Positions 1 through 64,000 of a stretch of DNA of 64,000 bases are shown in pieces. The stretch is taken from positions 572,938 through 636,937 of the forward strand of contig CAWKCK010000018.1 of NCBI GenBank assembly GCA_963848135.1, given 5' to 3'. Positions within the stretch are counted from its first letter, which is position 1. Each line of letters starts with the position of its first letter. The position numbers and the translations under genes are program-made. The notes beneath the pieces were generated by a model. The model did no database searches. It was not told the DNA's origin and saw nothing but the letters and a program-made list of their open reading frames with translations. The stretch is from an uncultured delta proteobacterium (GTDB lineage Bacteria > Desulfobacterota > Desulfobacteria > Desulfobacterales > SG8-13).

Positions 1-175
1 TTGGCCTTAAACGAGGCAGGAAAAGTGCATTTGGGGGACGGTTGTCGGGTGATGAAAAGACGAATGGTAATTATCTGCGCGTGATGATGCCGAGACGCTA
101 AGCGTAAAGGATTTAAAACCGATTCTGTTATTCTTCGAACCTCTGAACCTTTCAACTCTGAACGATGAACCTCAT

Positions 176-1648
176 TTATTTCACCAACACCGGTCTTGGC
201 ATCTTGTATGAGCCGTCGACGAGTGACATCCTGGGCCCGTAGAAACGTGCCGCGAACCGGAAACTGCCTTCCGGCGCCGGCAGCCAGTTTTTCAACTGGT
301 TCGGGTCACTGGGCTTGTCTTTCTGCAAGTAGATCACCAGTTTGCCGTCTGCAACGTAGAGCTGCTTCTGGTCGATCATGAAGCTGTTGATGGTGTAGCG
401 ATCGATCGGGTTGCGAACAAAGTAGCCGTCCTTGTTGTAGATCGGGATGGACCAGAACTGGGTGACCGGCGGCAGATCGTTCATGTCGAAGGTCATGGTG
501 TACTTGTTCTTGCCATCGAGCGGCTTGTCGTCGTTGTCGGTAAACAGAAACGCCGCACCATGAGAGACGTTTTTGTCGGGTCCCGCCCATCCGGCATCCG
601 CCATGACCGACCGGCTCAGGTAGTCGGTTTCAAACCCTCCGACATTCTGCACCACCATCCAGCCGTTCATGGACAGCAGACTGGACTTGAAGGTTTTCTT
701 GACGGTGTCGTAACCCTTTTTAAACCCTTGCTCCATGGCCGTCTGTGTGCCCTTATCCAGATCGGACCATTTAAAATTCTTGCCGGGGCCGATATTGAGG
801 GTTGCGAGCTGAGTCAGCATGTCAGCCTCTTTTTTGGAGTCCTTCATCAAGGTCATGCTGGGGTCGTTCAGAATCATGTTGAGGATTGAGAAAAAGTCCT
901 CCGCAGTCTGCTTGTCCACCTGTCCCTTGGCGATTTTTGGCATGCGCGAGTATTGTTTGAATGTACCGGGGACTACGCTGACCTTGGACTGGGGAACGCC
1001 CTTTTTGCCGTTAGCTAACCACTTGCTTAAGGGCGTGATGCTGATCTTATCCTGATAGGCGTTGATCTGGCTGATGTCTTTATCCGATCCCGTCAGCACC
1101 GCGATCCGCGTCAATACATAACTTGTCTTGCTCGGCGCATGAATCACTTCGGTGGTGGCGAACTCGGCCGGTAGTTTGCCTTTATAGTCGTCAGGAACGA
1201 TGATGTAAGAACGTGCGGCGGTGCCATTGAACTGATTGCCCGCCATCAGGTAGAAGATGCCGTACTGGTCCATGATTTGCAGACTGAAATAGCGGTCCGT
1301 GATCGCGGGCATCTCGATGATCACCGGCTCTTTCTGCAAATCAAGGAAGCCGGTGCCATACAAAGTTGTGGCATTTGGCGTGACGACCGGAAAATCAGGC
1401 GTTATTTTTTCCCTAACGTTGTAAAACCGGTTAACGCCTACATAGGATTGGTTGTCCTTGCTGTCATCCTGGGTATAGATATAACGCTGCCCAAAAAAGA
1501 TGACCTGCTGCAAACCATACGTATAGGCTTTTTCAGCAATCTGTTGAGCCTCGGCAGGGGTGACTTCTGCTGAGGCTGTGGAAGCTGCAAAGAACAGTAA
1601 CGCAGCCACGAGGGCCAATATCCCCTTGTTAATTTTATACGTTTTCAT
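176..1648 (-). CDS. Secreted DUF1254/DUF1214 domain protein
   Basis: 490 aa; signal peptide; VVTPNATTLY motif (DUF1254); LPPVTQFWS and NWLPAP..RFYGP motifs (DUF1214). Confidence 0.85.
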   Translation of the reverse strand: MKTYKINKGILALVAALLFFAASTASAEVTPAEAQQIAEKAYTYGLQQVIFFGQRYIYTQDDSKDNQSYVGVNRFYNVREKITPDFPVVTPNATTLYGTGFLDLQKEPVIIEMPAITDRYFSLQIMDQYGIFYLMAGNQFNGTAARSYIIVPDDYKGKLPAEFATTEVIHAPSKTSYVLTRIAVLTGSDKDISQINAYQDKISITPLSKWLANGKKGVPQSKVSVVPGTFKQYSRMPKIAKGQVDKQTAEDFFSILNMILNDPSMTLMKDSKKEADMLTQLATLNIGPGKNFKWSDLDKGTQTAMEQGFKKGYDTVKKTFKSSLLSMNGWMVVQNVGGFETDYLSRSVMADAGWAGPDKNVSHGAAFLFTDNDDKPLDGKNKYTMTFDMNDLPPVTQFWSIPIYNKDGYFVRNPIDRYTINSFMIDQKQLYVADGKLVIYLQKDKPSDPNQLKNWLPAPEGSFRFAARFYGPRMSLVDGSYKMPRPVLVK

Positions 1649-1665
1649 TTCCGTTCTCCTTGAAT

Positions 1666-2736
1666 TTATTTAACTGGCTGAGCCGCAGGAAACGTCCAGC
1701 TGCCATCAATAATTTCCTTGCGCGGCTGATAGAGTCGGACCAGATAGTTCCAGCCCTCCATGATCGGCAGAAAGTTGGGCTGCTTGGGATCGCCGCCGAA
1801 ATGGATGGTCATGCTGCCGTCCTTGTTTTTCTTACCGGTGACATTGTTCACTGAGTAGGCGTTGTACTGGTTCTTTTGAAAATAGCCTTCCTCGTTATAC
1901 AGGCTGATCGACCAGAATCCGTCCACCGGCACATCTTTCACATTGAGCGTGTAAGCGGTCTTGCCATCATTATTTTCAGGAGTGACGCCCGCATACATGG
2001 CATCCTTTTGCGGATTGCCGCCCCAGCCGGTCGCACTGGCAAACAGGAACTTGACCGGGTTGACTTCGTCCTTGCTGCCGAACGCGCCATCGTAGTTTTC
2101 CATGGTTGCGGAGAGTACTTTCAGAGCAGCGCGTATCTTATCCTGCGATGCCGTGTCCCAGTTGGGGATCTCAAATGTGCCAACGGACTTTTGCTCAACC
2201 GTGGTCTGTTGCTGGATAGCATTCACCTTCTTGATATCTTCAGGATCCTCAGCGTCAACCAGTGTTCTGACAACCACAAACACATAGCGGGTGCCCATCT
2301 TTTCCTGGGTCAAAGTATAGGGCCCCGGCTTATAGACAACCATCGGGGTATATTGATCCTCGTTGACCACCTGCATGGATTGGAAACGTTTGCCGGTATC
2401 GGGCTTGGTGATGGTGACAGGCGTGGTCAGATCAAAAACACCAAGGGAATAGATGGTATCCCGGTTCATGCGAACCACCTTTTGCTGATCGATGGGCGTT
2501 GGTTTGGGGATATGTAAAAATTTTCCAAAAGCGCCCATGTCAACGTAACTCTTTAACATCTTGTCGCTCTCGGCACGGACAAAATTCTTCCAGGTAACGG
2601 GGATAGCTTTCGAAGTGCTTATTGAAGAAATGGTTTTGTCTACGTGAGCTTGTTTGGCCCAGGCAGTGGACATCAGACTGGTTGCCATCAAGCCGGCTAG
2701 TGCCAATATCGCAAATTTTGATTTACTCATGTTCAT
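1666..2736 (-). CDS. Secreted DUF1254/DUF1214 domain protein
   Basis: 356 aa; signal peptide; VVRMNRDTIYS, VPVDGFWSISLYN and RLYQP motifs. Confidence 0.85.
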   Translation of the reverse strand: MNMSKSKFAILALAGLMATSLMSTAWAKQAHVDKTISSISTSKAIPVTWKNFVRAESDKMLKSYVDMGAFGKFLHIPKPTPIDQQKVVRMNRDTIYSLGVFDLTTPVTITKPDTGKRFQSMQVVNEDQYTPMVVYKPGPYTLTQEKMGTRYVFVVVRTLVDAEDPEDIKKVNAIQQQTTVEQKSVGTFEIPNWDTASQDKIRAALKVLSATMENYDGAFGSKDEVNPVKFLFASATGWGGNPQKDAMYAGVTPENNDGKTAYTLNVKDVPVDGFWSISLYNEEGYFQKNQYNAYSVNNVTGKKNKDGSMTIHFGGDPKQPNFLPIMEGWNYLVRLYQPRKEIIDGSWTFPAAQPVK

Positions 2737-2899
2737 TTTCCTTTTAAAAATTATGGTTCAACGTCCAAAGATCTCTGTTCAGGGCAAAAAGGACTAAAGG
2801 TTTCCGGTTCTGGGTTCAGCGTTCAGGGTTAAAGGATTTAAAACCGATTCTGTTATTCTTCGAACCTCTGAACCTTTCAACGCTGAACGATGGACCTCC
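2724..2899. repeat. Intergenic heptamer-periodic hairpin element with partial copies at ~107-175 and ~3661-3784
   Basis: 2831-2899 matches 107-175 and 2724-2848 matches 3661-3784; GGTTC(A/C)G-like heptamers on the left arm and GAACC-type complements on the right arm. Confidence 0.8.
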
Positions 2900-3032
2900 T
2901 TTTTATTTAACCGACTCAATCTCACCCATCCGCCAGGCCTTGTCCATCCAGGGCTTGAAGTTTCGTTAGTGGGTGATAAAAGCAGTTTATGAATACCTTG
3001 ACATGGTGGCAAAATGTGCTACCATTTTAGTC

Positions 3033-3287
3033 ATGAACCGTAAGCATCAAAAAATATTGGCCGCCATTTTTACCGATCCGATTTCCGGCAACATTGAATG
3101 GCGACGAATAGAAGGCCTCCTCAGAGCAGCGGGATGTGAAATTATCGAAGGCAACGGTTCCAGGATCACCATCGTCCATGAAGGCCGAAAGGCGGGCTTC
3201 CACCGCCCGCATCCAGGTAAGGATGCCCTGCGGTACCAGATACGTGCGGTTCGTGATTTTCTTAAATTAATAGGGGTTACACTATGA
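3033..3287 (+). CDS. hicA: HicA family toxin
   Basis: MNRKHQKILAAIF...GSR...FHRPHP; overlaps the hicB start (ATGA). Confidence 0.85.
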   Translation: MNRKHQKILAAIFTDPISGNIEWRRIEGLLRAAGCEIIEGNGSRITIVHEGRKAGFHRPHPGKDALRYQIRAVRDFLKLIGVTL

Positions 3288-3622
3288 AGAACGCCATGGC
3301 ATATAAAGGGTATTTTGCCCGCATTGAGTTTGACGCAAAAGATCGAATTTTCTTTGGCCGCCTGGCAGGTATTCGAGATATTATCACTTTCCACGGTCAG
3401 ACCGTTGATGGGCTGGAGGCCGCCTTCAGAGAGGCGGTAGATGATTATCTTGAAACCTGCGCCAGGCTGGGAGATAAACCGAATAAGCCCTACTCCGGCA
3501 AACTGACCTTGCGTATTCCGCCCAGCGTCCATGCAGCTATTGCCACAGCAGCTGAGACCAGTAATAAAAGCCTCAACAGATGGGTTGCCGACATACTGAA
3601 TGAAGCCACGCATGACCATTAG
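3284..3622 (+). CDS. hicB: HicB family antitoxin
   Basis: YKGY..IEFD..IFFG..ITFHG..AVDDYL..YSGKLTLRIPP, C-terminal RHH-type region. Confidence 0.9.
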   Translation: MKNAMAYKGYFARIEFDAKDRIFFGRLAGIRDIITFHGQTVDGLEAAFREAVDDYLETCARLGDKPNKPYSGKLTLRIPPSVHAAIATAAETSNKSLNRWVADILNEATHDH

Positions 3623-3796
3623 ATTTTCCGGGGACTTAACGTTTGGATAACTTTAGATTTACTCATATTCATTCTCCTTTTATAAATTATGGCTCAACGT
3701 CCAAAGATCTCTGTCTCAGGGCTAAAGGGACTAAAGGTTCCCGGTTCCGGGTTCAGCGTTCAGGGTTAAAGGATTTAAAACCGAGTTTTCTTCTTT

Positions 3797-4796
3797 TCAA
3801 AACGGAAATATTCGTTTCCAATCCTTCTTCATACTGACCACCTGCCATCCCCCTTTTTGGGCGGCATTCAACGACGCATTGTCTTTTTCCGCATACGCGA
3901 ATTCACGCACGTCATCGTCATGATTGATCAGCAGTTGGAAATTGGGCAGGGGGTTGGTTTGGCTATAGGTCAGTTGTCCGATGTCACCGCCTGAACGAAC
4001 GTTTCCGCAGGCAAAGATGGGGATGCGCCCGATTTGCCGGTCGATGCCAACCGGTTTGGTAAGACCGTCGTTGATAAACAGATTCTTCTTGTCTTTGATG
4101 ATCTGCCACTTCCCGTCCACCTGTTCAAATTTGTTCATCGCAAAACTGCCGATTACATTCTCGGGAACAATACCGTAGGTGTCTTCAGCAAAGACACGCA
4201 TGAAATCAAGCCCGCCCCCGGAACAGATGTAGGTTTTAAAACCGTTTGCACGAAGATAGCCTAAGAGTTCGAGCATCGGCTGGTAGATGGTCTCCGTATA
4301 CTTCTTGTCGTATTTGGGGTGGCGGCTGGTATTGAGGAACGCCTTGACGCTGCGGTTGAATTCCGCCATCGGCATCCCGGTATGGGTGGCCACCATCAAT
4401 TCCATCAAGGCTTTGCCGTGGTTGTGGGTCAGGTCATTGACCAGAAAATTTTTATCGCCTTCCAGGACCGCCTTGTAGGGCTGCTGATCTTTCCATTCGG
4501 GATGCTCGGGCGCCAATTGCTTGATGCGATAGGTCACAAACGTCTAGTTGGCCCACCGGCTGTTCACACCACAGCGTGCCGTCCTGATCAAAGGTGGCGA
4601 TGCGCGCTTCCGGCGAGACATACTTCGGTCCACCTTGTTTGGTGACATCCTGCACAAATTGAACGATTGCCGATTTGGTGGGGCCATCGTTCCAGGAGGG
4701 CAGGAAATCTAAGGCTTTCGCCGCTTCAACCCATAAAGCGGTATTCACGACCAGTACCGCCACAATGAACAGACCCACATGTTGCAGCGGTTTCAT
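3797..4796 (-). pseudogene. Secreted HAD-family hydrolase, frameshifted near 4550
   Basis: N-half (LPSWNDG, IATFDQDGTLWCEQP) lies in ORF 4452..5048; C-half (YQPMLELL, CSGGG, GNVRSGGD) lies in ORF 3797..4537. Confidence 0.8.
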
Positions 4797-5147
4797 TTTT
4801 GTCTTTTCCTTCCAGTTCTTGGGACGGACATCCACCACCGGCACGCCACCCAGCTTGGCATCGGTGACGGTGACCTGGTTCATCTCAACGGCTTTGGCGT
4901 TCTTTGCCTTGCCGGCCTGTTCGCCGGCGGCGTGGGCCTTGCGCCATCCCTCCAGGTCATCGGTTCCCGGCACCACGCGTTCATACATTTTGTTCGCGTA
5001 AACCGCGCTCAAGACCTTCTGAGCATTGGGCGAGATCGTATCGGGCACCTAATTGTCTCGAGGCGCAAATTGCGGCCCTTTTGCACACCCGACAATGGCA
5101 ACAAGCAGAACCGGAAAAACACAGCATAATTTTATGATTTTTTTCAT
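4797..5147 (-). pseudogene. 5' remnant of a lipoprotein, possibly alpha/beta-hydrolase-like, with an in-frame TAG and truncated onto the HAD gene start
   Basis: MKKIIKLCC...IVGC lipobox; TAG at 5049-5051; then VPDTISP...LGGVPVVDVRPK runs directly into the HAD ATG. Confidence 0.55.
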
Positions 5148-5185
5148 TGAACTTGCCCTATCCGAATTGACACTTTATTGTTCAA

Positions 5186-5220
5186 GATGGCCCCGCCCGG
5201 ACAGACCGGGCGGGGCCATC
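5186..5220 (-). terminator. GC-rich hairpin downstream of the arylsulfatase
   Basis: gatggccccgcccgg-acaga-ccgggcggggccatc, a perfect 15-bp stem. Confidence 0.6.
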
Positions 5221-5229
5221 TTGTGTGGT

Positions 5230-7577
5230 TTACTTTAGCGTGATGGTCGCCTCGTGGATCTTGCCGGTGAACTTGCTGCTGGCGCGGTCGTAGTCCTCTG
5301 ATACCGGTGTTTCTGCGTCTAAGCCGACACCGGCGGTCTCATCGGCCGAGAAGATCGCGAACTCGGTCTGCCCGATCTTGCCGGATCCCACGGATTTGCC
5401 GTTGATGTATAGCGTCGCGGTGCCGCCGAGCCCGGCTTGCCGCCTTTGTAGGCGAAGTCCATCTTCACGGTCGACTTGCCCTTGGGAAGTTTCGTACTCG
5501 CGGTGGCAGTGAAACGGTCGATGCCGAGGTAGTTGTACATGGTAGATCGGTGTGCCGTCCTTCACGTACAGGCTCCAGCCGCCGAAGGCGCCGCCCTGGG
5601 CTACGATGACGCCGTTGGCCGGTTTGTCACCGGTCTCGATGTCGGCGACGATCTCAAACGAGGTGTTTTTGGTGTTGATGAAGTCATTTTCGAGCAGGCC
5701 GTGCATGCCCTCGTAGAGGGTCAGGCTTTTACGCCCGAACATCAGGTCCGGCCGCCCGGCGATTTTGGGGTTGAACAGCTCCTGCCGGCGGTCGTCGAGG
5801 GGCAGCACCTTGTACTTGACCGCCTCGCCGAGGAAAACCTCCTGCAGCTTGGCGAGGATGTCGGGATGCTTCTTGGCCAGGTCCGTGGACATGCTGAAGT
5901 CTTCCTTCACGTGGTAGAGTTCCCAGGTGTCCTCGGTGAACCTGTTCTCGACCTTGCCCCAGGGTTTGAGGTGGACGGTCCCGGCGAACCAGCCGTCGAA
6001 GTAGATGCCGCGGTTGCCGAACATCTCGAAGTACTGGATCTGGTGCCGGTTGGGAGCTTGGGATAGTCCCAGTAGTAGACCATGCTCACGCCCTCGATGG
6101 GGCGCTGCGGCGTGCCGTTGACGATCCGCGGCTGCGGAAGGCCGGCGGCCTCGAGGATCGTGGGCACCACGTCGATCACGTGATGCCACTGGCTGCGCAG
6201 TTCGCCCTTAGCCTTGATCCTGTCAGGCCAGTGGATGACCATGGCGTTGCGGGTGCCGCCGTAGTTGGAGGCCACCTGCTTGGTCCAGGTAAACGGCGCA
6301 TCGAAGGCGACTGCCCAGCCGGCCGCCATGTGCGGATAGGTGGTCGGGTCACCCCACGCATCGTAGTATTTCAGCATGAAATCGATGTCCGAACCCTTGG
6401 GCTCGTTGTTGAAGTAGGTCATTTCGTTGTAGAGCCCGTTCATCACGCCTTCGGCGCTGGTGCCGTTGTCGCCGGCGATGTAGAAGATCAGCGTGTTGTC
6501 GAGCTCGCCCATGTCCTCGATCGCCTGGATGACCCGGCCCGTCTCGTGGTCGGCCATGTCGAGGTAGGCGGCGAAGACCTCGGCCTGACGGGCGAAGAGC
6601 TTCTTCTCATTGGCAGAGAGGTCCTTCCAGTCCTTGATGTCAGCAGGTTTGTTCGCCAGCTTTGTGTCGGGTGGGATGACGCCGAGCTTTTTCTGTTGCT
6701 CAAAGATCCGTTTGCGGATCACGTCCCAGCCCTCGTCGAAGCGGCCTTTCTGCTTGTCGATGTAGGACTGCGGCACGTGGTGCGGGGCGTGCACCGCACC
6801 CGGGGCGAAATAGACGAAGAAGGGCTTATCCGGGGTCAGCGCCTGCTGGAAGCGGATCCAGTTGATGGACTGGGTGGCCATGTCGTTCATGAAGTGGTAA
6901 TCGGGATCGTCCGGGGTCTCCACACGGTTTTGGTTGTGGTAAACGGCGGGCGCCCACTGATTGGTCTCGCCGCCCAGAAAGCCGTAGAACTCGTCGAAGC
7001 CCTGGTAGTTCGGCCAACGGGTGAAGGGACCGGAAGGGCTGATCTCCCAGACCGCAGTCTCGTGCCACTTGCCGAAGGCGCCCGTGCTGTAGCCATTGAG
7101 CCGCAGCATCTCCCCGATGCTGGCCACGTCGTTGGGCAGCATGCCGGTGGCTCCGGGGAAGGAGGTGGCCACCTCGGTGATCTTGGCCTGGTTGGCCGAG
7201 TGGTGGTTGCGGCCGGTCTTGAGCGCCTGCCGGGTCGGCGAACACAGCGCCGTGGTGTGGAACTGATTGTACATCAGGCCCTGGCTGGCCAGTTTGTCGA
7301 AGTGGGGCGTTTCAATGACACCGCCGAAGGCGCTGGTGCCGCCGAAGCCGAGATCGTCCAGCAGGATGACCACCACGTTGGGCGCGTCCTTGGGCGCCTT
7401 GACTTCGAACACCGGGGGCGCCTTGGCGTCGCGCGCATCCAGTGTCGTGATCGGCGGGTACCAAGGGCCTTTGATAGGCAATTCTGTCCGGTCTACCTGT
7501 GCCTCTTGGGCCATGCCCGTGAACGGCAGGCACAGTGCGATGAGTAAAAGGGCCGCAAAGGAGAATGCCTTTCTCAT
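5230..7577 (-). pseudogene. Arylsulfatase with about 3 frameshifts
   Basis: DDLG, CSPTR (CxPxR), GKWH and HAPH motifs; the C-terminus continues across ORFs 5230..6189 and 5319..5540. Confidence 0.85.
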
Positions 7578-7625
7578 GATTGTTTTCCTTTCTAATTTAT
7601 GGTTCCGGATTCATCGTTTTTTGAT

Positions 7626-7982
7626 TCAACGTTCCCGGTTCTGGATTAAAGGAAGAATGTCGTTAACCGCTATCTCATCTTCTTTTATTAAAGTTATCGT
7701 CCAGATCGGCAGATGCAGTTCATAGAGACTATTCAGGATCCCAGCCAGCTCGGCTTGATCACTCAACCGGCCGGTCAGAATTGTCACCGTGGTATGATCC
7801 GTCCCTGTGGACGTGGTGATGCGCATACCGCCAAAACATTCAGAATAATGCTCGTGAATTTGACCTTGAACAGTGATTCGATACGTTGCAGGTTTATCAA
7901 ACTTAATGTCGAAATATTTGCTTGAAGGCGGCATGCTTAATGCTCCTTTATGGACATTACGGGCGGGTTCATCAGCATGCAT
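7626..7982 (-). CDS. Small hypothetical protein downstream of the MalT-like regulator (start may be ~7933)
   Basis: YRITVQG...LTGRLSDQAELAGILNSL; co-oriented with neighbours. Confidence 0.6.
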   Translation of the reverse strand: MHADEPARNVHKGALSMPPSSKYFDIKFDKPATYRITVQGQIHEHYSECFGGMRITTSTGTDHTTVTILTGRLSDQAELAGILNSLYELHLPIWTITLIKEDEIAVNDILPLIQNRER

Positions 7983-8087
7983 TGACTATAGATGCCTCAG
8001 TCAATGCATGGATCACCCATAATGGAGTAAAAATTAGGTATTTGGGGATAGGTAGGTGGCTAAAAGGGTGAAATGTCGATTGTGTAT

Positions 8088-10811
8088 TTAAGGGATAGGG
8101 AGGATACCTATGCTGGTGGCTCTTTCAACCGCCTGGCGGCGACTGTTGACTCTGAGTTTCTGATATATGTTTCGCAAATGTGTTTTTACGGTTTCAGGTG
8201 AAATGAATAATTTTCCAGCAATTTCTTTGGTCTGGAGCCTTTGGGCCAGCAGTGCCAGAACCTCCAATTCACGATTACTCAGCGGTTCAACCAGCGGTTG
8301 AGCGGCTTTGGATGGCGATAGTATGATATCGGGAGTGGACGCATTCGGCATCGATTCAAGCTCGTAATCTCGAAATTCGGCCAGGAGCTTATCGATATAG
8401 TCGACAGCAACGTTCCGTTTTCGCAGCCCTCTCAGCAGATTGGCCATCGGCGGGCCCGATTCAACGAATGGTCGGATCCATGGGCCGAGCTCCGACATGG
8501 CGACCGCCTGCTCCAGGACATCCAGGGATTCGTTCAATCTCCCCTGCCGGTGAATGGCCAGGGCCTGTAGAACCATGATCCCAATCATCTGGCAGGTGTT
8601 ATGATGCGCTTGATTTAAACTCAGGAGTTCCTGAAGTTTTTTTTCAGCCTCCTGAAGACAATTGTCTGAGCCTTCGGCAAGCAGCACCCGGCATTGCGTT
8701 ATAGCCGGAACTTCCAGCCATATGGCCATGGCTTCATGCTGCGGTGCTTTATTTTTACTCAGCACTTCAGACACAAACGCCGTTTCCCCTCTCATCAACG
8801 ATAAACGCGCCCTGAAAGAATCGGCAATGTCTGATAGAGTAAGATCGTTGAAGGGACGGATAAAATCATAAAGGTGATCCAGGGTGGTACTGGCTTTTTC
8901 CGTCTGTTGTGTGGCTTGATAAGCCATGGCCAATCCTGCCATGCAGTCTACGGTAGCCCGCCTCAGCATAAGGTAGGCGTTTTCGGCGGCCTGACATAAA
9001 TAATGGATGGCCACATCGGGTTCATTTCGATGAAAGTGAATCAAGCCCTGGTTATAAGAGCTCCAGGCCATCCAAGCGGCATCAGCATTATGGGTAGCGA
9101 CATCCGTTAGTTGCTTATTAAAATGGGCCGCAACGGTAAGTTCTCCGGAGATGATGTGAATCCAGACAAGCGATGTCAGCACGCGCACTTTCCGTGAAAC
9201 TTCTAATGACCAGTCGTTGAGCAGTTCAGACAGTTCATGTACAACCCTGTCTTTCTGACCTTGCATTTGACAGGTTAATCCAAAATAGGTTTCTGCAAAA
9301 CCCCGCACCATGTGATATTCTACAGGGATCCGCTCAAGCGCCCCTTCTATGTTCTCAAGGCTGTGGAAATCACCTCGCATGAAGCCATTAACACCCTTGA
9401 AGAGGTAAATCTCTCCATACAGCGGTTGCTCTTTTGGATCGTCGCTCAATAAAGACTCCACGGAATCAAGTATCGGTGGAATGAGCGCATGCCGGTATTG
9501 ATAATAGTGAACCCAGACCTGTGCCAACATAAGCTCCGGCTGCTGCTGAATAATACTATCGGGGAACATGGACAACCACTTCTCAAACACATGCCAGCGA
9601 TTACTATTAAGCATCAATTGGCGATTCTGCTCGAAAAGTTGGATCGCTCCGGTCACGTCGCCGCCCGCCAGTTTATGCTGGATGGCCTCGTCGTGGAAAC
9701 CATTTTTGGTATACCATTCGCCGGCCCGGGAGTGGAGTGCGGCGATCTCTTCGGAGCTGTATCTCAGTTTCAGTTGACTCTGAAGCAGTTCCTGAAACAG
9801 ATGATGGTAACGGAACCAACAATTTTCTGTATCCAGTGTAATCAGGAAGAGATTTTCACTTTTCAACTTTTCAATGAAATCGGCACCATCAATCCCGTTC
9901 TCGCCCTGTCCAGAGACTTGCCTACTTAATGCATCGCATAAAGCGCCGGTAAAGTGATCCAGAATGGAGGTGACCAGAAGATAGTGTCGAATGATCTGCG
10001 GCTGAGCATTGAGAACTTCTGTGATAAGGTAGTCCATCACATACGTAGTAGTCCCTTTCAGCTTGAACAGCTTAGTGAAAGAGTCCTCCTGCCCACGTGA
10101 TGCAAGAACTGCCAAACGTATGCCAGTAACCCAACCCTCAGTCCTCTCTGTCAATTCAATCGCGGTGGTATCTCCAATCCGATCGGCTAAAACTATTTTT
10201 AGAAATTCTTTTACTTCCCATTCTGTAAAGCGCAAATCATTGATGCGCACCTCCGTTATTAGGTCCCGGGCACGTAGTGTTGAAATGGGTAGAAACGGGT
10301 CTTTTCGACCTACCAGTATAAGGTGCATGTGCCGGGGTGGGTGGCGAAGCAATTCTTGGAGAAAATCGATGATGGATTTATCATTGATTAGGTGAAAATC
10401 ATCCAGTACCAGTATAAAGTGCCGCTCAATTAAATCCATATTATTGATCAAATGACTTGCCAGCATGCGCAGCGGGGGCATACTCGGTGCAGAAACCATT
10501 GCCTGGACATCTTTACCGGCTTCTGGGAAGATACTTTGAAGCGCCGCCAGAAAACCAAATAGGAACTGGCGGAGATCATTATCCTGCCTATCCAGTGACA
10601 ACCATGCGCCGGAGATATCGGTTATACCGAGCCAGCTACTGATCAACGTGCTTTTCCCGTATCCGGCCGGTGCCGAAACAAGGGTTAATGGCCGGTAAAT
10701 ACGCTGATTGAGCCTGTCTAAAAGATGTTGGCGATGTAGGTGGTCTTTCCCCAAAAGGGGGCGGTTTAGCTTCGTTCGGCGAAAAGGCGAGATTTGGATG
10801 TTTGTTTTCAT
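8088..10811 (-). CDS. MalT-like STAND ATPase / LuxR transcriptional regulator
   Basis: 907 aa; APAGYGKS Walker A; LVLDD; TEGW; FRYHHLF; C-terminal LuxR HTH (LSNRELEVL..ETVKTHLRNIYQKL). Confidence 0.92.
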   Translation of the reverse strand: MKTNIQISPFRRTKLNRPLLGKDHLHRQHLLDRLNQRIYRPLTLVSAPAGYGKSTLISSWLGITDISGAWLSLDRQDNDLRQFLFGFLAALQSIFPEAGKDVQAMVSAPSMPPLRMLASHLINNMDLIERHFILVLDDFHLINDKSIIDFLQELLRHPPRHMHLILVGRKDPFLPISTLRARDLITEVRINDLRFTEWEVKEFLKIVLADRIGDTTAIELTERTEGWVTGIRLAVLASRGQEDSFTKLFKLKGTTTYVMDYLITEVLNAQPQIIRHYLLVTSILDHFTGALCDALSRQVSGQGENGIDGADFIEKLKSENLFLITLDTENCWFRYHHLFQELLQSQLKLRYSSEEIAALHSRAGEWYTKNGFHDEAIQHKLAGGDVTGAIQLFEQNRQLMLNSNRWHVFEKWLSMFPDSIIQQQPELMLAQVWVHYYQYRHALIPPILDSVESLLSDDPKEQPLYGEIYLFKGVNGFMRGDFHSLENIEGALERIPVEYHMVRGFAETYFGLTCQMQGQKDRVVHELSELLNDWSLEVSRKVRVLTSLVWIHIISGELTVAAHFNKQLTDVATHNADAAWMAWSSYNQGLIHFHRNEPDVAIHYLCQAAENAYLMLRRATVDCMAGLAMAYQATQQTEKASTTLDHLYDFIRPFNDLTLSDIADSFRARLSLMRGETAFVSEVLSKNKAPQHEAMAIWLEVPAITQCRVLLAEGSDNCLQEAEKKLQELLSLNQAHHNTCQMIGIMVLQALAIHRQGRLNESLDVLEQAVAMSELGPWIRPFVESGPPMANLLRGLRKRNVAVDYIDKLLAEFRDYELESMPNASTPDIILSPSKAAQPLVEPLSNRELEVLALLAQRLQTKEIAGKLFISPETVKTHLRNIYQKLRVNSRRQAVERATSIGILPIP

Positions 10812-11198
10812 CGAATAGCCCTGATACCAACTTGCGGGAAATATCTACCTGCTTTTACTCTTATGGTAACGATAAAAGTTGGTTACGTTGGTAGATAATC
10901 CTACACTCCTCGGTCAGTTCTGTGCACCACTCACTGCGGAATATCGCTAACAGTCTTCAGCCAGCGTCAATCTATCAAAACCGCGAAATTTTATATCATT
11001 ACTTGAACGCCAATATTCTTACGGATACCATATGGCAATATAACCTTTTATTCAATAGCCTGAATTGTGTCTTCCGTGCCTAAACCTAAAATTCCAGATC
11101 GCCTGAAAAATTTCAATTCCAGATGAAATATTCAGTTTAAGGAAATTGAAGATATGTATCTATTTGGGGATAAACTTGGGGTTTTTAGGACTTGCACG

Positions 11199-11340
11199 TT
11201 CTTGCCAATAAATGAATTTTCAGTTTCCAAGGTTATTCTAAGGTTAGAATCTATCTATCTCAAGGTTCTGAGGTACACTCGCAGTTGCGATTAATAGACA
11301 TAAGCGTGAGTCGGTCAGAATTTGTGTTTTGTTGGAGATA
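11199..11340. repeat. ~140-bp intergenic repeat, copy R1
   Basis: TTCTTGCCAATA at 11199; GCGTGAGTCGGTCAGA..TTTTGTT at 11304; spacing matches R2. Confidence 0.75.
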
Positions 11341-11616
11341 CTAATGGGGTTAAAAGCCACCCGACATGTAGAAATCTTGAACCCTTAATTAACGCCCACG
11401 GATGGAATATAGTGTTGGGTAGGAAATGACCTCCTTAGTATCTATAATTTCATCTCTAAGCCCACCACCTCAATATCTTGTATAGCCCTAAAAATTAAGA
11501 TAAGCGTGGTCTAATACCAACAATCCACGCCTTTTATCTGAAGAGTCCTTGTCAACATTGATACAAAGAGGATGCCCTGACTATCAAGCAAATAATTATA
11601 TACCTGGGCGTCTCCT

Positions 11617-13059
11617 TCAGTCGTGGCTCTCTCCTTCAGGTATATAGGTAACGGTTTCTCCTTTCAACATTTTCAACTTTAGCTGGCGGTTATCATCGTT
11701 GGCCAGGTATAATGTGCGACTTGGAAAAGCAAAGTCGATACCCTCATCATTAAATCTTCTTAATACCATCAGACAGGTTCGTTGCAGCCATTCTTGCATA
11801 TCCCAGTAATTTGCCGGATGATACCAGGCAATCACCGATATATTCAGACTCCAATCATTGAATCCATTAAAGTAAACCCGTGGCGGAAAGTCTGGATGCA
11901 TTCCTTCGTGATTGGCCAGTATTTCCTTTATGATTGATACGGCCTTTTCCACTCTGTCTGGTGGTGTGTCATAGGTTATTGTGATATTAGTTAGCCACCT
12001 GATATGAGGGCGTTTGCCGATATTTTCCAAGCCCGAATTAACAATTTTTTCATTGGGGATCGTCACTAAGTGTCCGGTCAACGTTCGGATACGCGTACTA
12101 CGAAAGCCCACACCCTCAACAACACCATCGTAATTTTCAATCAAGATACGTTCACCAACCTGGAAGGGTTTGTCAAACAGAATGGTCAGAGTACCAAAAA
12201 AATTAGCAATCGAATCCTTGGCTGCCAATGCGATAGCTATTCCACCGATGCCCAGAGAGGCAAGTAAGGGGCCAATATTAACACCGGTTAAATTCTGTAT
12301 GATTAAAAGGCCTCCGATTATGACAATGAAGACCCGCAGAGTCTTGCCGGCTAGCGGGGCCAAGACATCATCAATGGTACTATCCGTTGAGGCAGCCCAC
12401 TTTTTAAGGTGAAAATCCACGATAGATACCAGCTTGAAAATGAACCAAACTATCGCGACGGCCCCACCTAAATCAGCAGCTTTCTGTGCAATGGTAAGAA
12501 CTAAATTGGTTCCATCAGGTTTTCGAAAATGCACAAACAACGGGGTCAGAACAAGATATATTCCATAGATCCATATAAACATTGACAATGGGTTGGCTAT
12601 TGTCTCCAAAAAAAGGTATTTTATTTTTTTTTCTTCTTTTTCTTTTTCTGCTTTTCTCCTTTTGCGATCAAGAACCAGACGCACAATTCGTTCAATTATC
12701 AATACAACAAAAAGCAGTAAAAGACTTAGTATTAGTTTGAGCCACGTAATGCCTGCAAATGCCTTCGCATCTATCCAGCCCCCAATGCGTGAAGATGCTT
12801 GTTGAGTAAAATTATCGATTTGTTGTCCGACTTTTTCACCGGCCACGTCAACCTTTGTAGGCTCTTCAGGTATCTCTTTTGCTGGGAGGTCAGATGGTGA
12901 TTCGGTTTTTGATTTAGTTTCTGCAGACGTTGTCGTTTGGACTTTTTTAGTATTAGATTCGACGCTTTGCCCCCGGGCTGGCAAATAAAAAGTGAGTACT
13001 AAAAAAATTACCAGAATGGGAAATGATATACAGCAAAGTCTTTTTACAGTTAAACACAT
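11617..13059 (-). CDS. MscS family mechanosensitive channel
   Basis: LASLGIGGIAIALAAKD, DKPFQVGE, VGFRSTRIRT, IPN and FAFPS motifs; GGAGG before ATG 13059. Confidence 0.92.
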   Translation of the reverse strand: MCLTVKRLCCISFPILVIFLVLTFYLPARGQSVESNTKKVQTTTSAETKSKTESPSDLPAKEIPEEPTKVDVAGEKVGQQIDNFTQQASSRIGGWIDAKAFAGITWLKLILSLLLLFVVLIIERIVRLVLDRKRRKAEKEKEEKKIKYLFLETIANPLSMFIWIYGIYLVLTPLFVHFRKPDGTNLVLTIAQKAADLGGAVAIVWFIFKLVSIVDFHLKKWAASTDSTIDDVLAPLAGKTLRVFIVIIGGLLIIQNLTGVNIGPLLASLGIGGIAIALAAKDSIANFFGTLTILFDKPFQVGERILIENYDGVVEGVGFRSTRIRTLTGHLVTIPNEKIVNSGLENIGKRPHIRWLTNITITYDTPPDRVEKAVSIIKEILANHEGMHPDFPPRVYFNGFNDWSLNISVIAWYHPANYWDMQEWLQRTCLMVLRRFNDEGIDFAFPSRTLYLANDDNRQLKLKMLKGETVTYIPEGESHD

Positions 13060-13267
13060 TCTCCCCTCCATTTTTACTGATGACCACAAGAAAAAGAGTA
13101 GCAGCTGGTTTTATAGAGAAATAGGCGCCGAATAGCATACCTCAACTGTGAATCCTCATTGCAAATAGAAAAGGCAGACCACAACATCTTGTGTTTACCA
13201 TTTTGTTGCCAAGATAGTGATACATTGAGAGTAACTGGTAAAAACCAGATTCGTCAAGGCTCGTACC

Positions 13268-13410
13268 TTCTTGCCATAACCGTAACTCACAGTCATTACG
13301 CTAAGTGTAACGATACGGTCTGGCAATCTAAGGAAATCGACTATTTAATAGCTCAGAGATCGTAGCAGAGGGCGTGAGTCGGTCAGATCTTGTGTTTTGT
13401 TAGAGGTATA
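13268..13410. repeat. ~140-bp intergenic repeat, copy R2 (most complete)
   Basis: TTCTTGCCA..ACGATACGGTCTGGC..ATAGCTCAGAGATCGTAGCAGA..GCGTGAGTCGGTCAGA..TTTTGTT. Confidence 0.8.
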
Positions 13411-13435
13411 TGCAATTTCATTGGTTTGAGAATCA

Positions 13436-15109
13436 TCATTTCTTTTTATCAGAATTTACTAAATCTTCCTCAATTTTTACGGCCACTATAGTTATGTCAT
13501 CTTCTATTGCAGAATCTTTTTGGAATTGATCCAGGGCAGAAAAGACTGCTTCGATTATTTCCTTAGCTTTTTTAACGGAATTTTTGCGTATGATTTCATA
13601 TAGTCGCTCTTTGCCAAAAATCTCTCCAGCTCGATTGTGCGCCTCCCAGACTCCGTCAGTGCTTAGAACAATGATTTGACCCTTAGCAAGATCCAGTTTT
13701 TCGTTTAACTCATATCGCCAGTTTTTGTCCACACCGAGTGCGATACCATTGCCTTTCAAATCTTCGAATGTATTTGTAGCAGGGTCGTAAAAGATGCCAG
13801 GATCATGCCCCGCACGTACCCACTGTAAACTTTGTTTTTCGGGATCAACGGTTAGATAAAACAGTGTCATAAACTGCCCCGAATCCTCGACATCGCGAAC
13901 CAGTTGATAATTTACATCGGAGATTATTTGTGCGGTGCTACCCGGAAGAGATAAGCGTTGCCGCAATGAAGAACGGGCCGTAGCCATAAGCAGAGCGGAA
14001 GGAATGCCATGGCCTGAAACATCACCAATAGCCACGCCTATCTTTTTATTCTTGGCCTCATCAATTGTAATAAAATCGTAATAATCGCCACCGGTTTCAT
14101 CACAATATATGCTTCTGCCTGCTATATCCAATCCTTCGATTTTCAGATTACCTTTTGGTAAAAGATTCTGTTGGACTTCCATTGCCAGGTCAAGTGATTG
14201 GCGCATCCTGTCTCGTTCTATGAGGCCATCGGTCATTTCGTTAATTACATCGCCGACATATCCGATTTCATCGTTGGAAGTAACTTTAACTCGCGAACCA
14301 AACTTGCCAATCGTTACTTGTTTTAAAACGACCACCATTGCATCCAAGGATTTTTTCAAGTTCAGAGCCACAATCAGGACCAACCCACCACCAATAGCCA
14401 CAACAACCGGAATTAGCATCCACAAACCGGTAGTAAGCATTTCAAGTGAATCGATCGCATTGCGACCGGAAATGGCAACACGATATAGGCTGGTAAGGAT
14501 CGCTAAAAAAGGTATTAGATTGATGGCTACAAAGACCGCAAATAGTCGTACAGTAAGATTGATCCGCCGGGTGCCCTTAACATCGTATAATTTCCCTCTG
14601 GGGAATACATAGGGTGCCAGGTACGATTGTAAAATCCGTTCAAGCAAAAAGAAAGCTATCGTGGTTGATACCAGACCAGTCAATAATGCATCAAACCGGT
14701 TCATACTTATTTCTTGCCACGAAAGACCAAAGTTACGTTCAAAGGCGGCAAAGGTTATCCCTGCCAGAATCCAAGCGGCCATATCCATACCAATAATAAC
14801 AAACGGTTCGTTTAATAATCTTTTTTTAACCCTTGATTCGAGTTCAGAGGATATTGGGGCGTCGGACCACAGTTTTTCATAATAGCCACGAATAGGCCAC
14901 TCGTACAAAATAATAAACATAAAAAATAAAGCAAAGATGGGACCAAAATAGTTGGCAGTACGAATGTGAAACTCAACATATTTATCCGACTGATAGCCTC
15001 GTAAGATAAACTCGTAGATTACATAGAGCAATCCAGCTCCAATGGCTGTTGCCAATAGATTGGCCGTAAACATGGCGTTTTTCAGGCAAAAAAGACGAAA
15101 CCGTGTCAT
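13436..15109 (-). CDS. Membrane HAMP-domain SpoIIE/PP2C (RsbU-like) phosphatase
   Basis: TM helices; HAMP (NDEIG); GGDYYD, GDVSGHG, AGH, TDG and DDIT motifs. Confidence 0.92.
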   Translation of the reverse strand: MTRFRLFCLKNAMFTANLLATAIGAGLLYVIYEFILRGYQSDKYVEFHIRTANYFGPIFALFFMFIILYEWPIRGYYEKLWSDAPISSELESRVKKRLLNEPFVIIGMDMAAWILAGITFAAFERNFGLSWQEISMNRFDALLTGLVSTTIAFFLLERILQSYLAPYVFPRGKLYDVKGTRRINLTVRLFAVFVAINLIPFLAILTSLYRVAISGRNAIDSLEMLTTGLWMLIPVVVAIGGGLVLIVALNLKKSLDAMVVVLKQVTIGKFGSRVKVTSNDEIGYVGDVINEMTDGLIERDRMRQSLDLAMEVQQNLLPKGNLKIEGLDIAGRSIYCDETGGDYYDFITIDEAKNKKIGVAIGDVSGHGIPSALLMATARSSLRQRLSLPGSTAQIISDVNYQLVRDVEDSGQFMTLFYLTVDPEKQSLQWVRAGHDPGIFYDPATNTFEDLKGNGIALGVDKNWRYELNEKLDLAKGQIIVLSTDGVWEAHNRAGEIFGKERLYEIIRKNSVKKAKEIIEAVFSALDQFQKDSAIEDDITIVAVKIEEDLVNSDKKK

Positions 15110-15264
15110 TTTTCCAATAGGGCCTTTATCTGTAGAGTGTGAATCGACAGGATTGGGTTGGAATCAAATTTTAGTTTGATTCAAGAACTATTTAAAGCAG
15201 AAATCAATCGGAATGCTGAATTAGTAGTGATAATATACCCAAAAAACAACAATTTTTAAGTTTA

Positions 15265-15303
15265 TATATTGAGACTATATGGATCTTCTGGGGTGGGTCA
15301 ATA
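15265..15303. repeat. 37-bp direct repeat, copy 1 (copy 2 at ~16429-16465)
   Basis: tattgagactata.gga.ctt.tggggtgggtcaata with 3 mismatches; both copies read TTGACC-N16-TATAGT on the - strand. Confidence 0.85.
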
Positions 15304-15377
15304 CGTAGAACTGGGCCGTCACGATCAGTACGACGCAGGAACGGCGAGCCGGTTCGGTCTCAAGTGGTGTGTTATAT
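15302..15377 (-). other. attC-like integron recombination site
   Basis: ATATAAC directly after the GNAT stop; N5 spacers; bottom-strand stem actgggccg/cggtctcaagt with two bulged bases; ends ...tctacGT. Confidence 0.7.
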
Positions 15378-15379
15378 GT

Positions 15380-16400
15380 TTAGATCATTTTTTTCATAAT
15401 TAAATCATTTTGCAATTCATTCCCCATTCTGAATGGATGCCGTCCTGCTTTTTTAAATCTCATTTTTTTATAGAATGATATTGCATCTATATTTTTTTCC
15501 CACACACCTAACCATACATAATTCTTCTTCATCTCTTTCGCTAACTGAAGTGAAAATTTAACTAGCTTTTTACCTAGTCCTTTTCCTTTGAAGGTCTAGC
15601 AGACCGCAGCTTTTATCGATCGGCCGCGAGTAAATGCGACGGAAGGCCAGGTTCGATTTTGAACGAATGATGAAGAAGGCCGGCACCTGATGGAGCGTAT
15701 AGAGCCTTTTAAAATCCAGATAGCCGCGATCCATGATATAAATCGAACCGATTTCAGCCTCCAGCCGGTCAAGGATGTTTACCTCATGCACCTTGCCATC
15801 GGTAATGGCAATCATAGAGGGAATATTGCCGCGCAAGTCAAGCAGGGTATGTAACTTGATTGCCGCTTTTGTTTTCCGAAATTGCGCCCATGGGAATACG
15901 GAAAGACATAGATCTATGATGGTCGCATCCAAAGCATAGATGGTCTCTTGCAATTGCAGACCAAAATCTTCACCGGCATAGAGTCTGCGGGCTTCATCGA
16001 TCAGAATTTTGGCAAAGTCTCTGTAAATGCGCCAGTCACGTTTTTCATTCGCATCTGCTAATGTGCTTTTTGAGACTTTGCTGCGAATGCCCATGTGATA
16101 AATCTTGATATATATTCTTTCCATTTCAATTGAATCAGTATCATTGATATCTGATTGAGCTGGTGCATCATTGATCTTTAGATATCCAGCCAATTCATTC
16201 TCTGCATACAAAAAGTAGAATAAACTGTTTTTATTATTTAATTCCGCTAATAGCTTTTTCTTATTGAACGCTTCTTGAAGATAAGAATCTATAGTTTCTT
16301 GACTATTCATCGTTCGAAAAGTCTCATCATAGGTTTCGTACCCTATGGCTTGTAATTTATCCAATTCAGTTATCGAGCAAGGCCGTATATTGATATACAT
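15380..16400 (-). pseudogene. PaiA-like GNAT acetyltransferase interrupted by an IS4 transposase fragment
   Basis: N-part ends MERIYIK; C-part TFKGKGLGK..VWLGVWEKN..FYKK..MI* lies at 15380-15597. Confidence 0.88.
15598..16102 (-). mobile_element. 505-bp internal IS4-family transposase fragment, no ends
   Basis: YHMGIRSKVSKSTLADANE..ALDAT..KLHTLLD..MDRGY. Confidence 0.85.
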
Positions 16401-16576
16401 AAACCGATTTCTCCCAGAATCTGTGATATATTGAGACTATAAGGAACTTGTGGGGTGGGTCAATAATTTTGCTTGCTTGATAATCATTTAAAAGGCACCT
16501 CCTAATCGCAAATGACACAGCGATTCGTTATAAAGGGTTAACCCCAATCATAACCCTATAACGAAGGAGGTGCCCT

Positions 16577-17596
16577 ATGGAACTGTACGCCGGTCTGGAT
16601 CTTCATTCAAGAAATACCTACATCGGAATCATGGACGATGCATTGAACCGTGTCTTCAAAAAACGTGTATCCAATGACCTTGACCAAATTCTTCATACTT
16701 TAAAACCCTTCAAAAAACGATTAAAGGGATTTGTTGTAGAGTCCACCTACAACTGGTACTGGCTCGTAGATGGCCTCATGGATGCGAGATATGGCTCTGC
16801 ACACTTGGCCAACCCGTCGGCAATCAAACAATACGAAGGGCTAAAGTACAGTGACGATCAGCATGACGCCTTTTTTCTGGCCCAACTTCTCATACTCGGT
16901 ATTTTGCCCGAAGGCTACATTTACCCAAAGCAACATCGCCCGGTGCGGGACCTGGCACGCAAACGGATGTTTTTAGTCCGGCACAAGACCGCGAACATCT
17001 TGAGCCTGCAATCGCTCATTCAAAGATGCTGTGCAGTAAAAATAAGCACCAGTGACATCCGAAAGATAAACGTCGAAGCATTGGAAAGGTGGCTAAAAGA
17101 AGAGTACCTGATTTTCTCTGCTCAAACCAGTTTGGATACAATCAACTTTCTGAAGCAGAAGATTAAACATTTAGAGAAGGCGATCATACAGAGAGTCAAA
17201 CTCAATAAAGGGTTCAGGCAACTGCTGACAATACCCGGTATCGGTAAAATTATGGCTATGACTATCATGCTGGAAGTGGGTGACATCAATCGTTTTCCAA
17301 AGGTCGGCAATTTTGCTTCCTACTGTCGGTGCGTGCCATCCAAGCGGTTGTCCGACGGAAAAAGCAAGGGGTGTGGCAATCGTAAAAACGGCAATCGCTA
17401 CCTGAGCTGGGCCCTCACTGAAGCCGCTCAATTGGGCCGTCGGTATAATGAACAGTTTAGACGATACTATAACCGCAAGGTTGCTCAGGCCAATACCAGC
17501 CTGGCGACCAAAGCGCTGGGCAACAAACTGGCCCGCATCTGCTACTATATCATGAGAGATCAGGTTCCCTTTCGTGAGGAGCTTCTTGCGCAATAG
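16577..17596 (+). CDS. IS110-family recombinase/transposase
   Basis: GLDLH, VEST and KYSDDQHDA (DEDD motif); TIPGIG; SDGK; GNRYL. Confidence 0.95.
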   Translation: MELYAGLDLHSRNTYIGIMDDALNRVFKKRVSNDLDQILHTLKPFKKRLKGFVVESTYNWYWLVDGLMDARYGSAHLANPSAIKQYEGLKYSDDQHDAFFLAQLLILGILPEGYIYPKQHRPVRDLARKRMFLVRHKTANILSLQSLIQRCCAVKISTSDIRKINVEALERWLKEEYLIFSAQTSLDTINFLKQKIKHLEKAIIQRVKLNKGFRQLLTIPGIGKIMAMTIMLEVGDINRFPKVGNFASYCRCVPSKRLSDGKSKGCGNRKNGNRYLSWALTEAAQLGRRYNEQFRRYYNRKVAQANTSLATKALGNKLARICYYIMRDQVPFREELLAQ

Positions 17597-17900
17597 TTTG
17601 GGACTGCAGCGGTGATCCTTTGCTATTGGTGGTTAAAATCCCTATTGCTTGGTTGGCCACCGCTGCTCTCCCTACAAAATAGATTCAGGCGGGTGTCCGC
17701 TTTTTCGATCTGCCCTTGTCATAAGCTCGCAATGGCTGGCCCGAAAGGAGCCCTATCTCTTGTGACAACCCAATTGGCTTTGACAAGGTACCGATTTTTT
17801 CTGGGGTCTGGTTTCGGACCAGGGGCTTTAGATATTCTCTCTTTGGCCTTGATCCTGATGGGTGCCTGTTAGCAGATTAAGTGACGCTGCATAGCAAACA
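17597..17900 (+). ncRNA. Putative seekRNA / bridge-RNA region
   Basis: Stem gcagcggtg/caccgctgc (17606-17666) encloses target-matching segments; donor-like ATGGGTG at 17858. Confidence 0.55.
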
Positions 17901-18116
17901 AAAAGAAATTTCGGGAGCAGGTAAAAAAAATTGGACGAACGTCGAGCTGAATTTTGTTCCTGCAAAAAATATACCCCTTTTGCGATGGCGTGGTGTTTTT
18001 TGTTGACGGAAGCCTTTTAATGGGTGCCACAGGCACAACTATCGGAAATCATACCACCTGTTACGATATGATCTGGCTATCACAGTCTTTTCAATGATTC
18101 CTGAACTTTCCTTAGA

Positions 18117-19974
18117 GGCAAGTAGCGCGGAGGAGTCTCACCCCTACGCCCTCCAAGAACCGTACGTGACAGTCTCCCGTCATACGGCTCCTACTGTCCA
18201 GCCGAAGGCCGGAAGCCAAATCCCCAGGATGCGAGCAGTCTGGGTTCCCGACGGGCTATACGTCCCAACCAATGGGCCGCCCTTCGCCAATGACCTCGCA
18301 GTCTTTTGTATTTCCGCATGGCCCAACGTACCAATGCATTTTGAATCTGACGTAAGATGGGATAAAGTGCTGTTTTGCGAAATTTGCCATAGTAATTCAA
18401 CCAACCTCTAACCACGGGGTTGATTCGTTTGGCAATATCCTCCAAAGAAGCGGAACTCCACAATTGCAATTTCCACCCTCTTATTTTTGCACCCATCTCT
18501 TTGACGGCTGATTTGCTGACCGCTGGTGTAAAACCCACAAAGCAATTCCGCCCCTTACACAAACGAGCACGAAATTCATAGCCGAGAAAATCAAAACTCT
18601 CGTGCATGTAACTTCCCGGGCGTGTGGCGTTCTTACAATAGACAATCTTCGTCTTCTGCGGACTCAATTTTAACTTACACCGCGCCAGCCGCAGTTCAAT
18701 GGCTCTCAACATAAATTTTGCTTGAAATTCCGTACGGCAATGCACAATGATGTCATCCGCATACCTCGCAAATACAGCAATCGGATGGCTTACTCTCATC
18801 CATTCATCAAACACATGGTGAAGAAAAATATTGGCCAGCAAGGGGCTAATTACACCCCCTTGGGGTGTGCCCTTTTCTCTTTCGATTAGGCTGCCATCTG
18901 CCAGCTGTGCTGGAGCTTTTAGCCACCTCTCTATGTAGAGCAATATCCACCTGCTATTCGTATGTTTCCTCACTGCATGTAACATCAGATTGTGGTCAAT
19001 TTCATCGAAAAACCCTTGGATGTCTAAATCCAACACCCAGCCATACCTCCAGCACCGCTTGCGAACCACGGCCACCGCATCAAGTGCCGATTTGCCGGTT
19101 ATATAACCATAAGAGTCCGCATGAAATATCGGTGCCACTTGTGGCTCCAGATACATCTTGACCACCATTTGCGCCACACGGTCCGAGACAGCTGGTATAC
19201 CCAACCTTCTGGACCGCCCATCACGCTTGGGAATATCTACCGTACGAACTGGCGGTGGGAAATAGCTTCCCGAGGACATGCGATTCCAGACTTTATAAAG
19301 ATTGTCTTTGAGATCGACCTCAAAGTCTTCAATCGACTGCCCATCGACGCCCGCCGCACCGCGGTTTGCTTTTACCCGACAAAACGCCTCCCAAACGGCA
19401 TGCTTGGAAATACTATACGGCTTTGTTTTAGTCACCGGTTCCTCCCATCTCTGGTTGACCTTGTCACTAAAACCGGACAGCACAACCCCTTCGCTCCATC
19501 TGCATTACACAGACTTCATCACTACTTCGGGTTGTTCCGCCCCCGTGTCCCGCATCGGTACTCTCACGCTTGTGGGTCCGCCACTTGCGTTTCTCCCTTA
19601 ACATCGAGACGACAGGTTCCCACGTTCCATACAAAAGCCTGAATCAAGGTCATGCCATCTTTATGCCGGACGCCGCCCAGACAGTAAGCAGGTGGCCTCT
19701 GGGCTTATCCTGGGATTCTGCTAGTACCCCAGTTTTGACGTCATCTCTGCCTTTTCGACACCTCAGCAATGGTTCGCTCGCGCTCATCTCCTTGATTCAT
19801 ACCTGATCCCGTCAAGCGAGACCTTTTCCTTAACGCTCACCACCCTGGCTCTTTACCAGCGCAGCTTAAGGTGGTTTGAAACCTGCTCCTGCAAGCCGGT
19901 TCCGAGGGGCCTACCCTCATCTTTTGTACAGTTACACACACTCTATTTATATTTAAAGTGCGCTCGTGGCACAC
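18117..19974 (-). mobile_element. Group II intron (RmInt1-like, probably bacterial class D)
   Basis: 5' GTGTGC at 19974; domain V GAGCCGTATGACGGGAGACTGTCACGTACGGTTC; domain VI ends ...CTACTTGCC. Confidence 0.92.
18191..19435 (-). CDS. ltrA: Group II intron reverse transcriptase/maturase without an endonuclease domain
   Basis: GAAGVDG, GTPQGGVISPLLANI, RYADD, FDFLG and GWLNYY motifs; GTG start after GAGG (ORF open to 19483). Confidence 0.93.
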   Translation of the reverse strand: MTKTKPYSISKHAVWEAFCRVKANRGAAGVDGQSIEDFEVDLKDNLYKVWNRMSSGSYFPPPVRTVDIPKRDGRSRRLGIPAVSDRVAQMVVKMYLEPQVAPIFHADSYGYITGKSALDAVAVVRKRCWRYGWVLDLDIQGFFDEIDHNLMLHAVRKHTNSRWILLYIERWLKAPAQLADGSLIEREKGTPQGGVISPLLANIFLHHVFDEWMRVSHPIAVFARYADDIIVHCRTEFQAKFMLRAIELRLARCKLKLSPQKTKIVYCKNATRPGSYMHESFDFLGYEFRARLCKGRNCFVGFTPAVSKSAVKEMGAKIRGWKLQLWSSASLEDIAKRINPVVRGWLNYYGKFRKTALYPILRQIQNALVRWAMRKYKRLRGHWRRAAHWLGRIARREPRLLASWGFGFRPSAGQ

Positions 19975-20160
19975 TAGCAGCAAGCGTGAGCCGGTCAGAC
20001 CTTATGTTTTGTTTACAGTATCTGGGTTTTCAGGGGATCGATTCTATACAGATATTATTCGGCTAAATTAATTGTGAGACTAAAATCACCAAGAATTGTA
20101 TTACCAACGACAGAAGCAAATCCAGCACTAGCTTTGCCTATACTACTAATGATATTTCTA

Positions 20161-21126
20161 TCATTTTTTTCTAAGTTTTTTTCTAATGCCAAATAAGCCA
20201 ATTATCCCGGAACCCAAAAGCCATAAGGCTCCTGGAATAGGTACCTGTGAAGTTTCTGTCAAAAAAACACCTGACGCAGATTCAAAGGTAATTCCTTCAG
20301 GAACTGTAATAGAAAATTGTCCAGTATTCATAAAATTAGCATAGCCTTCATACACAGTAACTGAGAGGGAACCGCGAATTGAAAGATCTAATGGATCCCA
20401 TCTTGCACTGGGATTTAAGTTAATTAACCATGATGGAGGACCAGCACTGGGATCCATCCATATCGTTCTACTCAAAGTGGCCGCTCCATCTGATATATCA
20501 TCACTCCACTCAGTCGGGGAATTTGTACCTGTGATGAAACCATCGGGGCCTCCTATTGCGTAATTGATCATAGTGGAACCACCCACACCGTTAGGACTTA
20601 AAAAGCCATCTACCACCCATTCCAATTCTACTGGAAAAGGTTCGGTTGCACCGGAGAAGTGCAAAGTATCAAGCAATTCCGAACTAGCAGAAAAGGCAGC
20701 ACCCCAAGAGTTTATATCTACTGGCCCGTCTCCAAAATCGTAATAAACTTTTCCTGTTGAATCTGCACTGACTCTCAATTTTCCTGTAGAAGCAAAAACA
20801 CCTGCTGAAGCATTTCCGTCGTACTCAACCCAAGCATAACCTGGGTTCGCAACCCAATAGTTATATGAACCTGAGAGACTATATGATGCGGTCGCCATTC
20901 CTGAACCAATGTTCGTGTTAGCTTCACTTATATTACCACCTGCATCATTCGGGTATGTATATACGCCAGCTGTAGCAGTTGCCCTATTATAATCAGTAGG
21001 GAAAATATATGAATGAGCGTTTATTGGTAAGATAAAAATTGTAACCGATAAAAAGAATGTAATACATAGAAGAGATATTCTACGCTTTAATGCAAATTCC
21101 TTAATATGATATGATTCCTTAGCCAT
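20161..21126 (-). CDS. VPLPA-CTERM (PEP-CTERM-like) exosortase substrate
   Basis: Signal peptide; C-terminal VPIPGALWLLGSGIIGLFGIRKK. Confidence 0.85.
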   Translation of the reverse strand: MAKESYHIKEFALKRRISLLCITFFLSVTIFILPINAHSYIFPTDYNRATATAGVYTYPNDAGGNISEANTNIGSGMATASYSLSGSYNYWVANPGYAWVEYDGNASAGVFASTGKLRVSADSTGKVYYDFGDGPVDINSWGAAFSASSELLDTLHFSGATEPFPVELEWVVDGFLSPNGVGGSTMINYAIGGPDGFITGTNSPTEWSDDISDGAATLSRTIWMDPSAGPPSWLINLNPSARWDPLDLSIRGSLSVTVYEGYANFMNTGQFSITVPEGITFESASGVFLTETSQVPIPGALWLLGSGIIGLFGIRKKLRKK

Positions 21127-21224
21127 AGATACCTCCTCTGAGTATAATGACTCTAAACTTTGAAAAAAGTTCAGGTAAAGGACTAAGTATTCTGTTAACA
21201 AAAAATGCAAGACCACCCAGATGT

Positions 21225-21305
21225 TAGGCAACCCGACTATCTATCAGCTTTGCTAAGACCCTTGGTTTTCCGTTCTGGCTTTTTAGCAAGGTTGGCTTTA
21301 TCTGT
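21225..21305 (-). promoter_or_regulatory. c-di-GMP-I (GEMM-I) riboswitch, degenerate
   Basis: GATAAAGCCAACC..ACGGAAAACC.AGGGTCT..GATAGTCGGGTTGCC, upstream of the VPLPA-CTERM gene. Confidence 0.7.
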
Positions 21306-21550
21306 TCTGCAAAATAGCTGCAAAAACCATGCTAATTGAAAGAGTATTGGTTGGGTAAATATAGAAATAATATAAGCAGGTTATTTAATGTGCTACATGG
21401 TAGCAGTATTGAATTGGGAATAAAATTATAGAAATTTATGAAGAGAGTTCCACAATTGTAGTAGCTTTTCAGTATCTGCACAATTGCAAAATTTCAGATA
21501 CGTACAGATAAATCACAAAAATTTTAGCGCTCCAAAATATTCGCCTTTCT

Positions 21551-21744
21551 TGATAATCATCTAAAAGGCACCTCCCAATCGCAAAGGGTATTGCGATTCG
21601 TTATAAAGGGTTAATCCCAAACATAAACCCTATAACGCAGAAGGTGCCTCATGGAACTGTATGCCGGTCTGGATCTTCATTCAAGAAATACGTACATCGG
21701 AATCATGGATGATGCATTTAACCGTGTCTTCAAAAAACGTGTGG
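21551..21744 (+). mobile_element. Truncated second IS1111 copy: left end plus ~31 codons
   Basis: Homologous to 16478-16670; MELYAGLDLH starts at 21651. Confidence 0.88.
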
Positions 21745-21847
21745 CCAATAGCGTAACAATTTGTAATTTAGGCAAATATGTAAATATTGTCTGACTATCT
21801 CAAGCGGATCGACCAGATGATAGCTCAAAAATCATAGCAAATAGAAA
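21745..21847. repeat. ~140-bp intergenic repeat, copy R4 (its TTCTTG lies at 21547-21552)
   Basis: CCAATAGC..GTCTGACTATCTCAAG..ATAGCTCAAAAATCATAGCAAATAGAAAAA; CCA to TAGCA distance is 90 nt. Confidence 0.7.
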
Positions 21848-22129
21848 AATTGTCGCCAGTATTACATGGCCACAACATATTGTCGTTCTGTCAGAATATA
21901 AAAGCGTGGTATTCATTCAAAATACCCCGCTTTTCCTAATTCCTCCACGAATTAAAGTATAGCAGGCTAGTGGACTCGGTGTTTGAACCTTTTTGCGGAG
22001 TTTTAACCGGTTGCGACACACCTTTTTTTCTACCGATGAAAGTATCCATTCATCTCATCACATTTGCCAAATTTTTGAAATTCGGTAATCTATCACCCAG
22101 TCAGGGTACAAATAAACTGAATACTTTTA

Positions 22130-22865
22130 GGGTCTTGACTAGGACAGCGTAACCAAAATACGCTCAATCCCAGTCATGGCAATAAAAAACAAGTATATAA
22201 AGCGTTCAAAGATTACAGAAGCCAAATTCAGGCAATTAGTTAAGTTATTCGCACATGACCTGGATGCACAAACGATTGCCTCTTTAACAAACCTTAATCG
22301 TAATACCGTTAACCGTTACCTGCGGCTCATTCGCAACCGCATAGCCGAGGTATGTGAAACCCAATCGCCGTTTAAAGGCGAAATCGAAGTCGATGAATCA
22401 TACTTCGGTGGTAAACGCATCAAGGGCAAACGCGGCCGCGGTGCTTTTAAGAAAACCCCTGTGTTTGGTATTTTCAAACGTGGCGGCAAAGTCTACACTG
22501 AAATCGTTCCAGATTGCGCTAAAGCCACTTTGCAAGGCATTATCAGGGGACGCGTCGACCCCGATAGCGTTATCCATTCAGATCGCTGGCGCGGTTACAA
22601 CGGACTGGTTGACCTGGGTTACAAAAAGCATTACCGCGTCAGCCATGGTACCAACCAATTTGCCAAGGGGCACAGTCACATCAATGGTATTGAATCCTTC
22701 TGGGCATATGCCAAACACCGTTTGATGAAGTTCCATGGCATTGCTGAATCGACTTTCTACCTACATCTGAAAGAATGCGAATTTAGATTCAATAACCGTA
22801 ACAAAAATATTTACTTATTATTGCTTAAAATGTTTAGAAATAGGCCTCTGTTCTAGTCGAGTCCC
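22130..22865 (+). mobile_element. IS1595-family element (IS1016-like), intact
   Basis: 15-bp imperfect IRs gggtcttgactagga / ttctagtcgagtccc; 8-bp TSD TACTTTTA. Confidence 0.92.
22176..22856 (+). CDS. IS1595-family transposase
   Basis: EVDESYFGG, IHSD, HINGIESFW and LKECEFRFN motifs. Confidence 0.95.
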   Translation: MAIKNKYIKRSKITEAKFRQLVKLFAHDLDAQTIASLTNLNRNTVNRYLRLIRNRIAEVCETQSPFKGEIEVDESYFGGKRIKGKRGRGAFKKTPVFGIFKRGGKVYTEIVPDCAKATLQGIIRGRVDPDSVIHSDRWRGYNGLVDLGYKKHYRVSHGTNQFAKGHSHINGIESFWAYAKHRLMKFHGIAESTFYLHLKECEFRFNNRNKNIYLLLLKMFRNRPLF

Positions 22866-23077
22866 TACTTTTAAATTTGGTGCCCATCAATCAGCCAAAT
22901 TGCCAGTCTGCCGAGCAACACAAGGTCCACTGTATAACCTTTTCGTGGGATAGTGATAACACATCTTGTTTGACCATTGTAAGCCGGATACTATCCAAAA
23001 AGCGGCTCGCTCGAATCCTCACAATACGTAAATATTTAGTCACCCTCAAATATTCGTTGACATGAAATCGTTATATT

Positions 23078-23103
23078 TGTTATGCATCATACGATGCATA
23101 ACA
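23078..23103. promoter_or_regulatory. Probable TetR operator, downstream of TTGACA (23057)
   Basis: Perfect inverted repeat tgttatgcatc-atac-gatgcataaca upstream of tetR. Confidence 0.6.
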
Positions 23104-23143
23104 TGTGATGTAAAACACCGCCCAAATTCAAGGAATCGGAATT

Positions 23144-23731
23144 ATGCCCCCAAAGTTGAAATTTACCAAAAAGGAACTGATCGATGCGGCACTCAATCTG
23201 GTCCGAAAAAATGGATGGTCAGCGCTAACCACGCGATCACTGGCTGATGAACTCGGAACTTCTGCACGGCCTATCTATTCGCATTTTAATTCTATGGAGG
23301 ATTTAGAAGAAGAAATCGCGAAGAAGGGCGTTGATTTGCTTTACAGGTGCATGATCCAAGAAAGAACCGGTGATTCTTGGCATGATCATGGAATCGGCTA
23401 TGTTATATTTGCTCAGGATGAAAATCGCCTGTTCTTAGGCTTGAACGACGAAAAGCACATAAAATATTTTAAAGCATACGGCGAAGTGATTTGGGATACC
23501 CTCACCAAATCTCTATCAGATTACCCGCCGTTTCAAGGGCTTTCTGAAGATCAAATATATCAAGTTCAGTTGACCCGTTGGCTAATGGCACACGGTCTGG
23601 CATTTCAAGTGGCCAACCACCCACCAGAAGTATGGGAAGGAAATATTACTATTACCATGCAACAGGGCAGCATAGCTATCCTTGAAGGCTTAAAGCAGCA
23701 GTTCAATTTAAAAGATGAATCAATACCTTAG
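23144..23731 (+). CDS. TetR/AcrR family regulator
   Basis: N-terminal HTH: LTTRSLADELGTSARPIYSHF. Confidence 0.9.
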   Translation: MPPKLKFTKKELIDAALNLVRKNGWSALTTRSLADELGTSARPIYSHFNSMEDLEEEIAKKGVDLLYRCMIQERTGDSWHDHGIGYVIFAQDENRLFLGLNDEKHIKYFKAYGEVIWDTLTKSLSDYPPFQGLSEDQIYQVQLTRWLMAHGLAFQVANHPPEVWEGNITITMQQGSIAILEGLKQQFNLKDESIP

Positions 23732-23776
23732 TGGGAACCGCAACATTATAAATGTACCTTAAAAAGGAGATCTCCC

Positions 23777-25096
23777 GTGCAAAAAGTGGCCGAAAAAACG
23801 TTTGGTAGCCTGGTCGAACATTATCTGGGGAACCGTTTGCCTGACGAGTTGGCAGCATCCGTTTCGCTGTCTGAGCTTTCGGAAGAAGCACAAGGTTTTA
23901 CGCAAAGGGCGTTGTCTCTAATGAAACGTTCCGGGTATTCTGTAACCGAGTTTAATCCACACCTTATCCATTGGTTGTCTGTCACGGTACCAAGCTCACT
24001 GCCAGGTGCATGGGGAGGGCGAATCCCGCCATTGACGTTACCGAGTCGTCATAAAAAACTCGATAACTATGTGGCCAACTTGGCACTGAGTTCAGATGAG
24101 GAACCATCCCATTATTTAGATGTGGGGTGCGGTTTCCCACCGGTAACAACGGCTGATACCGCCATTAAACTAAAGGGTTGGCATGTATACGGTATTGATC
24201 GCCTATTTGCTGATTATGTATTGTACGATAGCGATGGGCACTACGCGTGCTTTGACCATGATGGGAAATTTATATATTCCCAAGGGCAAATGAGTGCCAG
24301 CGGGAGAGCTCTATACGCAGACCCTAAGGCGACCAGGAACCGATTCAACGCCATTTTTGAAGATCTTCATCCCCTTTTGCAACAATCCAACGGTACCAAA
24401 AGCGAATCTGTCGAAAAAGACGGTAACAGGCTCATCCATCATCATATTCGGGATTTCGAGCAGGAAAACCTTACTTTTATCAAATCTGATTTCTCGGATA
24501 TCAAACTCCAACCAATAAAGGTGATCCGTTGTATGAATGTTCTCATTTACTATAATCCTGTTATCAGAAAAAAGATGCTGCGGCAGGTTGGTCAACTTCT
24601 CGATGATGACGGCATTCTTATCGCTGGGACCAATGGCCTCGGAATACAAACAAGATATGCTGTCTACAGAAAGGACCCGGATGGACTAAGGATGGATGAG
24701 TTCGCTTTTAGTCTGGATAATATTGGTCATCTCGTCTTTATGCCATTTTTTTCGATTCATGAAAACGATCCGGAGGGTATGTTATTGGCTGAATTGGCAA
24801 ATGTGACTAGATCGGACCATTATTTTTGGACAGATTTCAGTCATCGACAGGATGAGCTGTTGAAACAGTTTGGAATTTGCCAAAGAAGATCAGATGGTTT
24901 TTTAGATTTTATAAACGCTGGAATGCCCTTAGGAGAATATTTACAGTTAAACGCATTACTTTGGCAAAATATGGAAGAAGAAGGTTATACTGACCAAGCA
25001 GTGAATGCTCTTGATCAATCTGGTTACGATGCATGGAATAACTCGGTAGGTGATATCGCGATTCGGCCCAAGGAAGAGTTTGTTGCTAATCCATAG
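23777..25096 (+). CDS. Putative SAM-dependent methyltransferase
   Basis: LDVGCG motif I; CheR-like VIRCMNVLIYY. Confidence 0.6.
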   Translation: MQKVAEKTFGSLVEHYLGNRLPDELAASVSLSELSEEAQGFTQRALSLMKRSGYSVTEFNPHLIHWLSVTVPSSLPGAWGGRIPPLTLPSRHKKLDNYVANLALSSDEEPSHYLDVGCGFPPVTTADTAIKLKGWHVYGIDRLFADYVLYDSDGHYACFDHDGKFIYSQGQMSASGRALYADPKATRNRFNAIFEDLHPLLQQSNGTKSESVEKDGNRLIHHHIRDFEQENLTFIKSDFSDIKLQPIKVIRCMNVLIYYNPVIRKKMLRQVGQLLDDDGILIAGTNGLGIQTRYAVYRKDPDGLRMDEFAFSLDNIGHLVFMPFFSIHENDPEGMLLAELANVTRSDHYFWTDFSHRQDELLKQFGICQRRSDGFLDFINAGMPLGEYLQLNALLWQNMEEEGYTDQAVNALDQSGYDAWNNSVGDIAIRPKEEFVANP

Positions 25097-25187
25097 ATAC
25101 CAGAATGCTACATATATATTACCCAAAGAGAACTTATGTCGCTATCCACTGAGAACCTCAATTTGCTCGAATTGAAGGAGGTGCCAA

Positions 25188-26318
25188 ATGAATAGCCGGA
25201 TTCTTTTTTTTGCTATAGGCGTACTGGGGTTAGTGCTTTCTTTGCAACAGGAAGACATAAAGGCATGTACCACCTTTCAGCTAAATCATGAGGGGAATAT
25301 TTTTGTGGGAAAGAACTATGATTGGATGGTGGAAGGCGGTTTGATCATAGTCAATAAACGAGGAGTTACCAAAACCGCTATGGAATCCACAGCTGATAAT
25401 AGCGGTCTTGGCACACCGGCAAGGTGGACGTCCAAATACGGAAGTGTAACGTTTGCTCAATATGGCCGTGAATTGATCCCCGGAGGAATGAATGAGGCAG
25501 GCCTGGTATTAGAATCGATGGGGTTGTTTCGAAATACCCCAAACAGAAAATATCCCGATCCGGATGCGAGGGTTTCTATCCTTGTGCAGCAATGGCGGCA
25601 GTATCAACTAGACAATTTTGCCAGTGTAAAAGAAGTTATTGAAAGTGATGCTTATCTTAGGATAAGACCCAAAAAAGGGATTCATTCTCACTTCATTATC
25701 AGCGACAAGGAGGGCAATTGCGCAACCATTGAGTTTCTTGACGGCAAAATGGTCTGTCATACCAACGATACATTGCCTCATCGGGTATTGACCAACAATA
25801 CATATGACGTATCGACTGGTTACCTTAAGATAAATAAAATTCCAGAACCGGACAGATTTAAATCCATTGAACGGTTCATTGCTGCATCGAAGATGGTTCA
25901 AAACTACAAACCTGAAGCTGCGGAATCACCGGTTGATTATGCATTTAACATTCTTAAGAGCGTCAGTTGGAGCGCAAATCGGGAATGGAAGGGAACGCCC
26001 TATACAGTTAACACGAGGTGGAGTATTGTCTACGATCAGAATAATTTGTGTATCTATTTTCTAACCCATAGCAATCAGAGGATTCGAAAAGTTCAATTAA
26101 AGTCGTTTGATTTTTCATGCGCAACGCCAGTTGAAATTTACGACATCACCTCCAACGTATCAGGGGACGTATCCAAAAAATTTGTAGATTACACTCAGCA
26201 AAGTAATCGGAAGTTGATTGAAAACGCTTTCACAAAGACCTTGTTCTTGCCAAAATTTTCTGTCGAACAACTGGATGCCCTATCTAAATACCCTGACACT
26301 TTTGTATGTGAGAATTAG
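25188..26318 (+). CDS. Linear amide C-N hydrolase (choloylglycine hydrolase / penicillin V acylase family)
   Basis: Signal peptide followed by Cys nucleophile (CTTF); GKNYDW; GMNEAGL; LTN. Confidence 0.88.
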   Translation: MNSRILFFAIGVLGLVLSLQQEDIKACTTFQLNHEGNIFVGKNYDWMVEGGLIIVNKRGVTKTAMESTADNSGLGTPARWTSKYGSVTFAQYGRELIPGGMNEAGLVLESMGLFRNTPNRKYPDPDARVSILVQQWRQYQLDNFASVKEVIESDAYLRIRPKKGIHSHFIISDKEGNCATIEFLDGKMVCHTNDTLPHRVLTNNTYDVSTGYLKINKIPEPDRFKSIERFIAASKMVQNYKPEAAESPVDYAFNILKSVSWSANREWKGTPYTVNTRWSIVYDQNNLCIYFLTHSNQRIRKVQLKSFDFSCATPVEIYDITSNVSGDVSKKFVDYTQQSNRKLIENAFTKTLFLPKFSVEQLDALSKYPDTFVCEN

Positions 26319-26486
26319 TTGAATTATCAATAAACGAAATCAACTTCCCATTGCGGAAACATAAAGAAGGCAGGACCTCTAACGAGACTCTGCCCTTTTT
26401 TGACTGGTACCCCCCCTACCAGCCCCCTATAAACACAAAAAGGGCGCTCTACCCGTATACCGGATAAACCGCCCTTCCCAAAATCT

Positions 26487-26765
26487 TTACAACTTAACAG
26501 CCGCGCTGAGTTTCTTCCCGGCTTTGAATTTCACAGCATTTCTGGCCTTGATCTTGATGGCTTCGCCGGTCTGCGGGTGCCGCCCCTTGCGCGCCTTCCG
26601 GCGTGTTTTTTGGAATGTACCGAAGCCCACTAGCGTCACCCGGCTGTCCTTCTTTTTAAGAGCCTTGGTGACCCCGTCCGTAAAGGATGCAAGGGCTTTT
26701 CCCGCCGCAGCCTTTGAAATCCCCGCGTCCTTTGCCATCTACTCGACCAATTCAGCTTTCGTCAT
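26487..26765 (-). pseudogene. hup: HU family DNA-binding protein with an amber stop at codon 9
   Basis: MTKAELVE*MAKDAGISK..LVGFGTF..GRHPQTG; TAG at 26739-26741. Confidence 0.85.
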
Positions 26766-26772
26766 CTAATTT

Positions 26773-27848
26773 CCTGCGTCGGGGCCGTCTGTGGACGAAG
26801 AACAATATCCTTACCATCACCGGTGATGAATCCTATGTGGGTCGGTACTACTTTAACAAAACCAGTGGGCGTGAAAAGAAGCCGAACCCGAAATCTGAAT
26901 GGATACTCATCCCCTTAAAGCCGATTATAGATGAGTCCACCTGGAACCGGGCCAAATCTCTGAAGGAGAGTCGCAATCCGATCACGGCCCGGGTCAATCC
27001 CTCGGCCACAACCTCAAAAACCCTTCTTACCGGTATAGCCAAGTGCGGCCTGTGCGGGGCCAGTTTCGCTCTTGAAACCGCTAAAGGTGGTAGGTACACC
27101 TATTACAACTGTGCCAATTATTTCCGCAAAGGCAAAGCCACCTGCCCGGGCCAGCGCATCGCCGCCGACAAGCTGGAGGCGGCGGTCATTGACCACCTAA
27201 CTGCCCGATTGTTTTCCAGGAGCCGAATCAAGAAGCTCCTTGCAGGCGCGCACAAACAACTCGGTCGTGCAAGCAAAAAAGCCGATGCAAGCCACAATCG
27301 GTTGATTGTTGATTGGTCAACTCAATGATGTAAAGCACCGGTTGACCCGGCAATACGAGGCCATCGAATCAGGCTAACTGGAGCTTGAGCTTGTCGCCGA
27401 ACGGATCCGGGAGCTGAAGAACAAAAAGGACACGCTCGAGAGTTCCATCGACCGATTGAGCCGAACGAAGCCCCCTCCCCCGCATCTATTCCGGGACGAA
27501 ACAATCGTGCAGTTTCAAGAAATTGTAGACGGCGCGTCCCGCAATGGGTCCAACCTCCGGACAGTGAAGCGCTATCTGCGATTGTTCATAGAGAGGATCA
27601 CGATCAGGCTGCCGGTGGTGGAAATTGAGGCGAACACGAAGGGTATTTTGGCGACCATACAAAATAAAAAAGCTGTAAGAGCCGAAGTTCTTACAGCAAG
27701 TATTCCTTGGCTCACCGAGGGCTACGAATGTGAGAACATAAAATACGCATTTATTTTATATGGTTACGATGATAGGGTTATTCCCAGACCAAAGGTTTCC
27801 CAATTATCCGGTCAAATTCCTTCATGTAGACACCACCGAGCAATTTAA
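26773..27848 (+). pseudogene. Large serine recombinase, 3' part, frameshifted (copy 1)
   Basis: LLTGIAKCGLCG zinc ribbon and YYNC; 26773-27713 is a near-identical copy of 47983-48915. Confidence 0.85.
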
Positions 27849-27933
27849 CACGAAAATTTGAATTCAAATACAATCTGCCAAACTATATATACCATCTGTA
27901 TTTATCTGTGCTTTGGCTACTATGCAGATACTT

Positions 27934-27983
27934 ATATGATATCATAAGTTTCGCAGATTCTCCGCTGACCACAACATCTTGGG
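27934..27983. repeat. 50-bp repeat with an inverted copy at 46513-46562
   Basis: atatgatatca.aagtttcgcaga.tctc.gctgaccacaa.atcttggg, 4 mismatches. Confidence 0.8.
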
Positions 27984-28344
27984 GTGCTCCGGAGTTGGCA
28001 TCAGGTCAAAATAATGGCAAGATATTTTTACCAATGTATTACCTTGTGGTATTGACAACTGAATCATTATTGGGTTATTCGTTTTAAGGGGAGATCCAGA
28101 TCGATTCCGACATCGACACTAATTAAAAACTGAAGCTCATTTAACTAAACCACTTAATTTCTAACTACCTAGTCCACATCCTATTCAGTTAGCCACTTCC
28201 CTTTCTCATTAATAAAAAACTTCGATTTACAGGTTAACCATAACCTTTTGGCTGTTGGATGTTCTCTGGCACTGGAGGAGGTGATGCCAAAATATTTCTA
28301 AATACATTGGATATCCAATTTTTTGAAAAAGGAGGATTGCATTC

Positions 28345-29043
28345 ATGCATGAACAACAAAAAAGCAATTTCAAAATAATCGTACAATTGACCAATCGAAT
28401 GTCATTGGCAATCTTAGTAGGTATAATATCTTTATTTTTATTGGCCGAATCAAAAACTCAAGCGGCAACTTTGCTCATGGGTGAAGGGACTGGCCTTCGT
28501 GGCTATGATGGCACAGTAGGCGTTCAGTTTACCGTGAAATCTGTTCCCTTACTGGTAACAAGTATAGGTCTTTGGGATGGACCAAACCCCAGTGGGACCG
28601 AAGGAGACGGGCTGCAAGTAGGAGCAGACGTCGGCATATGGGACAACAGCGGTAGCCTTTTGGCAAGTGTATCAATCTCGGCAGGTAGCATGGGTTCTTT
28701 CGTTGACGGATCAAGTGCGTCCAGTGTCTTCGCTCCTTTAATTACACCAGTAACTCTAAGTGCAGACTCAACTTACATAATCGGTGCATTTTATACGAGC
28801 GGAGGCAATGCTTTTACTAATAACCCTAGTGCAACAGCGTTATTCAGCACTTCGGTAAACGTAACAGCTGGTAAATTCAATAACAATAGTAGCAGCTTAG
28901 CTTTTCCAAACTTATCTGATCCCAATAATCTTTTTGGTTCAGCGACGATGAGGTTTTCAGAGGTACCTATCCCGGGTGCAGTCTGGCTGCTTGGCACTGG
29001 TTTGGTCTGTGTTATAGGATTTAGAAGGAAATTTAAGAAATAG
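28345..29043 (+). CDS. VPLPA-CTERM (PEP-CTERM-like) exosortase substrate
   Basis: Signal peptide; C-terminal VPIPGAVWLLGTGLVCVIGFRRKFKK. Confidence 0.85.
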   Translation: MHEQQKSNFKIIVQLTNRMSLAILVGIISLFLLAESKTQAATLLMGEGTGLRGYDGTVGVQFTVKSVPLLVTSIGLWDGPNPSGTEGDGLQVGADVGIWDNSGSLLASVSISAGSMGSFVDGSSASSVFAPLITPVTLSADSTYIIGAFYTSGGNAFTNNPSATALFSTSVNVTAGKFNNNSSSLAFPNLSDPNNLFGSATMRFSEVPIPGAVWLLGTGLVCVIGFRRKFKK

Positions 29044-29065
29044 ATTCGGTCGACATTAAAATAAA

Positions 29066-29100
29066 AAGCAGGGCCAGTAAAGGCTCTGCCTTTTTATTTT
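29066..29100 (+). terminator. Rho-independent terminator
   Basis: gcagggcc-agtaaa-ggctctgc followed by a T run. Confidence 0.6.
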
Positions 29101-29643
29101 GAAATATTACCAATGATGGATTCTAATAATAGACTCAATGTATCTGCTGATATGTTTGAAAGTGTCAATTAGAAAATACTGGTCCATCCCTATTTTGACA
29201 TGGGGCATATTTAATCCTCCCGGCTCAAGAGGGCGATTTTTAGCGCGGATGATACACGCTCCTGGGTTTTCAGGGGTAAGTACTTCGGAGCTGTCCTCTC
29301 ATTATTAACGGGCCAAGCAACCAGGATTCTCCTTTAGACCTCTTGAAGCTGGAAAAACCGGTAACGGGCGCATAACGGTTTGGCTTTCATATATCGCACA
29401 TTGGTAATCCTGCTGACGGCATTTAAGAAGTATTATAGATTTTCGTGCTGGCATTTTATAGGTCCAGGCCGCTTCAAAACCGCCCTAGCCCCGGCGGATT
29501 TTTACCACTGGATATGCTCTGAAGGGATGTCCCAGATAATAGCTGCTTGGGGTTGGATCAACCGAAAACGATAAATTGAACCCACATAGGGTGCCCGGTT
29601 AACCACTGGTCAACATGCACTTGTATTTGTTGGGTGACTTCAT

Positions 29644-30295
29644 TTACCAGAAGCTGATTTTTGCGAGCCCATGATAAAAGCCCTTTATCCAATGCCTCTT
29701 ACCGCTGTAGGTGATCCCATGACGCAGTAAAAATGATAGGAGTCGTTGGCGAGCTTTACGTTCGATGCGCCTGATGTCATCCCTGCAGCGGACAAGATCC
29801 CTGATGGCTTCATCTTCAACGGTCGGTACATAAATGCTGGTCAACTCACCGGCCCGATATAACCTTACCAGGTTGATGGCATCGCGACGGTCGGTTTTGA
29901 TCCGATCGCCACTTCTTCTGGGAATCATGGAAGGGGCAACCACAGAGCAGCTGATGTTTTTGGAAGCAAGGTGCCGGTAAATCTGGTAGCCACATGGTCC
30001 GGCTTCGTATACAAATCGAAGCTCGATATTGGTGCCTTTTAACTTCTCAATTAGCTTGTCCAGTGCATCGAGAGTGCTGTTAATTTTGCCATAGGATCTC
30101 ACCTTACCGTTTGACCGGCTGTTTGTTATTGCAGCATCTATGGTATTTTTGTGGACATCCAAACCAACATATAATATTTTCTTTTTCATGGTCTGCCTCC
30201 TTGGTTATGGCTCTGAGCCGTTATGACCCAATTAGGTCCCACAGCTTAACCCACGTCGCAAGGGGCAGACCATACTCTTTCAAACATTATGTCTA
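29644..30295 (-). mobile_element. Truncated IS110-family element: N-terminal transposase 29644..30189 plus structured leader
   Basis: VGLDVHK, YEAGPCG and KTDRRDA motifs; leader stem ggtctgcc/ggcagacc. Confidence 0.85.
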
Positions 30296-30328
30296 TTAAG
30301 CGAAACTTTTAAGATCTTCGAAACAAAG

Positions 30329-30393
30329 AAGGCCAACTACCAGATGTTGTAGTTGGCCTTTTTCCCTTTAAATCTACGATAAGATCAATCTAT
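30329..30393. repeat. ~65-bp hairpin-containing repeat with an inverted copy at 40664-40727
   Basis: aaggccaactac-N8-gt(a/g)gttggcctt plus a shared flank. Confidence 0.8.
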
Positions 30394-30525
30394 CTTTATA
30401 AAATTGGTCCCCTTAATAGTGCAGATAGTGATAAACGTATCGCAACTCAGCGTTTTGTCGGTTAAAGTTGAAGCTTTATTTGAAGAGTCACAGATTGAGT
30501 CTTGGTTATTGCAAATTATTTATTT

Positions 30526-31530
30526 CTAAAAAGAACCGAAATATAATATCAAGCTCTCCACCAGTTCCGCCATGAAGCCGTAGTCCAGTTTTTCCATGGT
30601 ATCTAAAGACGTATGATAATGGGGATTGCGGTAAAACGCGGAATCGGTAATCATTACGGCTTTAAACCCCTGATCCCAGAACGACGCGTGATCGCTGAGT
30701 CTTACTGTCGGCAAAATCCGACCATTCAAGGGAACACTGAGTTTCACAACTGGCAATTCCCGGTTTTTGGAGAATTCTTTGACGAGTGCATTTGTGAACT
30801 CTTTTGATTTGGTGTTGCCGACAATTCCGATAAAATTGCCTTCCTTGGGATAACCGAATAACATCAGCGGAAACGGGTATCCCTGGCAACCCTTTTCATA
30901 GCAGGCATAACCCACCATCTCCAGACAGATCATGCCATCAATTTGTTCGTTATCTTTACGAACCTTTCTGGCATACACCCGGCTGCCCATGTAACGAGTA
31001 CCGTAGACCGGCGGTTCCTCTAAGGCAAAAGAAACAAACTTGACGGATAGATCCAGTTTTTGGCTATCGATCATCGATTTCAGCAGTCGTGCGGTTTCCA
31101 ACTGCACGGCCACCGCACTGGCATTATCATCGGCGCCCACTGTGCCAATCACGGAATCATAATGGGCACCAACCACAAATCGATTTTTGGCCCGGCTATC
31201 GGAAGTTATTTCGGCAACGACATTGGAAACGGTGCTGTTCTGATAGTTGTATGGTTCCCGGTGCACCGGTACACCCAGGTTTTGATAAAACGATTCAATG
31301 TAATCCGCCGTTCTGTTGAGATTTTCAGGAACCCCCAAACTGCGCTCGCCAATGGTGACGGTGAGTTCCTTCAAATGAGCTTTAACCCTATCAGCAGTAT
31401 GTTCAATGTCGATCATAACGTTGTTCCTGTTTTGTGCCAGAGCGGTAATATTCCATGAAGATGCGTGCATCATTAGAATATTGATGAAGATGACACAGCT
31501 GTATCTGAATATAAACATAACAGTTTCCAC
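30526..31530 (-). CDS. M28 family peptidase (start uncertain)
   Basis: GAHYD, GADDNAS, LEEPP, LEM, SDH and YHT motifs. Confidence 0.9.
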   Translation of the reverse strand: METVMFIFRYSCVIFINILMMHASSWNITALAQNRNNVMIDIEHTADRVKAHLKELTVTIGERSLGVPENLNRTADYIESFYQNLGVPVHREPYNYQNSTVSNVVAEITSDSRAKNRFVVGAHYDSVIGTVGADDNASAVAVQLETARLLKSMIDSQKLDLSVKFVSFALEEPPVYGTRYMGSRVYARKVRKDNEQIDGMICLEMVGYACYEKGCQGYPFPLMLFGYPKEGNFIGIVGNTKSKEFTNALVKEFSKNRELPVVKLSVPLNGRILPTVRLSDHASFWDQGFKAVMITDSAFYRNPHYHTSLDTMEKLDYGFMAELVESLILYFGSF

Positions 31531-31943
31531 AATATGTCATACCAACCAAACTACTGATCAAAAAATTGGTTTAGTTCATGATTCTTGTTACCATTGAATC
31601 ATCTTGCCAATCGGACACTCTTGTGTCGTGTCGCTTCAATTAAACATCCCATCCAGCAGCCAATACCCGCTCAACGTTCACAGCGTGCAACCACATCCCT
31701 CTCTTAACCTTTTCGGGTCCTCCGGAATATATAAAAGGCTGTGGGTCGGCAACGCCCAGGATTTTCACACTTAAAAATTTTCTTAATTATATACAATAGG
31801 ATCCTCAGGATCCGGATACCATCGCAACACTTACAACTTCAACAAACAGGGACCGAGGCTAATTTTATGCAGGCCGAGGTCGATAGGATAATTTTTTATT
31901 TTAGAAATGTTATAAACCTTTGACGTGAACTGACGGCAGAAAA

Positions 31944-32048
31944 GTTACGGTACGAAATGGCTATCACTTACCCATATCAGAGGGTAGAACTTTTGTTAGA
32001 TAGCAGATAGAAAAACTTCGGTTCTGTTCAAGCTTTGTTGGAGATATC
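31944..32048. repeat. ~140-bp intergenic repeat, degenerate copy R5
   Basis: gttacg.ta.ga..tggctatcac-N19-gaacttt..ttagatagcag aligns without gaps to 18060-18116 joined to 19975. Confidence 0.7.
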
Positions 32049-32097
32049 AAAAGGTTCCAAGGAAAATAAATACGGGTATTTACTGTATTAGAAATTG

Positions 32098-32568
32098 TTA
32101 TTTAATTTTCGTCATTTCGATTTTATTAATAGACGTCGGTCGTTTAAATGTGCCTTTAATCTTATTTAAATTTTCTTCCATACTAAAAATGAACCAATAT
32201 TTTTCATGACGGCCAAATTCAATCTGCAAGTTTTCAGGCTTTACAATCGCCTTGTATCTCTCATAGCCCGCTGGCACATTGTAATACCCTTTCATCTCTC
32301 CTTGGCAGTAAATAACTTTTGCTTCTTTAGAATTAATTTCTTCCACAACCAAGACTGATTCTACGCCATCAATACCCCATTCTCCCTCCCAAACTCCAGA
32401 AAATGCGGCTATCTTCTTTGGGACATCTTTACCACATGCGATAATTTTTATGTCGTCTGGGAGAGGAACATCTACATTTATTGTTTTTATTTCATCGGCA
32501 TATATAATTCCGTATCCTAAGATTAGAATAATGCAGACAAATAAAAAAAAAACTTGTGTCTTTTTCAA
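32098..32568 (-). CDS. Hypothetical exported protein
   Basis: 156 aa; signal peptide; AAFSGVWEGEW. Confidence 0.65.
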   Translation of the reverse strand: MKKTQVFFLFVCIILILGYGIIYADEIKTINVDVPLPDDIKIIACGKDVPKKIAAFSGVWEGEWGIDGVESVLVVEEINSKEAKVIYCQGEMKGYYNVPAGYERYKAIVKPENLQIEFGRHEKYWFIFSMEENLNKIKGTFKRPTSINKIEMTKIK

Positions 32569-32748
32569 TTCGCACCTCTTTTCAGAAAGGCTGATTTGGC
32601 TATATCACAACTTTTTTTATTGTCCTTTAAACCTTTGAAGTGCTGGAGGTATCTGAAGTGAGAAAAAAAGTTATTCCAGTTCAATTTTATTCCAAATCAT
32701 TGACATACGTTTACCCCTTCCACAATCGATTATCTCTTAATTTTTCGT

Positions 32749-33216
32749 CTACCTCCTTTTTAATGTTAAAGTTCGAGTTGTTGTTGCTCCTTTTTCTTTC
32801 CACAATCTTATTATCACTATTTCGTTACCATCTTGCCTGATCTCTGCTTGACTGGGTGCCCAAATAGGATTCCATGTCGCAGAATTTTCAACGTCATAAA
32901 AGTAAACCTCATCAATCACATTACCATTTATTTTTCCTTTTATTTTTTCTTTATTCTTTCCAGCGAACCTATCTCCATTTAATAGATAAATTCCCACAAA
33001 TTGATTACCATTCTGCGAAATCTTTACAATGTCTTCTAAAGTTCCCCATCCACCAGTATCAAAAGCTGAATTCCATTCTCCATTTAGATCGTAAACCACT
33101 TGCCCGCTTTCTAATTTTACCGTATTTGGCATTCCCTCCTTGAGTGGATTGTCCATTTGGGCTCCTACCGTAGATGACAGAATGCAAAATACCAAAAACA
33201 ATATCCCCTTTTTCAT
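32749..33216 (-). CDS. Hypothetical exported protein
   Basis: 155 aa; signal peptide; GAGGAGG RBS. Confidence 0.65.
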   Translation of the reverse strand: MKKGILFLVFCILSSTVGAQMDNPLKEGMPNTVKLESGQVVYDLNGEWNSAFDTGGWGTLEDIVKISQNGNQFVGIYLLNGDRFAGKNKEKIKGKINGNVIDEVYFYDVENSATWNPIWAPSQAEIRQDGNEIVIIRLWKEKGATTTRTLTLKRR

Positions 33217-33493
33217 AACGCCCCTCCTCTTAGTGATGCAGGTACAAGGTTACCAAATCACAAAGAACACGGGTTGCTAATTCGGCTTCAATGTCGGTCT
33301 TTTTAGAGATTATCCATGTCTCTGGAAACTAATTTTTGGGTACGTATAAACAATGATATCAATAATATATCAGGCTGGAATAAAGGTGAGCTGGAACTGA
33401 GAAAGCACCAGTAGGAGAGGGTATGCGCCATGCACAGAAACTATAGGTAGTCTCAGCCTGATGAAGCATTGAAGAATGATTTAACCTTATTTA

Positions 33494-35013
33494 CTCAACT
33501 TTCTGGATTAGATTTGCGAGGCAGAATTATGGTCTAATTATTTGAAATCATGAAGAAATAAATTGAAGAGCCCCGTCTTTTGATTTATAATGGATTTGGC
33601 ATAATTCATAATAATATCAAAAAGAAAGGGCTCAAATGGACCATACCAACATTGCCTCCGAATCTCAAGGAAACATTCACGTTCAAAGCAAAATTGATGA
33701 CTTTTTCGACCGATTCAGACTGGGCACCCTTCTGCACCGCTGTGGGGTACGAAAACGCCACGGTCATAGTGTTCGCTCTTTGACACAAGCCATATTCACA
33801 CTGCCATTTGTCGGTCAGAACTTCTTCCGCGGCATTGTTATCAACCAGGATCTTCCCTTCGGCAAAGATGCGGCCTATCAGTTGCTTAAAGGAACAACCT
33901 ATAACTGGCGTCGATTGCTTCTTTGCCTCGGACGTCGTCTGTTCGCTTTTTTCGACAGGCTAACAAGCAAAGATAGAGAAACGGTTCTCATCATTGATGA
34001 CAGTCCTTACGATCGCTCCAGATCCAAAATGGTTGAACTGCTGTGCCGCGTCTGGGATCATAGTACGGGCCGTTATTTGAGAGGCTTTCGGATGCTCACC
34101 GTATGCTGGTCCGACGGTGCCAGTTGCCTGCCGTTGGACTTCTCCCTGCTCTCCTCGGCCGATTCGAAAAAGCGTTTGTGCGGCAGTCAAAAACCTTTGG
34201 ATAAACGCTGCTGTGCGCATCAACGCAGAAAAGAGGCGACGGTTAAGGCCACCGCGCATCTTGAAAACATGGTCAAACGCATACGGTCTGCTGGTATCTG
34301 TGCAAACTATCTTCTGATGGACAGCTGGTTCACGATGCCCGCTACCGTTACGGCCTTGGCAGAACATATTGATGTCGTCGGCATGGTGAAAAAGTCCTCC
34401 AAGATTTTCTACCGCTACAACGGGCATGCCATGGATCTGATGAATATCTATGGCAAATTGAAGAAACGACGGGGACGGGCCAAGGTATTGGCCAGCACCC
34501 TGGTGCAACTCAAAGATGGTCGGCAGGTTAAACTGGTCTTTGTCCGGGATAAACGCAAAAAGGACTGGCTGGCGCTGCTAACAACCGATATCAGTCTGCC
34601 CGATGCAGATGTTGTCCGCATCTACGGTAAGCGTTGGGATATCGAAGTGTTCTTCAAAATGGCCAAACAACATTTAAAACTGGCCAAAGAAATCCAGTGC
34701 CGTGACTTTGACGCCCTGATTGCTCATACGTCCATCGTGTTCATGCGGTATATGTTTTTGGCCTATCAGTGCCGAACCGAGACAGATCATCGAACTTTTG
34801 GAGAGCTTTTTTACCTCTGCTGTGATGAAGTCAGTGATATCTCGTTCATTGAGGCGCTTTACCGGATTTTGACTCTGGCGAGCAATCAATTGAGAAATCT
34901 TGGCAACTTCTGTGAAAAAACAGCATCGGCATTCTTTGATGCTATCATGGACACCGCGCTGCAGTGTGTCGGCTTGTCAAAGAACAACTTGGCTACGAAC
35001 ACCGAAAGTTGAG
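33494..35013 (+). mobile_element. IS4-superfamily element (IS701/ISH3-like), intact
   Basis: IRs ctcaactttc / gaaagttgag; 7-bp TSD TTATTTA. Confidence 0.9.
33636..35012 (+). CDS. DDE transposase
   Basis: IIDDS, LMDSWF and YGKRWDIEVFFK motifs. Confidence 0.93.
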   Translation: MDHTNIASESQGNIHVQSKIDDFFDRFRLGTLLHRCGVRKRHGHSVRSLTQAIFTLPFVGQNFFRGIVINQDLPFGKDAAYQLLKGTTYNWRRLLLCLGRRLFAFFDRLTSKDRETVLIIDDSPYDRSRSKMVELLCRVWDHSTGRYLRGFRMLTVCWSDGASCLPLDFSLLSSADSKKRLCGSQKPLDKRCCAHQRRKEATVKATAHLENMVKRIRSAGICANYLLMDSWFTMPATVTALAEHIDVVGMVKKSSKIFYRYNGHAMDLMNIYGKLKKRRGRAKVLASTLVQLKDGRQVKLVFVRDKRKKDWLALLTTDISLPDADVVRIYGKRWDIEVFFKMAKQHLKLAKEIQCRDFDALIAHTSIVFMRYMFLAYQCRTETDHRTFGELFYLCCDEVSDISFIEALYRILTLASNQLRNLGNFCEKTASAFFDAIMDTALQCVGLSKNNLATNTES

Positions 35014-35090
35014 TTATTTATTTCAATTTTTAGAATAGAGTCAAGAAAAATGAATATGCTGGTAAAAGAATCATTCTTTTCGGTTGAGCT

Positions 35091-35198
35091 TTCTTGCCAA
35101 TAGACTAATTATCGAAAATTGCGTCAAGTATCACGATACCGTCTGGCTAAATTCAGGAAATTCGCTGATTGATAGATGCCGAAAAATAGCAGATAATT
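35091..35198. repeat. ~140-bp intergenic repeat, copy R6, cut by IS481
   Basis: TTCTTGCCAATAG..ACGATACCGTCTGGC..AGGAAAT..TAGCAGA. Confidence 0.75.
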
Positions 35199-35374
35199 TG
35201 TAGTAATTCAGACTTGATCTGACAGTTACCGATTTTGAGGCGGTGTCTGTCAGCTCAAAATCAGGCTACAAACTTTTCTTGCCACTAGCGGTAACAAAAT
35301 GAGAATTGACCAATAGAGGGTAACCGGTCATTATCTGTCTGATTTTTCTGCAACTTTCAGAAAGGAGGCAGAAA

Positions 35375-36541
35375 ATGGCCAGCGTTGATATTTTATACTC
35401 AAACCCTAACCACGTCCACGGTTGCCACCCGCAGAGCCGCCAAAGTCATTTAGAATCTATTGATTTAACCTCACAGCACCAAGTCACCCAGGCCGCACTA
35501 AACTCGTTTTATCCATCAAGTGCAAGCCGGACCGATAGCCGCGGCGTCACCCTGGGCAAGGTTTTTCGCCGGCTTAATCGCTGCAGCTACCCGGGTAAAC
35601 AGCCACTGACCGAATGGATACTTTATAAATACCGGCGCGGCTGCAAGCCGGTAACCCTGGCCACCAATTGCGGCTTTATTGTGCCCTTTTTGGTGTTTAT
35701 CGGCCAAATGGGCAAGACCGGTGTCGAGCAGATCAACAAGAAAGATCTGGAAGCCTACATCGAACGCCAGCAAGACCGCGGTCTAAAACCGCTGACCATT
35801 GATGGCACTTTAAGGAGCATCTACGCTTTTATCGGCTATCTGGTTGAAGCTGATCTTTTGCCAGCCGATCTGCTGGTAAAAAAAATCCGGATCCAGGTGC
35901 CCAAGCCGCTGCCCCGGGCGATGGATCCGATCGATAGCCAGCGTCTTTTGGCCACGATTGACAACATCCGTGACCGGTCCCTGATCCTGTTGCTGCTTCG
36001 AACCGGAATGCGCATCGGCGAGCTTTTAAACACCCGTGTCGATGATCTCAATCTGGTCGACCAGAAGATCTTCATTATGATCGGAGAGAAAAATCGTCTG
36101 GGCCGCGCGGTGTGTATCAGCGATGATGCCTGCAGCGCTTTAAAGGCTTGGCTGCGCATCCGCGATAGCAGTCAGAAGTATTTGTTCTATGGGCTAAGGC
36201 GTCAACCGTTGGGGTATTCGCGTTCGCGTGACATACTGCGATCCTATCTTAAAAAGGCCGGCCTTGCTCACAAAGGATATACGTTGCATTGCCTGCGGCA
36301 CACCTTTGCCACCGATCTTTTAAATGCCGGCATGCGCCTTGAGTGTCTGCAGCAGTTGCTGGGGCACAGCAGCCTGGAGATGACCCTACGCTATGCCCGG
36401 CTGACCGATAAAACCCGGGAAGAAGAATACTATAAAGCCATGTCACGCATCGAAAAAGGAGCCGTCGATGAACATCACCGATTCGATCATCAACTACCGC
36501 CGATATTTGAAAAGACGCAACTGTTCAGCCAGCACGGTTAG
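35375..36541 (+). CDS. Tyrosine recombinase A
   Basis: TGMRIGE, K, HCLRH, LGH..RY: full catalytic set. Confidence 0.92.
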   Translation: MASVDILYSNPNHVHGCHPQSRQSHLESIDLTSQHQVTQAALNSFYPSSASRTDSRGVTLGKVFRRLNRCSYPGKQPLTEWILYKYRRGCKPVTLATNCGFIVPFLVFIGQMGKTGVEQINKKDLEAYIERQQDRGLKPLTIDGTLRSIYAFIGYLVEADLLPADLLVKKIRIQVPKPLPRAMDPIDSQRLLATIDNIRDRSLILLLLRTGMRIGELLNTRVDDLNLVDQKIFIMIGEKNRLGRAVCISDDACSALKAWLRIRDSSQKYLFYGLRRQPLGYSRSRDILRSYLKKAGLAHKGYTLHCLRHTFATDLLNAGMRLECLQQLLGHSSLEMTLRYARLTDKTREEEYYKAMSRIEKGAVDEHHRFDHQLPPIFEKTQLFSQHG

Positions 36542-37355
36542 AAGTTATTTGAGCCACCTGAAGCAGTTAATCATCTGGCTCGATGAGCCCATCGAGCTCG
36601 TCGGTCATAAAAAAATTACTTCCTATGTCGATTATCTTCTCGGCAATAAACTGGCGCCGAAGACCATCAACTGCCACCTGGGAAGCATGCACAGCTTTTA
36701 CAGTTATCTAGTCGATCAAGAAGAACTTCAGATCACCAATCCGATCAAAAAGGGCTACCACCTGCGCCTGGCCCGGCCTTTGCCAAAACACCTGCAGGAT
36801 GAGCAGGTGGCCAGTTTGTTCAGCATAATAAAAAGTCGTCGCGATCGGGCCATGTTCATGCTGATGCTGCGCTGCGGTCTAAGGGTGAAAGAAGTGGCCA
36901 ACCTGACTATCGATGCCGTCGACTGGCGCCGCAGACGCTTGTATGTCTACCATGGCAAAGGCGATAAGGACCGGGTCGTCTACATCAGTGATGACACCTA
37001 CGCTGCGCTGGTTGCCTATGTAAAACAACGATTGGGCAGTCGCGTGAAGAAGATCTTTCTGGTAGAAAAAGGCGTCTACAAGAGCAAGCCCTTATCTACA
37101 CGCGGTATCCGCAAGCGTATAGAGTACTACTCGAAAAAGTCGGGTGTAAACGTGTCCTGCCATCAGCTCAGGCATACGATGGCCACCCAGCTGCTCAACG
37201 CCGATGCGGATCTGGTGACTATACAGGATCTTTTAGGCCATACCCGCATCAAGACCACCCAGCGCTATTGCCGGGTGTGCAACCTGAAGGTTCAACGTGA
37301 TTACTTTAAGGCGATGGAGGTGGTGATGAGACGCGCTGTAGGTTCGTCCCCCTAA
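36468..37355 (+). CDS. Tyrosine recombinase B
   Basis: CGLRVKE, GKGDKDR, HQLRH, LGH..RY. Confidence 0.92.
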   Translation: MNITDSIINYRRYLKRRNCSASTVRSYLSHLKQLIIWLDEPIELVGHKKITSYVDYLLGNKLAPKTINCHLGSMHSFYSYLVDQEELQITNPIKKGYHLRLARPLPKHLQDEQVASLFSIIKSRRDRAMFMLMLRCGLRVKEVANLTIDAVDWRRRRLYVYHGKGDKDRVVYISDDTYAALVAYVKQRLGSRVKKIFLVEKGVYKSKPLSTRGIRKRIEYYSKKSGVNVSCHQLRHTMATQLLNADADLVTIQDLLGHTRIKTTQRYCRVCNLKVQRDYFKAMEVVMRRAVGSSP

Positions 37356-37444
37356 ATTCTCTTGACAAAGGCACAATTATGATAAATCATAGCAATACTT
37401 AACCTACTAATATAAATTGAAAAATCAGAATTTGTTACCGCTAG

Positions 37445-38462
37445 CTTGCCATATATTCTTCCCATCTTCAAGTGTTTCCATCGGTGTTCGTCCGCAACAC
37501 ATCTTACCTTGATGTGTTCGCTCGTGGTTGTATTTAAATAGCCAATCATCCAGATCAGCCTGTAGCGTTTCGATATCCCGGTATATTTTCTTGCGGAATG
37601 TCACCTGATAAAAATCCTGCAGAATGGTCTTATGAAAGCGCTCACAGATTCCGTTGGTTTGCGGAGATCTGACCTTGGTTTTAGTGTGGTCGATATCATT
37701 GATGGCCAGATACAGCTGGTAATCATGGGTTTCGGCTTTGCCGCAGTATTCTGTGCCTCTGTCCGTCAGGATTCGAAGTAAAGGCAACTGGTGCTCTTCA
37801 TAGAAGGGTAAAACCCGATCGTTTAGCAGATCGGCGGCAGTTATAGGTGTCTTGGTGGTGTAAAGGTTGGCAAAGCCCACCTTGGCATAGGTGTCGATAA
37901 AAGTCTGTTGATAGATCCGTCCTACGCCCTTTAGTGTACCCACGTAGAATGTATCTTGCGAACCCAAATAGCCCGGATGGGCGGTCTCGATTTCACCGCA
38001 CGCCTCATTGTCCTGCTTTTTGCGCTCAAGGGCCTGGATCTGGCTCTCGGTGAGGATCAGCTTCTCCTTGGCCATCTTTTCCTCAAGTGCCCGTAGTCGA
38101 TCCTTAAAACGGCCCAACCGATGCCGTAGCCAGACACAGCGGACACCGCTGGGGGAAATAAAAACGCCTTTTTTTCTCAGCTCGTTGCTGGCCCGGACCT
38201 GGCCGTGGGCAGGTTCTTCGACGGCATATTCAACAACGGCCGCTTCAGTCTGTTCATCGATCCGATTCTTTAAATTGGGACGGCGGCGATCTTTGCTGAT
38301 CAGAGCGTCTACACCACCCTCGTCAACGGCGGCTTTGTATCGGTAAAACGTATCTCTGGACAGCCCCATAATACGACAGGCTTAGGATACATTACCCAGT
38401 TCTTCGGCCAAATTTAAAAGTCCAATCTTGTGTTTGATGATGGATTTGTTACCATGCAGCAT
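37445..38462 (-). pseudogene. IS481 transposase with a nonsense codon near the N-terminus and a split C-terminus
   Basis: MLHGNKSIIKHKIGLL..NVS*ACRIMG; QDTF, TDRGTEY and TNGICERFH motifs. Confidence 0.88.
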
Positions 38463-38636
38463 GAGGGTTACCTCCTGTGGTTTTGAATGGTTTTGGTTTG
38501 GCACCTACCATCAAAACCGGTAACCCTCACTTTTTCAAGTGCGGTGTCAGATTAGGTCTGAACTAATTCATATTATCAGCCACTGGAGTCTCTGTCCCCA
38601 ATCTCAATTGCCTGCAAGACTAAAAGATGCTTCGTC

Positions 38637-38831
38637 CTAATCTGCCCTGAGATCGGAAAATTCCTTTTGTGCTTCTAGGTTATCGCAGAACTGATCAAAA
38701 TGGAAAAACATACAGTGCTCACCGTATGATGATTTGCCATAGAAGTTGCAATGTTTTTGTGCGTTTTTTTCGGTCACATTACAAACAGAAATCATCTTTG
38801 TTTCACAGAAATTTTTTCTGGAGATCTGCAT
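38637..38831 (-). CDS. Small Cys-rich hypothetical protein
   Basis: 64 aa ORF with several Cys; GGAGG RBS nearby; co-oriented with neighbours. Confidence 0.4.
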   Translation of the reverse strand: MQISRKNFCETKMISVCNVTEKNAQKHCNFYGKSSYGEHCMFFHFDQFCDNLEAQKEFSDLRAD

Positions 38832-38852
38832 TCATGCCACCTCCCTCCTCTT

Positions 38853-39047
38853 TCAGTGATTTGTAACGCGAACCTTGGGATTAGCCTTTGCCAATAATTT
38901 GAGTGTTACCTCATTGATTAGTTTATTCTCATTTGTGTCGACAACATCAATAACCGTCTCCATTAAGTCGTAAAGTGTTGTCTGAATCTTGATTCGACTT
39001 CGTAGTTTCCGATCTAATTGTAGGCACTTGGTCAGAATAGCTTCCAT
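38853..39047 (-). CDS. Small hypothetical protein
   Basis: GAGGTG RBS; 64 aa. Confidence 0.5.
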   Translation of the reverse strand: MEAILTKCLQLDRKLRSRIKIQTTLYDLMETVIDVVDTNENKLINEVTLKLLAKANPKVRVTNH

Positions 39048-39066
39048 TTTGTCACCTCTAAAAACA

Positions 39067-39336
39067 TCAATTTACCAGCTCTTTGTTCAGAAATTCATGA
39101 AGCTTACACCCGGGCTGATCAATTACAGGATCTGCCTTTACATATGAGTCAATTAGATCTTCTTTGCTGGTTTTTAGTAATAAAATATCGATTGAGATAT
39201 CGATATATTCCTGAGCACTAAGGTTTTGGAAGACATCCCCTATCTGCTTGCAGTATTTATCTAAGAGCGCGATCCGTTCATTGTCTTCTACTACTTTAAG
39301 CTTTTTTAGAACAGGTGCTTTTGCTGAATCCCTCAT
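39067..39336 (-). CDS. Hypothetical protein
   Basis: GAGG RBS; 89 aa. Confidence 0.45.
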   Translation of the reverse strand: MRDSAKAPVLKKLKVVEDNERIALLDKYCKQIGDVFQNLSAQEYIDISIDILLLKTSKEDLIDSYVKADPVIDQPGCKLHEFLNKELVN

Positions 39337-39794
39337 CTTCTTCCTCTCTACTTGTGAATCATTGTTAGAGTTTCATGTTACCGATTTGTTTCAATCTCTT
39401 CCCTATGATCTACGTATTTTGAATGTTTTCAATATGTTTAGGGGTTTTGAGGTTTGAAAATCAGAACAAATACAAGACAAACTTGAGGTTTATAACTCAA
39501 TAAGAGTGTGGATTTTCACCCATGAATTAAACTAAATATATTTGAAGTAGGATTGTATACTCAAGAATTTAGTGGCAATTAATCAATAGCCTTTCGGTCA
39601 GATCGAACATATAATGTCAATAATTTCGGACCGTTGTTATAATGTATTAATAATGTTTATAATGAATATAATATTAGGTAGATATAATTATGCAGAGATG
39701 TAATTCTTTATTATTATTGACAAATTAGATTGCGTTTTAATAGTTAAGGAATATTATCCCCTCACACTATCTCAAAACCTCACCGGAGATTTCG

Positions 39795-40077
39795 ATGGCA
39801 CTTACAAAGGCAGACCTCGTCCAGTCCCTCACCGATCAAATCGGCTTCACTAAGAACCAATCCTCTCAGATCACCGAAACCCTTCTTGAAGTCATCAAAC
39901 GGACCCTTGCCTCAGTTGAGGATGTCCTTGTAAGCGGGTTTGGTAAGTTTTGTGTGAACGAGAAGGCTGAACCGTAAGGGCAGGAATCCTGCCACTGGTA
40001 ATTCCATGATGCTGAGGCCGAGGAGGGTTGTCACATTCAAGGTGTCTGGGAAACTGAGGAAGAAGATCAACTCTTAA
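39795..40077 (+). pseudogene. ihfA: Integration host factor alpha-like protein, +1 frameshift near 39973
   Basis: MALTKADL..SGFGKF..KAE, then RKGRNPATG..RRVVTFK..INS* in the next frame. Confidence 0.85.
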
Positions 40078-40324
40078 TGCAAAAGGAAGGACTGACTATG
40101 GATAGGTCCGATCTTTTTTAGATCTGGAGTATGGATTACAACGAAAAGAAAAAGGGGATAATGTTTAAAAGAATGAGTGTGGACTGTTGCAAACTGATAA
40201 AAAGATATTACAAGAAATCTGTTAGCAGAGAATAGCTCTGCCTATACTCTCCACTATAATGACTCCGACCTAATCTGACAGCCACCCATAACAGCAAGAA
40301 ACTCTCAAGAAAGAGAAGCAACTT

Positions 40325-40516
40325 ATGACAACAGAAAACAACGAAGTAGTGGTCACCAACATCAAAATGCCGTTTGGATCCATGATTCTGTTTATGGTCA
40401 AACTGGCAATCGCAACAATACCGGCAATGATAATACTTAGTGCGGTTGGTTCAATTACCTTTGGCCTCATCAATTTCTTTTTGAGCGGAACTCCCCTTAA
40501 AATTCAAACGTTTTAA
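40325..40516 (+). CDS. Small membrane protein
   Basis: EVVVTNIKMPFGSMILFMVKLAIATIPA. Confidence 0.6.
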   Translation: MTTENNEVVVTNIKMPFGSMILFMVKLAIATIPAMIILSAVGSITFGLINFFLSGTPLKIQTF

Positions 40517-41058
40517 ATGTTCCGACCTATACTTGAGTTGACAGAATCGGAAAACGAGTCAGGACATCGATTGACATTATGATATCCCAACTATCTGAGA
40601 GTTTCACAAAGTTTATATATGTTTGAGTAATCTTGATTTTTATTTGCAACAATTCCGGTGCAAATAGATTGATCTTATCTAGATTAAAAGGGAAAAAGGC
40701 CAACTACCAGGTGTTGTGGTTGGCCTTCAATTTTTTCGTGGTTTTAAACTTTTCACTTAATAAAAGCAGATTTGCCTGGTTTTACAAATAGTGAAGAATG
40801 GTTTGGCTGTCTGTTACCATGGCAGCCAAGAACAATCATATGAGGTGGATCGGCCTAAAAAGGTAGGCACGCATCGTCTCATTGCGATACCTGGCAGAGC
40901 AGAATTTCGTCCTGCCCCAAAAGGGGCTTCAGTTCCGAGTAGATTTGAGTAGACCCGACAATAAAAAGAACTGTTGTCTGGCCCCTGGATATTGTTTTCA
41001 CTCCTGTTAAAAATTAGCGACCCAGCCGAAAACAACGAGGTCTATAAAAAAGAAAACG

Positions 41059-43422
41059 CTAATTGTAAGCATAGCGCACCAAACGGACAAAATTATAATA
41101 CCGTTCACCTCCTTCACCCAAAGGTCCGCCTTCGACTTTTGTGTCGAATCGAACGGCACCGGCGCCATGAAAATCATATCCTGCATTGTCAACCGCCGTT
41201 CCAAAGGCCACATACCAGGCGTAGTAATATTGGGGACTATCCGTACCGAAATAGGCACTCGTGCTCGTCCAGAAGTAGCCGTAATCAGGGCTGTAGTTCG
41301 TCGTCCCAGAGGCGAGCTCGGTGATCTCGAAAAAGTCCGTATTGATAGCAGGGCCTACGTTAGCCGCATCGACGGCACTGGGGGAACGGGTGTAATCGAC
41401 GATGCTCTGGAGTTCTTTGACATTGGGCAGACGCCAATCGTCGTGGTCGGCCAAGGTCGAGCCCTCAGCATATGCTAACGCTTCTTCCCAGTTCATGCCG
41501 CTGCCACTATCTGCCTGTTGCCACATCAGCCCCGTCGCGCGATCAGTAACAGTGCCGTCGCCGTTGTCCACGAAATCATTGACACCGTAGCTATTTCCTC
41601 GAACGGCGCGTAAATAGTTTCCCATGGGACCAGAGGCTCCGGCGGGATAAGCCTTGATATGTCCTGTGCCATGATTCACGCCGAAAGCCGCGGCCGAACC
41701 GCCCTGTACAGTAATGCCGATGTAATAGTCGTCCGCCCAATATTGTTCATCTTTACTGACGCTCAGGCCGGCAATGTCGAAATAGGTCGTATCCAGATAA
41801 GGCCAACCCTGTAGAAAATCACTGATAGAGAACAGTTCTTTCAGGGTGGGCATACGCCAGTCGTCATAGCCAGCCAATTCCAGCGATTCACAATAGTCAA
41901 ACGCCTCTTGCCAGCTGAAGCCGTTATTAACCGGGGTCTGCTGCCACATCAGGCCCGTAACATTGTCTGTTACTGTGTTGTCACCATTGTCGTGGAAGCT
42001 GGGTTGTATTCCGTAAAACTGTGCATCCTGGCCGGCAAACGCTTCACCTGATTCAGGGCAACTGATTTCGTCGCCGTTTTCATCATAACAGGCTGTCTGG
42101 CCGGTATCCGGCAGACCATAGGTGGTGGTGGCTGTATCGCGCACCAGGCGAACATAATTGTAGATGCGAATCGCATCCCCCTGTGGGCCGTTGCCGGTGG
42201 GGTAATCGGCAGGGTCACCCGTTTTGGGATCGCTGCGTTGGGCCCCCGCGCCATGAACATCTCTCCACGTGCCATCCATATAACCCATCGCCCGGCCAAA
42301 GGCGACATAGGCGCCATAGGTGCCGGGGGTAGCGGTCCAGTTGGCGTGGGTGGTGCTGCTCCAGTAGCAGGGATAGTCGGTTTGCCCTGCTTCATTGGTA
42401 ATGGACGTTGCGTTAAACAACGGGTCAATGGCAGCTGATCCGTTCGTTCCGGGGGAACGGGTGTAATCCACTATGCTTTGCAATTCTTTGACATTGGGCA
42501 GGCGCCAGTCGCTGTAGCCAAGGTAGGTGTCGTTGTTTTTTGCTTCAACCCAGGCCAGGGCATCTTCCCATTCAAGGCCACTACCGCTGTCATTTTGAGA
42601 CCACATCAAGCCGGTGGCGCTGTCGGTGATGGTGCTGTCGCCATTGTCCGCAAAGCTGTTTTCACCGTATTCGGTATTGCCACGCACATAGATGACAAAA
42701 AAGGTTTTTTCCAATCCGGAACCGGGCATGGTCAGTCCATAGCCCTTGATGCGCCCATCGGCAAAGTTGACACCAAAAAGAAGGGAACCAGCGCTATTGT
42801 CCACATAAAGGTTACTGGAGGCATACTGGGCGTCAATAATGCGCTCGCCGGCAGCGGTGTCACCGTAGGCAAAGTCAAAGTAGTACGTGTCGATGAAGGG
42901 AATCAGGCCGGAGGTGTCGGTGCCTTCATAACCGCTGGGATCAACACCGCTGAAGTCGATCAACGAGTATAGCTCCTTGATGGTCGGCAGGCGCCAGTCA
43001 GTATATCCGCCCAGGTTGAGCGTGTCTGCCCCGGCGACGGCTTCGTCGTAGGACAGCTTGTCGGCGGCGTCGATGTCGCCGTCTCCGTCGGTATCCGGAC
43101 TCTGCTGCCACATCAGGCCGGTGACGTTGTCGGTAATTGTGCCATCGCCGTTGTCGGTGTAGCTGGGCTGATGACCATTGTGCTGATTATCCTGGCCGTA
43201 AAACGGTTCCCCTTCAGTGGGACATGTAACGAGTTCATTATTGTTATCATAGCAGGCGAATTGGCCCGTATCGACAATGGCATAACCTGAAGCATCGCTA
43301 TAAATGTCGTCACCGTCACTTGAACTGCTATTGCCCGATGAATCGCCGCCGCATCCGGCGATAGTTATCACTGTCAGTAAAATTAGAATCATGCTTGTCG
43401 AAATCTCTACTTTTTTTTTCAT
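41059..43422 (-). CDS. DUF1566 (Lcl C-terminal domain) repeat lipoprotein
   Basis: Lipobox IAGC; four DNGD.T.TD..TGLMW..DWRLP.KEL modules arranged as two tandem halves. Confidence 0.88.
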   Translation of the reverse strand: MKKKVEISTSMILILLTVITIAGCGGDSSGNSSSSDGDDIYSDASGYAIVDTGQFACYDNNNELVTCPTEGEPFYGQDNQHNGHQPSYTDNGDGTITDNVTGLMWQQSPDTDGDGDIDAADKLSYDEAVAGADTLNLGGYTDWRLPTIKELYSLIDFSGVDPSGYEGTDTSGLIPFIDTYYFDFAYGDTAAGERIIDAQYASSNLYVDNSAGSLLFGVNFADGRIKGYGLTMPGSGLEKTFFVIYVRGNTEYGENSFADNGDSTITDSATGLMWSQNDSGSGLEWEDALAWVEAKNNDTYLGYSDWRLPNVKELQSIVDYTRSPGTNGSAAIDPLFNATSITNEAGQTDYPCYWSSTTHANWTATPGTYGAYVAFGRAMGYMDGTWRDVHGAGAQRSDPKTGDPADYPTGNGPQGDAIRIYNYVRLVRDTATTTYGLPDTGQTACYDENGDEISCPESGEAFAGQDAQFYGIQPSFHDNGDNTVTDNVTGLMWQQTPVNNGFSWQEAFDYCESLELAGYDDWRMPTLKELFSISDFLQGWPYLDTTYFDIAGLSVSKDEQYWADDYYIGITVQGGSAAAFGVNHGTGHIKAYPAGASGPMGNYLRAVRGNSYGVNDFVDNGDGTVTDRATGLMWQQADSGSGMNWEEALAYAEGSTLADHDDWRLPNVKELQSIVDYTRSPSAVDAANVGPAINTDFFEITELASGTTNYSPDYGYFWTSTSAYFGTDSPQYYYAWYVAFGTAVDNAGYDFHGAGAVRFDTKVEGGPLGEGGERYYNFVRLVRYAYN

Positions 43423-43524
43423 GGCTTTTTTCCTTTTGACCGGTTGCAAATTACTCAGTTTGATAAGCACAAGCCATCTTAGATGAGTTGTGCTTACCTG
43501 GTTCTCCACTGTGCATTTATCGAA

Positions 43525-43812
43525 TTAGTCGTTAGTGGTGTTCCTACCCCGGCCGTCAGGGGGGTTGTCTGGACGCAGGACCATCCGATCACCTTCCTTC
43601 TCACAGATGCCGGTCACCGTATCCCCGTGCGGGCTCACAAATTCGGCCGCATCCCCTTCAGATTTATCTTCGCAGGCAGTATAGGCTTCCGGAGGCGGTC
43701 CTTGATGTCTTCTGCCTGACCGCTGCGCGGATGCTTCATTCCCAAAAGAATTGAAGACGATAAAGATTGACAACAGAACGATAACGATGGATGTTTTTTT
43801 GGTGACGTTCAT
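43525..43812 (-). CDS. Small periplasmic protein with a GPPPEAYTAC motif
   Basis: Signal peptide; two Cys; divergent from the two-component genes. Confidence 0.7.
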   Translation of the reverse strand: MNVTKKTSIVIVLLSIFIVFNSFGNEASAQRSGRRHQGPPPEAYTACEDKSEGDAAEFVSPHGDTVTGICEKEGDRMVLRPDNPPDGRGRNTTND

Positions 43813-43886
43813 TTTTAGTACTCCTTTTCGCATTGTTGTTGTCGGGAGAGTTCCTACCCGGTTTTGCGCTGAAGATAGTCGACAGA

Positions 43887-43937
43887 TGTAAAGATTTTTT
43901 GTCGTTCCGGGATAAAATTGTAAAGATTTTGTAAAGA
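43887..43937. promoter_or_regulatory. CpxR/OmpR-type direct-repeat operator
   Basis: TGTAAAGA at 43887, 43919 and 43930. Confidence 0.6.
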
Positions 43938-44038
43938 GGATTGATCCCGACGTTGCTGACGGTATAGAACATGGACAATCAATTTGAATTGGAAAGGTTA
44001 GCGTGATCGTGTCGCATCAAGAGATTGAGCCATTTAAT

Positions 44039-44749
44039 ATGAAAATTCTGATTGTGGATGATGATAAAAAACTGTGCCGACTTGTTGCGGATTACTTGGA
44101 ACCGATGGGATACAAGGTTGAGACTGCACACAACGGGTTACAGGGGCTGGAAATGGTCCTTGAGGGTGACTACCACGCGGTTATTTTGGACGTCATGATG
44201 CCGAAGATGGACGGGTTCGAGGTGTTGAAACGGTTGCGGAGGGAATCCAACATACCGGTGCTGATGCTCACAGCAAGAGGTGAGGAAACCGACAGAATCG
44301 TGGGACTCGAGATGGGGGCCGATGACTATCTCCCCAAGACCTTCTCCTCGCGTGAGCTTTTGGCGCGCCTTCGCGCTGTTACTCGTCGACATATCGTATC
44401 CGAACGCCAAGCTGAATCTGCAGCTAAAGATAAGGTCTTGATATTCGGAAATCTGGAAATTGAACAAAACTCCCGAACGGTTCGCCTGGATGCAAAAACG
44501 CTGAATCTGACCCCGATCGAATACGATCTATTGACAAGCTTGGCCCGGTCTGCCGGCCGAATTCTGACACGTGATCAACTTTTGGATGCTGTTGCCGGGC
44601 GAGAATATGAGGTTTTTGACCGCTCGGTGGATGTCCATATTTCCTCGATACGTCGCAAGCTCGGCGAAGATCCCCGCAACCCCAGATTCATTCAAACCAT
44701 TAGGACCGTCGGATATATGTTCAATGGACCGGAGGATCTGGAATTATGA
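44039..44749 (+). CDS. OmpR-family response regulator (CpxR-like)
   Basis: ILIVDDD, LDVMMP, GADDYLPK and DRSVDVHIS motifs. Confidence 0.93.
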   Translation: MKILIVDDDKKLCRLVADYLEPMGYKVETAHNGLQGLEMVLEGDYHAVILDVMMPKMDGFEVLKRLRRESNIPVLMLTARGEETDRIVGLEMGADDYLPKTFSSRELLARLRAVTRRHIVSERQAESAAKDKVLIFGNLEIEQNSRTVRLDAKTLNLTPIEYDLLTSLARSAGRILTRDQLLDAVAGREYEVFDRSVDVHISSIRRKLGEDPRNPRFIQTIRTVGYMFNGPEDLEL

Positions 44750-46260
44750 GTCCGGTTTCATCCTTATTCACTAAGATTCTGTCTTGGTTCTTCTTGAACA
44801 TGATTTTGGTGGCTGCAGCCCTGGCAATCTTCTTTGCCTTTCAGCCGCAACTAAGTCTGTATGCGATATTCGACCAACAAGGAACAGATCGACTGCGAAC
44901 CACCGGTTTGTTGATTGTCCATGACCTGGGCCAGGTACCGAGAGACAAATGGGCCGATGGTCTGGCAAGGCATGCAGCCATCCACCGGGTGGATTTCACG
45001 CTTGTGCTCGAAGACGGATCTCGCTTTTCGTCAACAGATGGCGAACTTCCCGAACCGGTAATGACACAGGTCAGGGATGCTTTGCGACGCAGACCGCCGA
45101 AGGGCCCATTTCCACCGGCCCATGAGTTCGGCAAGCCTCAACGGTTGTCGCCAAACCTCACTGACGGAGGGCCGCCGAACAATCGGGCCATCGGAAGAAA
45201 GCCGCCCAGGCCACCCGAGGGGTATGATGGCAAACCGCATTTTATGATGCGGACGCGGCGTCCAACCCGATACTGGTCCGGGCTTCGTATCCCGCTGCCC
45301 CCTGGCCCCATGCAACCTCCTGCTGCTGCCATTTTGTTGGCTGAATCGGATTCCCTGACAGGCAACGGATTTTTTTTCGATCCACTTCCATGGATGGTCG
45401 TCGCCGCGCTGGCGATTCTGATTTCGGCGCTGTTCTGGATTCCAATGGTTAGAAACATTACACGGCCGCTTGCCCGCATGACCAGTGCAACAGAAGAAAT
45501 CGCCAATGGACGATTTGATATGTCCATCCATGAACCGCGGACAGATGAGATTGGCCGTCTGGCAAAAGCAATCAACCATATGACCGCACGGTTGTCGGTT
45601 TTCGTAAAGGGCCAAAAACGATTTCTGGGAGATGTGGCCCACGAGTTGGGTTCTCCTATAGCCCGGATTCAGTTTGGACTTGGCGCTTTAGAACAGCGTA
45701 TTGGGAGGGAAAACCGGCAGCGGGTGATCGATGTCATTGAAGATGTTGACCACATGTCCAAACTGGTTGACGAACTGCTCGCCTTTTCACGGGCCGAGAT
45801 GACATCGAAAGCCGTCATACTGGAAAGCATCGACCTGCTTGCTGTCGTTCAAACGGCAGTTAAACGGGAGATTTCACCTGAGGCCAAGATTGTCGTCCGA
45901 ATAAAACCAGGGATGCGTGTTGTCGCATCTTCGGAACTTCTGACGCGTGCACTTGCCAATCTGCTGAGAAATGCCGTCAAATACGCCGCAGGTGCCGGCC
46001 CGATCGATGTAACCGCCCAAAAAAGAGACGGCGGAGTTGAAATTGAAGTCCGAGATGCGGGCTCCGGTGTTCCCGAAGATCTCCTTGATCAGCTTTTTGA
46101 ACCTTTCTTTCGCCCCGAAGCTTCGCGGGATAGGGATTCCGGGGGTGTGGGCCTCGGGCTGGCTATCGTGAAAACATGTGTGGAAACGTGCAAAGGAACT
46201 GTCTCAGCTGCCAATCTCAAACCCAAAGGGTTTGCAGTTACTATCACTTTAGGTTCCTAA
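44746..46260 (+). CDS. HAMP sensor histidine kinase (CpxA-like)
   Basis: 2 TM helices; HAMP; HELGSP; NLLRNA; GLGLA. Confidence 0.93.
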   Translation: MSPVSSLFTKILSWFFLNMILVAAALAIFFAFQPQLSLYAIFDQQGTDRLRTTGLLIVHDLGQVPRDKWADGLARHAAIHRVDFTLVLEDGSRFSSTDGELPEPVMTQVRDALRRRPPKGPFPPAHEFGKPQRLSPNLTDGGPPNNRAIGRKPPRPPEGYDGKPHFMMRTRRPTRYWSGLRIPLPPGPMQPPAAAILLAESDSLTGNGFFFDPLPWMVVAALAILISALFWIPMVRNITRPLARMTSATEEIANGRFDMSIHEPRTDEIGRLAKAINHMTARLSVFVKGQKRFLGDVAHELGSPIARIQFGLGALEQRIGRENRQRVIDVIEDVDHMSKLVDELLAFSRAEMTSKAVILESIDLLAVVQTAVKREISPEAKIVVRIKPGMRVVASSELLTRALANLLRNAVKYAAGAGPIDVTAQKRDGGVEIEVRDAGSGVPEDLLDQLFEPFFRPEASRDRDSGGVGLGLAIVKTCVETCKGTVSAANLKPKGFAVTITLGS

Positions 46261-46716
46261 TTTTCATTTCTCGCCTCCCCGTCAAGAATTACAAACTGCT
46301 ACCGTTTCAACAAGCGACTGGAGTAGGAAAAAATACCATCATGTGCCGGCGACCTTTCTTTTTGTGTTGGGATCATATGTGTATCCCAATGGAAATTCGG
46401 CTATCTGAAGTTGTAAATAGATGATTGGTTTGTATGAAACATGTATTTTTTATGCGCAGCGAATCGTTGGTACACCTTGCTACTTTTTGGATTGAAAGAC
46501 CAGTCTGCAATACCCAAGATATTGTGGTCAGCCGAGATTCTGCGAAACTTGTGATATCATATCAATACCTTGATATAACAAATGACCCTGGTGAACTGTG
46601 TTACAATGAGATTATCCCAACTCTACTAAAATTCTGATAGGATTATTGGCAACTGTCAACTAAAGTAAATCTCAGTTTTGATATTTGTAATATCAACTCG
46701 ATCCACCGGCACTTAG

Positions 46717-46745
46717 GGCAGGACCGGTTATGGTCCTGCCTTTCT
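46717..46745. terminator. Hairpin terminator
   Basis: ggcaggacc-ggttat-ggtcctgcc. Confidence 0.55.
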
Positions 46746-46748
46746 CAC

Positions 46749-46928
46749 TCAACTTTTATCATCTACCTCAGCTTCAGGAGTATTCTTCTTGATGGACTCG
46801 ATGGCTTTCAGCGCTGACAGTTTCTGTTTGTAGCCTTCTCCTGAAAACATAGCTTCGCCATTGGGAGCCTTAAAACGGAACCTGAACTCACCCTTCTTGT
46901 CCTTGTAAACCTCAAACTTGTACGCCAT
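46749..46928 (-). CDS. YegP/DUF1508 family protein (59 aa, not in the ORF track)
   Basis: MAYKFEVYKDKKGEFRFRFKAPNGEAMFSGEGY..IESIKKN; AGGAGG RBS. Confidence 0.85.
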   Translation of the reverse strand: MAYKFEVYKDKKGEFRFRFKAPNGEAMFSGEGYKQKLSALKAIESIKKNTPEAEVDDKS

Positions 46929-46952
46929 TCTGGCCTCCTTTCATTGTAGCGG

Positions 46953-47375
46953 TTATTGGTTCATCCTTCTCCATTCCCTTGGGCTGATATACTTGTCTCC
47001 GAGTGACCACATCCCCCTACCGGCCTTTCGGGCCTCGTCCTCAGCCTCCTGATATGGCTCATTGTTAAACCCTTTTGCTGGCCTCCCTCTGTATACCTCT
47101 GCCAAACCGGCTTTTACCATCTCAAGGTTTACGCTCTGGTCGTTAGCGTATACGACTCCAAGGGTCCTTCCGTATCGATCCTCGCCATAGGAGACAATAT
47201 CGACATGCCTGTCCAGAACGAGGTTGGCCAGGTACTTCGTGGATTTCTGGCTGAAGGGCTGTCCGGGTTTGTGTTTGCCTCTGGATTTTTCAGGTGCATC
47301 AATTCCAACCAGTTGGATGGTGAACTTTTGGCCATCGGTTATGACGGTAATGGTATCACCATCAGTGACCCGGGT
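46953..47375 (-). pseudogene. Thermonuclease (SNase-like), 5'-truncated
   Basis: VTDGDT, GIDAPE, DRYGR, AGLA and RGMW motifs; native start replaced by recombinase sequence. Confidence 0.8.
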
Positions 47376-48924
47376 GAGCACCGGCAAGCAAGCGGAGAAG
47401 GACTTGTCCATACCAGATCAGATCCATCAGATGAAAAAGTGGTGAAAGGAACGCGGATACCGGGTTGTCAGTGAGTTTGTAGAGCCGGGCGCCTCGGGCC
47501 GTGATGAGAACCGGCCGGTATTCCGGGAGATGGTGGCCCGGGCTATAGGTCGTGACCGGCCCTTTGATTTGATTGTCACTCTCACCACCAGCCGGTTCTT
47601 TCGCGATGCCACCGGCGCCAGGATCTGGAAACGAAAGCTCGGCAAAGCCGGAGTACGAGTGATGGCGATGCATCTACAGGTTGCCGATGATCCCATGGGA
47701 ACGTTTGTGGAGGGAGTCTTCGAATTGATCGATCAGTATGAAAGCGACATCAACGGATTCCATACACTGCGAGCTTTGAAGGAAAATGCTCGCCAAGGCT
47801 ATTAAAACGGTTCAAAACCAAAATTCGGTTTCAAAACGGTAAAGGAGAATGGGTAAGGAACGGACCAAATCACGACTATCCGTCGACCCTGTCGAAGCCG
47901 GGATCGTAAAACGAATATATGCTAAATATGCGGCCGGTGCCGGGGCAAAGTCTATCGCCAATGAACTTAATCAGGAAGGCTACCTGCGTCGGGGCCGTCT
48001 GTGGACGAAAAACAATATCCTTACCATCATCGGTGATGAATCCTATGTGGGTCGATACTACTTTAACAAAACCAGTGGGCGTGAAAAGAAGCCGAACCCG
48101 AAATCTGAATAGATACTCATCCCCTTGCAGCCGATTATAGATGAGTCCACCTGGAACCGGGCAAATCTCTGAAGGAGAGTCGCAATCCGATCACGGCCCG
48201 GGTCAATCCCTCGGCCACAACCTCAAAAACCCTTCTTACCGGTATAGCCAAGTGCGGCCTGTGCGGGGCCAGCTTCGCTCTTGAAACCGCTAAAAGTGGC
48301 AGGTACACCTATTACAACTGTGCCAATTATTTCCGCAAAGGCAAAGCCACCTGCCCGGACCAGCGCATTGCCGCCAACAAGCTGGAAACGGCCGTCATTG
48401 GCCACCTAACTGCCCGACTGTTCTCCAAGGACCGGCTCAAGAAGCTCCTTGAAGGCGTTTACAAACAAGTTGGACAAGCAAACAACCGGGCCGATGCAAG
48501 CCACAATCGGTTTATTGGACAACTCAATGATGTATAGCACCGGCTGCCCCGACAATACGAGGCCATCGAATCGGGTGAGTTGGAGATTGAACTTGTGGCC
48601 GAACGGATCCGGGAGCTGAAGAACAAAAAGGACACGCTCGAGAGTTCCATCGACCGCTTGAGCCGAACGAAGCCCCCTCCCCCGCATCTATTCCGGGACG
48701 AAACAATCGAGCAGTTTCAAGAAATTGTAGACGGCACGTTCCGCAATGGGTCCAACCGCCGGACAGTGAAGCGCTATCTGCGCTTGTTCATAGAGAGGAT
48801 CACGATCCGGCAGCCAGTGGTGGAAATTGAGGCGAACACGAAGGGTATTTTGGCGACCATACAAAATAAAAAAGCTGTAAGAGCCGAAGTTCTTACAGCA
48901 AGTATTCCTTGGCTCCTCGGGTAG
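47371..48924 (+). pseudogene. Large serine recombinase (copy 2) with several stops and frameshifts
   Basis: RVSTGKQ..SIPDQ, SRFFRD, recombinase domain and zinc ribbon; reads into the tRNA 3' end. Confidence 0.88.
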
Positions 48925-48985
48925 GACTCGAACCTACAACCTAGTGGTTAACAGCCACCCGCTCTGCCTATTGAGCTACCGAGGA
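48910..48985 (-). tRNA. tRNA-Asn (GTT)
   Basis: TCCTCGG..CTGTTAA..GTTCGAGT..CCGAGGAGCCA, a 76-nt cloverleaf. Confidence 0.97.
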
Positions 48986-49080
48986 TCAGGGTATGTACCT
49001 AAATCATAAGGTATGATTTTTTAGTCGACTCGTGTGGGATTGTCAACCCCAAATTGACGCCTGGGTCTTCCACGAACCGC

Positions 49081-50865
49081 CTATTCTACCAACCGCAGTT
49101 TGATCGAGAGTTCGTCCAATTGGGGTTTGGCGGCCGCTGATGGCGCCCCTGTCAGCAGGCAGGAAGCCTTTTGTGTTTTGGGGAAGGCAATAACATCACG
49201 AATGGAACTCTGCCCGCACAGCAGCATGACCAGGCGGTCGAATCCGAAGGCGATGCCGCCGTGGGGCGGGGCGCCGGAGTCAAGAGCCGAGAGAAGGAAA
49301 CCAAACTTTTCCCGGTATTCCCCCGGTGCCATACCCAAGGCGCTGAACACCTTCTCCTGCAAATCGACCCGGTGAATACGGATGCTGCCGCCACCGATTT
49401 CAGAACCGTTCAGAACAAGATCGTACGCCCGGGAACGGACGGCCAGCGGATCATGGGAAAGAAGATCGTAATCCTCCTCCAACGGAGCCGTGAAGGGGTG
49501 GTGCAACGCCTGGTAGCGTTTTTCATTTTCATCGTATTCCATCAATGGAAACTGGGTCACCCACACAAAGTTAAAGGCGCTCTCATCGATGAGGTCGAGC
49601 TTCTTGCCTAAATAATTGCGTAAATGCCCGAGCGCCTCGTTGGTCACTTTCGGTTGATCGGCAACGAAAAAAACCAGGTCTCCCGGCTGCATGTCGATGC
49701 AACGTGCGAGGTCATCTTTTTCTGATTCGCTAAAAAACTTGGCGATGGGGGACTGCCACTCTTTGTCCCTGACCTTGATCCACGCAAGCCCTTTGGCCCG
49801 ATAGACGGAAACAAACGCGGTAAGATCGTCGATATCCTTACGCGACATATCGACGCAGCCCTTGGCATTCAGGGCTTTAACAATGCCGCCCTTTTTAACC
49901 ACATTCGCAAACACCTTGAAGTTGGAGTTTACGACAATATCGGAAACATCCTTCAATTCCAGGCCGAAACGGGTGTCGGGCTTGTCGAGTCCATAGCGTC
50001 CAACGGCCTCAGCATATGACAGGCGCGGAAAAGGTGTATCAAGTTTGAGGCCAAGAACATCCTGGAAAAGCGTGGCCGTCATTTCCTCGGCAACGCCCAT
50101 CACGTCCTCTTCGCCCACAAAGGACATTTCCAGGTCGATCTGGGTAAACTCCGGTTGGCGGTCCGCCCGCAGATCCTCGTCCCTGAAACAGCGCACGATT
50201 TGATAGTAACGGTCGAATCCTGCAATCATCAGCAATTGCTTAAACAGCTGCGGTGACTGGGGTAACGCATAGAACTGACCCGGATTGACCCGGCTGGGCA
50301 CGAGGTAGTCCCGCGCACCTTCGGGAGTACTGCGTGTCAGGAATGGGGTTTCGATATCCAGGAACCCGTTGTCGTTCAAATAAGCGCGCACGGATACTGC
50401 TGCCTGATGACGGGTGAGGATATTGCGTTGCATGAGTGGACGTCTTAAGTCCTGGTGTCGGCTTCCCAGGCGCACTGTTTCGGTGACCTCTATATCGTCT
50501 TCGATCAAAAATGGCGAGGTCTGCGCCTTGTTGAGGATCTTCAACTCTGTAACCAAAACTTCGATCGCACCGGTTTTCAGTTTGGGGTTCACCATCCCTT
50601 CCGGACGATTGTCCACTGTCCCACGGACCGCCAGAACGAACTCATTCCTGATAACATGCGCTTTTGCATGCACCGCCTCAGCCACATCAGGGTTGAAAAC
50701 CACCTGGGTGATCCCATACCGATCCCTCAGGTCGACGAAAATAACGCCGCCGTGGTCTCTCCGGCGCTGCACCCAACCCATGAGAACAACTTCTTTTCCG
50801 ACGTCGTCGCGCCCCAGTTCGCAACATGAATGGGTTCTGCGCATGTTTCCGAGTTTGTCAGCCAA
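49081..50865 (-). CDS. aspS: Aspartate-tRNA ligase (probably non-discriminating)
   Basis: [30 protein letters not shown] and [12 protein letters not shown] motifs. Confidence 0.97.
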
Positions 50866-50921
50866 CGATTGCCACTCCTTTCAACGGTCATTCACCGCAT
50901 CGCATTCAGATTGGATAAATG

Positions 50922-52181
50922 TCAGTGCTTATTAATCGTTTTGGGTACACTTTCCATGATCTTATCAAATTCGATCCGATCCTGTTTTTTGGTCTTCATA
51001 TTTCGCAGGACAGCGGCGCTTTCCTTGATCTCATTATCACCGATTATCATCACGAAATTCGCGTTCAATTTATCGGCCCGCTTCATTTGACTCTTGAGGC
51101 TTCTGTCGCCGAAATCCATCTCGGTCCAAAGCCCCAGCTCACTCCAGCGAGTACTCCACAGAAACGCCAGCTTTTGCCCCTCTGCGCCCAGCGCGGCCAC
51201 AAACAGATCCGGTGATTTCGGTTGCGACCGTTCTTGCTGTCCCACTATTTCTGCGAGTCGATCCAGGCCGATGGCAAAGCCGGTGGCCGGCATATCGGGA
51301 CCACCGAGTACTTTTACCAGTCCGTCATAGCGGCCGCCCCCGGCAACCGCGCTCTGGGCGCCAAGTGCTCCGGTCTGAATCTCAAAGGTCGTGCGCGTAT
51401 AATAATCAAGCCCCCTGACCAGGCGCTTGTCGGTTACATATTCAACACCGAGGCTGTCGAGTGATTCGCGAACCCATTCGAAATCACGGCGGCAAACTTC
51501 ACACAAATGGTCGAGAATGGACGGGGCATCGATCATCGCCTGCCTGCAGGAAGGCACTTTGCAATCGAGCACCCGCAGTGGATTGCGCTCCCGCCTTCTG
51601 CGGCAGTCTCTGCAGAGACTGTCGTTAACATCTAAAAGGTAACCGGCCAAAGCCTGGCGGTATTGCGGACGGCATTCAGGGCAGCCAAGAGAATTGATGT
51701 GGGCTTTGACATCGACAACATCGAGCCGTTTCAGCAACGTCATCAACAGAAAAATCAACTGGACATCGATCAACGGCGAAGCCACGCCGAAGACTTCGGC
51801 ATTTATCTGATAGAACTGCCGATAACGCCCTTTTTGGGGGCGTTCGCGACGAAACATGGGGCCGATGGTATAGAATTTTTGGACCGGGTCTGCCGCATAT
51901 ATGCGATGCTGAATATAGGCACGAACAATCGAGGCCGTTGCCTCCGGCCGCAGGGTAATCAACTCACCTTTGCGGTCTGGAAAAGTGTACATCTCTTTCT
52001 CGACGATATCGGTATCTTCCCCGATGCTGCGGGAAAAGAGCTCCGTGCGTTCCATGATTGGAATCCGGATTTCACTGAAACCAAAATCTTCGAAAAGCGC
52101 AGCAGCCGTTCGCTCGATTCGCTGCCAGGTTTCGATTTCCCCCGGTAAAATATCCTTGAACCCTCGTATCAGTTGTATCAT
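50922..52181 (-). CDS. hisS: Histidine-tRNA ligase
   Basis: LRPEATA, RERPQKGRYRQF, RGLDYY and GGRYDGL motifs. Confidence 0.97.
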   Translation of the reverse strand: MIQLIRGFKDILPGEIETWQRIERTAAALFEDFGFSEIRIPIMERTELFSRSIGEDTDIVEKEMYTFPDRKGELITLRPEATASIVRAYIQHRIYAADPVQKFYTIGPMFRRERPQKGRYRQFYQINAEVFGVASPLIDVQLIFLLMTLLKRLDVVDVKAHINSLGCPECRPQYRQALAGYLLDVNDSLCRDCRRRRERNPLRVLDCKVPSCRQAMIDAPSILDHLCEVCRRDFEWVRESLDSLGVEYVTDKRLVRGLDYYTRTTFEIQTGALGAQSAVAGGGRYDGLVKVLGGPDMPATGFAIGLDRLAEIVGQQERSQPKSPDLFVAALGAEGQKLAFLWSTRWSELGLWTEMDFGDRSLKSQMKRADKLNANFVMIIGDNEIKESAAVLRNMKTKKQDRIEFDKIMESVPKTINKH

Positions 52182-52414
52182 AGCGGATCAATCTGCGGTC
52201 TGTTTAGAAAACCGCCGGTTGCAGGGTTGCAGTTATGCGTAAACCGTAATTATTAACTTAGGAATTATAGATTCGTCAACCCTTTATACACAACTGCAGA
52301 ATAAACTGTTGTTTCGCACCTGCCCGGATCGGCATTGCAGTTTGCAATATCCCATGCTAATAGGTTTCCGGTGCCAATTTCAATCCAACAGGAGTATCCT
52401 GGAGATTTCCTATC

Positions 52415-54064
52415 ATGCGTTCAGACATCCTCAAAAAGGCCGTAGAGACCATCCCTCACCGGGCATTGCTCATGTCAACCGGACTTCGAAAAGAAGATTT
52501 TACGGACAACAAGCCGTTTATCGGTATCGCCAACAGTTACAACGATATTATCCCCGGCCACGTCCATCTCAATGATCTTACCCAAGAAGTAAAAAGAGGC
52601 ATCCGGGATGCCGGCGGGGTCCCCTTCGAATGGGGGGTCCCAGGCGTCTGTGACGGTATTGCCATGTATGCCGAGATGCGGTTGAGCCTGCCCAGCAGGG
52701 ACCATATAGCGGACAACATCGAAATCATGGCACTGTCCCACTCTCTTGACGGCTGGGTCGGCGTGACCAACTGTGACAAGATTACACCCGGTATGTTGAT
52801 GGCCGCCGGGCGCCTGGACCTTCCGACCGTCATTCTCACCGGCGGACCGATGAAAGCCAACGTCATCAAAGGCAAGAAGTATCACCCGATCATGGGTTTC
52901 GGCCTGGTGGGAGAAGTCAAAGCCGGTAAGATGACACTGGCAGAGGCCGAGGACCTTCTCCCCTGCATGGTTTGCGGTGCCGGTTCCTGCGTCGGTCTAT
53001 ACACCGCCAACACCATGGCGGTGGTCACTGAGGTCCTGGGCATGTCGCTTTCCCGATGCGCCACAACCCTGGCCGGAGACGCCCTCAAAAAGCGGCAGGC
53101 GTATGATTCCGGGCGGAGAATCGTCGAACTGGTGAAACAGGGCCTGACACCCCGCAATATCATGACAGCGGCGGCGTTCGAAAATGCCATCCGGGTCGAT
53201 ATGGCTATGGGCGGGTCCACAAATACGGTTCTTCATATCCCTGCCGTGGCAAAGGAGACCGGTATCGATATCGATGTGGATATGTTTGACCGAATTTCCC
53301 GCGAAACCCCGCACCTGTGTTCCATTATCCCGGCCGGGCCCTACGAAATGGCAGATGTGGACGCCGCCGGCGGTATCCCGGCCGTTCTTAACCGGTTGCA
53401 AGATCTGATAAATGACGGCGTGACGGTCGCCGGTCCCAGTATATCGGATATGGCAGCCAGCGGTGACATCCGGAATCCCGAAATTATCAGGGGCCTGGAC
53501 GATGCCTACCATGCCGAGGGCGGTATCGCCGTACTTAAAGGCAACATCGCCCATAGCGCAATAATTAAACAGACGGCCGTCGACAGCGATATGCTGGTAC
53601 ATCAAGGGCCGGCGAAAGTGTACCACTCGGAGAAGGCACTGCTGAACGACATCGAAACCAAACGTATCGCCGAAGGCGATGTGTTGGTGCTGCCGTTTCA
53701 AGGGCCGGCGGGAGCGCCGGGCATGCCGGAAATGTTGACGCCGACCGACGCCATCAAAGGCGCCGGTTACAAACGGGTCGCCCTGATTACCGACGGTCGT
53801 TTTTCGGGAGCCACTTCGGGTCCCTGCATCGGGCATGTTGAAATGGAAGCTTATAACGGTGGCCCGATCGGCGCCATTCGAAACGGGGATGTCATCGACA
53901 TTGACATTCCCGGGCGTAGATTGAATGTCAAGCTCGAAGAGAATGAAATTCGGCGACGACTTGTCGAACTAAAACCGCCTGAAAGAACGATGACATCACT
54001 GTTGGGGCGCTTCCGGGGGGCTTATAACGGGGTCAACTGTTATGGCAGGAAGGCTCAGTCCTAG
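52415..54064 (+). CDS. ilvD: Dihydroxy-acid dehydratase
   Basis: CDG, CDKITPG, TANTM, GGSTN, GMPEM and TDGRFSG motifs. Confidence 0.93.
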   Translation: MRSDILKKAVETIPHRALLMSTGLRKEDFTDNKPFIGIANSYNDIIPGHVHLNDLTQEVKRGIRDAGGVPFEWGVPGVCDGIAMYAEMRLSLPSRDHIADNIEIMALSHSLDGWVGVTNCDKITPGMLMAAGRLDLPTVILTGGPMKANVIKGKKYHPIMGFGLVGEVKAGKMTLAEAEDLLPCMVCGAGSCVGLYTANTMAVVTEVLGMSLSRCATTLAGDALKKRQAYDSGRRIVELVKQGLTPRNIMTAAAFENAIRVDMAMGGSTNTVLHIPAVAKETGIDIDVDMFDRISRETPHLCSIIPAGPYEMADVDAAGGIPAVLNRLQDLINDGVTVAGPSISDMAASGDIRNPEIIRGLDDAYHAEGGIAVLKGNIAHSAIIKQTAVDSDMLVHQGPAKVYHSEKALLNDIETKRIAEGDVLVLPFQGPAGAPGMPEMLTPTDAIKGAGYKRVALITDGRFSGATSGPCIGHVEMEAYNGGPIGAIRNGDVIDIDIPGRRLNVKLEENEIRRRLVELKPPERTMTSLLGRFRGAYNGVNCYGRKAQS

Positions 54065-54121
54065 CCGGCAGGATGCAGAGAGCACTGTCCAGCTGTGAAA
54101 AAGGCCAGTGATGGGCACCCG

Positions 54122-57121
54122 CTAAATGGTGTGCAACGTCAGCGGACGATCAAGCTTCTCATTGGCGGTCTTCAGCTGTGTCTCCCCTGATATGACAGCC
54201 ACGGCCTGCGCGTCCCGGTCACCATCAAAATATTTGCTGGCCGCTTCTTTCACCCGGCGGATATTCAAGTTCAATAGGCGTTCCTTGAATTGCTGCCGGG
54301 CGTCATCCGAAAGGTGGATGATCTCACGATAAAAGGCCTTGCGGGCTGCCGGCCCCGGCGGATCGGGCTTGTCGATTTCGGAACAGACCTGCAACACGGC
54401 TTCGTCGATATCCGTGTCGCTGTATGCATCTGATAATACAAAGGCGGCCGCATTGTTGAACACGTTTAGAGTAGAAACAATGTGCGGATCCCTGTACGAT
54501 GCCAGGCAAAACAGCCCGTCTTCCGGGCTGTACAGCGAAAACCCGCCGTAGGCCCCACCTTTCTCTCGAATCTCGCGATGGAGGTAAAGCGACCGCAGGA
54601 ATTTACCGATAACCGCCAATGCCGGAGCATCGGGATGCTCCATCCTGACGGTTTCAAAAGCCTGGGCAACGAAGGAAACGGCCGATGACGTGCTCCACCC
54701 CTCCCGGACCGAACCATCGGAAGCAGATACATTCGGTGGCCGGAAGGCGTCGCCAATACCCTCGATCCCCGATGGGTTATGTAATCGCCGGCAAATGTCT
54801 ATCACCGACGGCGTGGCCGATGCGATTACACCTTCTTCTCCGATCAGTGCAACCTTCAAGTTGTCCCTGAAAAATACCGACCGCCGAATAGTCGCCATGT
54901 TTTCAGCCAGCTGGGCAAGTTTGGTATCTGTTGGGGATTCTGTAAGTTCCTTGATTGCTTTTATTTGCGATACACCGGACCAGAGTTCACTCAAGTTCCG
55001 GGTAGTGGAAAAATTGCGGCTCGCGAGTGAAATGGCCAGGCGATGTCCGTTGTGAATGACCATTGATTCGAGAGATGCCCTATACTCCATCAAGAGGTTT
55101 TTCAAGCGGCTCAAATTGGAAAAATCACTATTGAAAATCAGCTCTTCGACAATAGCCAACATCGGGTCCTGATTGCGGTCGAGGCTCTTGGCGTTGAATG
55201 ATAAAAACGGAATACAGTTCCCCTCGTCGTCGAAACGGGTTCTGGAATGCGCGGCCAGGCTGACACCGCCTGTGTATAGGTCAATGCGATTGGCCATCGC
55301 GGTGTAATCGTATTCTGTGGTTCCGATTTTTGGTAATGTGTAACAAAAAAAAGGAACGAGAGGGACCAGGGCCGGCGGTATCTGTCCGGCACCGGCAGCG
55401 GTCGCAAAGTAGAAGATCCCCGATGTTCTCTGTTCGTAGGCGGTAACCGGAGCATCCGTGGTTATCTCACGACCGGCAATGCGCGGGACGTCTGCCGGAA
55501 CATCGGTTCGTGACAGTGTCGGCAAACAGGATATGTCTTCTTCGGTCTCCTGTATTTTCTCCAAAGCTTTGGCATCAGCAAAGATTTTGTCGATATCGGA
55601 TTTCTGTAACCGGGTACCCAGTTGCGCCAACTCCCGGCCAACCCTTTTTTCTTCCTTTACTGCCATCTGTTGATCGGGCAGCAATCTGAAGAGAAGACGG
55701 TGGTTATTGCCGAGCAGGTATTTCCGGATACACTCTTCGAAGATGCCCCCTTCGGCCACCTTGCGATGGATCCACTTGAGGTCGTCATCCAACCGCAGCC
55801 TTTTCAACGGATCGCCACCGTGAAGCCAAATTCCGGCGATGATGAGCAACTGTTTAATGCCATATGGAAATGGTGTATTGGTCACCTCCTTACGGTGAAA
55901 CTCGAGCTGGTGTAAGGCCGACGCGATCATGGCTTCATCAATACCTTCGGTTGCCAGACGATCGAGAACGCCGAAAATGACCGCCTGGAGTTGTTCCGCC
56001 GCCGAGGCCTGCATATCTTTGAGGCCGGCGACAAACATGGTGTCACGGTTGTCGGCATCGAATCCGGCCGCATCACATAGCGCCGTACCCAGCTGTGAGT
56101 CAATCAATGCTTTTTTCAGTGGGGAGCCGGGATTACCAAGCAGTATCTGCTCCAAAAGCGCCAGTGCTAAAACTTCGGAACTGTCACGAATATCAGCTGT
56201 GAGCCAGGCAATGCAGGCCTGACATTTGCTTGCCGGATCTTCGTTCTCCGCCAGAGGGTAGTAAAACGTGGCTTGGCGCGGCTCATGCCAGCGTGGTTGG
56301 GGTGATACCTTCGTGTCGGGCTGGATACGCTTGAATTTTTTAAGGATTTTTTCTTCGATAAACGCTAACTGGTCTTGCAACGGCTGGTTTCCGTAAGTAT
56401 AGAAATAAGCGTTGCTGGGATGATAGTGGTGTTTATGAAATGCCTTTAATTGCGCGTAAGTCAGCTGCGGAATCACGGATGGATCCCCGCCGGAATTGTA
56501 GCTGTAAGTAGTGGAGGGATAAAGCGATTTGAGCAAAGACCGTGCCATTACCTGGTCGGCAGACGACATGGCACCTTTCATCTCGTTGTACACGACACCC
56601 TTGTATATCAACTGCGGCGAGGCTTCGCCACCATTTACCTCTCCGGTTGTCTCCAGACGGTGCCCTTCCTGTTTGAAACTGAGTTCTGCGAGTTTCGGGA
56701 AAAAAACCGCATCGAGGTAGACGTCCATGAGGTTGAAGTAATCTCTGGAGTTCTGGGTTGAAAACGGGTACATTGTCCAGTCCGAGGCAGTGAAGGCGTT
56801 CATGAAAGTGCTCAAGCTGCGCTTGAGCATCGAGAAGAAGGGATCGCGCACCGGGTACTTTTCAGAACCGCACAGAACCGTGTGCTCCAATATATGCGCA
56901 ACACCGGTCGAATCCTTTGGAATGGTTTTAAATGCGACGGCAAATGTATTTTCCCGGTCGTCATTGCTGAGGTGGATATGCCGGGCACCGCTGGCGGCGT
57001 GCTCGAGTTCATAAAAGAAAATCCCAATTTCCTCAACCGCTTCAATTCTCTTGACGGTATATCCGCCGAAAGACCACTGTGGATGAATACCGGGGTTGTT
57101 ACGGTCCTTTTTTTGATCCAT
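54122..57121 (-). CDS. M16C insulinase family peptidase (PreP-like)
   Basis: HILEH, FMNAFT, REKGGAYG and SYRDP motifs. Confidence 0.93.
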   Translation of the reverse strand: MDQKKDRNNPGIHPQWSFGGYTVKRIEAVEEIGIFFYELEHAASGARHIHLSNDDRENTFAVAFKTIPKDSTGVAHILEHTVLCGSEKYPVRDPFFSMLKRSLSTFMNAFTASDWTMYPFSTQNSRDYFNLMDVYLDAVFFPKLAELSFKQEGHRLETTGEVNGGEASPQLIYKGVVYNEMKGAMSSADQVMARSLLKSLYPSTTYSYNSGGDPSVIPQLTYAQLKAFHKHHYHPSNAYFYTYGNQPLQDQLAFIEEKILKKFKRIQPDTKVSPQPRWHEPRQATFYYPLAENEDPASKCQACIAWLTADIRDSSEVLALALLEQILLGNPGSPLKKALIDSQLGTALCDAAGFDADNRDTMFVAGLKDMQASAAEQLQAVIFGVLDRLATEGIDEAMIASALHQLEFHRKEVTNTPFPYGIKQLLIIAGIWLHGGDPLKRLRLDDDLKWIHRKVAEGGIFEECIRKYLLGNNHRLLFRLLPDQQMAVKEEKRVGRELAQLGTRLQKSDIDKIFADAKALEKIQETEEDISCLPTLSRTDVPADVPRIAGREITTDAPVTAYEQRTSGIFYFATAAGAGQIPPALVPLVPFFCYTLPKIGTTEYDYTAMANRIDLYTGGVSLAAHSRTRFDDEGNCIPFLSFNAKSLDRNQDPMLAIVEELIFNSDFSNLSRLKNLLMEYRASLESMVIHNGHRLAISLASRNFSTTRNLSELWSGVSQIKAIKELTESPTDTKLAQLAENMATIRRSVFFRDNLKVALIGEEGVIASATPSVIDICRRLHNPSGIEGIGDAFRPPNVSASDGSVREGWSTSSAVSFVAQAFETVRMEHPDAPALAVIGKFLRSLYLHREIREKGGAYGGFSLYSPEDGLFCLASYRDPHIVSTLNVFNNAAAFVLSDAYSDTDIDEAVLQVCSEIDKPDPPGPAARKAFYREIIHLSDDARQQFKERLLNLNIRRVKEAASKYFDGDRDAQAVAVISGETQLKTANEKLDRPLTLHTI

Positions 57122-57149
57122 CGCTAAATCCTTCTTCCCTCTCTATTTT

Positions 57150-57539
57150 CTATTTGGCAATGTAAACGCCGCGGCTCACCCGTTCAATTGAACCGTTTTT
57201 ATTCAGCCGAAAAATAATGTTGCGAACCTTTTTGTCATCAAAACCCGTTTTGGCTTTGATTTCCGGCATCCCGGCCCCCTGTTTCAGTCCGCGAATCACC
57301 TCCAGGACCTGCTCAACGGCAGAAGAACTGGTTCGCGACCATGGTTTTCTAGCCGTGCCGGAACTCGCAGCGGATCGGCGCTTACGCCTTGTCGATTGAA
57401 TCGATTTGATTTGCTTTTCGATCTGATCCAAACGGGTCATCAAGCGTTCGACATCTTTGGTTGTGGGTATTTTGTAATTGTGTATGAAAAATTTTACCAT
57501 TGCATCAAAACTGATGTTTTTTGCCTTGCGCTTTGCCAT
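57150..57539 (-). CDS. Basic hypothetical protein with a coiled coil and probable C-terminal winged HTH
   Basis: 129 aa; GGAGG RBS; ..IKAKTG..VRNIIFRL..RGVY. Confidence 0.7.
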   Translation of the reverse strand: MAKRKAKNISFDAMVKFFIHNYKIPTTKDVERLMTRLDQIEKQIKSIQSTRRKRRSAASSGTARKPWSRTSSSAVEQVLEVIRGLKQGAGMPEIKAKTGFDDKKVRNIIFRLNKNGSIERVSRGVYIAK

Positions 57540-57764
57540 GGAGATCCTCCTCTACGAAAAGGGTGACAGCAAATGTATTTTTCCAAAAAGAGAAAAACCG
57601 AAATAGCAATCTGCTAAAACTATTGAACATCATATTAAAAGTCAAGCCGCTGAACGTTTAGACGATTACAGGTTTCAACACCAGTTTTAAATTAATTTTA
57701 AGACATTATAAATTAAAATGATTAGATGGCTCACTTTAACCCAAATTGAGCGATTTTCAAGTTT

Positions 57765-57856
57765 GCCGCAGGTACAAGGGAAATGTCGTTCCGCTATAGT
57801 GAGCTATACAGGACGGCATTTGACGCCGTAGATGCGGTGACCCGCCTAAGGCGGAT
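57765..57856. repeat. REP/MITE-like palindromic element
   Basis: aaatgtcgttc..tatag-tgag-ctata..ggacggcattt hairpin plus ccgcc-taa-ggcgg. Confidence 0.45.
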
Positions 57857-58171
57857 AAAAATTGGAAATCCCGGAGGGTTTTATATTATCGAAATTCCGA
57901 CGGGCAGAATTCCTTATTTTTATTGGTGATTTTCATATTTCAAAAATATGAAACGCTAAATTTGGGTCTAAGTAAAAATTCCTGCCAGTCGCGACACCGC
58001 CGCTTGATTTAATATTTATATTGCTTTTCAACAATGAATTCCGAACAACGGCAAGTATTTTTGACAACCACGATATAAGCTGATTTAATCCGATAATTTC
58101 ACAACTCTTTTCAAAAAGAGGCTCAAGTGTAACCTTGAGCACCAGAAAGCCAATTATGAAAGGCGCCGGTT

Positions 58172-59050
58172 ATGACCTCACCCCACGCACTTCTTAAGGC
58201 CTGGAACATCCGGGCAGACAAACGTCTGGGCCAGAATTTTCTGACCGATCCCGCCACTGCTGCAAAGATTGTGGCACACGCAGGCGTAACTCATGGAGAT
58301 GTCGTCCTGGAAATCGGAGCGGGCTTAGGAGCGCTGACCATACCGGCAGCCCGATTGGCTGCCAAGATGTGCGCCGTGGAAAAAGATGCTCGCCTCGTGG
58401 ATCTGCTGAAGGCCGAACTCCTGGCAAACAATATTACCAACGCCACCCTTTTGAACAGGAACATCCTTCAAATCGATATCCCCGCCATCGCGGCCGAATC
58501 CAGCAGAAAACTGATCGTCCTGGGCAACCTGCCATACAACATTTCCTCGCAGGTCCTGGTACAGTTAATTTCTTCTCGATCCGCCGTTAAACGCGCCGTG
58601 CTAATGTTTCAATTGGAACTGGCCCAACGTTTGACGGCCGCTCCGGGCGGGAGGGACTACGGTCGCCTTTCGGTAATGATTCAATATTGTGCGACAATTC
58701 GGACCATTACCCGCGTATCTGCAAACCAGTTTACACCACGGCCGAAAGTGGACTCGGCCGTTCTGAAAATAGATTTTAACAAGTCGGAAGGCCTCGATGC
58801 CGATGACGAACTTTTTTTCTTCAGTGTAATTCGGGCAGCATTCGGAAGGCGCCGTAAAATGTTGAAGAATTCTCTGGTAGGTAGTGAGCTGGGGATCGAC
58901 CCCGATGTCGCCCGGCAGGCCCTTGCAGACGCACGCATTGAATCGTCACGACGCGCCGAAACATTGGATGTGTCAGAGTTCCTGGCGCTCAGTGCCAGCC
59001 TGAAAAAGTTGTTTCATCGGTCATCCGCCGCTGGTGAAACCGGCCCTTAA
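58172..59050 (+). CDS. rsmA: 16S rRNA m6,2A dimethyltransferase
   Basis: LGQNFL, EIGAGLG, NLPYNIS and PRPKVDS motifs. Confidence 0.96.
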   Translation: MTSPHALLKAWNIRADKRLGQNFLTDPATAAKIVAHAGVTHGDVVLEIGAGLGALTIPAARLAAKMCAVEKDARLVDLLKAELLANNITNATLLNRNILQIDIPAIAAESSRKLIVLGNLPYNISSQVLVQLISSRSAVKRAVLMFQLELAQRLTAAPGGRDYGRLSVMIQYCATIRTITRVSANQFTPRPKVDSAVLKIDFNKSEGLDADDELFFFSVIRAAFGRRRKMLKNSLVGSELGIDPDVARQALADARIESSRRAETLDVSEFLALSASLKKLFHRSSAAGETGP

Positions 59051-59201
59051 ACCGCGGCGGATCTCGAAAATATCCGTATCGTGGGGCACAATGGATACTA
59101 AAATGGCCGTGATAGACACCCGGAAGTTTTGCCCGTGATTACCGGATTGTGCAATTTACGCAGTTTCGGCGCTTGCATGTCCTGCCATTGTCCCCATTAC
59201 T

Positions 59202-60479
59202 CTACATGTGATCGGCCACACTGACCGTCCGATCGCCGAGCATATTTACGTAACTGCCCATCTCGTTATCATACCAACCGTAAATAACCGCCTGCGTAAC
59301 GGGAATCCTGACTATGGTATTGCTTAACTGCTCGATGACACGCTTATCAAGACTGGAAACATTTGCTAAATCAATGCTGGCTTCCGCCGTACGGGTGTGG
59401 GTTTCATACCCTTCGATGATGGCCGCCGCTCGCGGGACACCGACGATATCCCCTGAGACATTCTGCTTATCTGAATAGTGCAAGTATCCATTCGGATCGA
59501 TGGCGGCCGCCTGGCGGTAGACGTCATTGACGACCTTACGTCGAATGAGTTCCTGATCCGGTTCTTCCTGGAGGTCTACCACCAGAATGATGAGCGACCC
59601 TGTAGCGATCGGGACGCGTACGGATTCGGCGATAAAACCAATCTGCTGCATTTCAGGGATGACTAGCCGCAAGGCTTTGGCCGCACCGGTCGTGGTCAGA
59701 ATAATGTTGTTCATGATACTACGATTTTTTCGCAGATCTTTCTTCCCCGCTTGTGGCAGGCGGTCTAGAACTGCCTGTGAGCCCGTGGCGGCATGGACCG
59801 TAGCCATCGAAGCCGTCAGGATTTTCTGGGGTCCGAAGTGATCTAATAAAGGTTTTATCATATGCGCCAAACAGGTGGTTGTACAGGATGCGTTGGAGAT
59901 GATGCGGTGGCGGCGGGGATCATATTCATTGGTATTGATCCCCATGACTGTGGTGACAGCGTCTTGGGGTGTTGAACCTTGCACTTCCGATTTTTTATCC
60001 TTCATTTTAAAAGGTGCCGAGACGATTACTTTTTCGGCACCGGCCTCGAGATGGCCGCGAACACTGCCCCCCAGATGGTCTGGTGGCAGTGTTGGGTCCA
60101 AAAATCGCCCGGTCGTGTCAACCACCAGCCGAACCCCGTTCTTCCGCCAGGCAATTTCAGACGGATTCCGGTCTGACCGCAGAATTTTGATCCGTACACC
60201 ATCCGCCACAATGGAACTGTCCGATTCATTGATATCGCTGATTACCCGTTCCGCTGCGTGACCGTGAAGGAATGTGCGCAGCAATCCATACGACGAATCC
60301 CGTTCGAGGTAATGGGCAATGTCTGCCAGGGAGGTACCGGCATTGCGGCCGATATTGACCACAATTCCGCTGAAATACTTGCGACCGATGTGGTGCCATA
60401 CAGTCAATTTTCCAATTCGCCCCAGCCCGTTAACACCGAGAATTAACCCTTGATTACCGCTTTCCGCAGTCATGTTCAT
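59202..60479 (-). CDS. Glyceraldehyde-3-phosphate dehydrogenase, divergent long form
   Basis: GVNGLGRIG, SNASCTT, TTGAAKA, RVP and WYDNE motifs. Confidence 0.88.
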   Translation of the reverse strand: MNMTAESGNQGLILGVNGLGRIGKLTVWHHIGRKYFSGIVVNIGRNAGTSLADIAHYLERDSSYGLLRTFLHGHAAERVISDINESDSSIVADGVRIKILRSDRNPSEIAWRKNGVRLVVDTTGRFLDPTLPPDHLGGSVRGHLEAGAEKVIVSAPFKMKDKKSEVQGSTPQDAVTTVMGINTNEYDPRRHRIISNASCTTTCLAHMIKPLLDHFGPQKILTASMATVHAATGSQAVLDRLPQAGKKDLRKNRSIMNNIILTTTGAAKALRLVIPEMQQIGFIAESVRVPIATGSLIILVVDLQEEPDQELIRRKVVNDVYRQAAAIDPNGYLHYSDKQNVSGDIVGVPRAAAIIEGYETHTRTAEASIDLANVSSLDKRVIEQLSNTIVRIPVTQAVIYGWYDNEMGSYVNMLGDRTVSVADHM

Positions 60480-60575
60480 CGTCTCCTTATTGATTTATCG
60501 GCTGTATACCGCTTCTCAAAATTAGACTCCGAAATACGGTAGTCTCCTTTTGGCTTGAAAGGTGAAATCTTCGCG

Positions 60576-63500
60576 CTAGTTGTTGTTTACCGTCAACTTC
60601 CCAAGATACACCGAACCCTCACGTCCATCAATACTGATGAAATCACCGGATTTGATGTGACTGTCTTTCAGCATACAGCTTTTTCCTTTCTCGTTGCAAA
60701 TCAGGTCGCCGACACAAACCACGCACGTTTTGCCGAGGCGGTGAGCAACTACGGAAGCGTGGGATGTAACACCACCGCGAGCGGTCAACAGGCCATCGGC
60801 GGCATATATTTCTCTGATGTCGTCTGGTACGGTGTCACTGCGGGCCAAGATGAGGCTTGTCTCTGGTTCCTTGGCTCGCCATTTGTCGATTTCCTCCAGA
60901 GTAAATACCACCCTGCCGGTCAGTGCGCCGCCGCCAATACCGATGCCGTGTCCCAAATAGCGGTCCGTTGTAATAGCCAGCAAATCGAATGTGCTCACCT
61001 TCTTGCGTTCTCTCATCGACATGTCCCGGCACTGAAGCAAGTGGAGATCTTTGGCTGCGGGCGACTCGAAGGTAAACTCCATCTCTTGGGGCGTCCACCC
61101 TTTTTCATAAACGAGGTGGCCGGCCCAGTTCTTCATGGTAGTGTAGATTTCCGGGAAATGGGTCTCCAATGTGATGTCAGTCGGTCGCATTTCAATTTCC
61201 TGTTGATAGATCGAAATCGGTAGAGTGATGACCAGTCCGGAAACGACATCCTCGCCTTGATTGCTCAATGTAAAATCCCCCCAGAGTTTAAGGGATTCCC
61301 CTGGCCAACGGGGATTATGTGTAAAAAAAACACCGGATCCGGATTTATCCGACAGATTGCCGTACACCATTGATTGCACCGTGATGGCTGTACCCCAGTC
61401 GTCCGAGATACCCATTATATGTCGGTAGGTTTCGGCTTTAGCGGAATCCCAAGAATCGAGTACGCTTTGAATGGTCATGTACAACTGCTCAAAGGGATCT
61501 TCCAAAATGTCTACCCGGTAATCCTGGATCATCTTTTTATAGGTCAGGGCCACATTTTTCATCTGTTCACCGGTAAAATCCTTTTTATAAGCAATTCCGG
61601 CGAGGTTTTTCATATCCCGGATGATGGCATCGAAATCATCCCGCTCAAGCCCGAAGGCCATTCCATAGCACTGCAAAAAGCGCCTGTAGTTGTCCCAGGC
61701 AAACCAAGGGTTTCCTGTTACGGCAGAAAGGCCGCAAGCGATTTTCTCGTTGATGCCGACATTGAGGAATGTATCCATCATACCCGGTTGAGAAATGGAA
61801 GAGCCGCTACGAACTGAGAACAGAAGCGGATTTCCAGGGTTGCCGAAAATCTTGCCGGTCATTTTTTCGAGTTTGATGATGTGCCGGGCAATCTGGTCCT
61901 TGAAGTTCTTTTCCGCCGGCCGATAGCTTTCAATGACCTGGCGGCAGCGGAACACTTCGGTCGTAATGATAAAGCCTGGCGGAACCGGCAGTCCCAAACT
62001 CTGCAGCACAACGAGGTTGAAGCCTTTATTGCCCAAGTAAATGAGCCCGGTGACCCGGTTATCCGGATCGGAGATGGAGGTCATTGCGTTATCGGGGTCG
62101 TAAATCAACAATTGGTGCAGTTTATCCTTCGGAAGTTTATCCGCCTGTTGGAACAATATATTGAGAATACGGCTGAGAAAGCGATCGAGTTGCTGGAGCC
62201 CCAGTGAAGAGGCGATGCGATCTCGTGAAAATATTTCTGAAATTCGAAGCTTGTTTTTCTCGCGATCTATACTGGTCCCATTATCACTGGGAATATATTT
62301 GCACAGGACTTGGTCATTGGGAATCTTATCCAAAATGCGATTGAGGTTTTCTTCATGAATGTTATGAAAGTAATCGTTGATGATATTTTTAACCGCAGCA
62401 GCGAATCCCTTGAAGATGTCCAGGTACTGGGTGAAAGTGAATGCTTTTACTTCCAATGAATGCGCCAGCAGGTCGAGCTGACGCTCGATTTCAACTGATG
62501 AAATCCCATCAAGATGTAAAGCCTTATCAAACAGGCGCAGGCGGGCATAGATCTGGTAAAAAGTTGCCTTGGTAATAAGGCTCAAGTCAATGCTTTCAAT
62601 CAACTCTTCGAAGAGAACATTGACCAAGGACTCAAGGCGATAAGTCAATCCGAGAGCATCGAACTTCAACTCGTGGTAACTGCCGTACATGGATGGGATA
62701 TCGATCGTGATATGCCTTTTCTTATATATATCTTCCCGCACTTCAAATTTATCAGAAGATAGAATGATGCCCTTAAGTTGCCCCAGATAATCCAGCAGCA
62801 TGAACATCTTCCTTTTGAGGTCCGGTTCAGATAAAGCGCTTCGGAGCCGGTTGAGATCCGAAAATGCCTCGGTGGACAACTGGGAAATATAACTCTTCAA
62901 TTCAACGTAATCGACGCTGTATTTTTGATGAAGCAATTTGTAGAAGGCGACAATCAGAAGAACTCGCTGACGATCTTCCTCGCTCGCATCACCATTCGTA
63001 TCGTCAATCATTCGGCGAAGTTGATCTTCCGGCAGCGTCAACAGGGTTTGGAGAGCAATTTCTTTACGTTTCAGTTGATCCATGATCGCGTGGACCCCGT
63101 CGATATAGGGTCCGTGGGTATCGATCCGCTCGTAGACATCGGGTGGAACGACCTGTTTCAACATTTTCTTGTCGCGGGTCGCCCAGAAATAGAGCGTCGC
63201 TTCCATGAATGCGATAATCTGGTTGCTGCTCTCTACATGACTCTGCTTGCGTAAAAAGTGGATCAGGATGTCGCGGCGGCGCGTTATTTCATCGATACGG
63301 GTCGATATGTCTCGAAGGCGTCCTTCTGCACCAATATCATTGAAGTAGGACGGAAATAGTCGTGTCATTTGTTTAGTTAGGTTGTATACCGGACCGACGT
63401 CACTGTTCAGAAATCGGGTGATGTCGCGTGGGAAAAGGTCGGTATCCCTTATGAATACGCCACTCAGTGCCAGGTGGATAATGAGAACCGATATGAGCCG

Positions 63501-64000
63501 GGTCGACCACTTGGGGTTTAGCTCGATCAACGCCAGCCAGGTTCGAATGTTCTGTATGTGGGCATTGTTAACCTTGATCTGCCAGTCTTCATCGACGCCT
63601 CTGATGCGTGGTGCTTGAAACGGCAACTCGATGACCTGATCGATAAAAAAATTGACCAGTTCACTATCATCGGTTCTATAGACGCCTTTGCCCATGGTCA
63701 GCACACAGTTCAATGCCGTGGCAGGAAAACTGAGCGCTTGTTTTTGAAGGATGGTGAAAGTCTTGCGGATCAGTCTGCGGATATTCAGATCCGATTCATT
63801 TGAAATAAGCCAACTGACGGTTCGGTTAATATCCCGCAAAGCCTCTTCGTGAATGATCGAAAGCCCGGAGGTGGCCATCATGTGAAACAGGAATATAATT
63901 TTCCATTGATTTCCATGAGTTTTTCCACCGGCTACCAACAGTTTCTGGGGTGTCTGACGGTATATCTCAACGATTTGTCCGTATCCGGGGAGCGCGAGCA
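60576..64000 (-). CDS. PPDK-like protein (ATP-grasp plus phospho-His domain), 5' end outside the window
   Basis: LGNKG, PVPPGF, SVRSG, PGMMDT, QGEDVVSG and GGVTSHA motifs; frame stays open to the window edge. Confidence 0.88.
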   Translation of the reverse strand, partial: LALPGYGQIVEIYRQTPQKLLVAGGKTHGNQWKIIFLFHMMATSGLSIIHEEALRDINRTVSWLISNESDLNIRRLIRKTFTILQKQALSFPATALNCVLTMGKGVYRTDDSELVNFFIDQVIELPFQAPRIRGVDEDWQIKVNNAHIQNIRTWLALIELNPKWSTRLISVLIIHLALSGVFIRDTDLFPRDITRFLNSDVGPVYNLTKQMTRLFPSYFNDIGAEGRLRDISTRIDEITRRRDILIHFLRKQSHVESSNQIIAFMEATLYFWATRDKKMLKQVVPPDVYERIDTHGPYIDGVHAIMDQLKRKEIALQTLLTLPEDQLRRMIDDTNGDASEEDRQRVLLIVAFYKLLHQKYSVDYVELKSYISQLSTEAFSDLNRLRSALSEPDLKRKMFMLLDYLGQLKGIILSSDKFEVREDIYKKRHITIDIPSMYGSYHELKFDALGLTYRLESLVNVLFEELIESIDLSLITKATFYQIYARLRLFDKALHLDGISSVEIERQLDLLAHSLEVKAFTFTQYLDIFKGFAAAVKNIINDYFHNIHEENLNRILDKIPNDQVLCKYIPSDNGTSIDREKNKLRISEIFSRDRIASSLGLQQLDRFLSRILNILFQQADKLPKDKLHQLLIYDPDNAMTSISDPDNRVTGLIYLGNKGFNLVVLQSLGLPVPPGFIITTEVFRCRQVIESYRPAEKNFKDQIARHIIKLEKMTGKIFGNPGNPLLFSVRSGSSISQPGMMDTFLNVGINEKIACGLSAVTGNPWFAWDNYRRFLQCYGMAFGLERDDFDAIIRDMKNLAGIAYKKDFTGEQMKNVALTYKKMIQDYRVDILEDPFEQLYMTIQSVLDSWDSAKAETYRHIMGISDDWGTAITVQSMVYGNLSDKSGSGVFFTHNPRWPGESLKLWGDFTLSNQGEDVVSGLVITLPISIYQQEIEMRPTDITLETHFPEIYTTMKNWAGHLVYEKGWTPQEMEFTFESPAAKDLHLLQCRDMSMRERKKVSTFDLLAITTDRYLGHGIGIGGGALTGRVVFTLEEIDKWRAKEPETSLILARSDTVPDDIREIYAADGLLTARGGVTSHASVVAHRLGKTCVVCVGDLICNEKGKSCMLKDSHIKSGDFISIDGREGSVYLGKLTVNNN

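Follow-up and report, generated by a model that had tools for sequence, protein, structure and literature searches.

In the genome of an uncultured delta proteobacterium (Desulfobacterota), copies of a conserved repeat unit of about 107 bp lie between unrelated, mostly single genes that form long rows in the same direction. Judged from its sequence, the unit looks like the docking site of an integron-like form of gene shuffling with a different enzyme and a different type of site. The unit was studied in a stretch of 64,000 nucleotides, here termed the window, and in the complete 6.0-Mb genome. The best full explanation that we can offer, held at about an even chance, is that copies of the repeat serve as the junctions in a system of gene-cassette arrays distinct from integrons. 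It builds on the anatomy of the unit, the layout of the arrays, the mosaic nature of the two arms, a recombinase gene that is nested within some of the units, and the co-occurrence of this gene with the repeat, all of which were directly observed.

The repeat unit and its copies

The first-pass annotation of the window had described six direct copies of a repeat and had proposed to compare their alignment with shuffled DNA. An iterated nhmmer profile, which was grown from copy R2, retrieved 91 copies from the genome at E<1e-2 and 88 copies at E<1e-3, whereas no match at E<10 was obtained in a genome that had been shuffled within 1-kb blocks. Therefore, chance is excluded and the repeat family is real. 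The unit contains three near-invariant blocks with fixed spacing, i.e. CTTGCCA, GATAC-N7-CTATC, and ATAGCAG. The left part consists of the CTTGCCA block followed by the left arm, and the right arm ends in ATAGCAG. The central block between them is a short inverted repeat that flanks a 7-bp spacer, and its symmetry is weak, comprising only 4-5 bp. Words resembling CTATC/GATAG recur along the unit at fixed distances, and the mean column identity of the alignment is 59%. The core blocks that had been listed as shared were thus recovered; GCGTGAG.CGGTCAGA and TTTTGTT, listed along with them, form a facultative downstream module (module A) that R1-R3 carry, as do 6 of 47 full copies across the genome, and that is outside the core repeat family. 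None of the unit positions in the window matched an Rfam family, and the earlier statement that the repeat is not a CRISPR repeat holds. The unit is preceded by terminator-like hairpins of the preceding gene, and a promoter-like module (TTGACC, 16 nt, TATAGT) directly adjoins about one third of the copies.

The copies in the window, all on the plus strand, were scored with a sequence-only model (model R1) with the filters switched off. Five copies in the window are full or interrupted, one is a half copy, and one is a stub, and all six copies described before were found in place (E 3e-24 to 0.0014). R1 (11190..11336; model match 11190-11308, E 7e-9) has a divergent right arm with TAGAC instead of TAGCA and is followed by module A, which ends in ...TTTTG/TTGGAG. 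R2 (13257..13406; match 13257-13379, E 6e-23) is a complete unit with module A, and its outer edge ...TTTTG/TTAGAGG at 13399/13400 coincides with the point at which homology to related metagenome contigs stops. R3 is split, as had been reported, and the interruptions are an IS110-family element and then a group II intron: a left stub with the last letters CTTG (16472..16479) is followed by a body of CCA, left arm, central block, and right arm (18027..18116; match 18017-18096, E 2e-13) and by a tail of TAGCAG, module A, and a further module, TTTACAGTATCTG... (19975..20062). The reported split of R4 (21549..21849; match 21734-21849, E 4e-21) is likewise correct, with a CTTG stub at 21549-21552, the 5'-part of the IS110-family element (21553-~21744), and the unit body from CCA at 21745 onwards. 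R5 (31941..32047; match 31941-32017, E 0.0014) is a half unit, comprising the central block, the right arm, and TAGCAG, and ends in ...CTTTG/TTGGAG; a possible CTTGCCA block 330 nt upstream, at about 31600, is not significant (31594-31613, E 9.6). R6 (35084..35201; E 3e-24, 80.5 bits) is complete and has the highest score in the window. A seventh, disrupted site is marked solely by CTTGCCA at 35278-35284 and at 37445-37451. The constancy that had been noticed for the CCA-to-TAGCA distance was confirmed, with 89 nt in R2, 90 nt in R4 and R6, 90 nt in R3 once the intron is removed, and also 90 nt in R1, measured to TAGAC.

Cassette arrays and inserted elements

Neighbouring copies that are less than 8 kb apart are co-oriented in 67 of 67 pairs, with a median spacing of 1512 nt. 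Between copies, 80 ORFs of at least 80 aa are antisense and 36 are sense, many of the latter being genes of mobile elements, and 31 of the 67 intervals contain exactly one antisense and no sense ORF. This is the layout of a cassette array, in which one or a few co-oriented genes are bounded by a repeat. The copies cluster in about ten arrays of unrelated single genes per genome, the cassettes are 1-3 kb long and have their own promoter-like, terminator-like, and riboswitch parts, and each gene, read in its own direction, has the unit upstream of it.

According to the first-pass annotation, successive copies in the window bracket one or two unrelated genes. This applies to the R1-R2 interval, which encodes an MscS-type mechanosensitive channel with MS_channel domains (11617..13089, minus strand), and to the membrane PP2C/SpoIIE-type phosphatase gene between R2 and R3 (13436..15109, minus strand; Pfam SpoIIE), which has relatives in other contexts. 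The GNAT gene that had been placed beside the latter was not found, as SpoIIE was the only Pfam match and the ORFs within 15109-15570 do not exceed 50 aa. A promoter-like module lies upstream of the phosphatase gene (15264..15303, minus strand; TTGACC-TATAGT at 15301-15274, a pattern match only) and a second one lies beside R3 (16426-16465; TTGACC-TATAGT at 16463-16436), with a DDE_Tnp_1 transposase-like gene between them (15570..16400, minus strand). The R3-R4 cassette encodes a protein of 356 aa (20161..21306, minus strand) with a weak PEP-CTERM-type match below the cut-off (NF033554, E 6e-4), and its gene is preceded by a c-di-GMP-I riboswitch (21224-21306; RF01051, 52.8 bits). The R4-R5 interval does not conform to the earlier description; its 10 kb contain chiefly plus-strand genes and IS fragments, and it is not cassette-like. 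Two small ORFs of 156 and 155 aa without a family match lie in the R5-R6 interval (32098..33216, minus strand). A gene for a LuxR/MalT-type regulator ends the array of the window.

Three kinds of elements are inserted at fixed positions of the unit. The IS110-family element in R3 (16480..18026, plus strand; ORF 16577-17596) is antisense to the cassette genes and is inserted between CTTG and CCA. Its transposase scored 189.5 bits with NF033542 (cut-off 140) and matched Pfam DEDD_Tnp_IS110 and Transposase_20; the R4 insert equals its first ~196 nt. All 8 of 8 full copies lie between CTTG and CCA, so that the insert in R3 and R4 combines the two features of the family, a single fixed target and a DEDD transposase above the model cut-off. 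The group II intron in R3 (18117..19974, minus strand; RT/maturase ORF 18191-19483) lies directly before TAGCAG and begins with GTGTG at its 5'-end. Both a ribozyme (RF01999, 114.9 bits; RF00029, 54.3 bits) and an RT/maturase (TIGR04416, 411 bits, cut-off 300) were found, and the intron can be classified, at the finest, as Rfam group-II-D1D4-2. At least three, probably four, of five group II introns are situated within a unit or a unit remnant. The third element contains two tyrosine recombinase genes (35375-36541 and 36468-37355, plus strand) and 23-nt inverted ends (element 35285-37444), and is flanked on both sides by CTTGCCA (35278..37451), which is true for five of five such elements. Together, these fixed positions mean that the earlier idea of specialized parasites of the repeat is well supported.

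A nested Xer-like gene, mosaic arms, and turnover

Five units in the genome have a length of 1.06 kb and consist of unit positions 1-64, a gene for an Xer-like recombinase, a terminator hairpin, and positions ~44-107. The central block is thereby duplicated, with one copy on each side of the gene, which lies in a mid-array junction unit and is oriented against the cassette genes. The protein of about 280 aa is readable only across an A8-9 run, which was present in 15 of 15 Xer loci inspected; beyond this run, two of the five full Xer units are free of stop codons. Of the R..H-x-x-R..H..Y pattern that marks the catalytic domain of tyrosine recombinases, HELRRH and a C-terminal RY can be discerned by inspection of the translation. 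The XerA, XerD, and XerC models gave full-length matches below their cut-off (122 bits versus 220). The same nested layout recurred in three genomes (G010, G029, and G036) and at 13 of 72 loci from other records, and persisted, as judged by eye, down to a protein identity of about 64%. Around three more distant Xer genes (L044, L083, and L068), no local repeat arrays were found. In XerS/difSL, a module with a single Xer recombinase, the site lies beside the gene, and one site per chromosome serves to resolve dimers. The short Xer-type gene described here is also directly beside its presumed site, but the sites number about 90 and form arrays, and the gene is enclosed by two copies of the central block.

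The co-occurrence of the repeat with one recombinase family, which had been suggested as a check, was found in part. Among 61 genomes, which are kin such that the counts overstate independence, 12 contained both the repeat and Xer and 35 contained neither, while 8 had only the repeat and 6 had only Xer. Outside the family, Xer was present in 4 of 5 repeat-bearing genomes versus 6 of 37 repeat-less genomes. One genome (G007) has 55 unit matches and no Xer at E<=1e-40.

The left and right arms of the unit assort independently. The maximum chi-square value was above 15 for 49 of 989 pairs, compared with 0-6 in 20 column permutations, and 36 of the 49 breakpoints were at the central block. Breakpoints of BLAST alignments also gathered there (starts 41-54, ends 57-65), and further ones were found at the other conserved blocks, CTTGCCA and TAGCAG. 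The distance correlation (r) was 0.17-0.23 across the centre, in contrast to values of 0.66 for the right arm and 0.34 for the left arm taken alone. Ordinary homologous recombination between repeats would also place breakpoints at the three most conserved blocks.

The gene content of the arrays differed between genomes. In a sister species (G006), an array of 11 units lies next to the core genes that also adjoin the window array, and none of the cassette ORFs of the window was present in this syntenic array; in two other genomes (G007 and G001), no unit was found within 18 kb of the syntenic spot. The PP2C gene is found again in G007, flanked by two units, with homology that begins at the central block. 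In the metagenome sequences most closely related to the PP2C cassette, homology with the window stops at the outside border of the junction region (13399-13415 and 15212-15281) and not at the central block.

Three findings suggest that the unit is a site of recombination, namely the mosaic arms, the nested recombinase gene, and the joint occurrence of this gene and the repeat. We regard it as rather probable that the unit serves cassette arrays as a junction site linked to a recombinase; that crossover takes place at the central block and is catalysed by the nested Xer in particular is a tentative assignment, somewhat below an even chance. In the proposed mechanism, a protein would read the unit of ~107 bp as double-stranded DNA, and the putative Xer-like tyrosine recombinase would recombine one unit with another, the central block being the most likely place. 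Blocks in which a gene with its own promoter and terminator lies between one arm and the other could thus be excised, inserted, and reshuffled. Because the window array contains no resident copy of the Xer gene, it would be served in trans by enzyme supplied from other arrays. In this view, homing elements have colonized the array, i.e. IS110 between CTTG and CCA, the two-recombinase transposon at CTTGCCA, and the group II introns. The first-pass annotation had proposed a recombination or element-end site of a gene-capture system. Its recombination part fits the co-orientation, the mosaic arms, the nested recombinase, the co-occurrence, and the turnover in G006, whereas neither capture or excision of a gene, nor a circular form, nor a swap of cassettes between strains was observed; gene capture by the unit array is thus putative, and an element-end site is a possible alternative.

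Alternative explanations and related systems

Families such as MITEs and REP/RAYT-type repeats comprise many short non-coding copies and a few in which an enzyme gene is flanked by the repeat, and in this respect they resemble the units described here. Accordingly, the 1.06-kb Xer unit could be an autonomous element and the 107-bp repeat its gene-less remnant, formed by deletion between the central blocks, which would spread as an entire unit through insertion or gene conversion, reaching the intergenic DNA of accessory islands, and would not have cassette capture as its function. We consider this unlikely, yet several observations agree with it. The five Xer units are homologous precisely up to the outer limits of the unit (positions ~1-4 and ~103-107) and not just to the central block, as expected of a unit that spreads whole; the 107-bp unit corresponds to its left and right halves joined, with the central block as their overlap; decay is seen in many Xer copies; and two metagenome contigs (L111 and L112) contain one PP2C block with and without the 107-bp unit past the shared junction. 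However, random insertion would not yield complete co-orientation of 67 pairs, a fixed orientation relative to the genes, and about ten arrays to which the copies are confined, and the independent assortment of the arms also disagrees. The ends, CTTGCCA... and ...ATAGCAG in direct reading, are not complementary, so that terminal inverted repeats are lacking, an unsystematic look revealed no target duplication around whole units, and the enzyme is a probable tyrosine recombinase, in contrast to the DDE or HUH enzymes of such families.

Alternatively, the unit could be a long operator or upstream activating region ahead of the promoters of island genes, at which one regulator would bind the repeated CTATC/GATAG words. 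The position of the unit on the upstream side of each gene, in the sense of transcription, the promoter-like module abutting a third of the copies, the preceding terminator-like hairpins, and the LuxR/MalT-type regulator gene at the end of the array would agree with such a role. Nevertheless, we rate it as improbable, as 107 bp with 59% column identity at 91 places ahead of unrelated genes far exceed known operators, and the nested recombinase with the duplicated central block, the mosaic arms, and the complete gene turnover would be left unexplained. In addition, the total number of promoter-like sites in the region was no higher than in shuffles.

Integrons, including sedentary chromosomal integrons and integrase-less clusters (CALIN), are among the known systems with the most similar layout. 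As described in PMC4889954, they share with the arrays studied here the long co-oriented rows of mostly single, unrelated genes with one repeat family between them, a tyrosine recombinase, in the present case a putative one, linked to the repeat as well as arrays without a nearby recombinase gene, and a chromosomal spot at which the content differs between species. Also, IS110-family elements and group II introns home to attC, according to the description in PMC3001079. One might therefore view the units as divergent attC sites of a CALIN, and GTTGGAG/GTTAGAG-type words at the outer edge (10 of 47 units in a motif search versus ~6% of random 80-mers), YAAC in many left arms, and a fragment of 57 residues resembling an integron integrase on another contig (C3:901293-901463) could be cited in its favour. 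The data make this highly improbable. An attC site is an imperfect palindrome whose single strand forms a hairpin in which R and L boxes pair. The consensus fold of 47 copies contained a stem of at most 4 bp on either strand, eight folds of window copies had z values of -1.27 to +1.18, and ten units, folded from the left arm to the outer GTT word, had a mean z of 0.05 and ends that were paired with each other in 0 of 10 MFE folds. The complementarity of the ends was no better within than between copies (p 0.14), and no covariation of the pairing core words R'' (RYYYAAC) and R' (GTTRRRY) was apparent, because left arms without YAAC carry the identical outer word. In the absence of a fold signal, the unit is not attC-like, in agreement with the earlier statement that it is not attC-shaped. 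Furthermore, none of 19 matches to the integron-integrase model TIGR02249 in the whole genome exceeded the cut-off of 265 bits, the best being the above-mentioned fragment with 93.5 bits and the short Xer-type recombinase reaching 56.6 bits. The non-integron arrays thus differ from integrons in a non-folding unit with three blocks conserved in sequence instead of R and L boxes conserved in structure, in a recombinase gene inside a site instead of beside attI, in cassettes of 1-3 kb with their own expression signals, and in about ten arrays per genome.

The rAID-1 arrays of Bacteroidales are defined by an XerD-like recombinase on the 5' side that shares 44% identity or more with the B. fragilis reference, at least two co-directional genes, and a G+C content of at most 41%, and their layout was termed integron-like by the authors (Ross et al., bioRxiv 10.1101/471110). 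Compared by description only, both systems have a tyrosine recombinase of the XerD family, here a putative one, co-directional arrays, and repetitive intergenic sequences (bioRxiv 10.1101/471110). In rAID-1, however, one recombinase gene lies at the 5'-end of an array of immunity genes with low G+C, whereas here the gene is nested in a mid-array junction unit, against the cassette genes, and the cargo is varied (channel, phosphatase, surface proteins). IS1111-attC elements and group IIC-attC introns, as described in PMC3001079, resemble the inserts of the present arrays in that both kinds of element home to one fixed position of a junction repeat and that the IS is antisense to the cassette genes, although the target here is not attC. 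Group IIC-attC introns run opposite to the cassette genes (PMC3001079), whereas the R3 intron runs in the same direction.

The junction unit and its copies

On the best-supported reading, the repeat is a junction site of cassette arrays that are not integrons, and it is linked to a recombinase. A filter-free scan of the window with a covariance model, made from 45 full copies on sequence alone, recovered all six copies named in the first-pass annotation. The matches were R6 (35084-35201, E 3e-24), R2 (13257-13379, E 6e-23), R4 (21734-21849, E 4e-21), the body of R3 (18017-18096, E 2e-13), R1 (11190-11308, E 7e-9) and R5 (31941-32017, E 0.0014), the last comprising only the central block and the right arm. 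The claimed constant distance from CCA to TAGCA was recovered as well, being 89 nt in R2 and 90 nt in R1, R4, R6 and, with its intron subtracted, R3. An nhmmer profile iterated from R2 converged on a consensus of 110 positions and matched the genome 88 times at E<1e-3 and 91 times at E<1e-2; in the genome shuffled within 1-kb blocks, it had no match at E<10.

Three blocks of the ~107-bp unit were nearly invariant, namely CTTGCCA (profile positions 4-10), a central block (positions 44-64, about 21 nt) with the pattern GATAC, seven bases, CTATC, and ATAGCAG (positions 97-104). Both arms contained recurring CTATC/GATAG-like words. The CTTGCCA side can be extended by an optional promoter-like piece (TTGACC, 16 nt, TATAGT) that is read towards the genes, and past TAGCAG there are two alternative optional modules, often ending in ...G/TTGGAG or a close variant. 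GCGTGAG.CGGTCAGA and TTTTGTT, originally listed among the blocks of the repeat, belong to such a facultative downstream module, which was found in 6 of 47 full copies.

The view that the unit is not attC-shaped held in all fold tests. Consensus folding of 47 copies yielded one 4-bp stem and nothing more, complementarity of the ends was not higher within than between copies, 10 units delimited by the left arm and the outer GTT word had a mean z of 0.05 with no end-to-end pairing, and eight folds of window copies had z values from -1.27 to +1.18. On these tests, an attC or hairpin reading was rejected. A known RNA family was likewise excluded, as Rfam at gathering scores returned only intron, tRNA and c-di-GMP riboswitch matches throughout the window and none at the repeats. 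The unit is also not a decayed ORF: its conservation lacks 3-base periodicity (0.70, 0.65, 0.71), and a stop-free frame of any kind exists in just 24 of 45 copies. A known plasmid-borne element was rejected because a plasmid collection contained no match to the unit or to the short Xer-like tyrosine recombinase described below.

Arrays, cargo and homing elements

The copies in the genome fall into about 10 clusters on 5 contigs. All 67 neighbouring pairs less than 8 kb apart were co-oriented, with a median spacing of 1512 nt. ORFs of at least 80 aa between copies were found 80 times on the strand opposite to the unit and 36 times on the same strand, many of the latter belonging to mobile elements, and 31 of the 67 intervals contained exactly one opposite-strand ORF. 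Within the window, the copies had been proposed to bracket one or two co-oriented genes. The cassette-like intervals encode an MscS channel (R1-R2), a PP2C phosphatase and a transposase-like gene (R2-R3), a weakly PEP-CTERM-like protein (R3-R4), and two small family-less ORFs together with an IS (R5-R6); the GNAT gene said to adjoin the PP2C gene was not found. However, the R4-R5 interval is not cassette-like: its 10 kb consist of IS fragments and plus-strand genes. This patch (22176-31530) appears to be an independent insertion in the array and contains an IS1595 transposase, a TetR regulator, a CheR-like methyltransferase, a choloylglycine-hydrolase-family gene, a truncated serine-recombinase gene, a DUF4082 gene, an IS110 N-terminal fragment and an M28 peptidase. 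The core genes (tRNA, AspRS, HisRS, IlvD) start at about 48.9 kb of the window.

The R3-R4 cassette contains a c-di-GMP-I riboswitch (21224-21306, minus strand; 52.8 bits versus a gathering score of 35) directly upstream of the 356-aa protein with the weak PEP-CTERM-type match, and the riboswitch is followed by a terminator-like hairpin (21234-21210). In the R2-R3 interval, the DDE_Tnp_1 transposase-like gene is flanked by a 40-nt direct repeat (15264-15303 and 16426-16465, 93% identical), which contains a promoter-like TTGACC/TATAGT pair; its length exceeds that of a target duplication. Just past R1, the stretch 11339-11445, which includes a 31-nt imperfect inverted repeat and has 84-97% matches at several loci on contigs C2, C3 and C17, is a separate small repeat family. 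A small palindromic element between R6 and the next CTTGCCA (35199-35273), with near-identical pieces at C2:290038-290097 (98%), on C10 and at C18:478683, is probably another miniature mobile element.

The suggestion that the repeat attracts specialised parasites was well supported, since an IS110 element, a two-recombinase unit and group II introns all occupied fixed positions of the unit. R3 is interrupted by an IS110-family element between CTTG and CCA, and a 196-nt stump of the same element lies in R4. Genome-wide, each of the eight full-length IS110 copies stood between a left-hand CTTG and a right-hand CCA, and six were followed by a recognisable unit. A group II intron interrupts R3 a second time, before TAGCAG. 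Three of the five group II intron 3' ends in the genome adjoin profile-detected units, the fourth is bordered by a right-arm remnant and the downstream module, and at the fifth no unit was seen. A near-identical uninterrupted copy on contig 17 corresponds to the unoccupied target of the intron at C18:546 kb, which is inserted exactly between ...GATACG and TTGGAG.

The two-recombinase unit of the window (35285-37444) is 2.16 kb long, contains two tyrosine-recombinase genes, has 23-nt inverted ends and stands between two CTTGCCA words, which flank all five such units in the genome. It was found in none of 15 same-genus genomes, 13 of which contained the repeat, and was therefore rejected as the enzyme of the system and read as a site parasite. 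A 99%-identical block running from CTTGCCA to CTTGCCA was observed in two arrays (C17:1233104-1233936 and C18:546284-549344), and CTTGCCA is therefore a boundary of duplication or exchange. The block comprises a unit, one small antisense ORF and the promoter-side flank; in the C18 copy an intron is also present, and a two-recombinase unit comes next.

A linked short Xer recombinase

Five 1.06-kb units, as well as fragments, that contain the gene for the short Xer of about 280 aa were found in the genome outside the window. Their order is unit positions 1-64, the gene, a terminator hairpin and unit positions ~44-107; the two halves overlap, and therefore the central block is present on both sides of the gene. 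The nested gene is oriented in the direction of the repeat. Its product matched the XerA, XerD and XerC models, in all cases below the cut-offs. The same layout was found in three compared genomes (G010, G029 and G036) and in 13 of 72 loci fetched from other records with the Xer protein, of which eight had both halves and five had one half. By eye, the layout could be followed to about 64% identity: the left block and the -10-like end of the central block preceded the gene, and the central block, right arm and TAGCAG came after it. Around distant homologues, local alignment revealed no significant core duplication, and no local repeat arrays were found at the distant genes L044, L068 and L083, the last from the cultured Desulfosarcina variabilis. 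Close homologues (64-87% identity) were observed at L039, L048, L082, L069, L087 and L090, in records titled Acidobacteriota, Chloroflexota, Bacteroidota-type, Nitrospirae, Thermotogota and Gammaproteobacteria, which reflects either horizontal transfer or binning errors.

In the Xer genes of the genome, the reading frame changes past a run of nine A; apart from this shift, two of the five genes were intact. A run of at least eight A was present in all 15 Xer loci inspected, down to about 58% identity. The run (eight or nine A) separates the two frames about 50-60 nt past the start codon, e.g., at L007:15259-16089 (-). This conservation suggests programmed slippage that would control the recombinase.

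Co-occurrence of the repeat with one recombinase family had been named as a possible support. Among 61 genomes, including the source genome, the repeat was found in 20 and the short Xer in 18, with both in 12, the repeat alone in 8 and Xer alone in 6, and outside the family Xer occurred in 4 of 5 genomes with the repeat versus 6 of 37 without it; because the compared genomes are kin, these counts are only indicative. The co-occurrence is imperfect, with exceptions on both sides. One of the repeat-only genomes, G007, had 55 unit matches and contained a PP2C homologue between two units, with homology to the window starting at the R2 central block. In the sister species G006, 11 co-oriented units lie beside the tRNA/AspRS core block of the window; none of the window cassette ORFs was found in that array, the sole matches being an intron reverse transcriptase and a distant recombinase. 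G007 and G001 had no unit within 18 kb of this core block. At the DNA level, the only matches of the array in five sister species were to IS, the repeat and paralogues.

Recombination signals and interpretation

In a maximum chi-square scan of the 45-copy alignment, 49 of 989 pairs exceeded 15, compared with 0-6 pairs in 20 column permutations, and 36 of the 49 breakpoints fell within the central block or at its edges. BLAST comparisons between flanked copies likewise placed clustered breakpoints there. Arm-to-arm distances correlated at 0.17-0.23 across the centre, and distances at 0.66 within the right arm and at 0.34 within the left arm. The central block would be the most likely crossover point, and the short Xer the candidate enzyme acting on the unit; we infer both its action on the site and the movement of cassettes. 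Other results weigh against this account. Further breakpoints were found at CTTGCCA and TAGCAG, and all three breakpoint classes lie in the most conserved blocks, as expected from plain homologous recombination. The homology of the Xer units to one another stops at the outer ends of the unit and not at the central block.

For the PP2C cassette, strain-level variants were searched in metagenomes, which yielded 78 loci, mostly on short contigs; two had a unit profile match. Clean cassette swaps were not found among these 78 loci, although the boundaries were informative. The homology of the three closest relatives (L111-L113, 87-91% DNA identity) to the window was limited to the stretch from 13399-13415 through 15212-15281, and its start is the outer G/TT word of the downstream module. 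Past this shared junction, L112 and L113 had the unit and other modules, whereas L111 lacked the unit.

The main rival to a junction site is that the 107-bp unit is a gene-less remnant of the 1.06-kb element, which would spread as a whole. Homology at the level of the entire unit is in accordance with such a remnant; the strict co-orientation and the clustering of the copies do not fit it. A purely regulatory role of the unit is less likely than a junction site. The same is true for a degenerate integron: the layout of the arrays is common to integrons and CALIN, but no attC-like fold was found in the site and no IntI in the genome.

We propose tentatively, at a little less than an even chance for all features jointly, that a second platform for gene capture evolved independently in Desulfobacterales-type bacteria. 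Each genome would have about 90 double-stranded three-block sites, distributed over about 10 arrays and served by a slippage-controlled Xer-like recombinase that resides inside a site. The cassettes would have their own promoters, terminators and even riboswitches, and the stability of the site would have bred a guild of site-specific parasites, i.e., IS110, the two-recombinase transposon and group II introns. Such a guild parallels that of attC in integrons.

To our knowledge, among the systems that store single genes as cassettes only integrons are well understood; IntI and the folded attC sites define how far they reach. If confirmed, a system that combines the integron layout with a plain Xer-type enzyme and sites of unrelated logic would mean that cassette platforms evolved more than once, would open the large accessory-gene stores of sediment sulfate reducers to analysis and would make a new double-strand recombinase-and-site pair available for genome engineering. 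The fixed-position insertions are natural test cases for the choice of a repeated target by IS110 guide RNAs and group II introns. In full-text searches covering few subscription journals, we found neither this repeat nor cassette arrays with a linked Xer described for Desulfobacterales. In their combination of an XerD-type recombinase with repetitive intergenic DNA, rAID-1 clusters of Bacteroidales resemble the present arrays (bioRxiv 10.1101/471110). The homing of an IS110-family element and of group II introns parallels IS1111-attC and IIC-attC (PMC3001079); IIC-attC introns are directed against the genes, whereas the R3 intron is directed with them. Far from every copy of the junction repeat, at C3:901293-901463, a 78-aa open frame contains a 57-residue match to the C-terminal part of the integron-integrase model (93.5 bits), which may be a relic of a true integron.

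What the first reader, a model, noticed from the sequence alone, without database searches (positions are those of the whole stretch)
16478..18026. IS1111 guide RNA appears programmed against the repeat's CTTG^CCA motif
Seen: both IS copies sit at CTTG^CCA (empty sites ttgcttg|ccacagg and tttcttg|ccaatagc). Inside the 3' non-coding stem 17606-17666, GCTATTGG (17622-17629) is the reverse complement of the right flank CCAATAGC of R4, and TTGCTTG (17645-17651) equals the left flank plus core. ATGGGTG (17858) equals the element's own right end plus core. Known: IS110/IS1111 elements use bridge/seekRNAs with bipartite guides. Inference: this element is an RNA-guided specialist for the unnamed repeat.
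Basis: partly seen in the sequence, partly recalled or inferred. Interest (0 to 1): 0.8.

Follow-up and report, generated by a model that had tools for sequence, protein, structure and literature searches.

The report
RNA-guided insertion sequence targeting a cassette repeat
This is a mobile DNA element of the known IS1111 type whose own small guide RNA carries two short stretches matching the repeat it always inserts into, so it is a clear natural example of a known mechanism and not a new one.

Summary
Window 16480-18026 is an IS1111-type insertion sequence: a 339-aa DEDD transposase, 8-bp subterminal inverted repeats and a 430-nt 3' non-coding region.

The genome holds 8 full copies. Three of them are identical or differ by 1 base yet sit at different sites. 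All are inserted in one orientation at CTTG^CCA, the start of a ~65-nt hairpin repeat with 59 empty copies.

A covariation-supported stem-loop four bases after the stop codon holds, in its internal loop, GCTATTGG (antisense to CCAATAGC) 5' of TTGCTTG (sense). This is the order published for IS1111 seekRNAs.

In this element alone the match is only modestly above chance (136 of 5000 shuffles). Across 37 de-duplicated relatives the guides covary with their own flanks (0 of 20000 permutations).

The third match, ATGGGTG, is part of a 9-mer, ATGGGTGCC. It copies the right end, a TG core and the first two target bases in 40 of 50 relatives, in four covarying classes. It is probably a donor-side guide.

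Verdict: a new member of a known kind. Earlier notes of this scan (e1-2378121) had already described the target repeat on other DNA of this genome.

The parts
16480..18026 (+). IS1111-type insertion sequence, 1547 bp counting one copy of the TG core. TG also stands at 16478-16479, so TG flanks both ends.
   Evidence: 8 full-length copies at 92-100% identity in the genome. The boundaries come from the alignment of the copies with their flanks and from empty sites.
16476..16479 (+). Left target half, CTTG. The last two bases (TG) are the presumed core.
   Evidence: CTTG in 9 of 10 left junctions. In 59 empty repeats, positions -4 to -1 are C51 T55 T54 G56.
16489..16496 (+). Left subterminal inverted repeat TAAAAGGC, 9 nt inside the left end (ATAATCATT).
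   Evidence: It is the reverse complement of GCCTTTTA at 18012-18019. The pair changes together across relatives: TAAAGGGC, TAGTAGGC, TAGCCGGC and others.
16494..16574 (+). Hairpin pairing left-end GGCACCTCC(T) (16494-16503) with the ribosome-binding site AGGAGGTGCC (16565-16574). It probably blocks translation of read-through transcripts.
   Evidence: Fold of 16478-16600: -39.5 kcal/mol, z -4.37, 0 of 200 shuffles fold as well.
16577..17596 (+). Transposase gene, 339 aa (DEDD/RuvC-like N-terminal domain plus the IS116/IS110/IS902 C-terminal domain).
   Evidence: ORF. PF01548 39.2 bits and PF02371 72.5 bits. NF033542 'IS110 family RNA-guided transposase' 189.5 bits against a cut-off of 140. 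IS621 transposase 8wt6 at E 3.2e-8. The ORF is intact in 7 of 8 copies.
17600..17672 (+). Target-binding stem-loop, equivalent to the short seekRNA: a basal stem, an internal loop holding both guides, and a small apical hairpin.
   Evidence: RNAalifold consensus on 18 sequences: 18 pairs, 6 with compensatory changes. 98.8% of cells paired against 39-55% when slid. In distant relatives 17 of 18 pairs have compensatory changes (alignment fitted to the model). Covariance model R1 scores 103 bits here and finds the loop in 56 of 65 relatives' loci.
17619..17631 (+). 5' guide (T match). GCTATTGG at 17622-17629 is antisense to the right target half CCAATAGC. The following UG could wobble-pair with the TG core.
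   Evidence: It equals the modal base at positions +1 to +8 of 59 empty repeats. It covaries with the right flank in relatives. Copies L006-L008 differ from L001 at 4 of the 5 bases 17619-17623.
17645..17651 (+). 3' guide (B match). TTGCTTG is a sense copy of the left target half including the TG core.
   Evidence: It covaries with the left flank in relatives: TGTCGTG in L026, whose flank is TGTCGTG, and TTTTTTG in L025.
17714..17825 (+). Conserved middle domain. A long stem (CCTTGTCA 17714-17721 with TGACAAGG 17781-17788) encloses a multiloop that holds a second left-flank-like segment, CTATCTCTTG (17753-17762). It is followed by the hairpin CTGGGGTC...GACCAGGGG (17801-17825).
   Evidence: The sequence is conserved in all close and many distant relatives. 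Sense left-flank matches in this domain exceed permuted pairings: 151 against 126.3, sd 5.3, reached by 1 of 20000. The structure comes only from the single-sequence fold.
17847..17866 (+). Conserved block CCTTGATCCTGATGGGTGCC. The 9-mer ATGGGTGCC (17858-17866) copies the right end (ATGGG), the core (TG) and the first two target bases (CC). It is a presumed donor-side guide with two target-matching positions.
   Evidence: The 9-mer is identical to the element's own right junction in 40 of 50 relatives, in 4 classes (..GTGAC..GTGCC..ATGTC..GTGCA). The last two bases equal the first two flank bases in 47 of 50.
18003..18008 (+). TTGACG, a -35-like hexamer. In a circle junction it would lie 17 nt upstream of G+ATAAT (the core G plus the left end), giving a junction promoter.
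   Evidence: Read from the sequence. TTGAC is kept at the same place in the right ends of relatives. A junction promoter of this kind is reported for ISEc11 (PMC11187229, section read). Circle formation was not tested here.
18012..18026 (+). Right subterminal inverted repeat GCCTTTTA (18012-18019), the terminal ATGGG and the TG core.
18027..18095 (+). Body of the target repeat copy that this insertion split from its CTTG (CCACAGGCACAACTATCGG...GATCTGGCTATCACAG).
   Evidence: Near-identical uninterrupted copies exist, preceded by ...CCTTG (contig C1, 70422) or ...GACAG (contig C17, 1244313). An nhmmer profile finds 68 copies in the genome.
21553..21744 (+). 5' fragment of a second copy (about 190 bp, 90% identical). 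It sits at tttcttg| and abuts a repeat copy starting CCAATAGC (21745-21752).
   Evidence: (L011).

Best explanation
Window 16480-18026 is an active or recently active IS1111-type insertion sequence.

Proposed mechanism. Transcription through the 3' non-coding region gives a seekRNA/bridge RNA, probably driven by a promoter formed when the ends join in a circle. Its first stem-loop (17600-17672) presents two guide segments in an internal loop. GCUAUUGG pairs with the top strand of the right target half, CCAATAGC. UUGCUUG pairs with the bottom strand of the left target half plus the TG core. The DEDD transposase bound to this RNA then recombines the circle junction (..ATGGG-TG-ATAATC..) with CTTG^CCA, leaving TG on both sides.

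Why it lands in the repeat. The guides spell the consensus of a ~65-nt hairpin repeat that separates gene units in several arrays of this genome. The element therefore lands almost only there, in one orientation.

Second block. A second conserved RNA block (17847-17866) carries a sense copy of the right end, the core and two target bases. It most likely binds the donor's right end. The two extra bases can pair only once the right end is joined to the target, a handshake-like role.

Shown here: the element's ends, its insertion sites, the conserved structure, and the covariation of guides with flanks. Inferred: that the RNA is made, that it binds the transposase, the circle intermediate, and the chemistry.
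For: Family. PF01548 and PF02371. NF033542 at 189.5 bits against a cut-off of 140. IS621 transposase at E 3.2e-8. 8-bp subterminal inverted repeats, and a long non-coding region downstream (430 nt) against about 97 nt upstream.

Activity. 7 of 8 copies have an intact 339-aa ORF. L002, L003 and L004 differ by 0-1 nt of 1550 yet lie at three different sites.

Site. CTTG in 9 of 10 left junctions and CCA in 10 of 10 right junctions. 59 empty repeat copies, 40 of them with exact CTTGCCA. The guide-predicted target equals the modal base at every position from -6 to +8.

Structure. 18 pairs, 6 with compensatory changes, and the guides unpaired in the consensus. 98.8% of cells paired against 39-55% in slid controls. 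17 of 18 pairs compensatory in distant relatives.

Covariation of guides with flanks. Examples: L016 guide CCAGTAC with flank CCAGTAC; L063 CCACTAT with CCACTAT; L028 CCATAA with CCATAA; L026 TGTCGTG with TGTCGTG; L025 8-nt anchored matches on both sides, extending to CAACAGTCTC and TTTTTTG. Over 37 de-duplicated loci the summed anchored match is 391 against a permuted mean of 255.8, sd 9.0, reached by 0 of 20000. In the close clade of 10 loci it is 105 against 74.7, sd 6.1, reached by 1 of 20000.

Order and place of the matches are as published for ISEc11, ISPa11 and ISKpn4 (PMC11187229, sections read).

Right-end copy. 40 of 50 loci have an identical 9-mer, in four classes.
Against: In this element alone the two matches are not strongly above chance (136 of 5000 shuffles).

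The actual insertion sites match the guides only partly beyond CTTG|CCA. The window's own copy sits at CCACAGGC, a contiguous match of 4, so tolerance for mismatches must be assumed.

The cognate target is the best or joint-best among all targets for only 19 of 37 loci.

The permutation tests do not correct for relatedness of the elements.

No guide antisense to the left end (a right-donor guide) was found at any consistent place.

There is no direct evidence that the RNA exists as a discrete species. Metatranscriptome contigs of relatives cover the region but cannot show ends or strand.

No Rfam family matched the region.
Confidence: 0.88

Rival explanations
1. The short matches are chance. 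The stem-loop is only a transcription terminator or stabiliser for the transposase mRNA, and the protein alone recognises the hairpin repeat.
For: The single-element test is weak: 136 of 5000 shuffles reach the observed 15 nt. The target is itself a hairpin with invariant CTTGCCA, which a protein could read.
Against: The loop segments change together with the flanks in relatives (0 of 20000 permutations; examples). The guides sit in a conserved internal loop, not in the stem. The published IS1111 members need this RNA for transposition (PMC11187229, sections read).
Confidence: 0.04
2. The copies did not transpose into the repeat. Instead the repeat with an IS in it was copied around, by cassette shuffling or duplication, so shared flanks reflect descent and not targeting.
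For: The repeats lie in arrays next to tyrosine recombinase genes, so repeat-bounded units could move.
Against: Left flanks are unrelated beyond about 7 nt, and right flanks belong to different repeat subtypes. The near-identical copies L002-L004 (0-1 nt apart) have different flanks on both sides. Uninterrupted counterparts of single occupied repeats exist.
Confidence: 0.03
3. The internal ATGGGTGCC block is not a guide. It is a protein-binding or structural motif, or a relic of an older right end, and its likeness to the right junction comes from common descent.
For: Only four sequence classes exist, so there were few independent changes. 6 loci keep ATGGGTG although their right end reads ATGGGCG, and L025 keeps it against ATGGGCA. 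The preceding CCTTGATCC does not follow the subterminal repeat.
Against: The G-to-A change in the right end of the L068 clade is mirrored in the internal copy. The two bases after it follow the first two flank bases in 47 of 50 loci. Those two bases are target DNA, not element DNA, as the empty sites show.
Confidence: 0.3

Closest known systems
IS1111-group elements with characterised seekRNAs (ISEc11, ISPa11, ISKpn4, ISPst6; Siddiquee et al. 2024, PMC11187229)
   Same: A 339-aa DEDD transposase, the same length as that of ISEc11. Subterminal inverted repeats. A long non-coding region downstream of the gene. The guide RNA stem-loop starts just after the stop codon. The top-strand match lies 5' of the bottom-strand match, and the two overlap or abut at the insertion point. 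Insertion is orientation-specific. A promoter-like arrangement would form at a circle junction.
   Different: The protein is distant from named members: the best plasmid-borne relatives are 45-50% identical, one labelled ISGsu4 family, and IS5075 is 26% identical over the C-terminal part. The target is a different sequence (CTTG^CCA of a cassette-array repeat). Nothing was tested experimentally here. I could not compare RNA sequences, because the figures and supplements showing them are not held.
IS621 bridge RNA (Durrant et al. 2024, PMC11208160; Hiraizumi et al. 2024, PMC11208158)
   Same: An internal loop with one guide per DNA strand. A 2-nt core is repeated at both junctions. A second RNA part resembles the donor. 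Extra positions can pair only after strand exchange (handshake guides).
   Different: The RNA lies at the 3' end of the element and the guide order is reversed. The donor-side segment found here is a sense copy of the right end, the core and two target bases. In IS621 the handshake bases sit beside the antisense guides and read the left side. No antisense guide to the left end was found.
IS1111-attC group (Post and Hall 2009, seen only as reference 24 in the reference list of PMC11208160; ISKpn4/ISPst6 target attC per PMC11187229)
   Same: An IS1111-type element that specialises on the hairpin recombination or junction site separating gene cassettes. Here too a group II intron sits beside the same repeat, as group IIC-attC introns do at attC (title and abstract of PMC3001079, listing).
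   Different: The repeat is not shown to be attC. No integron integrase scores above its cut-off (best 93.5 bits against 265), and the conserved ends are CTTGCCA...CAAG rather than the attC core sites (that motif comparison is from my recall).

Membership tests
IS110 family, IS1111 group | DEDD (RuvC-like) transposase with the IS110-type N- and C-terminal domains | tested here: met
   PF01548 at 7.6e-10 and PF02371 at 3.8e-20. NF033542 at 189.5 bits, cut-off 140. The IS621 alignment places S259 opposite the serine of IS621's ESG motif. GLDLH, VVESTY and SDDQHD motifs are conserved in relatives.
IS110 family, IS1111 group | Subterminal inverted repeats of 7-17 bp | tested here: met
   TAAAAGGC at 16489-16496 and GCCTTTTA at 18012-18019, 9 and 7 nt from the ends. 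The two arms change together in relatives.
IS110 family, IS1111 group | The longer non-coding region lies downstream of the transposase gene | tested here: met
   430 nt downstream (17597-18026) against 97 nt upstream (16480-16576).
IS110 family, IS1111 group | Site- and orientation-specific insertion without a long target duplication | tested here: met
   All 8 full copies are at nCTTG|...|CCA in one orientation. Only TG is repeated. Empty sites read CTTGCCA.
seekRNA / bridge RNA guided element | Structured RNA in the non-coding region with a segment complementary to each target strand, top-strand match 5' in the IS1111 type | tested here: met
   Covariation with flanks.
seekRNA / bridge RNA guided element | The RNA is expressed and bound by the transposase | not testable with these tools
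   Metatranscriptome contigs from 4 runs (88-99% alike, so relatives) cover 17521-17676 and other parts. Contigs show no ends, strand or level, and DNA carry-over is not excluded.
seekRNA / bridge RNA guided element | Circular intermediate with a junction promoter | tested here: inconclusive
   TTGACG (18003-18008), 17 nt, then G+ATAAT would form a promoter when the ends join. No circle junction read was seen or sought.
Two-loop bridge RNA (IS621 type) | Donor-binding loop with a guide for each donor half | tested here: inconclusive
   A sense copy of the right end plus core is present and covaries. No antisense copy of the left end was found at a consistent position in 50 loci.
IS1111-attC group | The target is an integron attC site | tested here: not met
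   No match to TIGR02249 above its cut-off in the genome (0 of 1; best a 57-residue piece at 93.5 bits). No Rfam family on the repeat. The earlier scan note e1-2378121 also reads the repeat as non-attC (unchecked note).

The most novel reading that the evidence does not exclude
In this large IS1111 clade the guide RNA carries, besides the target loop, a sense copy of the product junction 'right end + TG core + first two target bases'.

In most members the left-flank guide is likewise followed by the first two bases of the left end (AT). Handshake-type pairing would then sit on the sense guides, mirror-wise to IS621. If so, retargeting such elements would require changing these two bases too.

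Together with a second left-flank-like segment in the middle domain, and with tandem target loops in some relatives, this would be an undescribed architecture of IS1111 bridge RNAs.

A further point: the element is one of three unrelated mobile elements that home to the same CTTGCCA repeat of a non-integron cassette system. The others are a group II intron and a two-recombinase unit.
Probability: 0.45. Interest if true: 0.6.

Novelty: new member of a known kind. Interest (0 to 1): 0.4.

Why it matters
The result gives a clean natural data set for a mechanism described only in 2024. There are dozens of related elements from sediment bacteria whose loop segments and insertion sites change together, including near-identical copies caught at different sites in one genome.

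It shows which positions are read (about 7 + 8 nt around a TG core) and how much mismatch is tolerated in nature.

It points to a conserved donor-side segment with two target-matching bases. This could matter for reprogramming IS1111-type systems, which are less well understood than IS621.

It marks the CTTGCCA hairpin repeat of the cassette-like arrays as a hotspot for mobile elements. That helps to define the repeat's functional edge.

The mechanism itself is not new.

Tried and rejected
Rfam scan of the window at gathering thresholds: 4 hits, none in the IS or the repeat.

Covariance model R1 over window 16000-22500 with filters off: no second loop of the target-loop type in this IS. The only other hit above noise is the same stem read on the minus strand.

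Search for an antisense copy of the left end (right-donor guide), allowing up to 3 mismatches in 10 nt, in 50 loci: no hit at a consistent position.

My first regex for the internal right-end copy missed it in distant relatives, and I wrongly noted it as absent (note). Searches corrected this.

Antisense right-flank matches in the middle domain: no signal (141 against 137.2, sd 4.4; 4521 of 20000 permutations reach it).

Repeat profile against the 80 relatives' loci: 1 hit, in L063, 750 nt from the junction. The same repeat family is therefore not shown to be the target elsewhere.

Integron reading of the arrays: TIGR02249 has no hit above its cut-off.

Expression: RNA-library contigs cover relatives of the IS, but nothing can be said about a discrete small RNA.

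I considered fetching IS5075 from plasmids to test whether the right-end copy is general, and did not do it. It is only 26% identical over 41% of the protein, so a negative result would say nothing.

I tested whether variant guides within the genome track their own sites. L007 and L008 fit their variant better and L006 fits the other, so the result is inconclusive.
Full report
WHAT IS THERE

The stretch 16478-18026 holds a 339-aa ORF (16577-17596). It carries both IS110-family domains (PF01548 and PF02371). It also passes NCBI's model 'IS110 family RNA-guided transposase' (189.5 bits, cut-off 140).

By sequence it reaches the solved IS621 transposase at E 3.2e-8, and that alignment puts S259 opposite the serine of IS621's ESG motif. 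The structural paper names S241, with D11, E60, D102 and D105, as catalytic in IS621 (passages read). The two-residue numbering offset between the two is my inference.

The best plasmid-borne relatives are only 45-50% identical, one of them labelled ISGsu4 family. IS5075 is 26% identical over the C-terminal part.

ENDS AND INSERTION SITES

The genome holds 8 full-length copies (92-100% identical) and 3 fragments. Aligned with their flanks, all 8 read nCTTG|ATAATCAT(C/T)TAAAAGGCACC ... GCCTTTTAATGGGTG|CCA.

Left flanks are unrelated beyond about 7 nt. Right flanks belong to a repeat family.

Uninterrupted copies read ...CTTGCCA..., so the element is 16480-18026 and TG is repeated at both junctions. 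TAAAAGGC and GCCTTTTA are subterminal inverted repeats.

Including the fragments, the left junction is CTTG in 9 of 10 (CCTG in L010) and the right junction is CCA in 10 of 10.

Seven of 8 copies keep the full ORF; L005 has an early stop. L002, L003 and L004 differ by 0-1 nt of 1550 yet sit at three different places. The element has therefore moved recently, each time to the same motif.

THE TARGET

An nhmmer profile finds 68 copies of a ~65-nt repeat. They cluster in same-orientation arrays with spacings of 1-3 kb.

Of the 65 copies whose start is covered, 59 are empty and 6 are IS-adjacent. In the empty ones, -4 to -1 is CTTG (51, 55, 54 and 56 of 59) and +1 to +3 is CCA (55, 55 and 56). 40 of 59 have exact CTTGCCA.

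CTTGCCA itself occurs 18 times in the window against 9.3 expected, sd 3.2.

The repeat can fold: CTTG...CAAG and ATAGC...GCTAT, read by eye. No integron integrase scores above its cut-off.

Earlier notes of this scan on other DNA of the same genome describe these arrays as a non-integron cassette system with tyrosine recombinases (e1-2378121). I saw the arrays and the recombinase genes myself but did not test that reading further.

THE GUIDE LOOP

Four bases after the stop codon lies a stem-loop, 17600-17672. On 18 sequences (three variants from this genome and 15 relatives of 61-90% protein identity) RNAalifold gives 18 pairs, 6 of them with compensatory changes. Both matched segments stay unpaired in an internal loop below a small apical hairpin.

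98.8% of cells are paired, against 39-55% when the partners are slid.

A covariance model built from this alignment finds the loop directly after the transposase gene in 56 of 65 more distant loci. There 17 of 18 pairs show compensatory changes, although that alignment is fitted to the model. The refutation 'the matched segments fold into stems' therefore does not apply.

GCTATTGG (17622-17629) is antisense to CCAATAGC, and TTGCTTG (17645-17651) is a sense copy of the left half with the core. The antisense segment lies 5' of the sense one. This is the order Siddiquee et al. report for ISEc11, ISPa11 and ISKpn4, whose 82-96-nt RNAs also map just downstream of the gene (sections read).

The target these guides predict, TATTGCTTG|CCAATAGC, is the modal base of the 59 empty repeats at every position from -6 to +8.

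IS IT MORE THAN CHANCE?

For this element alone, only modestly. 136 of 5000 dinucleotide shuffles of the non-coding region reach the same summed anchored match of 15 nt, when any of the 9 observed flank pairs is allowed.

The relatives decide it. Examples:
- L016: guide reads CCAGTAC, flank CCAGTAC.
- L063: CCACTAT and CCACTAT.
- L028: CCATAA and CCATAA.
- L022 (by eye): CCATTAcGT against CCATTAtGT.
- L026: the left guide is TGTCGTG and the flank is TGTCGTG, so the 'CTTG' itself has changed.
- L025 (61% protein identity): 8-nt anchored matches on both sides, with entirely different guides (CAACAGTCTC and TTTTTTG).

Over 37 loci de-duplicated at 93% loop identity, the cognate sum is 391 against a permuted mean of 255.8, sd 9.0 (0 of 20000). 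In the 10 loci of the close clade it is 105 against 74.7, sd 6.1 (1 of 20000).

Against this reading:
- The cognate site is the best or joint-best for only 19 of 37 loci.
- The mean contiguous matches are short: 4.8 and 5.7 nt, against 3.7 and 3.1 for non-cognate pairs.
- The permutations ignore phylogeny.
- I dropped 7 loci whose ends my script mis-set or could not read (L022, L027, L046, L053, L056, L058, L084), and L018, whose left end starts AGA.

Within the genome, copies L006-L008 differ from L001 at 4 of the 5 bases 17619-17623, the distal part of the 5' guide. Two of the three sit at sites that fit their own variant better.

THE THIRD MATCH

ATGGGTG at 17858 would arise by chance in 217 of 5000 shuffles. 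It is, however, part of a block, CCTTGATCCnGATGGGTG-NN-TGG, that is present in nearly all relatives.

Its 9-mer equals the element's own right junction (last five bases, two core bases, first two flank bases) in 40 of 50 loci. There are four classes:
- ATGGGTGAC: 22 loci.
- ATGGGTGCC: 10 loci, including this element.
- ATGGATGTC: 7 loci. Here the right end itself has the A.
- ATGGGTGCA: 1 locus.

NN equals the first two flank bases in 47 of 50. The empty sites show that these two bases belong to the target.

The exceptions are 6 loci whose right end reads ATGGGCG while the internal copy keeps TG (one of them, L086, also differs in NN), plus L025, L029, L033 and L063.

I read the block as a donor-side guide. 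Its two extra bases can pair only with the joined product, which resembles the handshake guides of IS621 (passages read) but sits on the sense guide. There are few independent changes, so I hold this at about even odds.

No antisense copy of the left end was found. The middle domain holds a weaker, significant sense match to the left flank (151 against 126.3, sd 5.3; 1 of 20000) and none to the right flank.

Durrant et al. state that in many IS1111 orthologues the putative donor-binding bases lie in a multiloop (passage read). The figure showing them is not held, so I cannot say whether this block is what they drew.

In the listings and the passages read I saw no description of a right-junction copy in IS1111 RNAs. 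That is not proof that none is in print.

OTHER FEATURES OF THE ELEMENT

The left end's GGCACCTCC pairs with the ribosome-binding site (z -4.37, 0 of 200 shuffles).

TTGACG at 18003-18008 would stand 17 nt from G+ATAAT in a circle junction. This is the kind of junction promoter reported for ISEc11 (section read).

EXPRESSION

Metatranscriptome contigs of four runs cover relatives of the element (88-99% alike), including 17521-17676. Contigs show neither ends nor strand, so this is not evidence for a small RNA.

VERDICT

The element is a new member of a known kind.

The added value is threefold: natural guide-target covariation in a large, uncultured clade; a candidate donor-side guide with two target-matching bases; and the finding that its target is the junction repeat of the cassette-like arrays.

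Supplementary files and figures of the cited papers were not seen. They may hold RNA sequences and donor-guide drawings that bear on the novelty of the right-junction copy.

Noticed in passing
window 35278-37451: A unit with two overlapping tyrosine-recombinase ORFs (35375-36541 and 36468-37355). It has inverted ends, CTAGCGGTAACAAA (35285-35298) and TTTGTTACCGCTAG (37431-37444). CTTGCCA flanks it on both sides (35278-35284 and 37445-37451). That heptamer is the one the IS targets. This fits the earlier scan note e1-2378124.
   Followed up: partly
window 18105-19918 (- strand): A group II intron lies directly beside the IS-occupied repeat copy. Its parts are Rfam domains at 18116-18192 and 19801-19918 and a 430-aa reverse-transcriptase ORF at 18191-19483. 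The same 31-nt intron end recurs 94 nt after the start of another repeat copy (contig C18, 452817/452911) and once more on contig C1. The intron may also home to this repeat.
   Followed up: partly
L009 (own genome, contig C18, 407659-408087): A fragment made only of the non-coding region, from the guide loop to the right end, without a transposase gene. It sits at ...|CCAGTACC, and its 5' guide reads CCAGTA, matching that flank. It may be a solo guide-RNA module, as reported for extra ssr9 copies of ISPpu9 (abstract of PMC12288879, listing).
   Followed up: partly
L038, L039, L042, L066, L067, L083: These relatives carry two target-loop-type stem-loops in tandem, with different guide segments. 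In L039 it is the second loop whose 3' guide, TAAGATGTG, equals the element's own left flank (by eye). This may be a way to hold two target specificities.
   Followed up: partly
window 21553-21752: The truncated copy ends at ...AAAAAACGTGTGG and runs straight into CCAATAGC. The full element has CGTGTATCCAATGACC at that point, which resembles the target (TCCAAT). The deletion may therefore stem from recombination at an internal pseudo-target. The junction letters do not fit a simple exchange at TG.
   Followed up: no
window 16450-16470 and left flanks of about 14 repeat copies in the genome: A motif, GGTCAATACTCA, lies 8-12 nt left of CTTG in a subset of repeat copies. Many distant relatives of the IS also have GTCAA(G/A) about 10 nt left of their insertion point. 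Its reverse complement holds TTGACC, a -35-like hexamer facing the next gene.
   Followed up: no
window 28021 (- strand); L007 and L008 flanks: A second repeat type also starts (A/T)CTTG|CCA but continues ...TTTTGACCTGATGCC...CACCCCAAGATG...TCTGCGAAACTTATGATA. It hosts two IS copies.
   Followed up: no
window 15570-16400 (- strand): This ORF starts like an acetyltransferase-type cassette gene and continues as a DDE transposase-like sequence (read by eye from the translation). It is probably a gene unit disrupted by another IS. No domain search was run.
   Followed up: no
L016 2938-2996; L062; L084: Tandem duplications of the last 15-44 nt of the right end, so that CCTTTTAATGGGTG occurs twice, in some relatives.
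   Followed up: no

Follow-up and report, generated by a model that had tools for sequence, protein, structure and literature searches.

An RmInt1-like group II intron that probably homes into a fixed point of a multicopy intergenic repeat in Desulfobacterales

A 64,000-nucleotide (nt) stretch of DNA from an uncultured delta proteobacterium (contig CAWKCK010000018.1; hereafter referred to as the window) carries an intact group II intron that is very probably a live, or very recently live, element of the RmInt1 kind, homing into one fixed point of a repeat. In the same well-supported explanation, the repeat is multicopy, co-oriented and intergenic and separates unrelated accessory genes, and the intron, whose ribozyme is predicted to be of the IIB type, encodes a class D-like reverse transcriptase (RT)/maturase that lacks an endonuclease. 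Bacterial group II introns persist by homing into multicopy sequences where they do no harm, among them IS elements, terminators and the attC sites of integrons. The homing habit of the present intron is ordinary and its landing site is unusual: what is new here is an endonuclease-less RmInt1-type lineage on a long repeat in the intergenic spaces of unrelated accessory genes. A search of literature outside subscription journals found no description of such a repeat target.

Boundaries, ribozyme and genomic copies of the intron

The intron spans 1858 nt on the minus strand (18117..19974), as defined by Rfam matches and by the alignment of three intron copies with uninterrupted repeat copies, which set its ends. 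It begins with GUGUGCC at 19974 and terminates with CUACUUGCC at 18117. Rfam models match domain I (D1; RF01999, 19801-19918 (-), 114.9 bits) and domains V and VI (D5-D6; RF00029, 18116-18192 (-), 54.3 bits), and the bulged adenosine of domain VI, read by eye, lies 7 nt from the 3′ end. The element thus has the GUGYG 5′ end, domain V and bulged-A domain VI of a mobile group II intron, together with an RT and maturase ORF in domain IV and pairing between its exon-binding sites (EBS) and the flanking exons (IBS).

Three near-identical copies occur as independent insertions in this sulfate-reducer-like genome, one per repeat copy and all at the same CTGCTA^T point: the window copy (taken as 100%), a copy with 99.9% identity at C1:220953-222811 and a copy with a 431-nt internal deletion at C18:454338-452912. 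Each is preceded by GACCGRCTCACGCYTGCTGCTA and followed by T (n=3), whereas the 3′ exons (TCTAAGG, TGAACCC and TTAAGCG; n=3) and the outer flanks differ. The first-pass annotation had placed the insertion in repeat copy R3 at taga^tagcag (plus strand) and had taken the repeat as the homing site; the three copies at one point of three repeats, aligned with the empty repeats, confirm both.

Public reads contain part of the stretch in 20 of the 24 runs listed. Among contigs of four public runs, none connects 18116 to 19975 and no piece crosses the locus. In run X1, loose ends at 19975/19976 continue into uninterrupted repeat, for which other copies or organisms are a possible source. Contigs from RNA runs cover D1 at 90% likeness and may be of DNA origin.

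The intron-encoded protein and kinship with RmInt1

The intron-encoded protein (IEP; 18191..19483 (-)) is an intact 430-residue ORF with RT and maturase (X) domains. Pfam detects RVT_1 (1.4e-37, residues 84-304) and GIIM (1.5e-17, residues 327-405) and no other domain, so that no D/En domain follows domain X; the active-site motif YADD is present. The C terminus, LGRIARREPRLLASW, agrees with the class D motif LX3AX3PXLF[V/A]HW, as given in PMC4615759 and PMC3552965, at six of eight fixed positions (F to L and H to S at the others), and the intron ORF of Sinorhizobium meliloti pSymA has the exact motif. The IEP shares 51.3% identity over 97% of its length with this pSymA protein and about 32-38% with other plasmid-borne IEPs among the matches listed, all in pairwise comparisons. 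The flanks, EBS2 (AUGAA), T at -15 and G at +4 of the pSymA intron are those described for RmInt1 in PMC4075523, and its EBS1 and EBS2 align with those of the window intron. The earlier description of the intron as RmInt1-like is therefore upheld by the missing endonuclease domain and the 51% IEP identity.

RmInt1 is a IIB intron of ORF class D that homes into ISRm2011-2, a multicopy, non-essential target, as the repeat is here. Both introns encode an IEP without a D/En domain, end in CUACUYRMC and have T at -15, and their D1 sequences can be aligned over the whole domain, each EBS (1, 2 and 3) falling in the same loop in both. They differ in that the intron here targets a repeat located in the spaces between accessory genes instead of an IS, IBS2 comprises 4 nt (-8..-11) instead of 5 nt (-9..-13), position +4 is A instead of G, and the class D C-terminal motif is matched only in part.

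Exon-binding sites defined by covariation

We compared intron and exon sequences across 33 introns, comprising A, B and 31 of 80 loci with a placeable 5′ end. A consensus D1 fold of 29 sequences has 94 pairs, 76 of them with compensatory changes, and leaves EBS1, EBS2 and EBS3 all unpaired. EBS1 (UAGCAG, intron nt 252-257; 19718..19723 (-)) forms the terminal loop of the Id hairpin and aligns with EBS1 of RmInt1. Its helix score is 5.64 for true intron-exon combinations versus 3.55 for mismatched ones, a value reached in 0 of 2000 permutations, although the shuffles disregard kinship among the introns, several of which (the YADD group, for instance) have exons in common. The proposal that UAGCAGA at 19717-19723 (-) is the EBS1 loop and pairs with IBS1 holds, as this sequence is a terminal hairpin loop in the consensus fold and UAGCAG is complementary to CUGCUA, the last six exon bases; A19717 would supply a seventh pair where position -7 is T. 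In the 5′-exon target (19975..19985 (-)), IBS1 (CTGCTA, 19975-19980, -1..-6) is separated by G at -7 from IBS2 (GCTT, 19982-19985, -8..-11).

EBS2 is AGGC (intron nt 223-226; 19749..19752 (-)), in the internal loop GUCGAAA-AGGC-AGAGAU, and is predicted to pair with GCYT at -11..-8. The loop is unpaired in the consensus fold, aligns with EBS2 of RmInt1 (AUGAA) and covaries with exon positions -7 to -16 (score 4.47 versus 3.71 for mismatched combinations; 0/2000 permutations). An intron in another genome (G006:C4), 99% identical to the window copy over the first 400 nt, shows a compensatory change: its EBS2 is AGGU and faces ACUU in the exon, as against AGGC facing GCUU in the window copy. The helix of the window copy itself has only four pairs, one of them G-U, and scores 3.5, below the mean for mismatched introns and exons (3.71); its assignment thus derives from homology and from the compensatory change in G006, not from its own pairing strength. 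EBS3 is A (intron nt 314; 19661 (-)), within GGCAUA[A]AGAUGG. All four bases occur in this column among 27 introns, and it is Watson-Crick complementary to exon position +1 in 25 and forms G-U in the other two; here it faces T at +1 (IBS3, 18116 (-)). The window copy would accordingly pair with its target through six, four and one base pairs at EBS1, EBS2 and EBS3, respectively.

The first-pass annotation had assigned EBS2 to AGCGU (19833..19837 (-)), pairing with ACGCT at -13..-9. This region is truly complementary to ACGCUUG over 5-7 pairs, and the exon block is conserved: ACGC recurs in R1-R3, where GCGT had been noted correctly, as GCGTGAG.CGGTCAGA is common to 11304, 13372 and 19984. However, we consider the assignment very improbable. 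AGCGU lies within UGAGCGUU, a segment that also figures in the Rfam family consensus; in an alignment of 29 relatives, RmInt1 included, its positions are invariant or conserved to at least 90% despite the unrelated 5′ exons. The consensus fold makes AGCGU a bulge of 5 nt in the Ic arm, 110 nt 5′ of EBS1, and its best helix with the exons shows no covariation (score 3.64 for true versus 3.73 for mismatched intron-exon combinations; 1803/2000 permutations reach the observed value). Moreover, the experimentally defined EBS2 of RmInt1, according to PMC4075523, aligns with another place. AGCGU is a conserved bulge, not an exon-binding site.

Two further candidates were rejected. As an EBS2, GAGCGCGAGCG (intron nt 186-200) does not covary with the exons (3.41 versus 3.46; 1379/2000 permutations reach it), and AAGCGUGAG (about 19563-19571), complementary to CUCACGCUU over 9 nt, lies by eye about 150 nt past EBS1, beyond D1.

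The repeat and its copies in the window

The repeat family has 82 nhmmer matches in the genome, in co-oriented arrays, and is present in 7 of 15 congeneric genomes. Among the 55 copies covering the IBS1 block, 40 carry an exact CTGCTA and 13 a version with a single mismatch. R3, on the minus strand like the other copies described here, is split by the intron into a 5′ module (CAGATACTGTAAACAAAACATAAGGTCTGACCGGCTCACGCTTGCTGCTA; 19975..20024; nhmmer C18:592961-592906) and a 3′ part (TCTAAGG...GTGATAGCCAGATCATATCGT...GATAGTTG..TGGCA; 18025..18116; nhmmer C18:591066-590962). Separately from the intron, an IS110-family element (16478..18024 (+); Pfam match on 16577-17596) sits between TGGCA and AGCAAG of R3, with repeat halves on both sides. 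Of R4, the 3′ part is present (21744..21841), and an IS110 remnant comes after it.

The other copies differ in how well they fit the intron. R1 (11203..11340) has a degenerate A-type IBS1 (ATGTCTA) and, at its 5′ edge, an incomplete B-type site (..GTATCTCCAA|C). R2 (13272..13412; CTCAC GCCC T CTGCTA|C) matches IBS1 at 7/7 and IBS2 at 3/4 positions and is mismatched at IBS3. R5 (31940..32050), identified by eye and absent from the nhmmer report at E<=1e-3, fits IBS1 and T at +1 and does not fit IBS2 (TCTA) at its A-type site; for the B-type intron, the 5′ edge of R5 is a full match (GATATCTCCAA|C, with the cut at 32038/32037). R6 (35095..35197; ATTA T CTGCTA|T) fits IBS1 (7/7) and IBS3, with 0-1/4 at IBS2. 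The reported TAGCAGA of R2, R5 and R6 is found on the plus strand at 13363, 32001 and 35187; the window holds 12 matches to this word versus 4.39 expected, a number reached in 1 of 100 shuffles.

Several identities for the repeat were considered. A sigma-54 promoter was rejected because TGGCA has no -12 element after it, and a leader region shared by a single family of paralogous genes was rejected because the ORFs downstream are mutually unrelated. For a possible sigma-70-like promoter, TTGAC-N-TAnnnT follows TGGCAAG in only 13 of 54 copies, and a promoter consensus scan of 11050-13450 returned 3 promoter-like sites versus 6.1 in shuffles. Single-strand folds of three full copies (about 227 nt) reach about -20 kcal/mol and have no common hairpin. 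An integron attC site was rejected on both the integrase and the R″/R′ core (RYYYAAC...GTTRRRY): all 31 genome matches to the integrase model TIGR02249 fall below its cut-off (best, 93.5 versus 265 bits), and conservation of the repeat extends past its sole GTTRRRY-like word.

Probable homing into the repeat

Of 44 CTGCTA sites within repeats, 3 are occupied and 41 empty; T at +1 is present in 33 of the empty sites, GCYT in 6 and both in 4. Genome-wide, eight GCYT-N-CTGCTA-T sites are empty, four of them outside repeats, so pairing alone does not predict occupancy, small as these numbers are. The type-I 5′ module accompanies all three occupied sites versus 10 of the 41 empty ones (Fisher p=0.022). 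The expectation of empty homing sites is thus realized by sites matching IBS1, IBS2 and IBS3, whereas the choice of R2 as the best is not, since EBS2 is AGGC and EBS3 is A, and R2 offers GCCC (3/4) and C at +1. By these pairings, the best empty sites would be C1:68814 and C1:224060; the corrected EBS2 and the assigned EBS3 thereby alter the choice of empty sites for testing.

Splicing and current mobility are predicted, with indirect evidence in the 99.9-100% identity of the three copies. The excised intron RNA, bound to the IEP, would reverse-splice into a repeat copy on its sense strand, selecting the site through three RNA-DNA pairings: EBS1 with CTGCTA (-6..-1), EBS2 with GCYT (-11..-8) and the A of EBS3 with T at +1. 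Insertion is probably assisted by contacts between the IEP and the distal 5′ module (...AAGGTCTGACCGACTCAC). As the IEP lacks an endonuclease, cDNA synthesis would probably be primed at the replication fork, by analogy with RmInt1, for which fork priming of cDNA has been demonstrated. In all intron copies the sense strand is the G-rich strand of its own contig, the orientation predicted for insertion at the lagging-strand template (PMC8914252); the orientation of genes within the arrays is a confounder of this bias.

The repeat provides homology on both sides of the intron, the arrays contain tyrosine recombinases and IS elements, and one intron copy is internally deleted, all of which would accord with spread of the three copies by recombination or duplication between repeats at the DNA level. 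We nevertheless judge this improbable relative to retrohoming: the 3′ exons belong to three different repeat sub-types with unrelated outer flanks, all three copies have exact junctions at GUGUG and GCC, the exon sequences at the junctions fit the intron's own EBS1, EBS2 and EBS3, and in another genome (G006) EBS2 and the exon have changed in concert. Still more remote is recognition of the group IIC or IIC-attC kind, in which a repeat hairpin, not a sequence, would be read. The setting looks integron-like, and GGTCTGACC, immediately upstream, is a short palindrome. But this palindrome permits only a 1-nt loop, the ribozyme has an EBS2 and a coordination-loop EBS3, as in IIB introns, the intron lies in sense orientation, and sister introns whose EBS sequences differ insert at other blocks that fit them.

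Retrohoming guided by sequence pairing remains the most probable account, and the parallel with IIC-attC introns drawn earlier survives as ecology, in a repeat between cassette-like genes, and fails for recognition. IIC-attC introns, as characterized in PMC3001079, are likewise specialized on a repeated site that separates gene cassettes; they are IIC introns without EBS2, read a stem-loop and lie antisense to the cassettes. The genome studied here, in contrast, has no integron integrase reaching the cut-off. The introns UHB.I2 and H.ha.F1/F2 of halophile integrons and CALINs, as described in PMC7923331, resemble the window intron as IIB introns in sense orientation inside cassette arrays. They differ in IEP class (CL1 and class E), in adjoining attC sites, and in occurring as single or truncated copies without repeated insertion at one repeat register.

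Sister introns on the same repeat

All introns found with EBS1 UAGCAG and a readable flank (the three copies here, G006:C4 with its 5′ exon read, and L010 with its 3′ exon read) lie at CTGCTA| in repeat-like sequence, none in an unrelated target. Sister introns in this genome and in related genomes occupy other blocks of the same repeat, one of them on the opposite strand. EBS1, EBS2 and EBS3 all vary among these relatives, and the remaining sequence is 77-99% identical. As the EBS of the relatives have changed to other conserved blocks, the repeat appears to be a safe landing pad for a small intron radiation.

A broader reading, which we put forward tentatively and hold to be somewhat less probable than its negation, is that Desulfobacterales have a gene-cassette system other than the integron, with the repeat as its junction site, and that an RmInt1-like clade has radiated on this repeat by retargeting EBS1, EBS2 and EBS3 to four or more registers: CTGCTA^T, GATAnCTCCAR^C and AAGTCTGA^C on the sense strand and GATCTGGCTA^T on the antisense strand. 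If so, introns, the IS110 element and nested recombinases would share one conserved site as a safe haven and a vehicle for horizontal spread, and the inserted elements may affect cassette expression or exchange. The insertions mark the repeat as a mobile-element hub, which bears on its nature.

The shift of guide sequences among blocks on both strands constitutes a natural retargeting series within one scaffold, useful for RmInt1-type targeting rules and targetron design. RmInt2, in the inverted repeats of ISRm17, and Sr.md.I1 offer a precedent (PMC4615759): these are close relatives, distinguished chiefly by their EBS, that colonize different repeated targets, one of which has sites on both strands. 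The diverged relatives described here differ from these in sharing a single repeat family, at different blocks, across several genomes.

Intron A and its relatives

The group II intron in repeat copy R3 (intron A; 19974 down to 18117, minus strand, 1,858 nt) lies in the window, C18:572938–636937 of the source genome (G000; 6.03 Mb in 18 contigs). Its D1 core matches RF01999 (114.9 bits, 19801–19918) and its D5/D6 region matches RF00029 (54.3 bits, 18116–18192) in Rfam. Domain IV contains a 430-residue open reading frame (ORF; 18191–19483) for the intron-encoded protein (IEP), in which a domain search detected RVT_1 and GIIM and no endonuclease domain; its nearest relatives are found in Desulfobacterales MAGs. 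The intron is well built and probably active. It is oriented like the genes around it and begins 187 nt past the stop codon of the ORF 20161–21231 (minus), so that read-through transcription could provide the precursor RNA. The ORF encodes 356 residues with no Pfam match and a C terminus, VPIPGALWLLGSGIIGLFGIRKKLRKK, that reads like a PEP-CTERM sorting tail, and a c-di-GMP-I riboswitch (52.8 bits, 21224–21306, minus) is located directly upstream of it.

A BLAST search of the source genome revealed two further copies of A, one 99.9% identical (C1:220953–222811) and one (L088, C18:454338–452912) without 431 nt of the interior (intron nucleotides about 407–837). This deletion is flanked by an 11-nt direct repeat and eliminates the beginning of the IEP gene, and L088 could be a natural ΔORF derivative mobilized in trans. 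A diverged relative, intron B (C18:548644–546417, 79–82% identical to A), retains an intact ORF of 475 residues.

The IEP of A shares 51.3% identity over 97% with an ORF of Sinorhizobium meliloti pSymA. The flanks of the pSymA intron read ...GTTTTCATCGATGAGA| and |CCTGGACG, its aligned EBS2 loop is AUGAA, and positions −15 and +4 are T and G. These features are those reported for RmInt1 in PMC4075523, which places IBS2 at −9 to −13, with an A–T pair at −9 and a U–A pair at −10, and describes T−15 and G+4 as critical. The alignment columns of the pSymA EBS1 and EBS2 are those of UAGCAGA and AAGGC in A. The pSymA ORF ends in LRKLARENPGLFVHW, an exact class D motif, whereas the window ORF reads LGRIARREPRLLASW and matches six of the eight fixed positions (motif from PMC4615759). 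The description of A as RmInt1-like, made earlier from the window sequence, is thus justified, with A as a candidate member of class D. RmInt1 prefers the lagging-strand template (PMC8914252). On both contigs the G-rich strand carries the sense sequence of the A copies and would be expected to be the lagging-strand template, a strand bias confounded with gene orientation.

Exon-binding sites

We aligned the D1 sequences of A, B and 31 relatives, the latter being those of 80 related loci with a placeable 5′ end and a 5′ exon retained over 20 nt or more (the remaining 49 had no clear 5′ end), and compared the best helix of each intron block with its own exon against helices with the exons of other introns, using 2,000 permutations. 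Own-exon helices scored higher for the EBS1 loop (nucleotides 248–262; 5.64 versus 3.55 for mismatched exons) and for a loop at nucleotides 216–232 (4.47 versus 3.71), values reached in 0 of 2,000 permutations in both cases. By contrast, the block at nucleotides 134–145, which contains the AGCGU (19833–19837) proposed as EBS2 in the first-pass annotation, scored 3.64 versus 3.73 (1,803 of 2,000 permutations). Because the permutations ignore kinship among the introns, it is safer to rely on how the blocks differ from one another.

A consensus fold of 29 D1 sequences, with four near-duplicates and locus L021 left out and the pSymA intron added, comprises 94 pairs, of which 76 show compensatory changes. 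The fold places EBS1 in a terminal loop and nucleotides 216–232 in an internal loop flanked by two covarying helices. GAGCG of the 134–145 block forms a 5-nt bulge in the Ic arm, and UGAGCGUU, which may be the ε′ region, is either invariant or conserved to at least 90% across all 29 sequences. Lacking covariation and lying in a conserved bulge, AGCGU is ruled out as EBS2. Another candidate block, nucleotides 186–200, was rejected as its own-exon helix did not exceed the mismatched ones (3.41 versus 3.46; 1,379 of 2,000 permutations).

EBS2 of A is assigned to AGGC (nucleotides 223–226; 19752–19749), partnering GCUU at −11 to −8. The helix includes one G–U pair in both C18 copies, and the C1 copy, with exon GCCU, forms four Watson–Crick pairs. 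On its own the helix of A is weak (3.5, less than the mismatched mean). The assignment is supported by a natural compensatory change: in a congeneric genome, an intron (G006:C4) whose first 400 nt are 99% identical combines EBS2 AGGU with the 5′ exon ...ACTTACTGCTA, converting the pair at −11 from C–G to U–A. B-type introns use the same register, with UAUC facing GAUA or GAUG at −11 to −8. For EBS3, the 3′ ends of 27 introns were placed; the D1 column of A nucleotide 314 (19661), in which all four bases occur, is Watson–Crick complementary to exon +1 in 25 introns and forms G–U in the other two. This covariation identifies EBS3 of A as A, and its target therefore requires T at +1.

The repeat as a homing site

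The three near-identical A copies each follow ...AAGGTCYGACCGRCTCACGCYTGCTGCTA and each precede T, and their outer flanks are unrelated (3′ exons TCTAAGG, TGAACCC and TTAAGCG); they are three independent insertions in one register. An iterated nhmmer profile seeded with the reconstructed empty site yielded 82 matches in co-oriented clusters on four contigs. The window has six copies, R1–R4 and R6 detected by nhmmer and R5 by eye; the copies agree with the first-pass annotation, having TAGCAGA at 13363, 32001 and 35187 and GCGTGAG at 11304, 13372 and 19984. The insertion block is covered by 55 matches, 40 with an exact CTGCTA and 13 with a single mismatch in it. On both strands genome-wide, CTGCTA occurs 1,047 times, 44 of them in repeat copies on the strand of the repeat, and 3 of these 44 are occupied.

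T at +1 is found in 33 of the 41 empty repeat sites and GCYT at −11 to −8 in 6, and 4 combine the two (C1:68814, C1:224060, C5:40417 and C5:34435). R2, favoured by the first-pass annotation as the best empty site, loses that place: it matches IBS1 fully (7/7) but has GCCC as IBS2 (3/4) and C at +1. In R5 and R6, IBS1 and T at +1 are present and IBS2 is absent. Unoccupied GCYT-N-CTGCTA-T occurs eight times genome-wide, four times outside repeats. The 'type I' 5′ module of the repeat is found at all three occupied and at 10 of the 41 empty sites (Fisher p = 0.022); as IBS2 belongs to this module, their effects are inseparable, and an IEP contact with the distal 5′ exon, like that at T−15 of RmInt1, is plausible. 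The central idea of the repeat as a homing site holds. The pairings indicate that A enters one of the conserved blocks of this multicopy intergenic repeat through IIB-type base pairing of the ordinary kind.

Introns are known to home into harmless targets present in many copies: RmInt1 and RmInt2 into IS elements, IIC introns into attC sites and IIB introns into cassette arrays (PMC7923331). New here are a class D-like lineage on this multicopy repeat and relatives redirected to several of its blocks and to both of its strands.

Related introns at other blocks of the repeat

Intron B (EBS1 UUGGAG, EBS2 UAUC, EBS3 G) is inserted at ...GCGTTACTGATGTCTCCAA|CGTATCAAACG, the 5′ edge of one repeat copy. 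Three more B-type introns in three other genomes (L005, L006 = L100, and L103) occupy GATAnCTCCAR|C. Near-identical empty B-type sites exist in the source genome (for example, C17:1233793), and the 5′ edge of R5, GATATCTCCAA|C, fully fits a B-type intron. L009 (EBS1 UCAGAC) is inserted at ...AACATAAGTCTGA|C, similar to the type I module sequence AACATAAGGTCTGA|CC; given the short match, this target is less certain.

Two introns of genome G007, 80% and 77% identical (EBS1 UAGCCA(G); EBS2 AUCGUAU and AUCAUAU), are inserted at GATATGATCTGGCTA| and GTTATGGTCTGGTTA|, on the opposite strand of GATAGCCAGATCNTATCGT, the best-conserved block of the repeat; the first has CTTGCCA upstream at the expected distance. 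Antisense TGGCTAT occurs 39 times in or near the 82 repeat matches of the source genome, 10 times as GAYCNGGCTAT. L010, from another MAG, is 98.5% identical to A, begins at intron nucleotide 12, and has the 3′ part of the repeat as its 3′ exon (nhmmer E = 0.0035). More distant relatives reside in unrelated targets, but their EBS differ from those of A, so such placement is to be expected and is no counter-evidence.

One sub-lineage of the relatives (L018, L022, L023, L021, L019, L035 and perhaps L031; EBS1 AGUCGUU, EBS2 GCGUAG) has 5′ exons ending right after R-Y/F-A-D-D codons. These introns apparently lie inside YADD motifs encoded by other reverse transcriptase genes and would be homing into other retroelements.

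Distribution of the repeat and other mobile elements

The repeat was detected in 9 of 40 other genomes searched, many of them incomplete: 7 of 15 from the same genus, 1 of 4 from elsewhere in the family and 1 of 21 from elsewhere in the order. The ORFs downstream of its copies are mutually unrelated and in the window include a MalT/LuxR regulator, an MscS channel and a protein with a PEP-CTERM-like tail. No integron integrase reached the cut-off in the source genome, and the arrangement is in keeping with a possible junction site of a non-integron cassette array. Tandem Phage_integrase (tyrosine recombinase) genes, two or three each, lie within or adjoin the repeat arrays, next to R6 (35375–37355, plus) and at C5:47304–48942, C17:1220044–1221676, C18:549657–552141 and C1:235443–237045, a layout reminiscent of recombinase-in-trio elements.

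An IS110-family element (16478–18024, plus; transposase 16577–17596) lies exactly between TGGCA and AGCAAG of R3, and a truncated remnant (21551–21749) occupies the same point of R4. In 4 of 54 repeat copies TGGCA is followed by the same IS end; locations outside the window are C18:536852, C1:217511 and C5:42981. This recurrence makes it a second mobile element specific for the repeat, and its own non-coding RNA end may guide it. Thirteen of the 54 copies continue past TGGCAAG as GAGTATTGACC-N16/17-TATAGT-CTCAATNTATC (for example, 16426–16465, plus, and C1:76439), which looks like a sigma-70 promoter directed toward the next gene; the ends of this stretch, CAGATAC...GTATCTG, are short inverted repeats of each other.

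Elsewhere in the window, direct repeats at 26773–27607 and 47983–48809, about 21.2 kb apart, consist of three adjoining segments (183 + 300 + 300 nt, 93–96% identical). The first block overlaps a serine-recombinase-like ORF (26687–27328), and a tRNA gene (48913–48985) lies near the second.

Follow-up and report, generated by a model that had tools for sequence, protein, structure and literature searches.

A two-gene tyrosine recombinase element with an element-borne 7-bp core in a genome of the Desulfobacterales

The element, its enzymes and its insertion site

The window analysed here, a stretch of 64,000 nucleotides from an uncultured bacterium of the Desulfobacterales, holds a unit of 2160 bp (window 35285-37444, read directly from the sequence) that lies between two copies of the 7-mer CTTGCCA and contains two overlapping recombinase genes, yrA and yrB. 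The features of the locus, in window coordinates, are as follows.

35072..35203, + strand: neighbouring copy of an array repeat (nhmmer hit C18:608009-608140; alignment)
35205..38575 (limits approximate), - strand: host IS481-family copy (NCBIfam IS481, 256 bits against a cut-off of 224)
35278..35284, + strand: left 7-bp core CTTGCCA, the attL-side overlap, which also flanks all five full genome copies
35285..35298, + strand: left terminal inverted repeat CTAGCGGTAACAAA, 14 bp (read directly)
35306..35334, + strand: promoter-like TTGACC-17-CATTAT reading into yrA (9/12 consensus matches; conserved in the family)
35338..35348, + strand: left subterminal inverted repeat TCTGATTTTTC, lying ∼53 nt in from the end, a perfect 11-bp pair with 37419-37429
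35375..36541, + strand: yrA, encoding a 388-aa Xer-like tyrosine recombinase (ORF, profile matches, catalytic motifs)
36468..37355, + strand: yrB, encoding a 295-aa Xer-like tyrosine recombinase (ORF, profile matches, catalytic motifs, family alignment)
37362..37390, + strand: promoter-like TTGACA-17-AATCAT directly past the yrB stop, facing the right end (10/12 consensus matches)
37419..37429, + strand: right subterminal inverted repeat GAAAAATCAGA, separated from the right terminal repeat by a single base (37430)
37431..37444, + strand: right terminal inverted repeat TTTGTTACCGCTAG, 14 bp (read directly)
37445..37451, + strand: right 7-bp core CTTGCCA, the attR-side overlap (read directly; present in all five full copies)

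The terminal repeats CTAGCGGTAACAAA and TTTGTTACCGCTAG are perfect reverse complements of each other, so that direct reading bears out the unit length, the perfect 14-bp ends and the CTTGCCA on both sides that a preliminary description of this DNA had given. Contigs from other samples stop matching the window at 35276/35278 and at 37451. A perfect 14-bp inverted pair spaced by 1900-2700 bp occurs once in the real window, where it is accompanied by a 7-bp direct repeat; 20 shuffles, pooled, gave two such inverted pairs and none with a direct repeat, and the analytic expectation for both features jointly is ∼1e-5 per window.

The two genes overlap by 74 nt and their products both match Pfam Phage_integrase (PF00589; E 4e-38 for YrA and 1.5e-37 for YrB). 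Catalytic residues were located by motif at R213, K239, H305, R308, H331 and Y340 in YrA, and at R139, H232, R235, H258 and Y267 in YrB. The reading frames, Pfam matches and residue motifs therefore agree with the earlier claim of two overlapping recombinases with intact catalytic residues, and on this basis both proteins look active. The SAM-like domains of YrB exceed their cut-offs (PF13495, 44.2 bits against 27; PF02899, 43.1 against 22.3); that of YrA falls below (PF13495, 23 bits against 27), and YrA has an additional N-terminal stretch of ∼80 aa. Among 67 distinct elements found elsewhere, the catalytic motifs are present in 67/67 YrA-like and 63/67 YrB-like frames, and the columns of the YrB family alignment are on average 70% identical.

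Both proteins belong to the tyrosine recombinase superfamily as simple, Xer-like members, and both score below every cut-off of the NCBIfam XerA, XerC and XerD models. We rejected a XerC/XerD dimer resolvase, given scores of 138.9 bits (YrA) and 188.7 bits (YrB) against the XerC cut-off of 335; such an identity is also contradicted by the presence of five copies, each within inverted repeats. The genome has further Xer-like genes at C2:111423-112277 and C4:263282-264154. An integron integrase (IntI) was likewise rejected (70.6 and 106.8 bits for YrA and YrB against the TIGR02249 cut-off of 265; for comparison, genuine IntI genes from relatives reach 444 and 434 bits). The closest solved structure is the archaeal XerA 4a8e (107 bits to YrB, 102 to YrA), other near structures being IntI4 2a3v (80 bits to YrB), XerA 5hxy (79 and 82) and XerD (72 and 63). 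Searching PLSDB yielded no match to YrA at E 1e-20 or better and, with YrB, only generic Xer-like genes of ∼30% identity.

The element interrupts the IS481 transposase gene in its final codons, at the 3' end. With the unit and one 7-mer removed in silico, the transposase frame reads DGKNIWQEKFVA up to its stop codon, compared with GKNIWQASGNKF when the insert is present, as expected from the preliminary description, in which excision restored the transposase end. The same gene has an additional in-frame TAA near its start (∼38382-38384), so this IS481 copy is doubly broken. In IS481 paralogues, which are ∼83% alike, the site is uninterrupted and holds one 7-mer, CTCGTCA. Furthermore, an environmental RNA library yielded one contig in which 35277 is joined to 37445, seven letters fitting either side. 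The coverage that the element has in RNA library X17 does not amount to evidence of transcription.

Copies, relatives and the 7-bp core

The genome contains five full copies of the element in two subfamilies, which are 68% alike and have different ends. Two 2160-bp copies are 100% identical at unrelated places, and the three copies of the second subfamily are 97-99% alike among themselves. All five stand in different contexts with CTTGCCA on both sides, and a 131-bp remnant has CTTGCCA on its left side. From the identical copies, the cut IS481 gene, the uninterrupted paralogues and the joined contig, we conclude that the element is recently mobile. Operationally it has what defines an insertion sequence: it is shorter than ∼2.5 kb, carries no genes but those for mobility, is bounded by terminal inverted repeats and a short flanking direct repeat, and exists in several copies.

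Within the same order the element was found in 24 of 301 genomes. Allowing up to three mismatches in the ends and one in the direct repeat, 20/30 loci in this set show 14-bp ends and a 7-bp direct repeat, at lengths of 2108-2335 bp; in the genome_contigs set, a script found the same build at 52/80 loci (2088-2539 bp), and five further loci, of a 3283-bp form, show it by eye. These counts leave out 23/80 genome_contigs loci and 10/30 order loci in which the ends were not resolved. Causes seen for such failures are short contigs, decay and IS insertions (e.g. L048).

The 67 distinct elements are built alike, with a pair of genes, ends of 14 bp and a direct repeat of 7 bp, and keep the terminal repeat (consensus ctatACGtaacAAa), the promoter, the subterminal repeat (conserved as CTGnTTTTTCTa) and the ribosome-binding site. 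Their left ends conserve TTGAC and CATnAT blocks, and their right ends a GTCAAG block. A third gene occurs in one lineage only, the 3283-bp form, present as five copies in one genome; its third ORF has no recombinase domain, and the lineage nests among two-gene elements in the tree. This speaks against the two-gene state being a deletion derivative, a possibility that the preliminary description had raised, since the third gene was seen in a single nested, derived lineage. That description also allowed that the family might already be catalogued; our full-text literature search found no published description or name of a two-recombinase family of this kind. Its central proposal, a minimal mobile element with two recombinases, is supported by the copies, their constant flanks and the family-wide build.

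Of 597 pattern-matched stretches in genome_contigs, 547 encode YrA relatives, and at E 1e-30 or better YrA has at least 6970 relatives, generic Xer-like proteins included. The hosts are mainly Desulfobacterota, making this a large family in bacteria of the sulfate-reducer type. Many of the records are binned metagenome contigs, and we are therefore doubtful of host labels outside Desulfobacterota.

There were two ways of reading CTTGCCA in the preliminary description: as a core that the element requires, or as a duplication of its target. The flanks of other copies decide between them. Around 27 different 7-mers occur across the family, each tied to an element lineage and recurring in unrelated genomes. 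Three other multi-copy genomes have their own 7-mer constant in 3/3, 3/3 and 5/5 copies, as has G278 in 2/2. Three genomes (G287, G041 and G285) each carry two lineages, with two different 7-mers. CTTGCCA is found at 12 loci and CTTCCTG at 11, each from several assemblies, and cores are clade-specific on a tree of 63 elements. Because the 7-mer is constant within a lineage whatever the context, yet differs between lineages sharing a genome, we conclude that CTTGCCA is a fixed, element-borne crossover core and not a variable target duplication. Beyond the core, the flanks of 65 distinct sites (not all independent, several having similar right flanks) give a weak consensus of two-fold symmetry, at 0.3-0.6 bits per position, that is unlike the terminal repeats.

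A model of movement and its alternatives

Our favoured explanation, which we consider probable, is that this is an autonomous element of insertion-sequence size, moved by a paralogous pair of Xer-like recombinases through conservative recombination at 7-mers identical to the core. YrA and YrB would together recombine the two directly repeated cores, most likely excising the element as a circle with a lox-like joint (14-bp right end, 7-bp core, 14-bp left end) and leaving a single core behind at the target. No such joint was seen in four sequencing runs, all of which consist of assembled contigs, a form in which it would not show. In such a circle, to judge from its position, the promoter-like site at the right end would read over the joint to yrA. 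Integration would run this backwards at any 7-mer in the genome that matches the core exactly, and would place the core on both sides. The target would thus be chosen by identity over the 7-bp overlap during strand exchange, together with the weak palindromic preference in the flanks, and the core would be inherited with the element and switched only occasionally. The terminal repeats are perfectly symmetric, so one recombinase could in principle bind both arms, a point against the two-enzyme part of the model; our working guess is that one may act on the element ends and the other on the subterminal repeats or the target arms.

The predicted joint resembles the sites of Cre-loxP, FLP-FRT and XerCD-dif in its 14-7-14 geometry, in its inverted arms and in its asymmetric spacer. 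However, those systems recombine two full like sites, whereas the partner site of the element has nothing in common with it but the 7-bp spacer and a weak flank preference. The element is found in 2-5 copies per genome, a number not accounted for by conservative cut-and-paste alone.

The foremost alternative, though an unlikely one, is a copy-out, strand-biased route like that of the Gammaproteobacteria SE, in which attL × attR recombination gives a circular copy, the donor is kept and the circle integrates. The contigs that carry most of the 120 best-matching YrA relatives measure roughly 1-4 kb, and this abundance of element-length metagenome contigs, with the 2-5 copies per genome, fits replicative spread. 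As described in PMC10214605, SE/GInt elements likewise encode a pair of catalytic tyrosine recombinases and have inverted ends that are imperfect and 13-19 bp long; the joint of their circle, in which the ends surround a 6-bp spacer, is to be compared with the predicted 14-7-14 joint here, and their target sites are few. By the same account, though, SEs need four core genes (intA, tfp, intB, srap; ginA-D in GInt), where the element has two, and the six bases at the two sides of an SE can differ. The two 7-mers of our element are identical in 46 of the 52 script-resolved genome_contigs loci, the other six having one mismatch each. SE/GInt elements, again as that source describes them, carry many kilobases of cargo and have not been found beyond Gammaproteobacteria and some other taxa, few in number, and the YrA/YrB element usually has no cargo and mainly Desulfobacterota hosts. 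The empty IS481 site in one environmental contig also speaks against copy-out, although no element may ever have sat there.

Integron-like cassette arrays in this genome likewise have CTTGCCA as their boundary word, and there it heads a ∼115-130-bp repeat behind many array genes of the same orientation (77 nhmmer hits in the genome; 85 with model R1). One copy of the repeat neighbours the insertion; its CTTGCCA (35093-35099) is unoccupied, and the IS481 copy abuts its 3' end. It could be argued that yrA and yrB are the integrase module of these arrays rather than a free-living element, given that three of the five element copies sit exactly on an array repeat and that, relative to the 7-mer, blocks of homology between arrays begin at -3..+3 and stop at +6..+8. 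We regard this as improbable: the array repeat is present in 13/15 other genomes of the genus and the recombinase pair in 0/15, while G085, G073, G278 and G196 have the pair without the repeat. Moreover, the two sub1 copies in this genome, those of the first subfamily, lie outside any array repeat, and a repeat match at the right end of the element was seen in only 2/75 related loci, at E up to 0.05.

Tyrosine recombinases exchange strands over a 6-8-bp overlap, with no repair-dependent duplication. That the element is instead a true transposon, cutting the two strands 7 bp apart at a word recognised by protein and duplicating it by repair, is very hard to believe despite terminal inverted repeats and a short flanking direct repeat being the classical signature of a DDE-type insertion sequence, since it has no genes other than those of tyrosine recombinases, the ORFs and Pfam matches of the 2.1-kb unit include no DDE, HUH or serine enzyme, and 27 lineage-tied 7-mers, including pairs of lineages within one genome, would need equally many protein specificities.

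Known systems and the cassette arrays

The two-recombinase element is akin to the multi-recombinase elements RIT, Tn554 and SE/GInt. RIT elements are described as small, with tyrosine recombinases only, overlapping genes, multiple copies and inverted repeats near the ends, their mobility being inferred from distribution (PMC3414803, PMC8138268). The YrA/YrB element shares all of these structural traits; the difference, on those accounts, is that RITs have three genes in fixed order (ritA-ritB-ritC) over ∼3.5 kb, and this family two in 2.1-2.5 kb. Only two ORFs were found in the 2160 bp, and the 72 resolved loci span 2088-2539 bp. YrA and YrB score 125 bits against each other and at most 87 bits against the proteins of a single trio, a three-gene cluster on a Mesorhizobium plasmid which, on layout alone, we presume is a RIT.

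Tn554 is not known to have terminal inverted repeats or to make a duplication, and uses one preferred att site. Judged by description, the element differs in its perfect 14-bp inverted ends, its 7-bp repeat and the lack of tnpC, there being no third gene to correspond to the third Tn554 protein, TnpC. The likeness lies in the two tyrosine recombinases, both of which are required for transposition in the Tn554 family (PMC3414803). In the two-gene Tn554 relatives found in Actinobacteria, the proteins are 611-828 aa long according to the same source, as against 388 aa for YrA and 295 aa for YrB. We also rejected two other candidates on published descriptions: BIM modules (Van Houdt et al.), which consist of one recombinase and an unrelated protein (PMC3414803), and the IntDes subgroup (Smyshlyaev et al.), which has an arm-binding (AB) domain and is given as restricted to Desulfovibrio (PMC8138268).

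If our interpretation is correct, this would be a family of insertion-sequence size run by a pair of tyrosine recombinases, bridging the Xer/integron-type recombinases and the larger RIT, Tn554 and SE elements. To our knowledge, the enzymes of bacterial insertion sequences are all of the DDE, DEDD, HUH or serine type, and no ISfinder family has an enzyme class such as this. Annotation of these genes as XerD or as tyrosine-type recombinase/integrase hides a mobile element, and may mislead analyses of dif and Xer. Should a 7-bp element-borne word indeed set the target, the element would be a compact natural case of homology-addressed integration, and its landing on an array boundary word ties it to the question of what moves cassettes in arrays without an integron integrase.

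A more speculative reading, which we think doubtful, is that the CTTGCCA arrays of this genus are a second cassette platform, in which Xer-like recombinases with a 7-bp CTTGCCA overlap move cassettes in place of the IntI G|TT crossover, and of which the two-recombinase element is an escaped autonomous form. The movers would then be the two-recombinase elements together with a single recombinase whose gene lies within an array repeat, and the 7-bp core would be a heritable, re-writable address. As an array integrase, the nested recombinase was a candidate that we set aside: it is matched in 8/15 genomes of the genus, with stops in many copies, the correlation with the arrays is not clean, and a search of G307, with its 48 array repeats, did not find it.

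Model R1 found nothing in four of the five element-carrying genomes outside the genus, and only four weak matches in the 75 related loci. Rfam has no family for the array repeat, giving sub-threshold psRNA2 matches at IS481 ends only, and RNAalifold returned no consensus fold on either strand; single copies form long imperfect hairpins in some cases only. The integron integrase gene of G211 has its own 147-nt AAC...GTT repeats, with no R1 repeat within ∼14 kb upstream or 35 kb downstream.

IS1111-attC elements and group IIC-attC introns offer a parallel, since they are mobile and home in on the recombination sites of integron cassettes, but they use other enzymes, and the YrA/YrB pair is not dependent on array repeats. 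An IS110-family IS and a group II intron are also found at fixed positions of the array repeat in this genome.

The element and its copies in this genome

The preliminary description had the element (the genes yrA and yrB, flanked by the 7-mer CTTGCCA) as a 2160-bp unit with perfect 14-bp terminal inverted repeats and CTTGCCA on either side, and this is confirmed in the sequence. Between the two 7-mers lie 2160 bp whose 14-bp ends are exact reverse complements, the left reading CTAGCGGTAACAAA. By calculation, one window should contain about 1e-5 perfect 14-bp inverted pairs that are so spaced and also have a 7-bp direct repeat, and none was found at the element's spacing in 20 shuffles.

Features of the element (window positions)
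35278-35284, core CTTGCCA, left copy, read in sequence
35306-35334, –35/–10-like site of the left end, ahead of yrA, consensus match
35375-36541, + strand, yrA ORF, 388 aa
36468-37355, + strand, yrB ORF, 295 aa
37362-37390, TTGACA and, 17 bases on, a –10-like hexamer, just past the yrB stop; 10/12 matches, TTGACA conserved
37445-37451, core CTTGCCA, right copy, read in sequence

The claim that only two overlapping recombinases are encoded, with intact catalytic residues, was likewise borne out by ORFs, Pfam matches and the location of every residue. The genes share a strand and overlap by 74 nt, and their products are paralogues (30% identity), each matching the catalytic domain of tyrosine recombinases in Pfam, with complete catalytic sets in YrA (R213, K239, H305, R308, H331, Y340) and YrB (R139, H232, R235, H258, Y267). 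SAM-like N-terminal domains score over the Pfam cut-offs in YrB, and the sole such match in YrA reaches 23 bits, below the cut-off of 27. XerA, XerC and XerD are the nearest NCBIfam models to both proteins, at scores well under all curated cut-offs, and the integron-integrase model gives 70.6 bits for YrA and 106.8 for YrB, far below its cut-off of 265.

The element splits a minus-strand transposase gene of the IS481 family within its final codons. Removing it in silico together with one 7-mer rebuilds a frame ending ...DGKNIWQEKFVA and a stop, as had been proposed. Two diverged IS481 paralogues (on contig C10 and at 478 kb on C18; ∼83% identity) are intact at the insertion point, where they have a single 7-mer, CTCGTCA. 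In a contig of an environmental RNA library, 35277 runs straight on into 37445, with 7 letters that fit either side; this one contig, matched at 90% likeness, is an IS481 copy with one CTTGCCA and no insert. The match to the element in further contigs, drawn from four runs, ends at 35276/35278 and at 37451, with unlike sequence outside, so that the matched extent is the element plus both its 7-mers. The IS481 gene also contains an in-frame TAA after ...ELGNVS (38382-38384, minus strand), so this IS copy had, or acquired, a defect unconnected with the insertion. Both ends of the IS481 copy have sub-threshold matches to the Rfam family psRNA2 (35176-35226, – strand, 23 bits; 38465-38668, + strand, 40 bits; gathering score 65), which probably reflect IS-end sequence within that family.

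Several copies of the element are present in this genome (6.03 Mb, 18 contigs).

Further copies
C1:235047-237206, second copy of the first subfamily, identical across the full 2160 bp
C18:549344-551458, second subfamily
C17:1219889-1222001, second subfamily
C5:47149-49261, second subfamily
C18:441843-441973, 131-bp left-end remnant

Copies of the second subfamily are 97-99% identical to one another and ∼68% identical in DNA to the first, and end in a different, 15-bp inverted repeat, CTGTACGACATAAAA. The identical C1 copy, the second-subfamily copies and the uninterrupted IS481 paralogues uphold the proposed past mobility, and we conclude that the element moved recently. All five full copies, in five unrelated contexts, have CTTGCCA on both sides, as does the remnant on its left; the 7-mer is constant though the subfamilies differ in their ends.

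A 7-mer bound to each lineage

A YrA relative (E 1e-40 or better) was detected in 24 of 301 genomes of the same order, patchily distributed over 21 of its 155 genera. Taking as criteria 14-bp inverted ends with at most 3 mismatches and a 7-bp direct repeat with at most 1, we resolved 20 of 30 loci fetched from the order, at 2108-2335 bp. A scan that took a single genome from each species gave 547 relatives, and among the best 80 of these the same scripted criteria resolved 52 (2088-2539 bp); five more, resolved by eye, are of a 3283-bp form. The remaining loci (10/30 and 23/80), among which larger forms could be hidden, include cases where the contig stops inside the element, where the ends have decayed (L082) or where an IS3-family element has inserted into yrB (L048). 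Once duplicates were taken out, 67 distinct elements were left.

Collecting the flanks of other copies answers the question, raised previously, of whether CTTGCCA is a core or a target duplication. There are ∼27 different 7-mers, each tied to an element lineage; in the species scan CTTGCCA was counted at 12 loci (several assemblies), CTTCCTG at 11, and GTAGGTG and CACCTAC at 5 each. Genomes with multiple copies have one 7-mer per lineage (CTTCCTG 3/3, CTTGCCA 3/3, CACCTAC 5/5, CGGCTAT 2/2), and three genomes with two lineages (G287, G041, G285) have two. A YrA-plus-YrB tree covering 63 elements shows the cores to be clade-specific, with CTTGCCA recurring in at least 4 clades and other cores in between, from which it follows that cores are inherited and sometimes switched. 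A constant, lineage-bound 7-mer is what is predicted if the crossover (overlap) sequence travels with the element, and on this comparison of flanks we take CTTGCCA to be a fixed core; duplication of arbitrary targets would give the opposite pattern.

Two pairs of cores are reverse complements relative to the genes, between the same or similar terminal repeats: GTAGGTG (L077, L080, L086, L098, L134) and CACCTAC (L135 and its copies), and ATAGCCG (L070) and CGGCTAT (G278 and G025 loci). The asymmetric core can thus take either orientation between the symmetric ends.

Tyrosine recombinases such as Cre, FLP, Xer and lambda Int exchange strands over a 6-8-bp overlap between inverted binding arms. 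The element's ends, joined around one core, would form a recombination site of 14-7-14 geometry, and for this reason we take as the probable route an excision that would yield a circle, which would re-integrate where a genomic 7-mer matches the core. The test of 7-bp identity during the strand swap would account for the constant flanks. The main variant, a copy-out route like that of SE elements, we consider unlikely. Targets for re-integration are plentiful, since CTTGCCA occurs 911 times in the genome (both strands).

The ends have a common layout in the 67 elements. At the left, the terminal repeat is followed by TTGAC (–35-like) and CATnAT (–10-like), the subterminal repeat CTGnTTTTTCTa, and a strong ribosome-binding site before the yrA start; at the right, read inward, the terminal repeat is followed by 1-2 bases and an inverted copy of the subterminal repeat. 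Judging from its consensus match, the right-end promoter-like site would, in a circle, read over the joint into yrA. The core's TTGCCA and a GAGAAT 16 bases inside the element make a further promoter-like match (9/12, 35279-35306), by consensus only.

Copies with the same core differ in their flanks. The 65 distinct sites, which are partly non-independent as some assemblies share right flanks, show a weak preference with two-fold symmetry, of 0.2-0.6 bits per position (left: A –11, T –9, G –5, A –4, T –3, T –2; mirrored right: A +2, A +3, T +4, C +5, A +9, T +11), which is not equal to the terminal-repeat sequence. The cores are themselves non-random, with C in 77% at position 1 and T in 66% at position 2. 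The symmetry suggests a possible second DNA-binding specificity, for target arms, which would, at a guess, give the second recombinase a role.

Gene content and known relatives

In almost every resolved element the space suffices for just two genes. The lone exception is the 3283-bp form, found as five near-identical copies (99.9-100%; L135, L142, L145, L146, L148) in one assembly, each flanked by CACCTAC. Its third ORF, behind yrB (L135:4879-6081, 400 aa), has no Pfam family above cut-off and a weak TPR match below it. Because this form branches within the two-gene elements in the tree, we read the ORF as a passenger, and the earlier view of a minimal duo, as opposed to a deletion derivative, stands.

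Multi-recombinase elements (RIT, Tn554 and SE/GInt) are the nearest families, and Tn554 has no inverted ends. RIT elements have three genes (PMC3414803, PMC8138268), Tn554 two recombinases plus TnpC (PMC3414803), and SE/GInt four genes and a joint of 13-19-bp inverted ends around a 6-bp spacer (PMC10214605). Tested against these defining gene sets, the element differs from all three. No protein of a presumed RIT trio from a Mesorhizobium plasmid is as close to YrA or YrB as these two are to each other, a single comparison that speaks for their origin by an independent duplication. The source annotations call the proteins XerD or plain tyrosine-type recombinase/integrase. The element belongs to a large, apparently unnamed family of IS-sized two-tyrosine-recombinase elements, hosted mainly by Desulfobacterota assemblies. 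Full-text searching of the literature brought up no description of a two-recombinase element of such build; subscription papers (e.g. the 2013 RIT survey in Plasmid), ISfinder and TnCentral were outside this scope.

Array repeats beginning with CTTGCCA

In this genome a ∼115-130-bp repeat, which ends near CATAGCAG, also begins with CTTGCCA; it has 77 matches by nhmmer and 85 by the covariance model R1.

Array repeats and associated features
Window 13249-13384; 18003-18100; 21744-21843; 35072-35203, array repeats
C17:1212965-1247804; C17:31911-44717; C5:27765-47173; C18:445402-456399, array regions elsewhere in the genome
C17:1225140-1226225; C5:34416-35511; C18:551434-552523; C17:36977-38590, split-repeat recombinase units, each within an array
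L066 14644-15642, intI of genome G211; L066 13355-13545 and 14318-14500, its AAC...GTT repeats

The repeats form same-orientation arrays that resemble integron cassette arrays, with 1-3 kb between repeats and roughly one gene to each unit. On a 39-kb map of C17 one repeat directly follows many of the genes, 22 ORFs lying on the strand opposite to the repeat profile and 13 (4 of them mobile-element genes) on the other. All three second-subfamily copies sit exactly at the CTTGCCA of an array repeat, as does neither of the two first-subfamily copies. Among 15 other genomes from the genus, 13 have the repeat (up to 62 copies) and none has the two-recombinase element; the repeat is missing from 4 of 5 element-carrying genomes outside the genus. 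As the two occur apart, neither the element nor the arrays depend on the other.

Comparing the arrays of five genomes by homology blocks of at least 150 bp, we found 31 blocks that start at –3 to +3 relative to the 7-mer and 35 that end at +6 to +8, most of the +6 ends being due to one IS110-family insertion sequence. Shared blocks break at CTTGCCA rather than at an AAC/GTT box. A few of them are ordinary cassettes (a core-to-core example is L165:5817-7359 = L168:3000-4541), and no boundaries pile up in these arrays at the AAC of an internal RYYYAAC-like box, the position cut by integron integrases. No integron integrase was found near the CTTGCCA arrays. Two genomes of the genus have a true one (444 and 434 bits), and just a C-terminal fragment is present in the genome to which the window belongs. 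In G211, intI scores over the curated cut-off and adjoins 147-nt GC-rich AAC...GTT repeats unrelated to the array repeat, a classical-looking integron with no R1 repeat within ∼14 kb upstream or 35 kb downstream.

A further, single Xer-like recombinase gene splits one array repeat mid-way, as a 1060-bp unit. It has a poly-A frameshift after ∼28 codons, then a 257-aa frame with 26% identity to YrB; this genome has four copies, two of them with stop codons as well, and the C18 unit has a two-recombinase element immediately to its left. Within the genus, this recombinase gave matches in just 8 of 15 genomes, with stops in many copies.

An IS110-family insertion sequence (window ∼16465-18029; transposase ORF 16577-17596, + strand) is present at least 5 times in the genome and always adjoins the 7-mer of an array repeat, there GGTGCCA; it behaves like the IS1111-attC group, which homes to cassette sites. 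A group II intron lies at ∼18116-20000 (RT/maturase ORF 18191-19483, – strand); homology between copies begins at array-repeat position +93, with identical 1033-bp blocks at two other places, an arrangement reminiscent, in position, of group IIC-attC introns.
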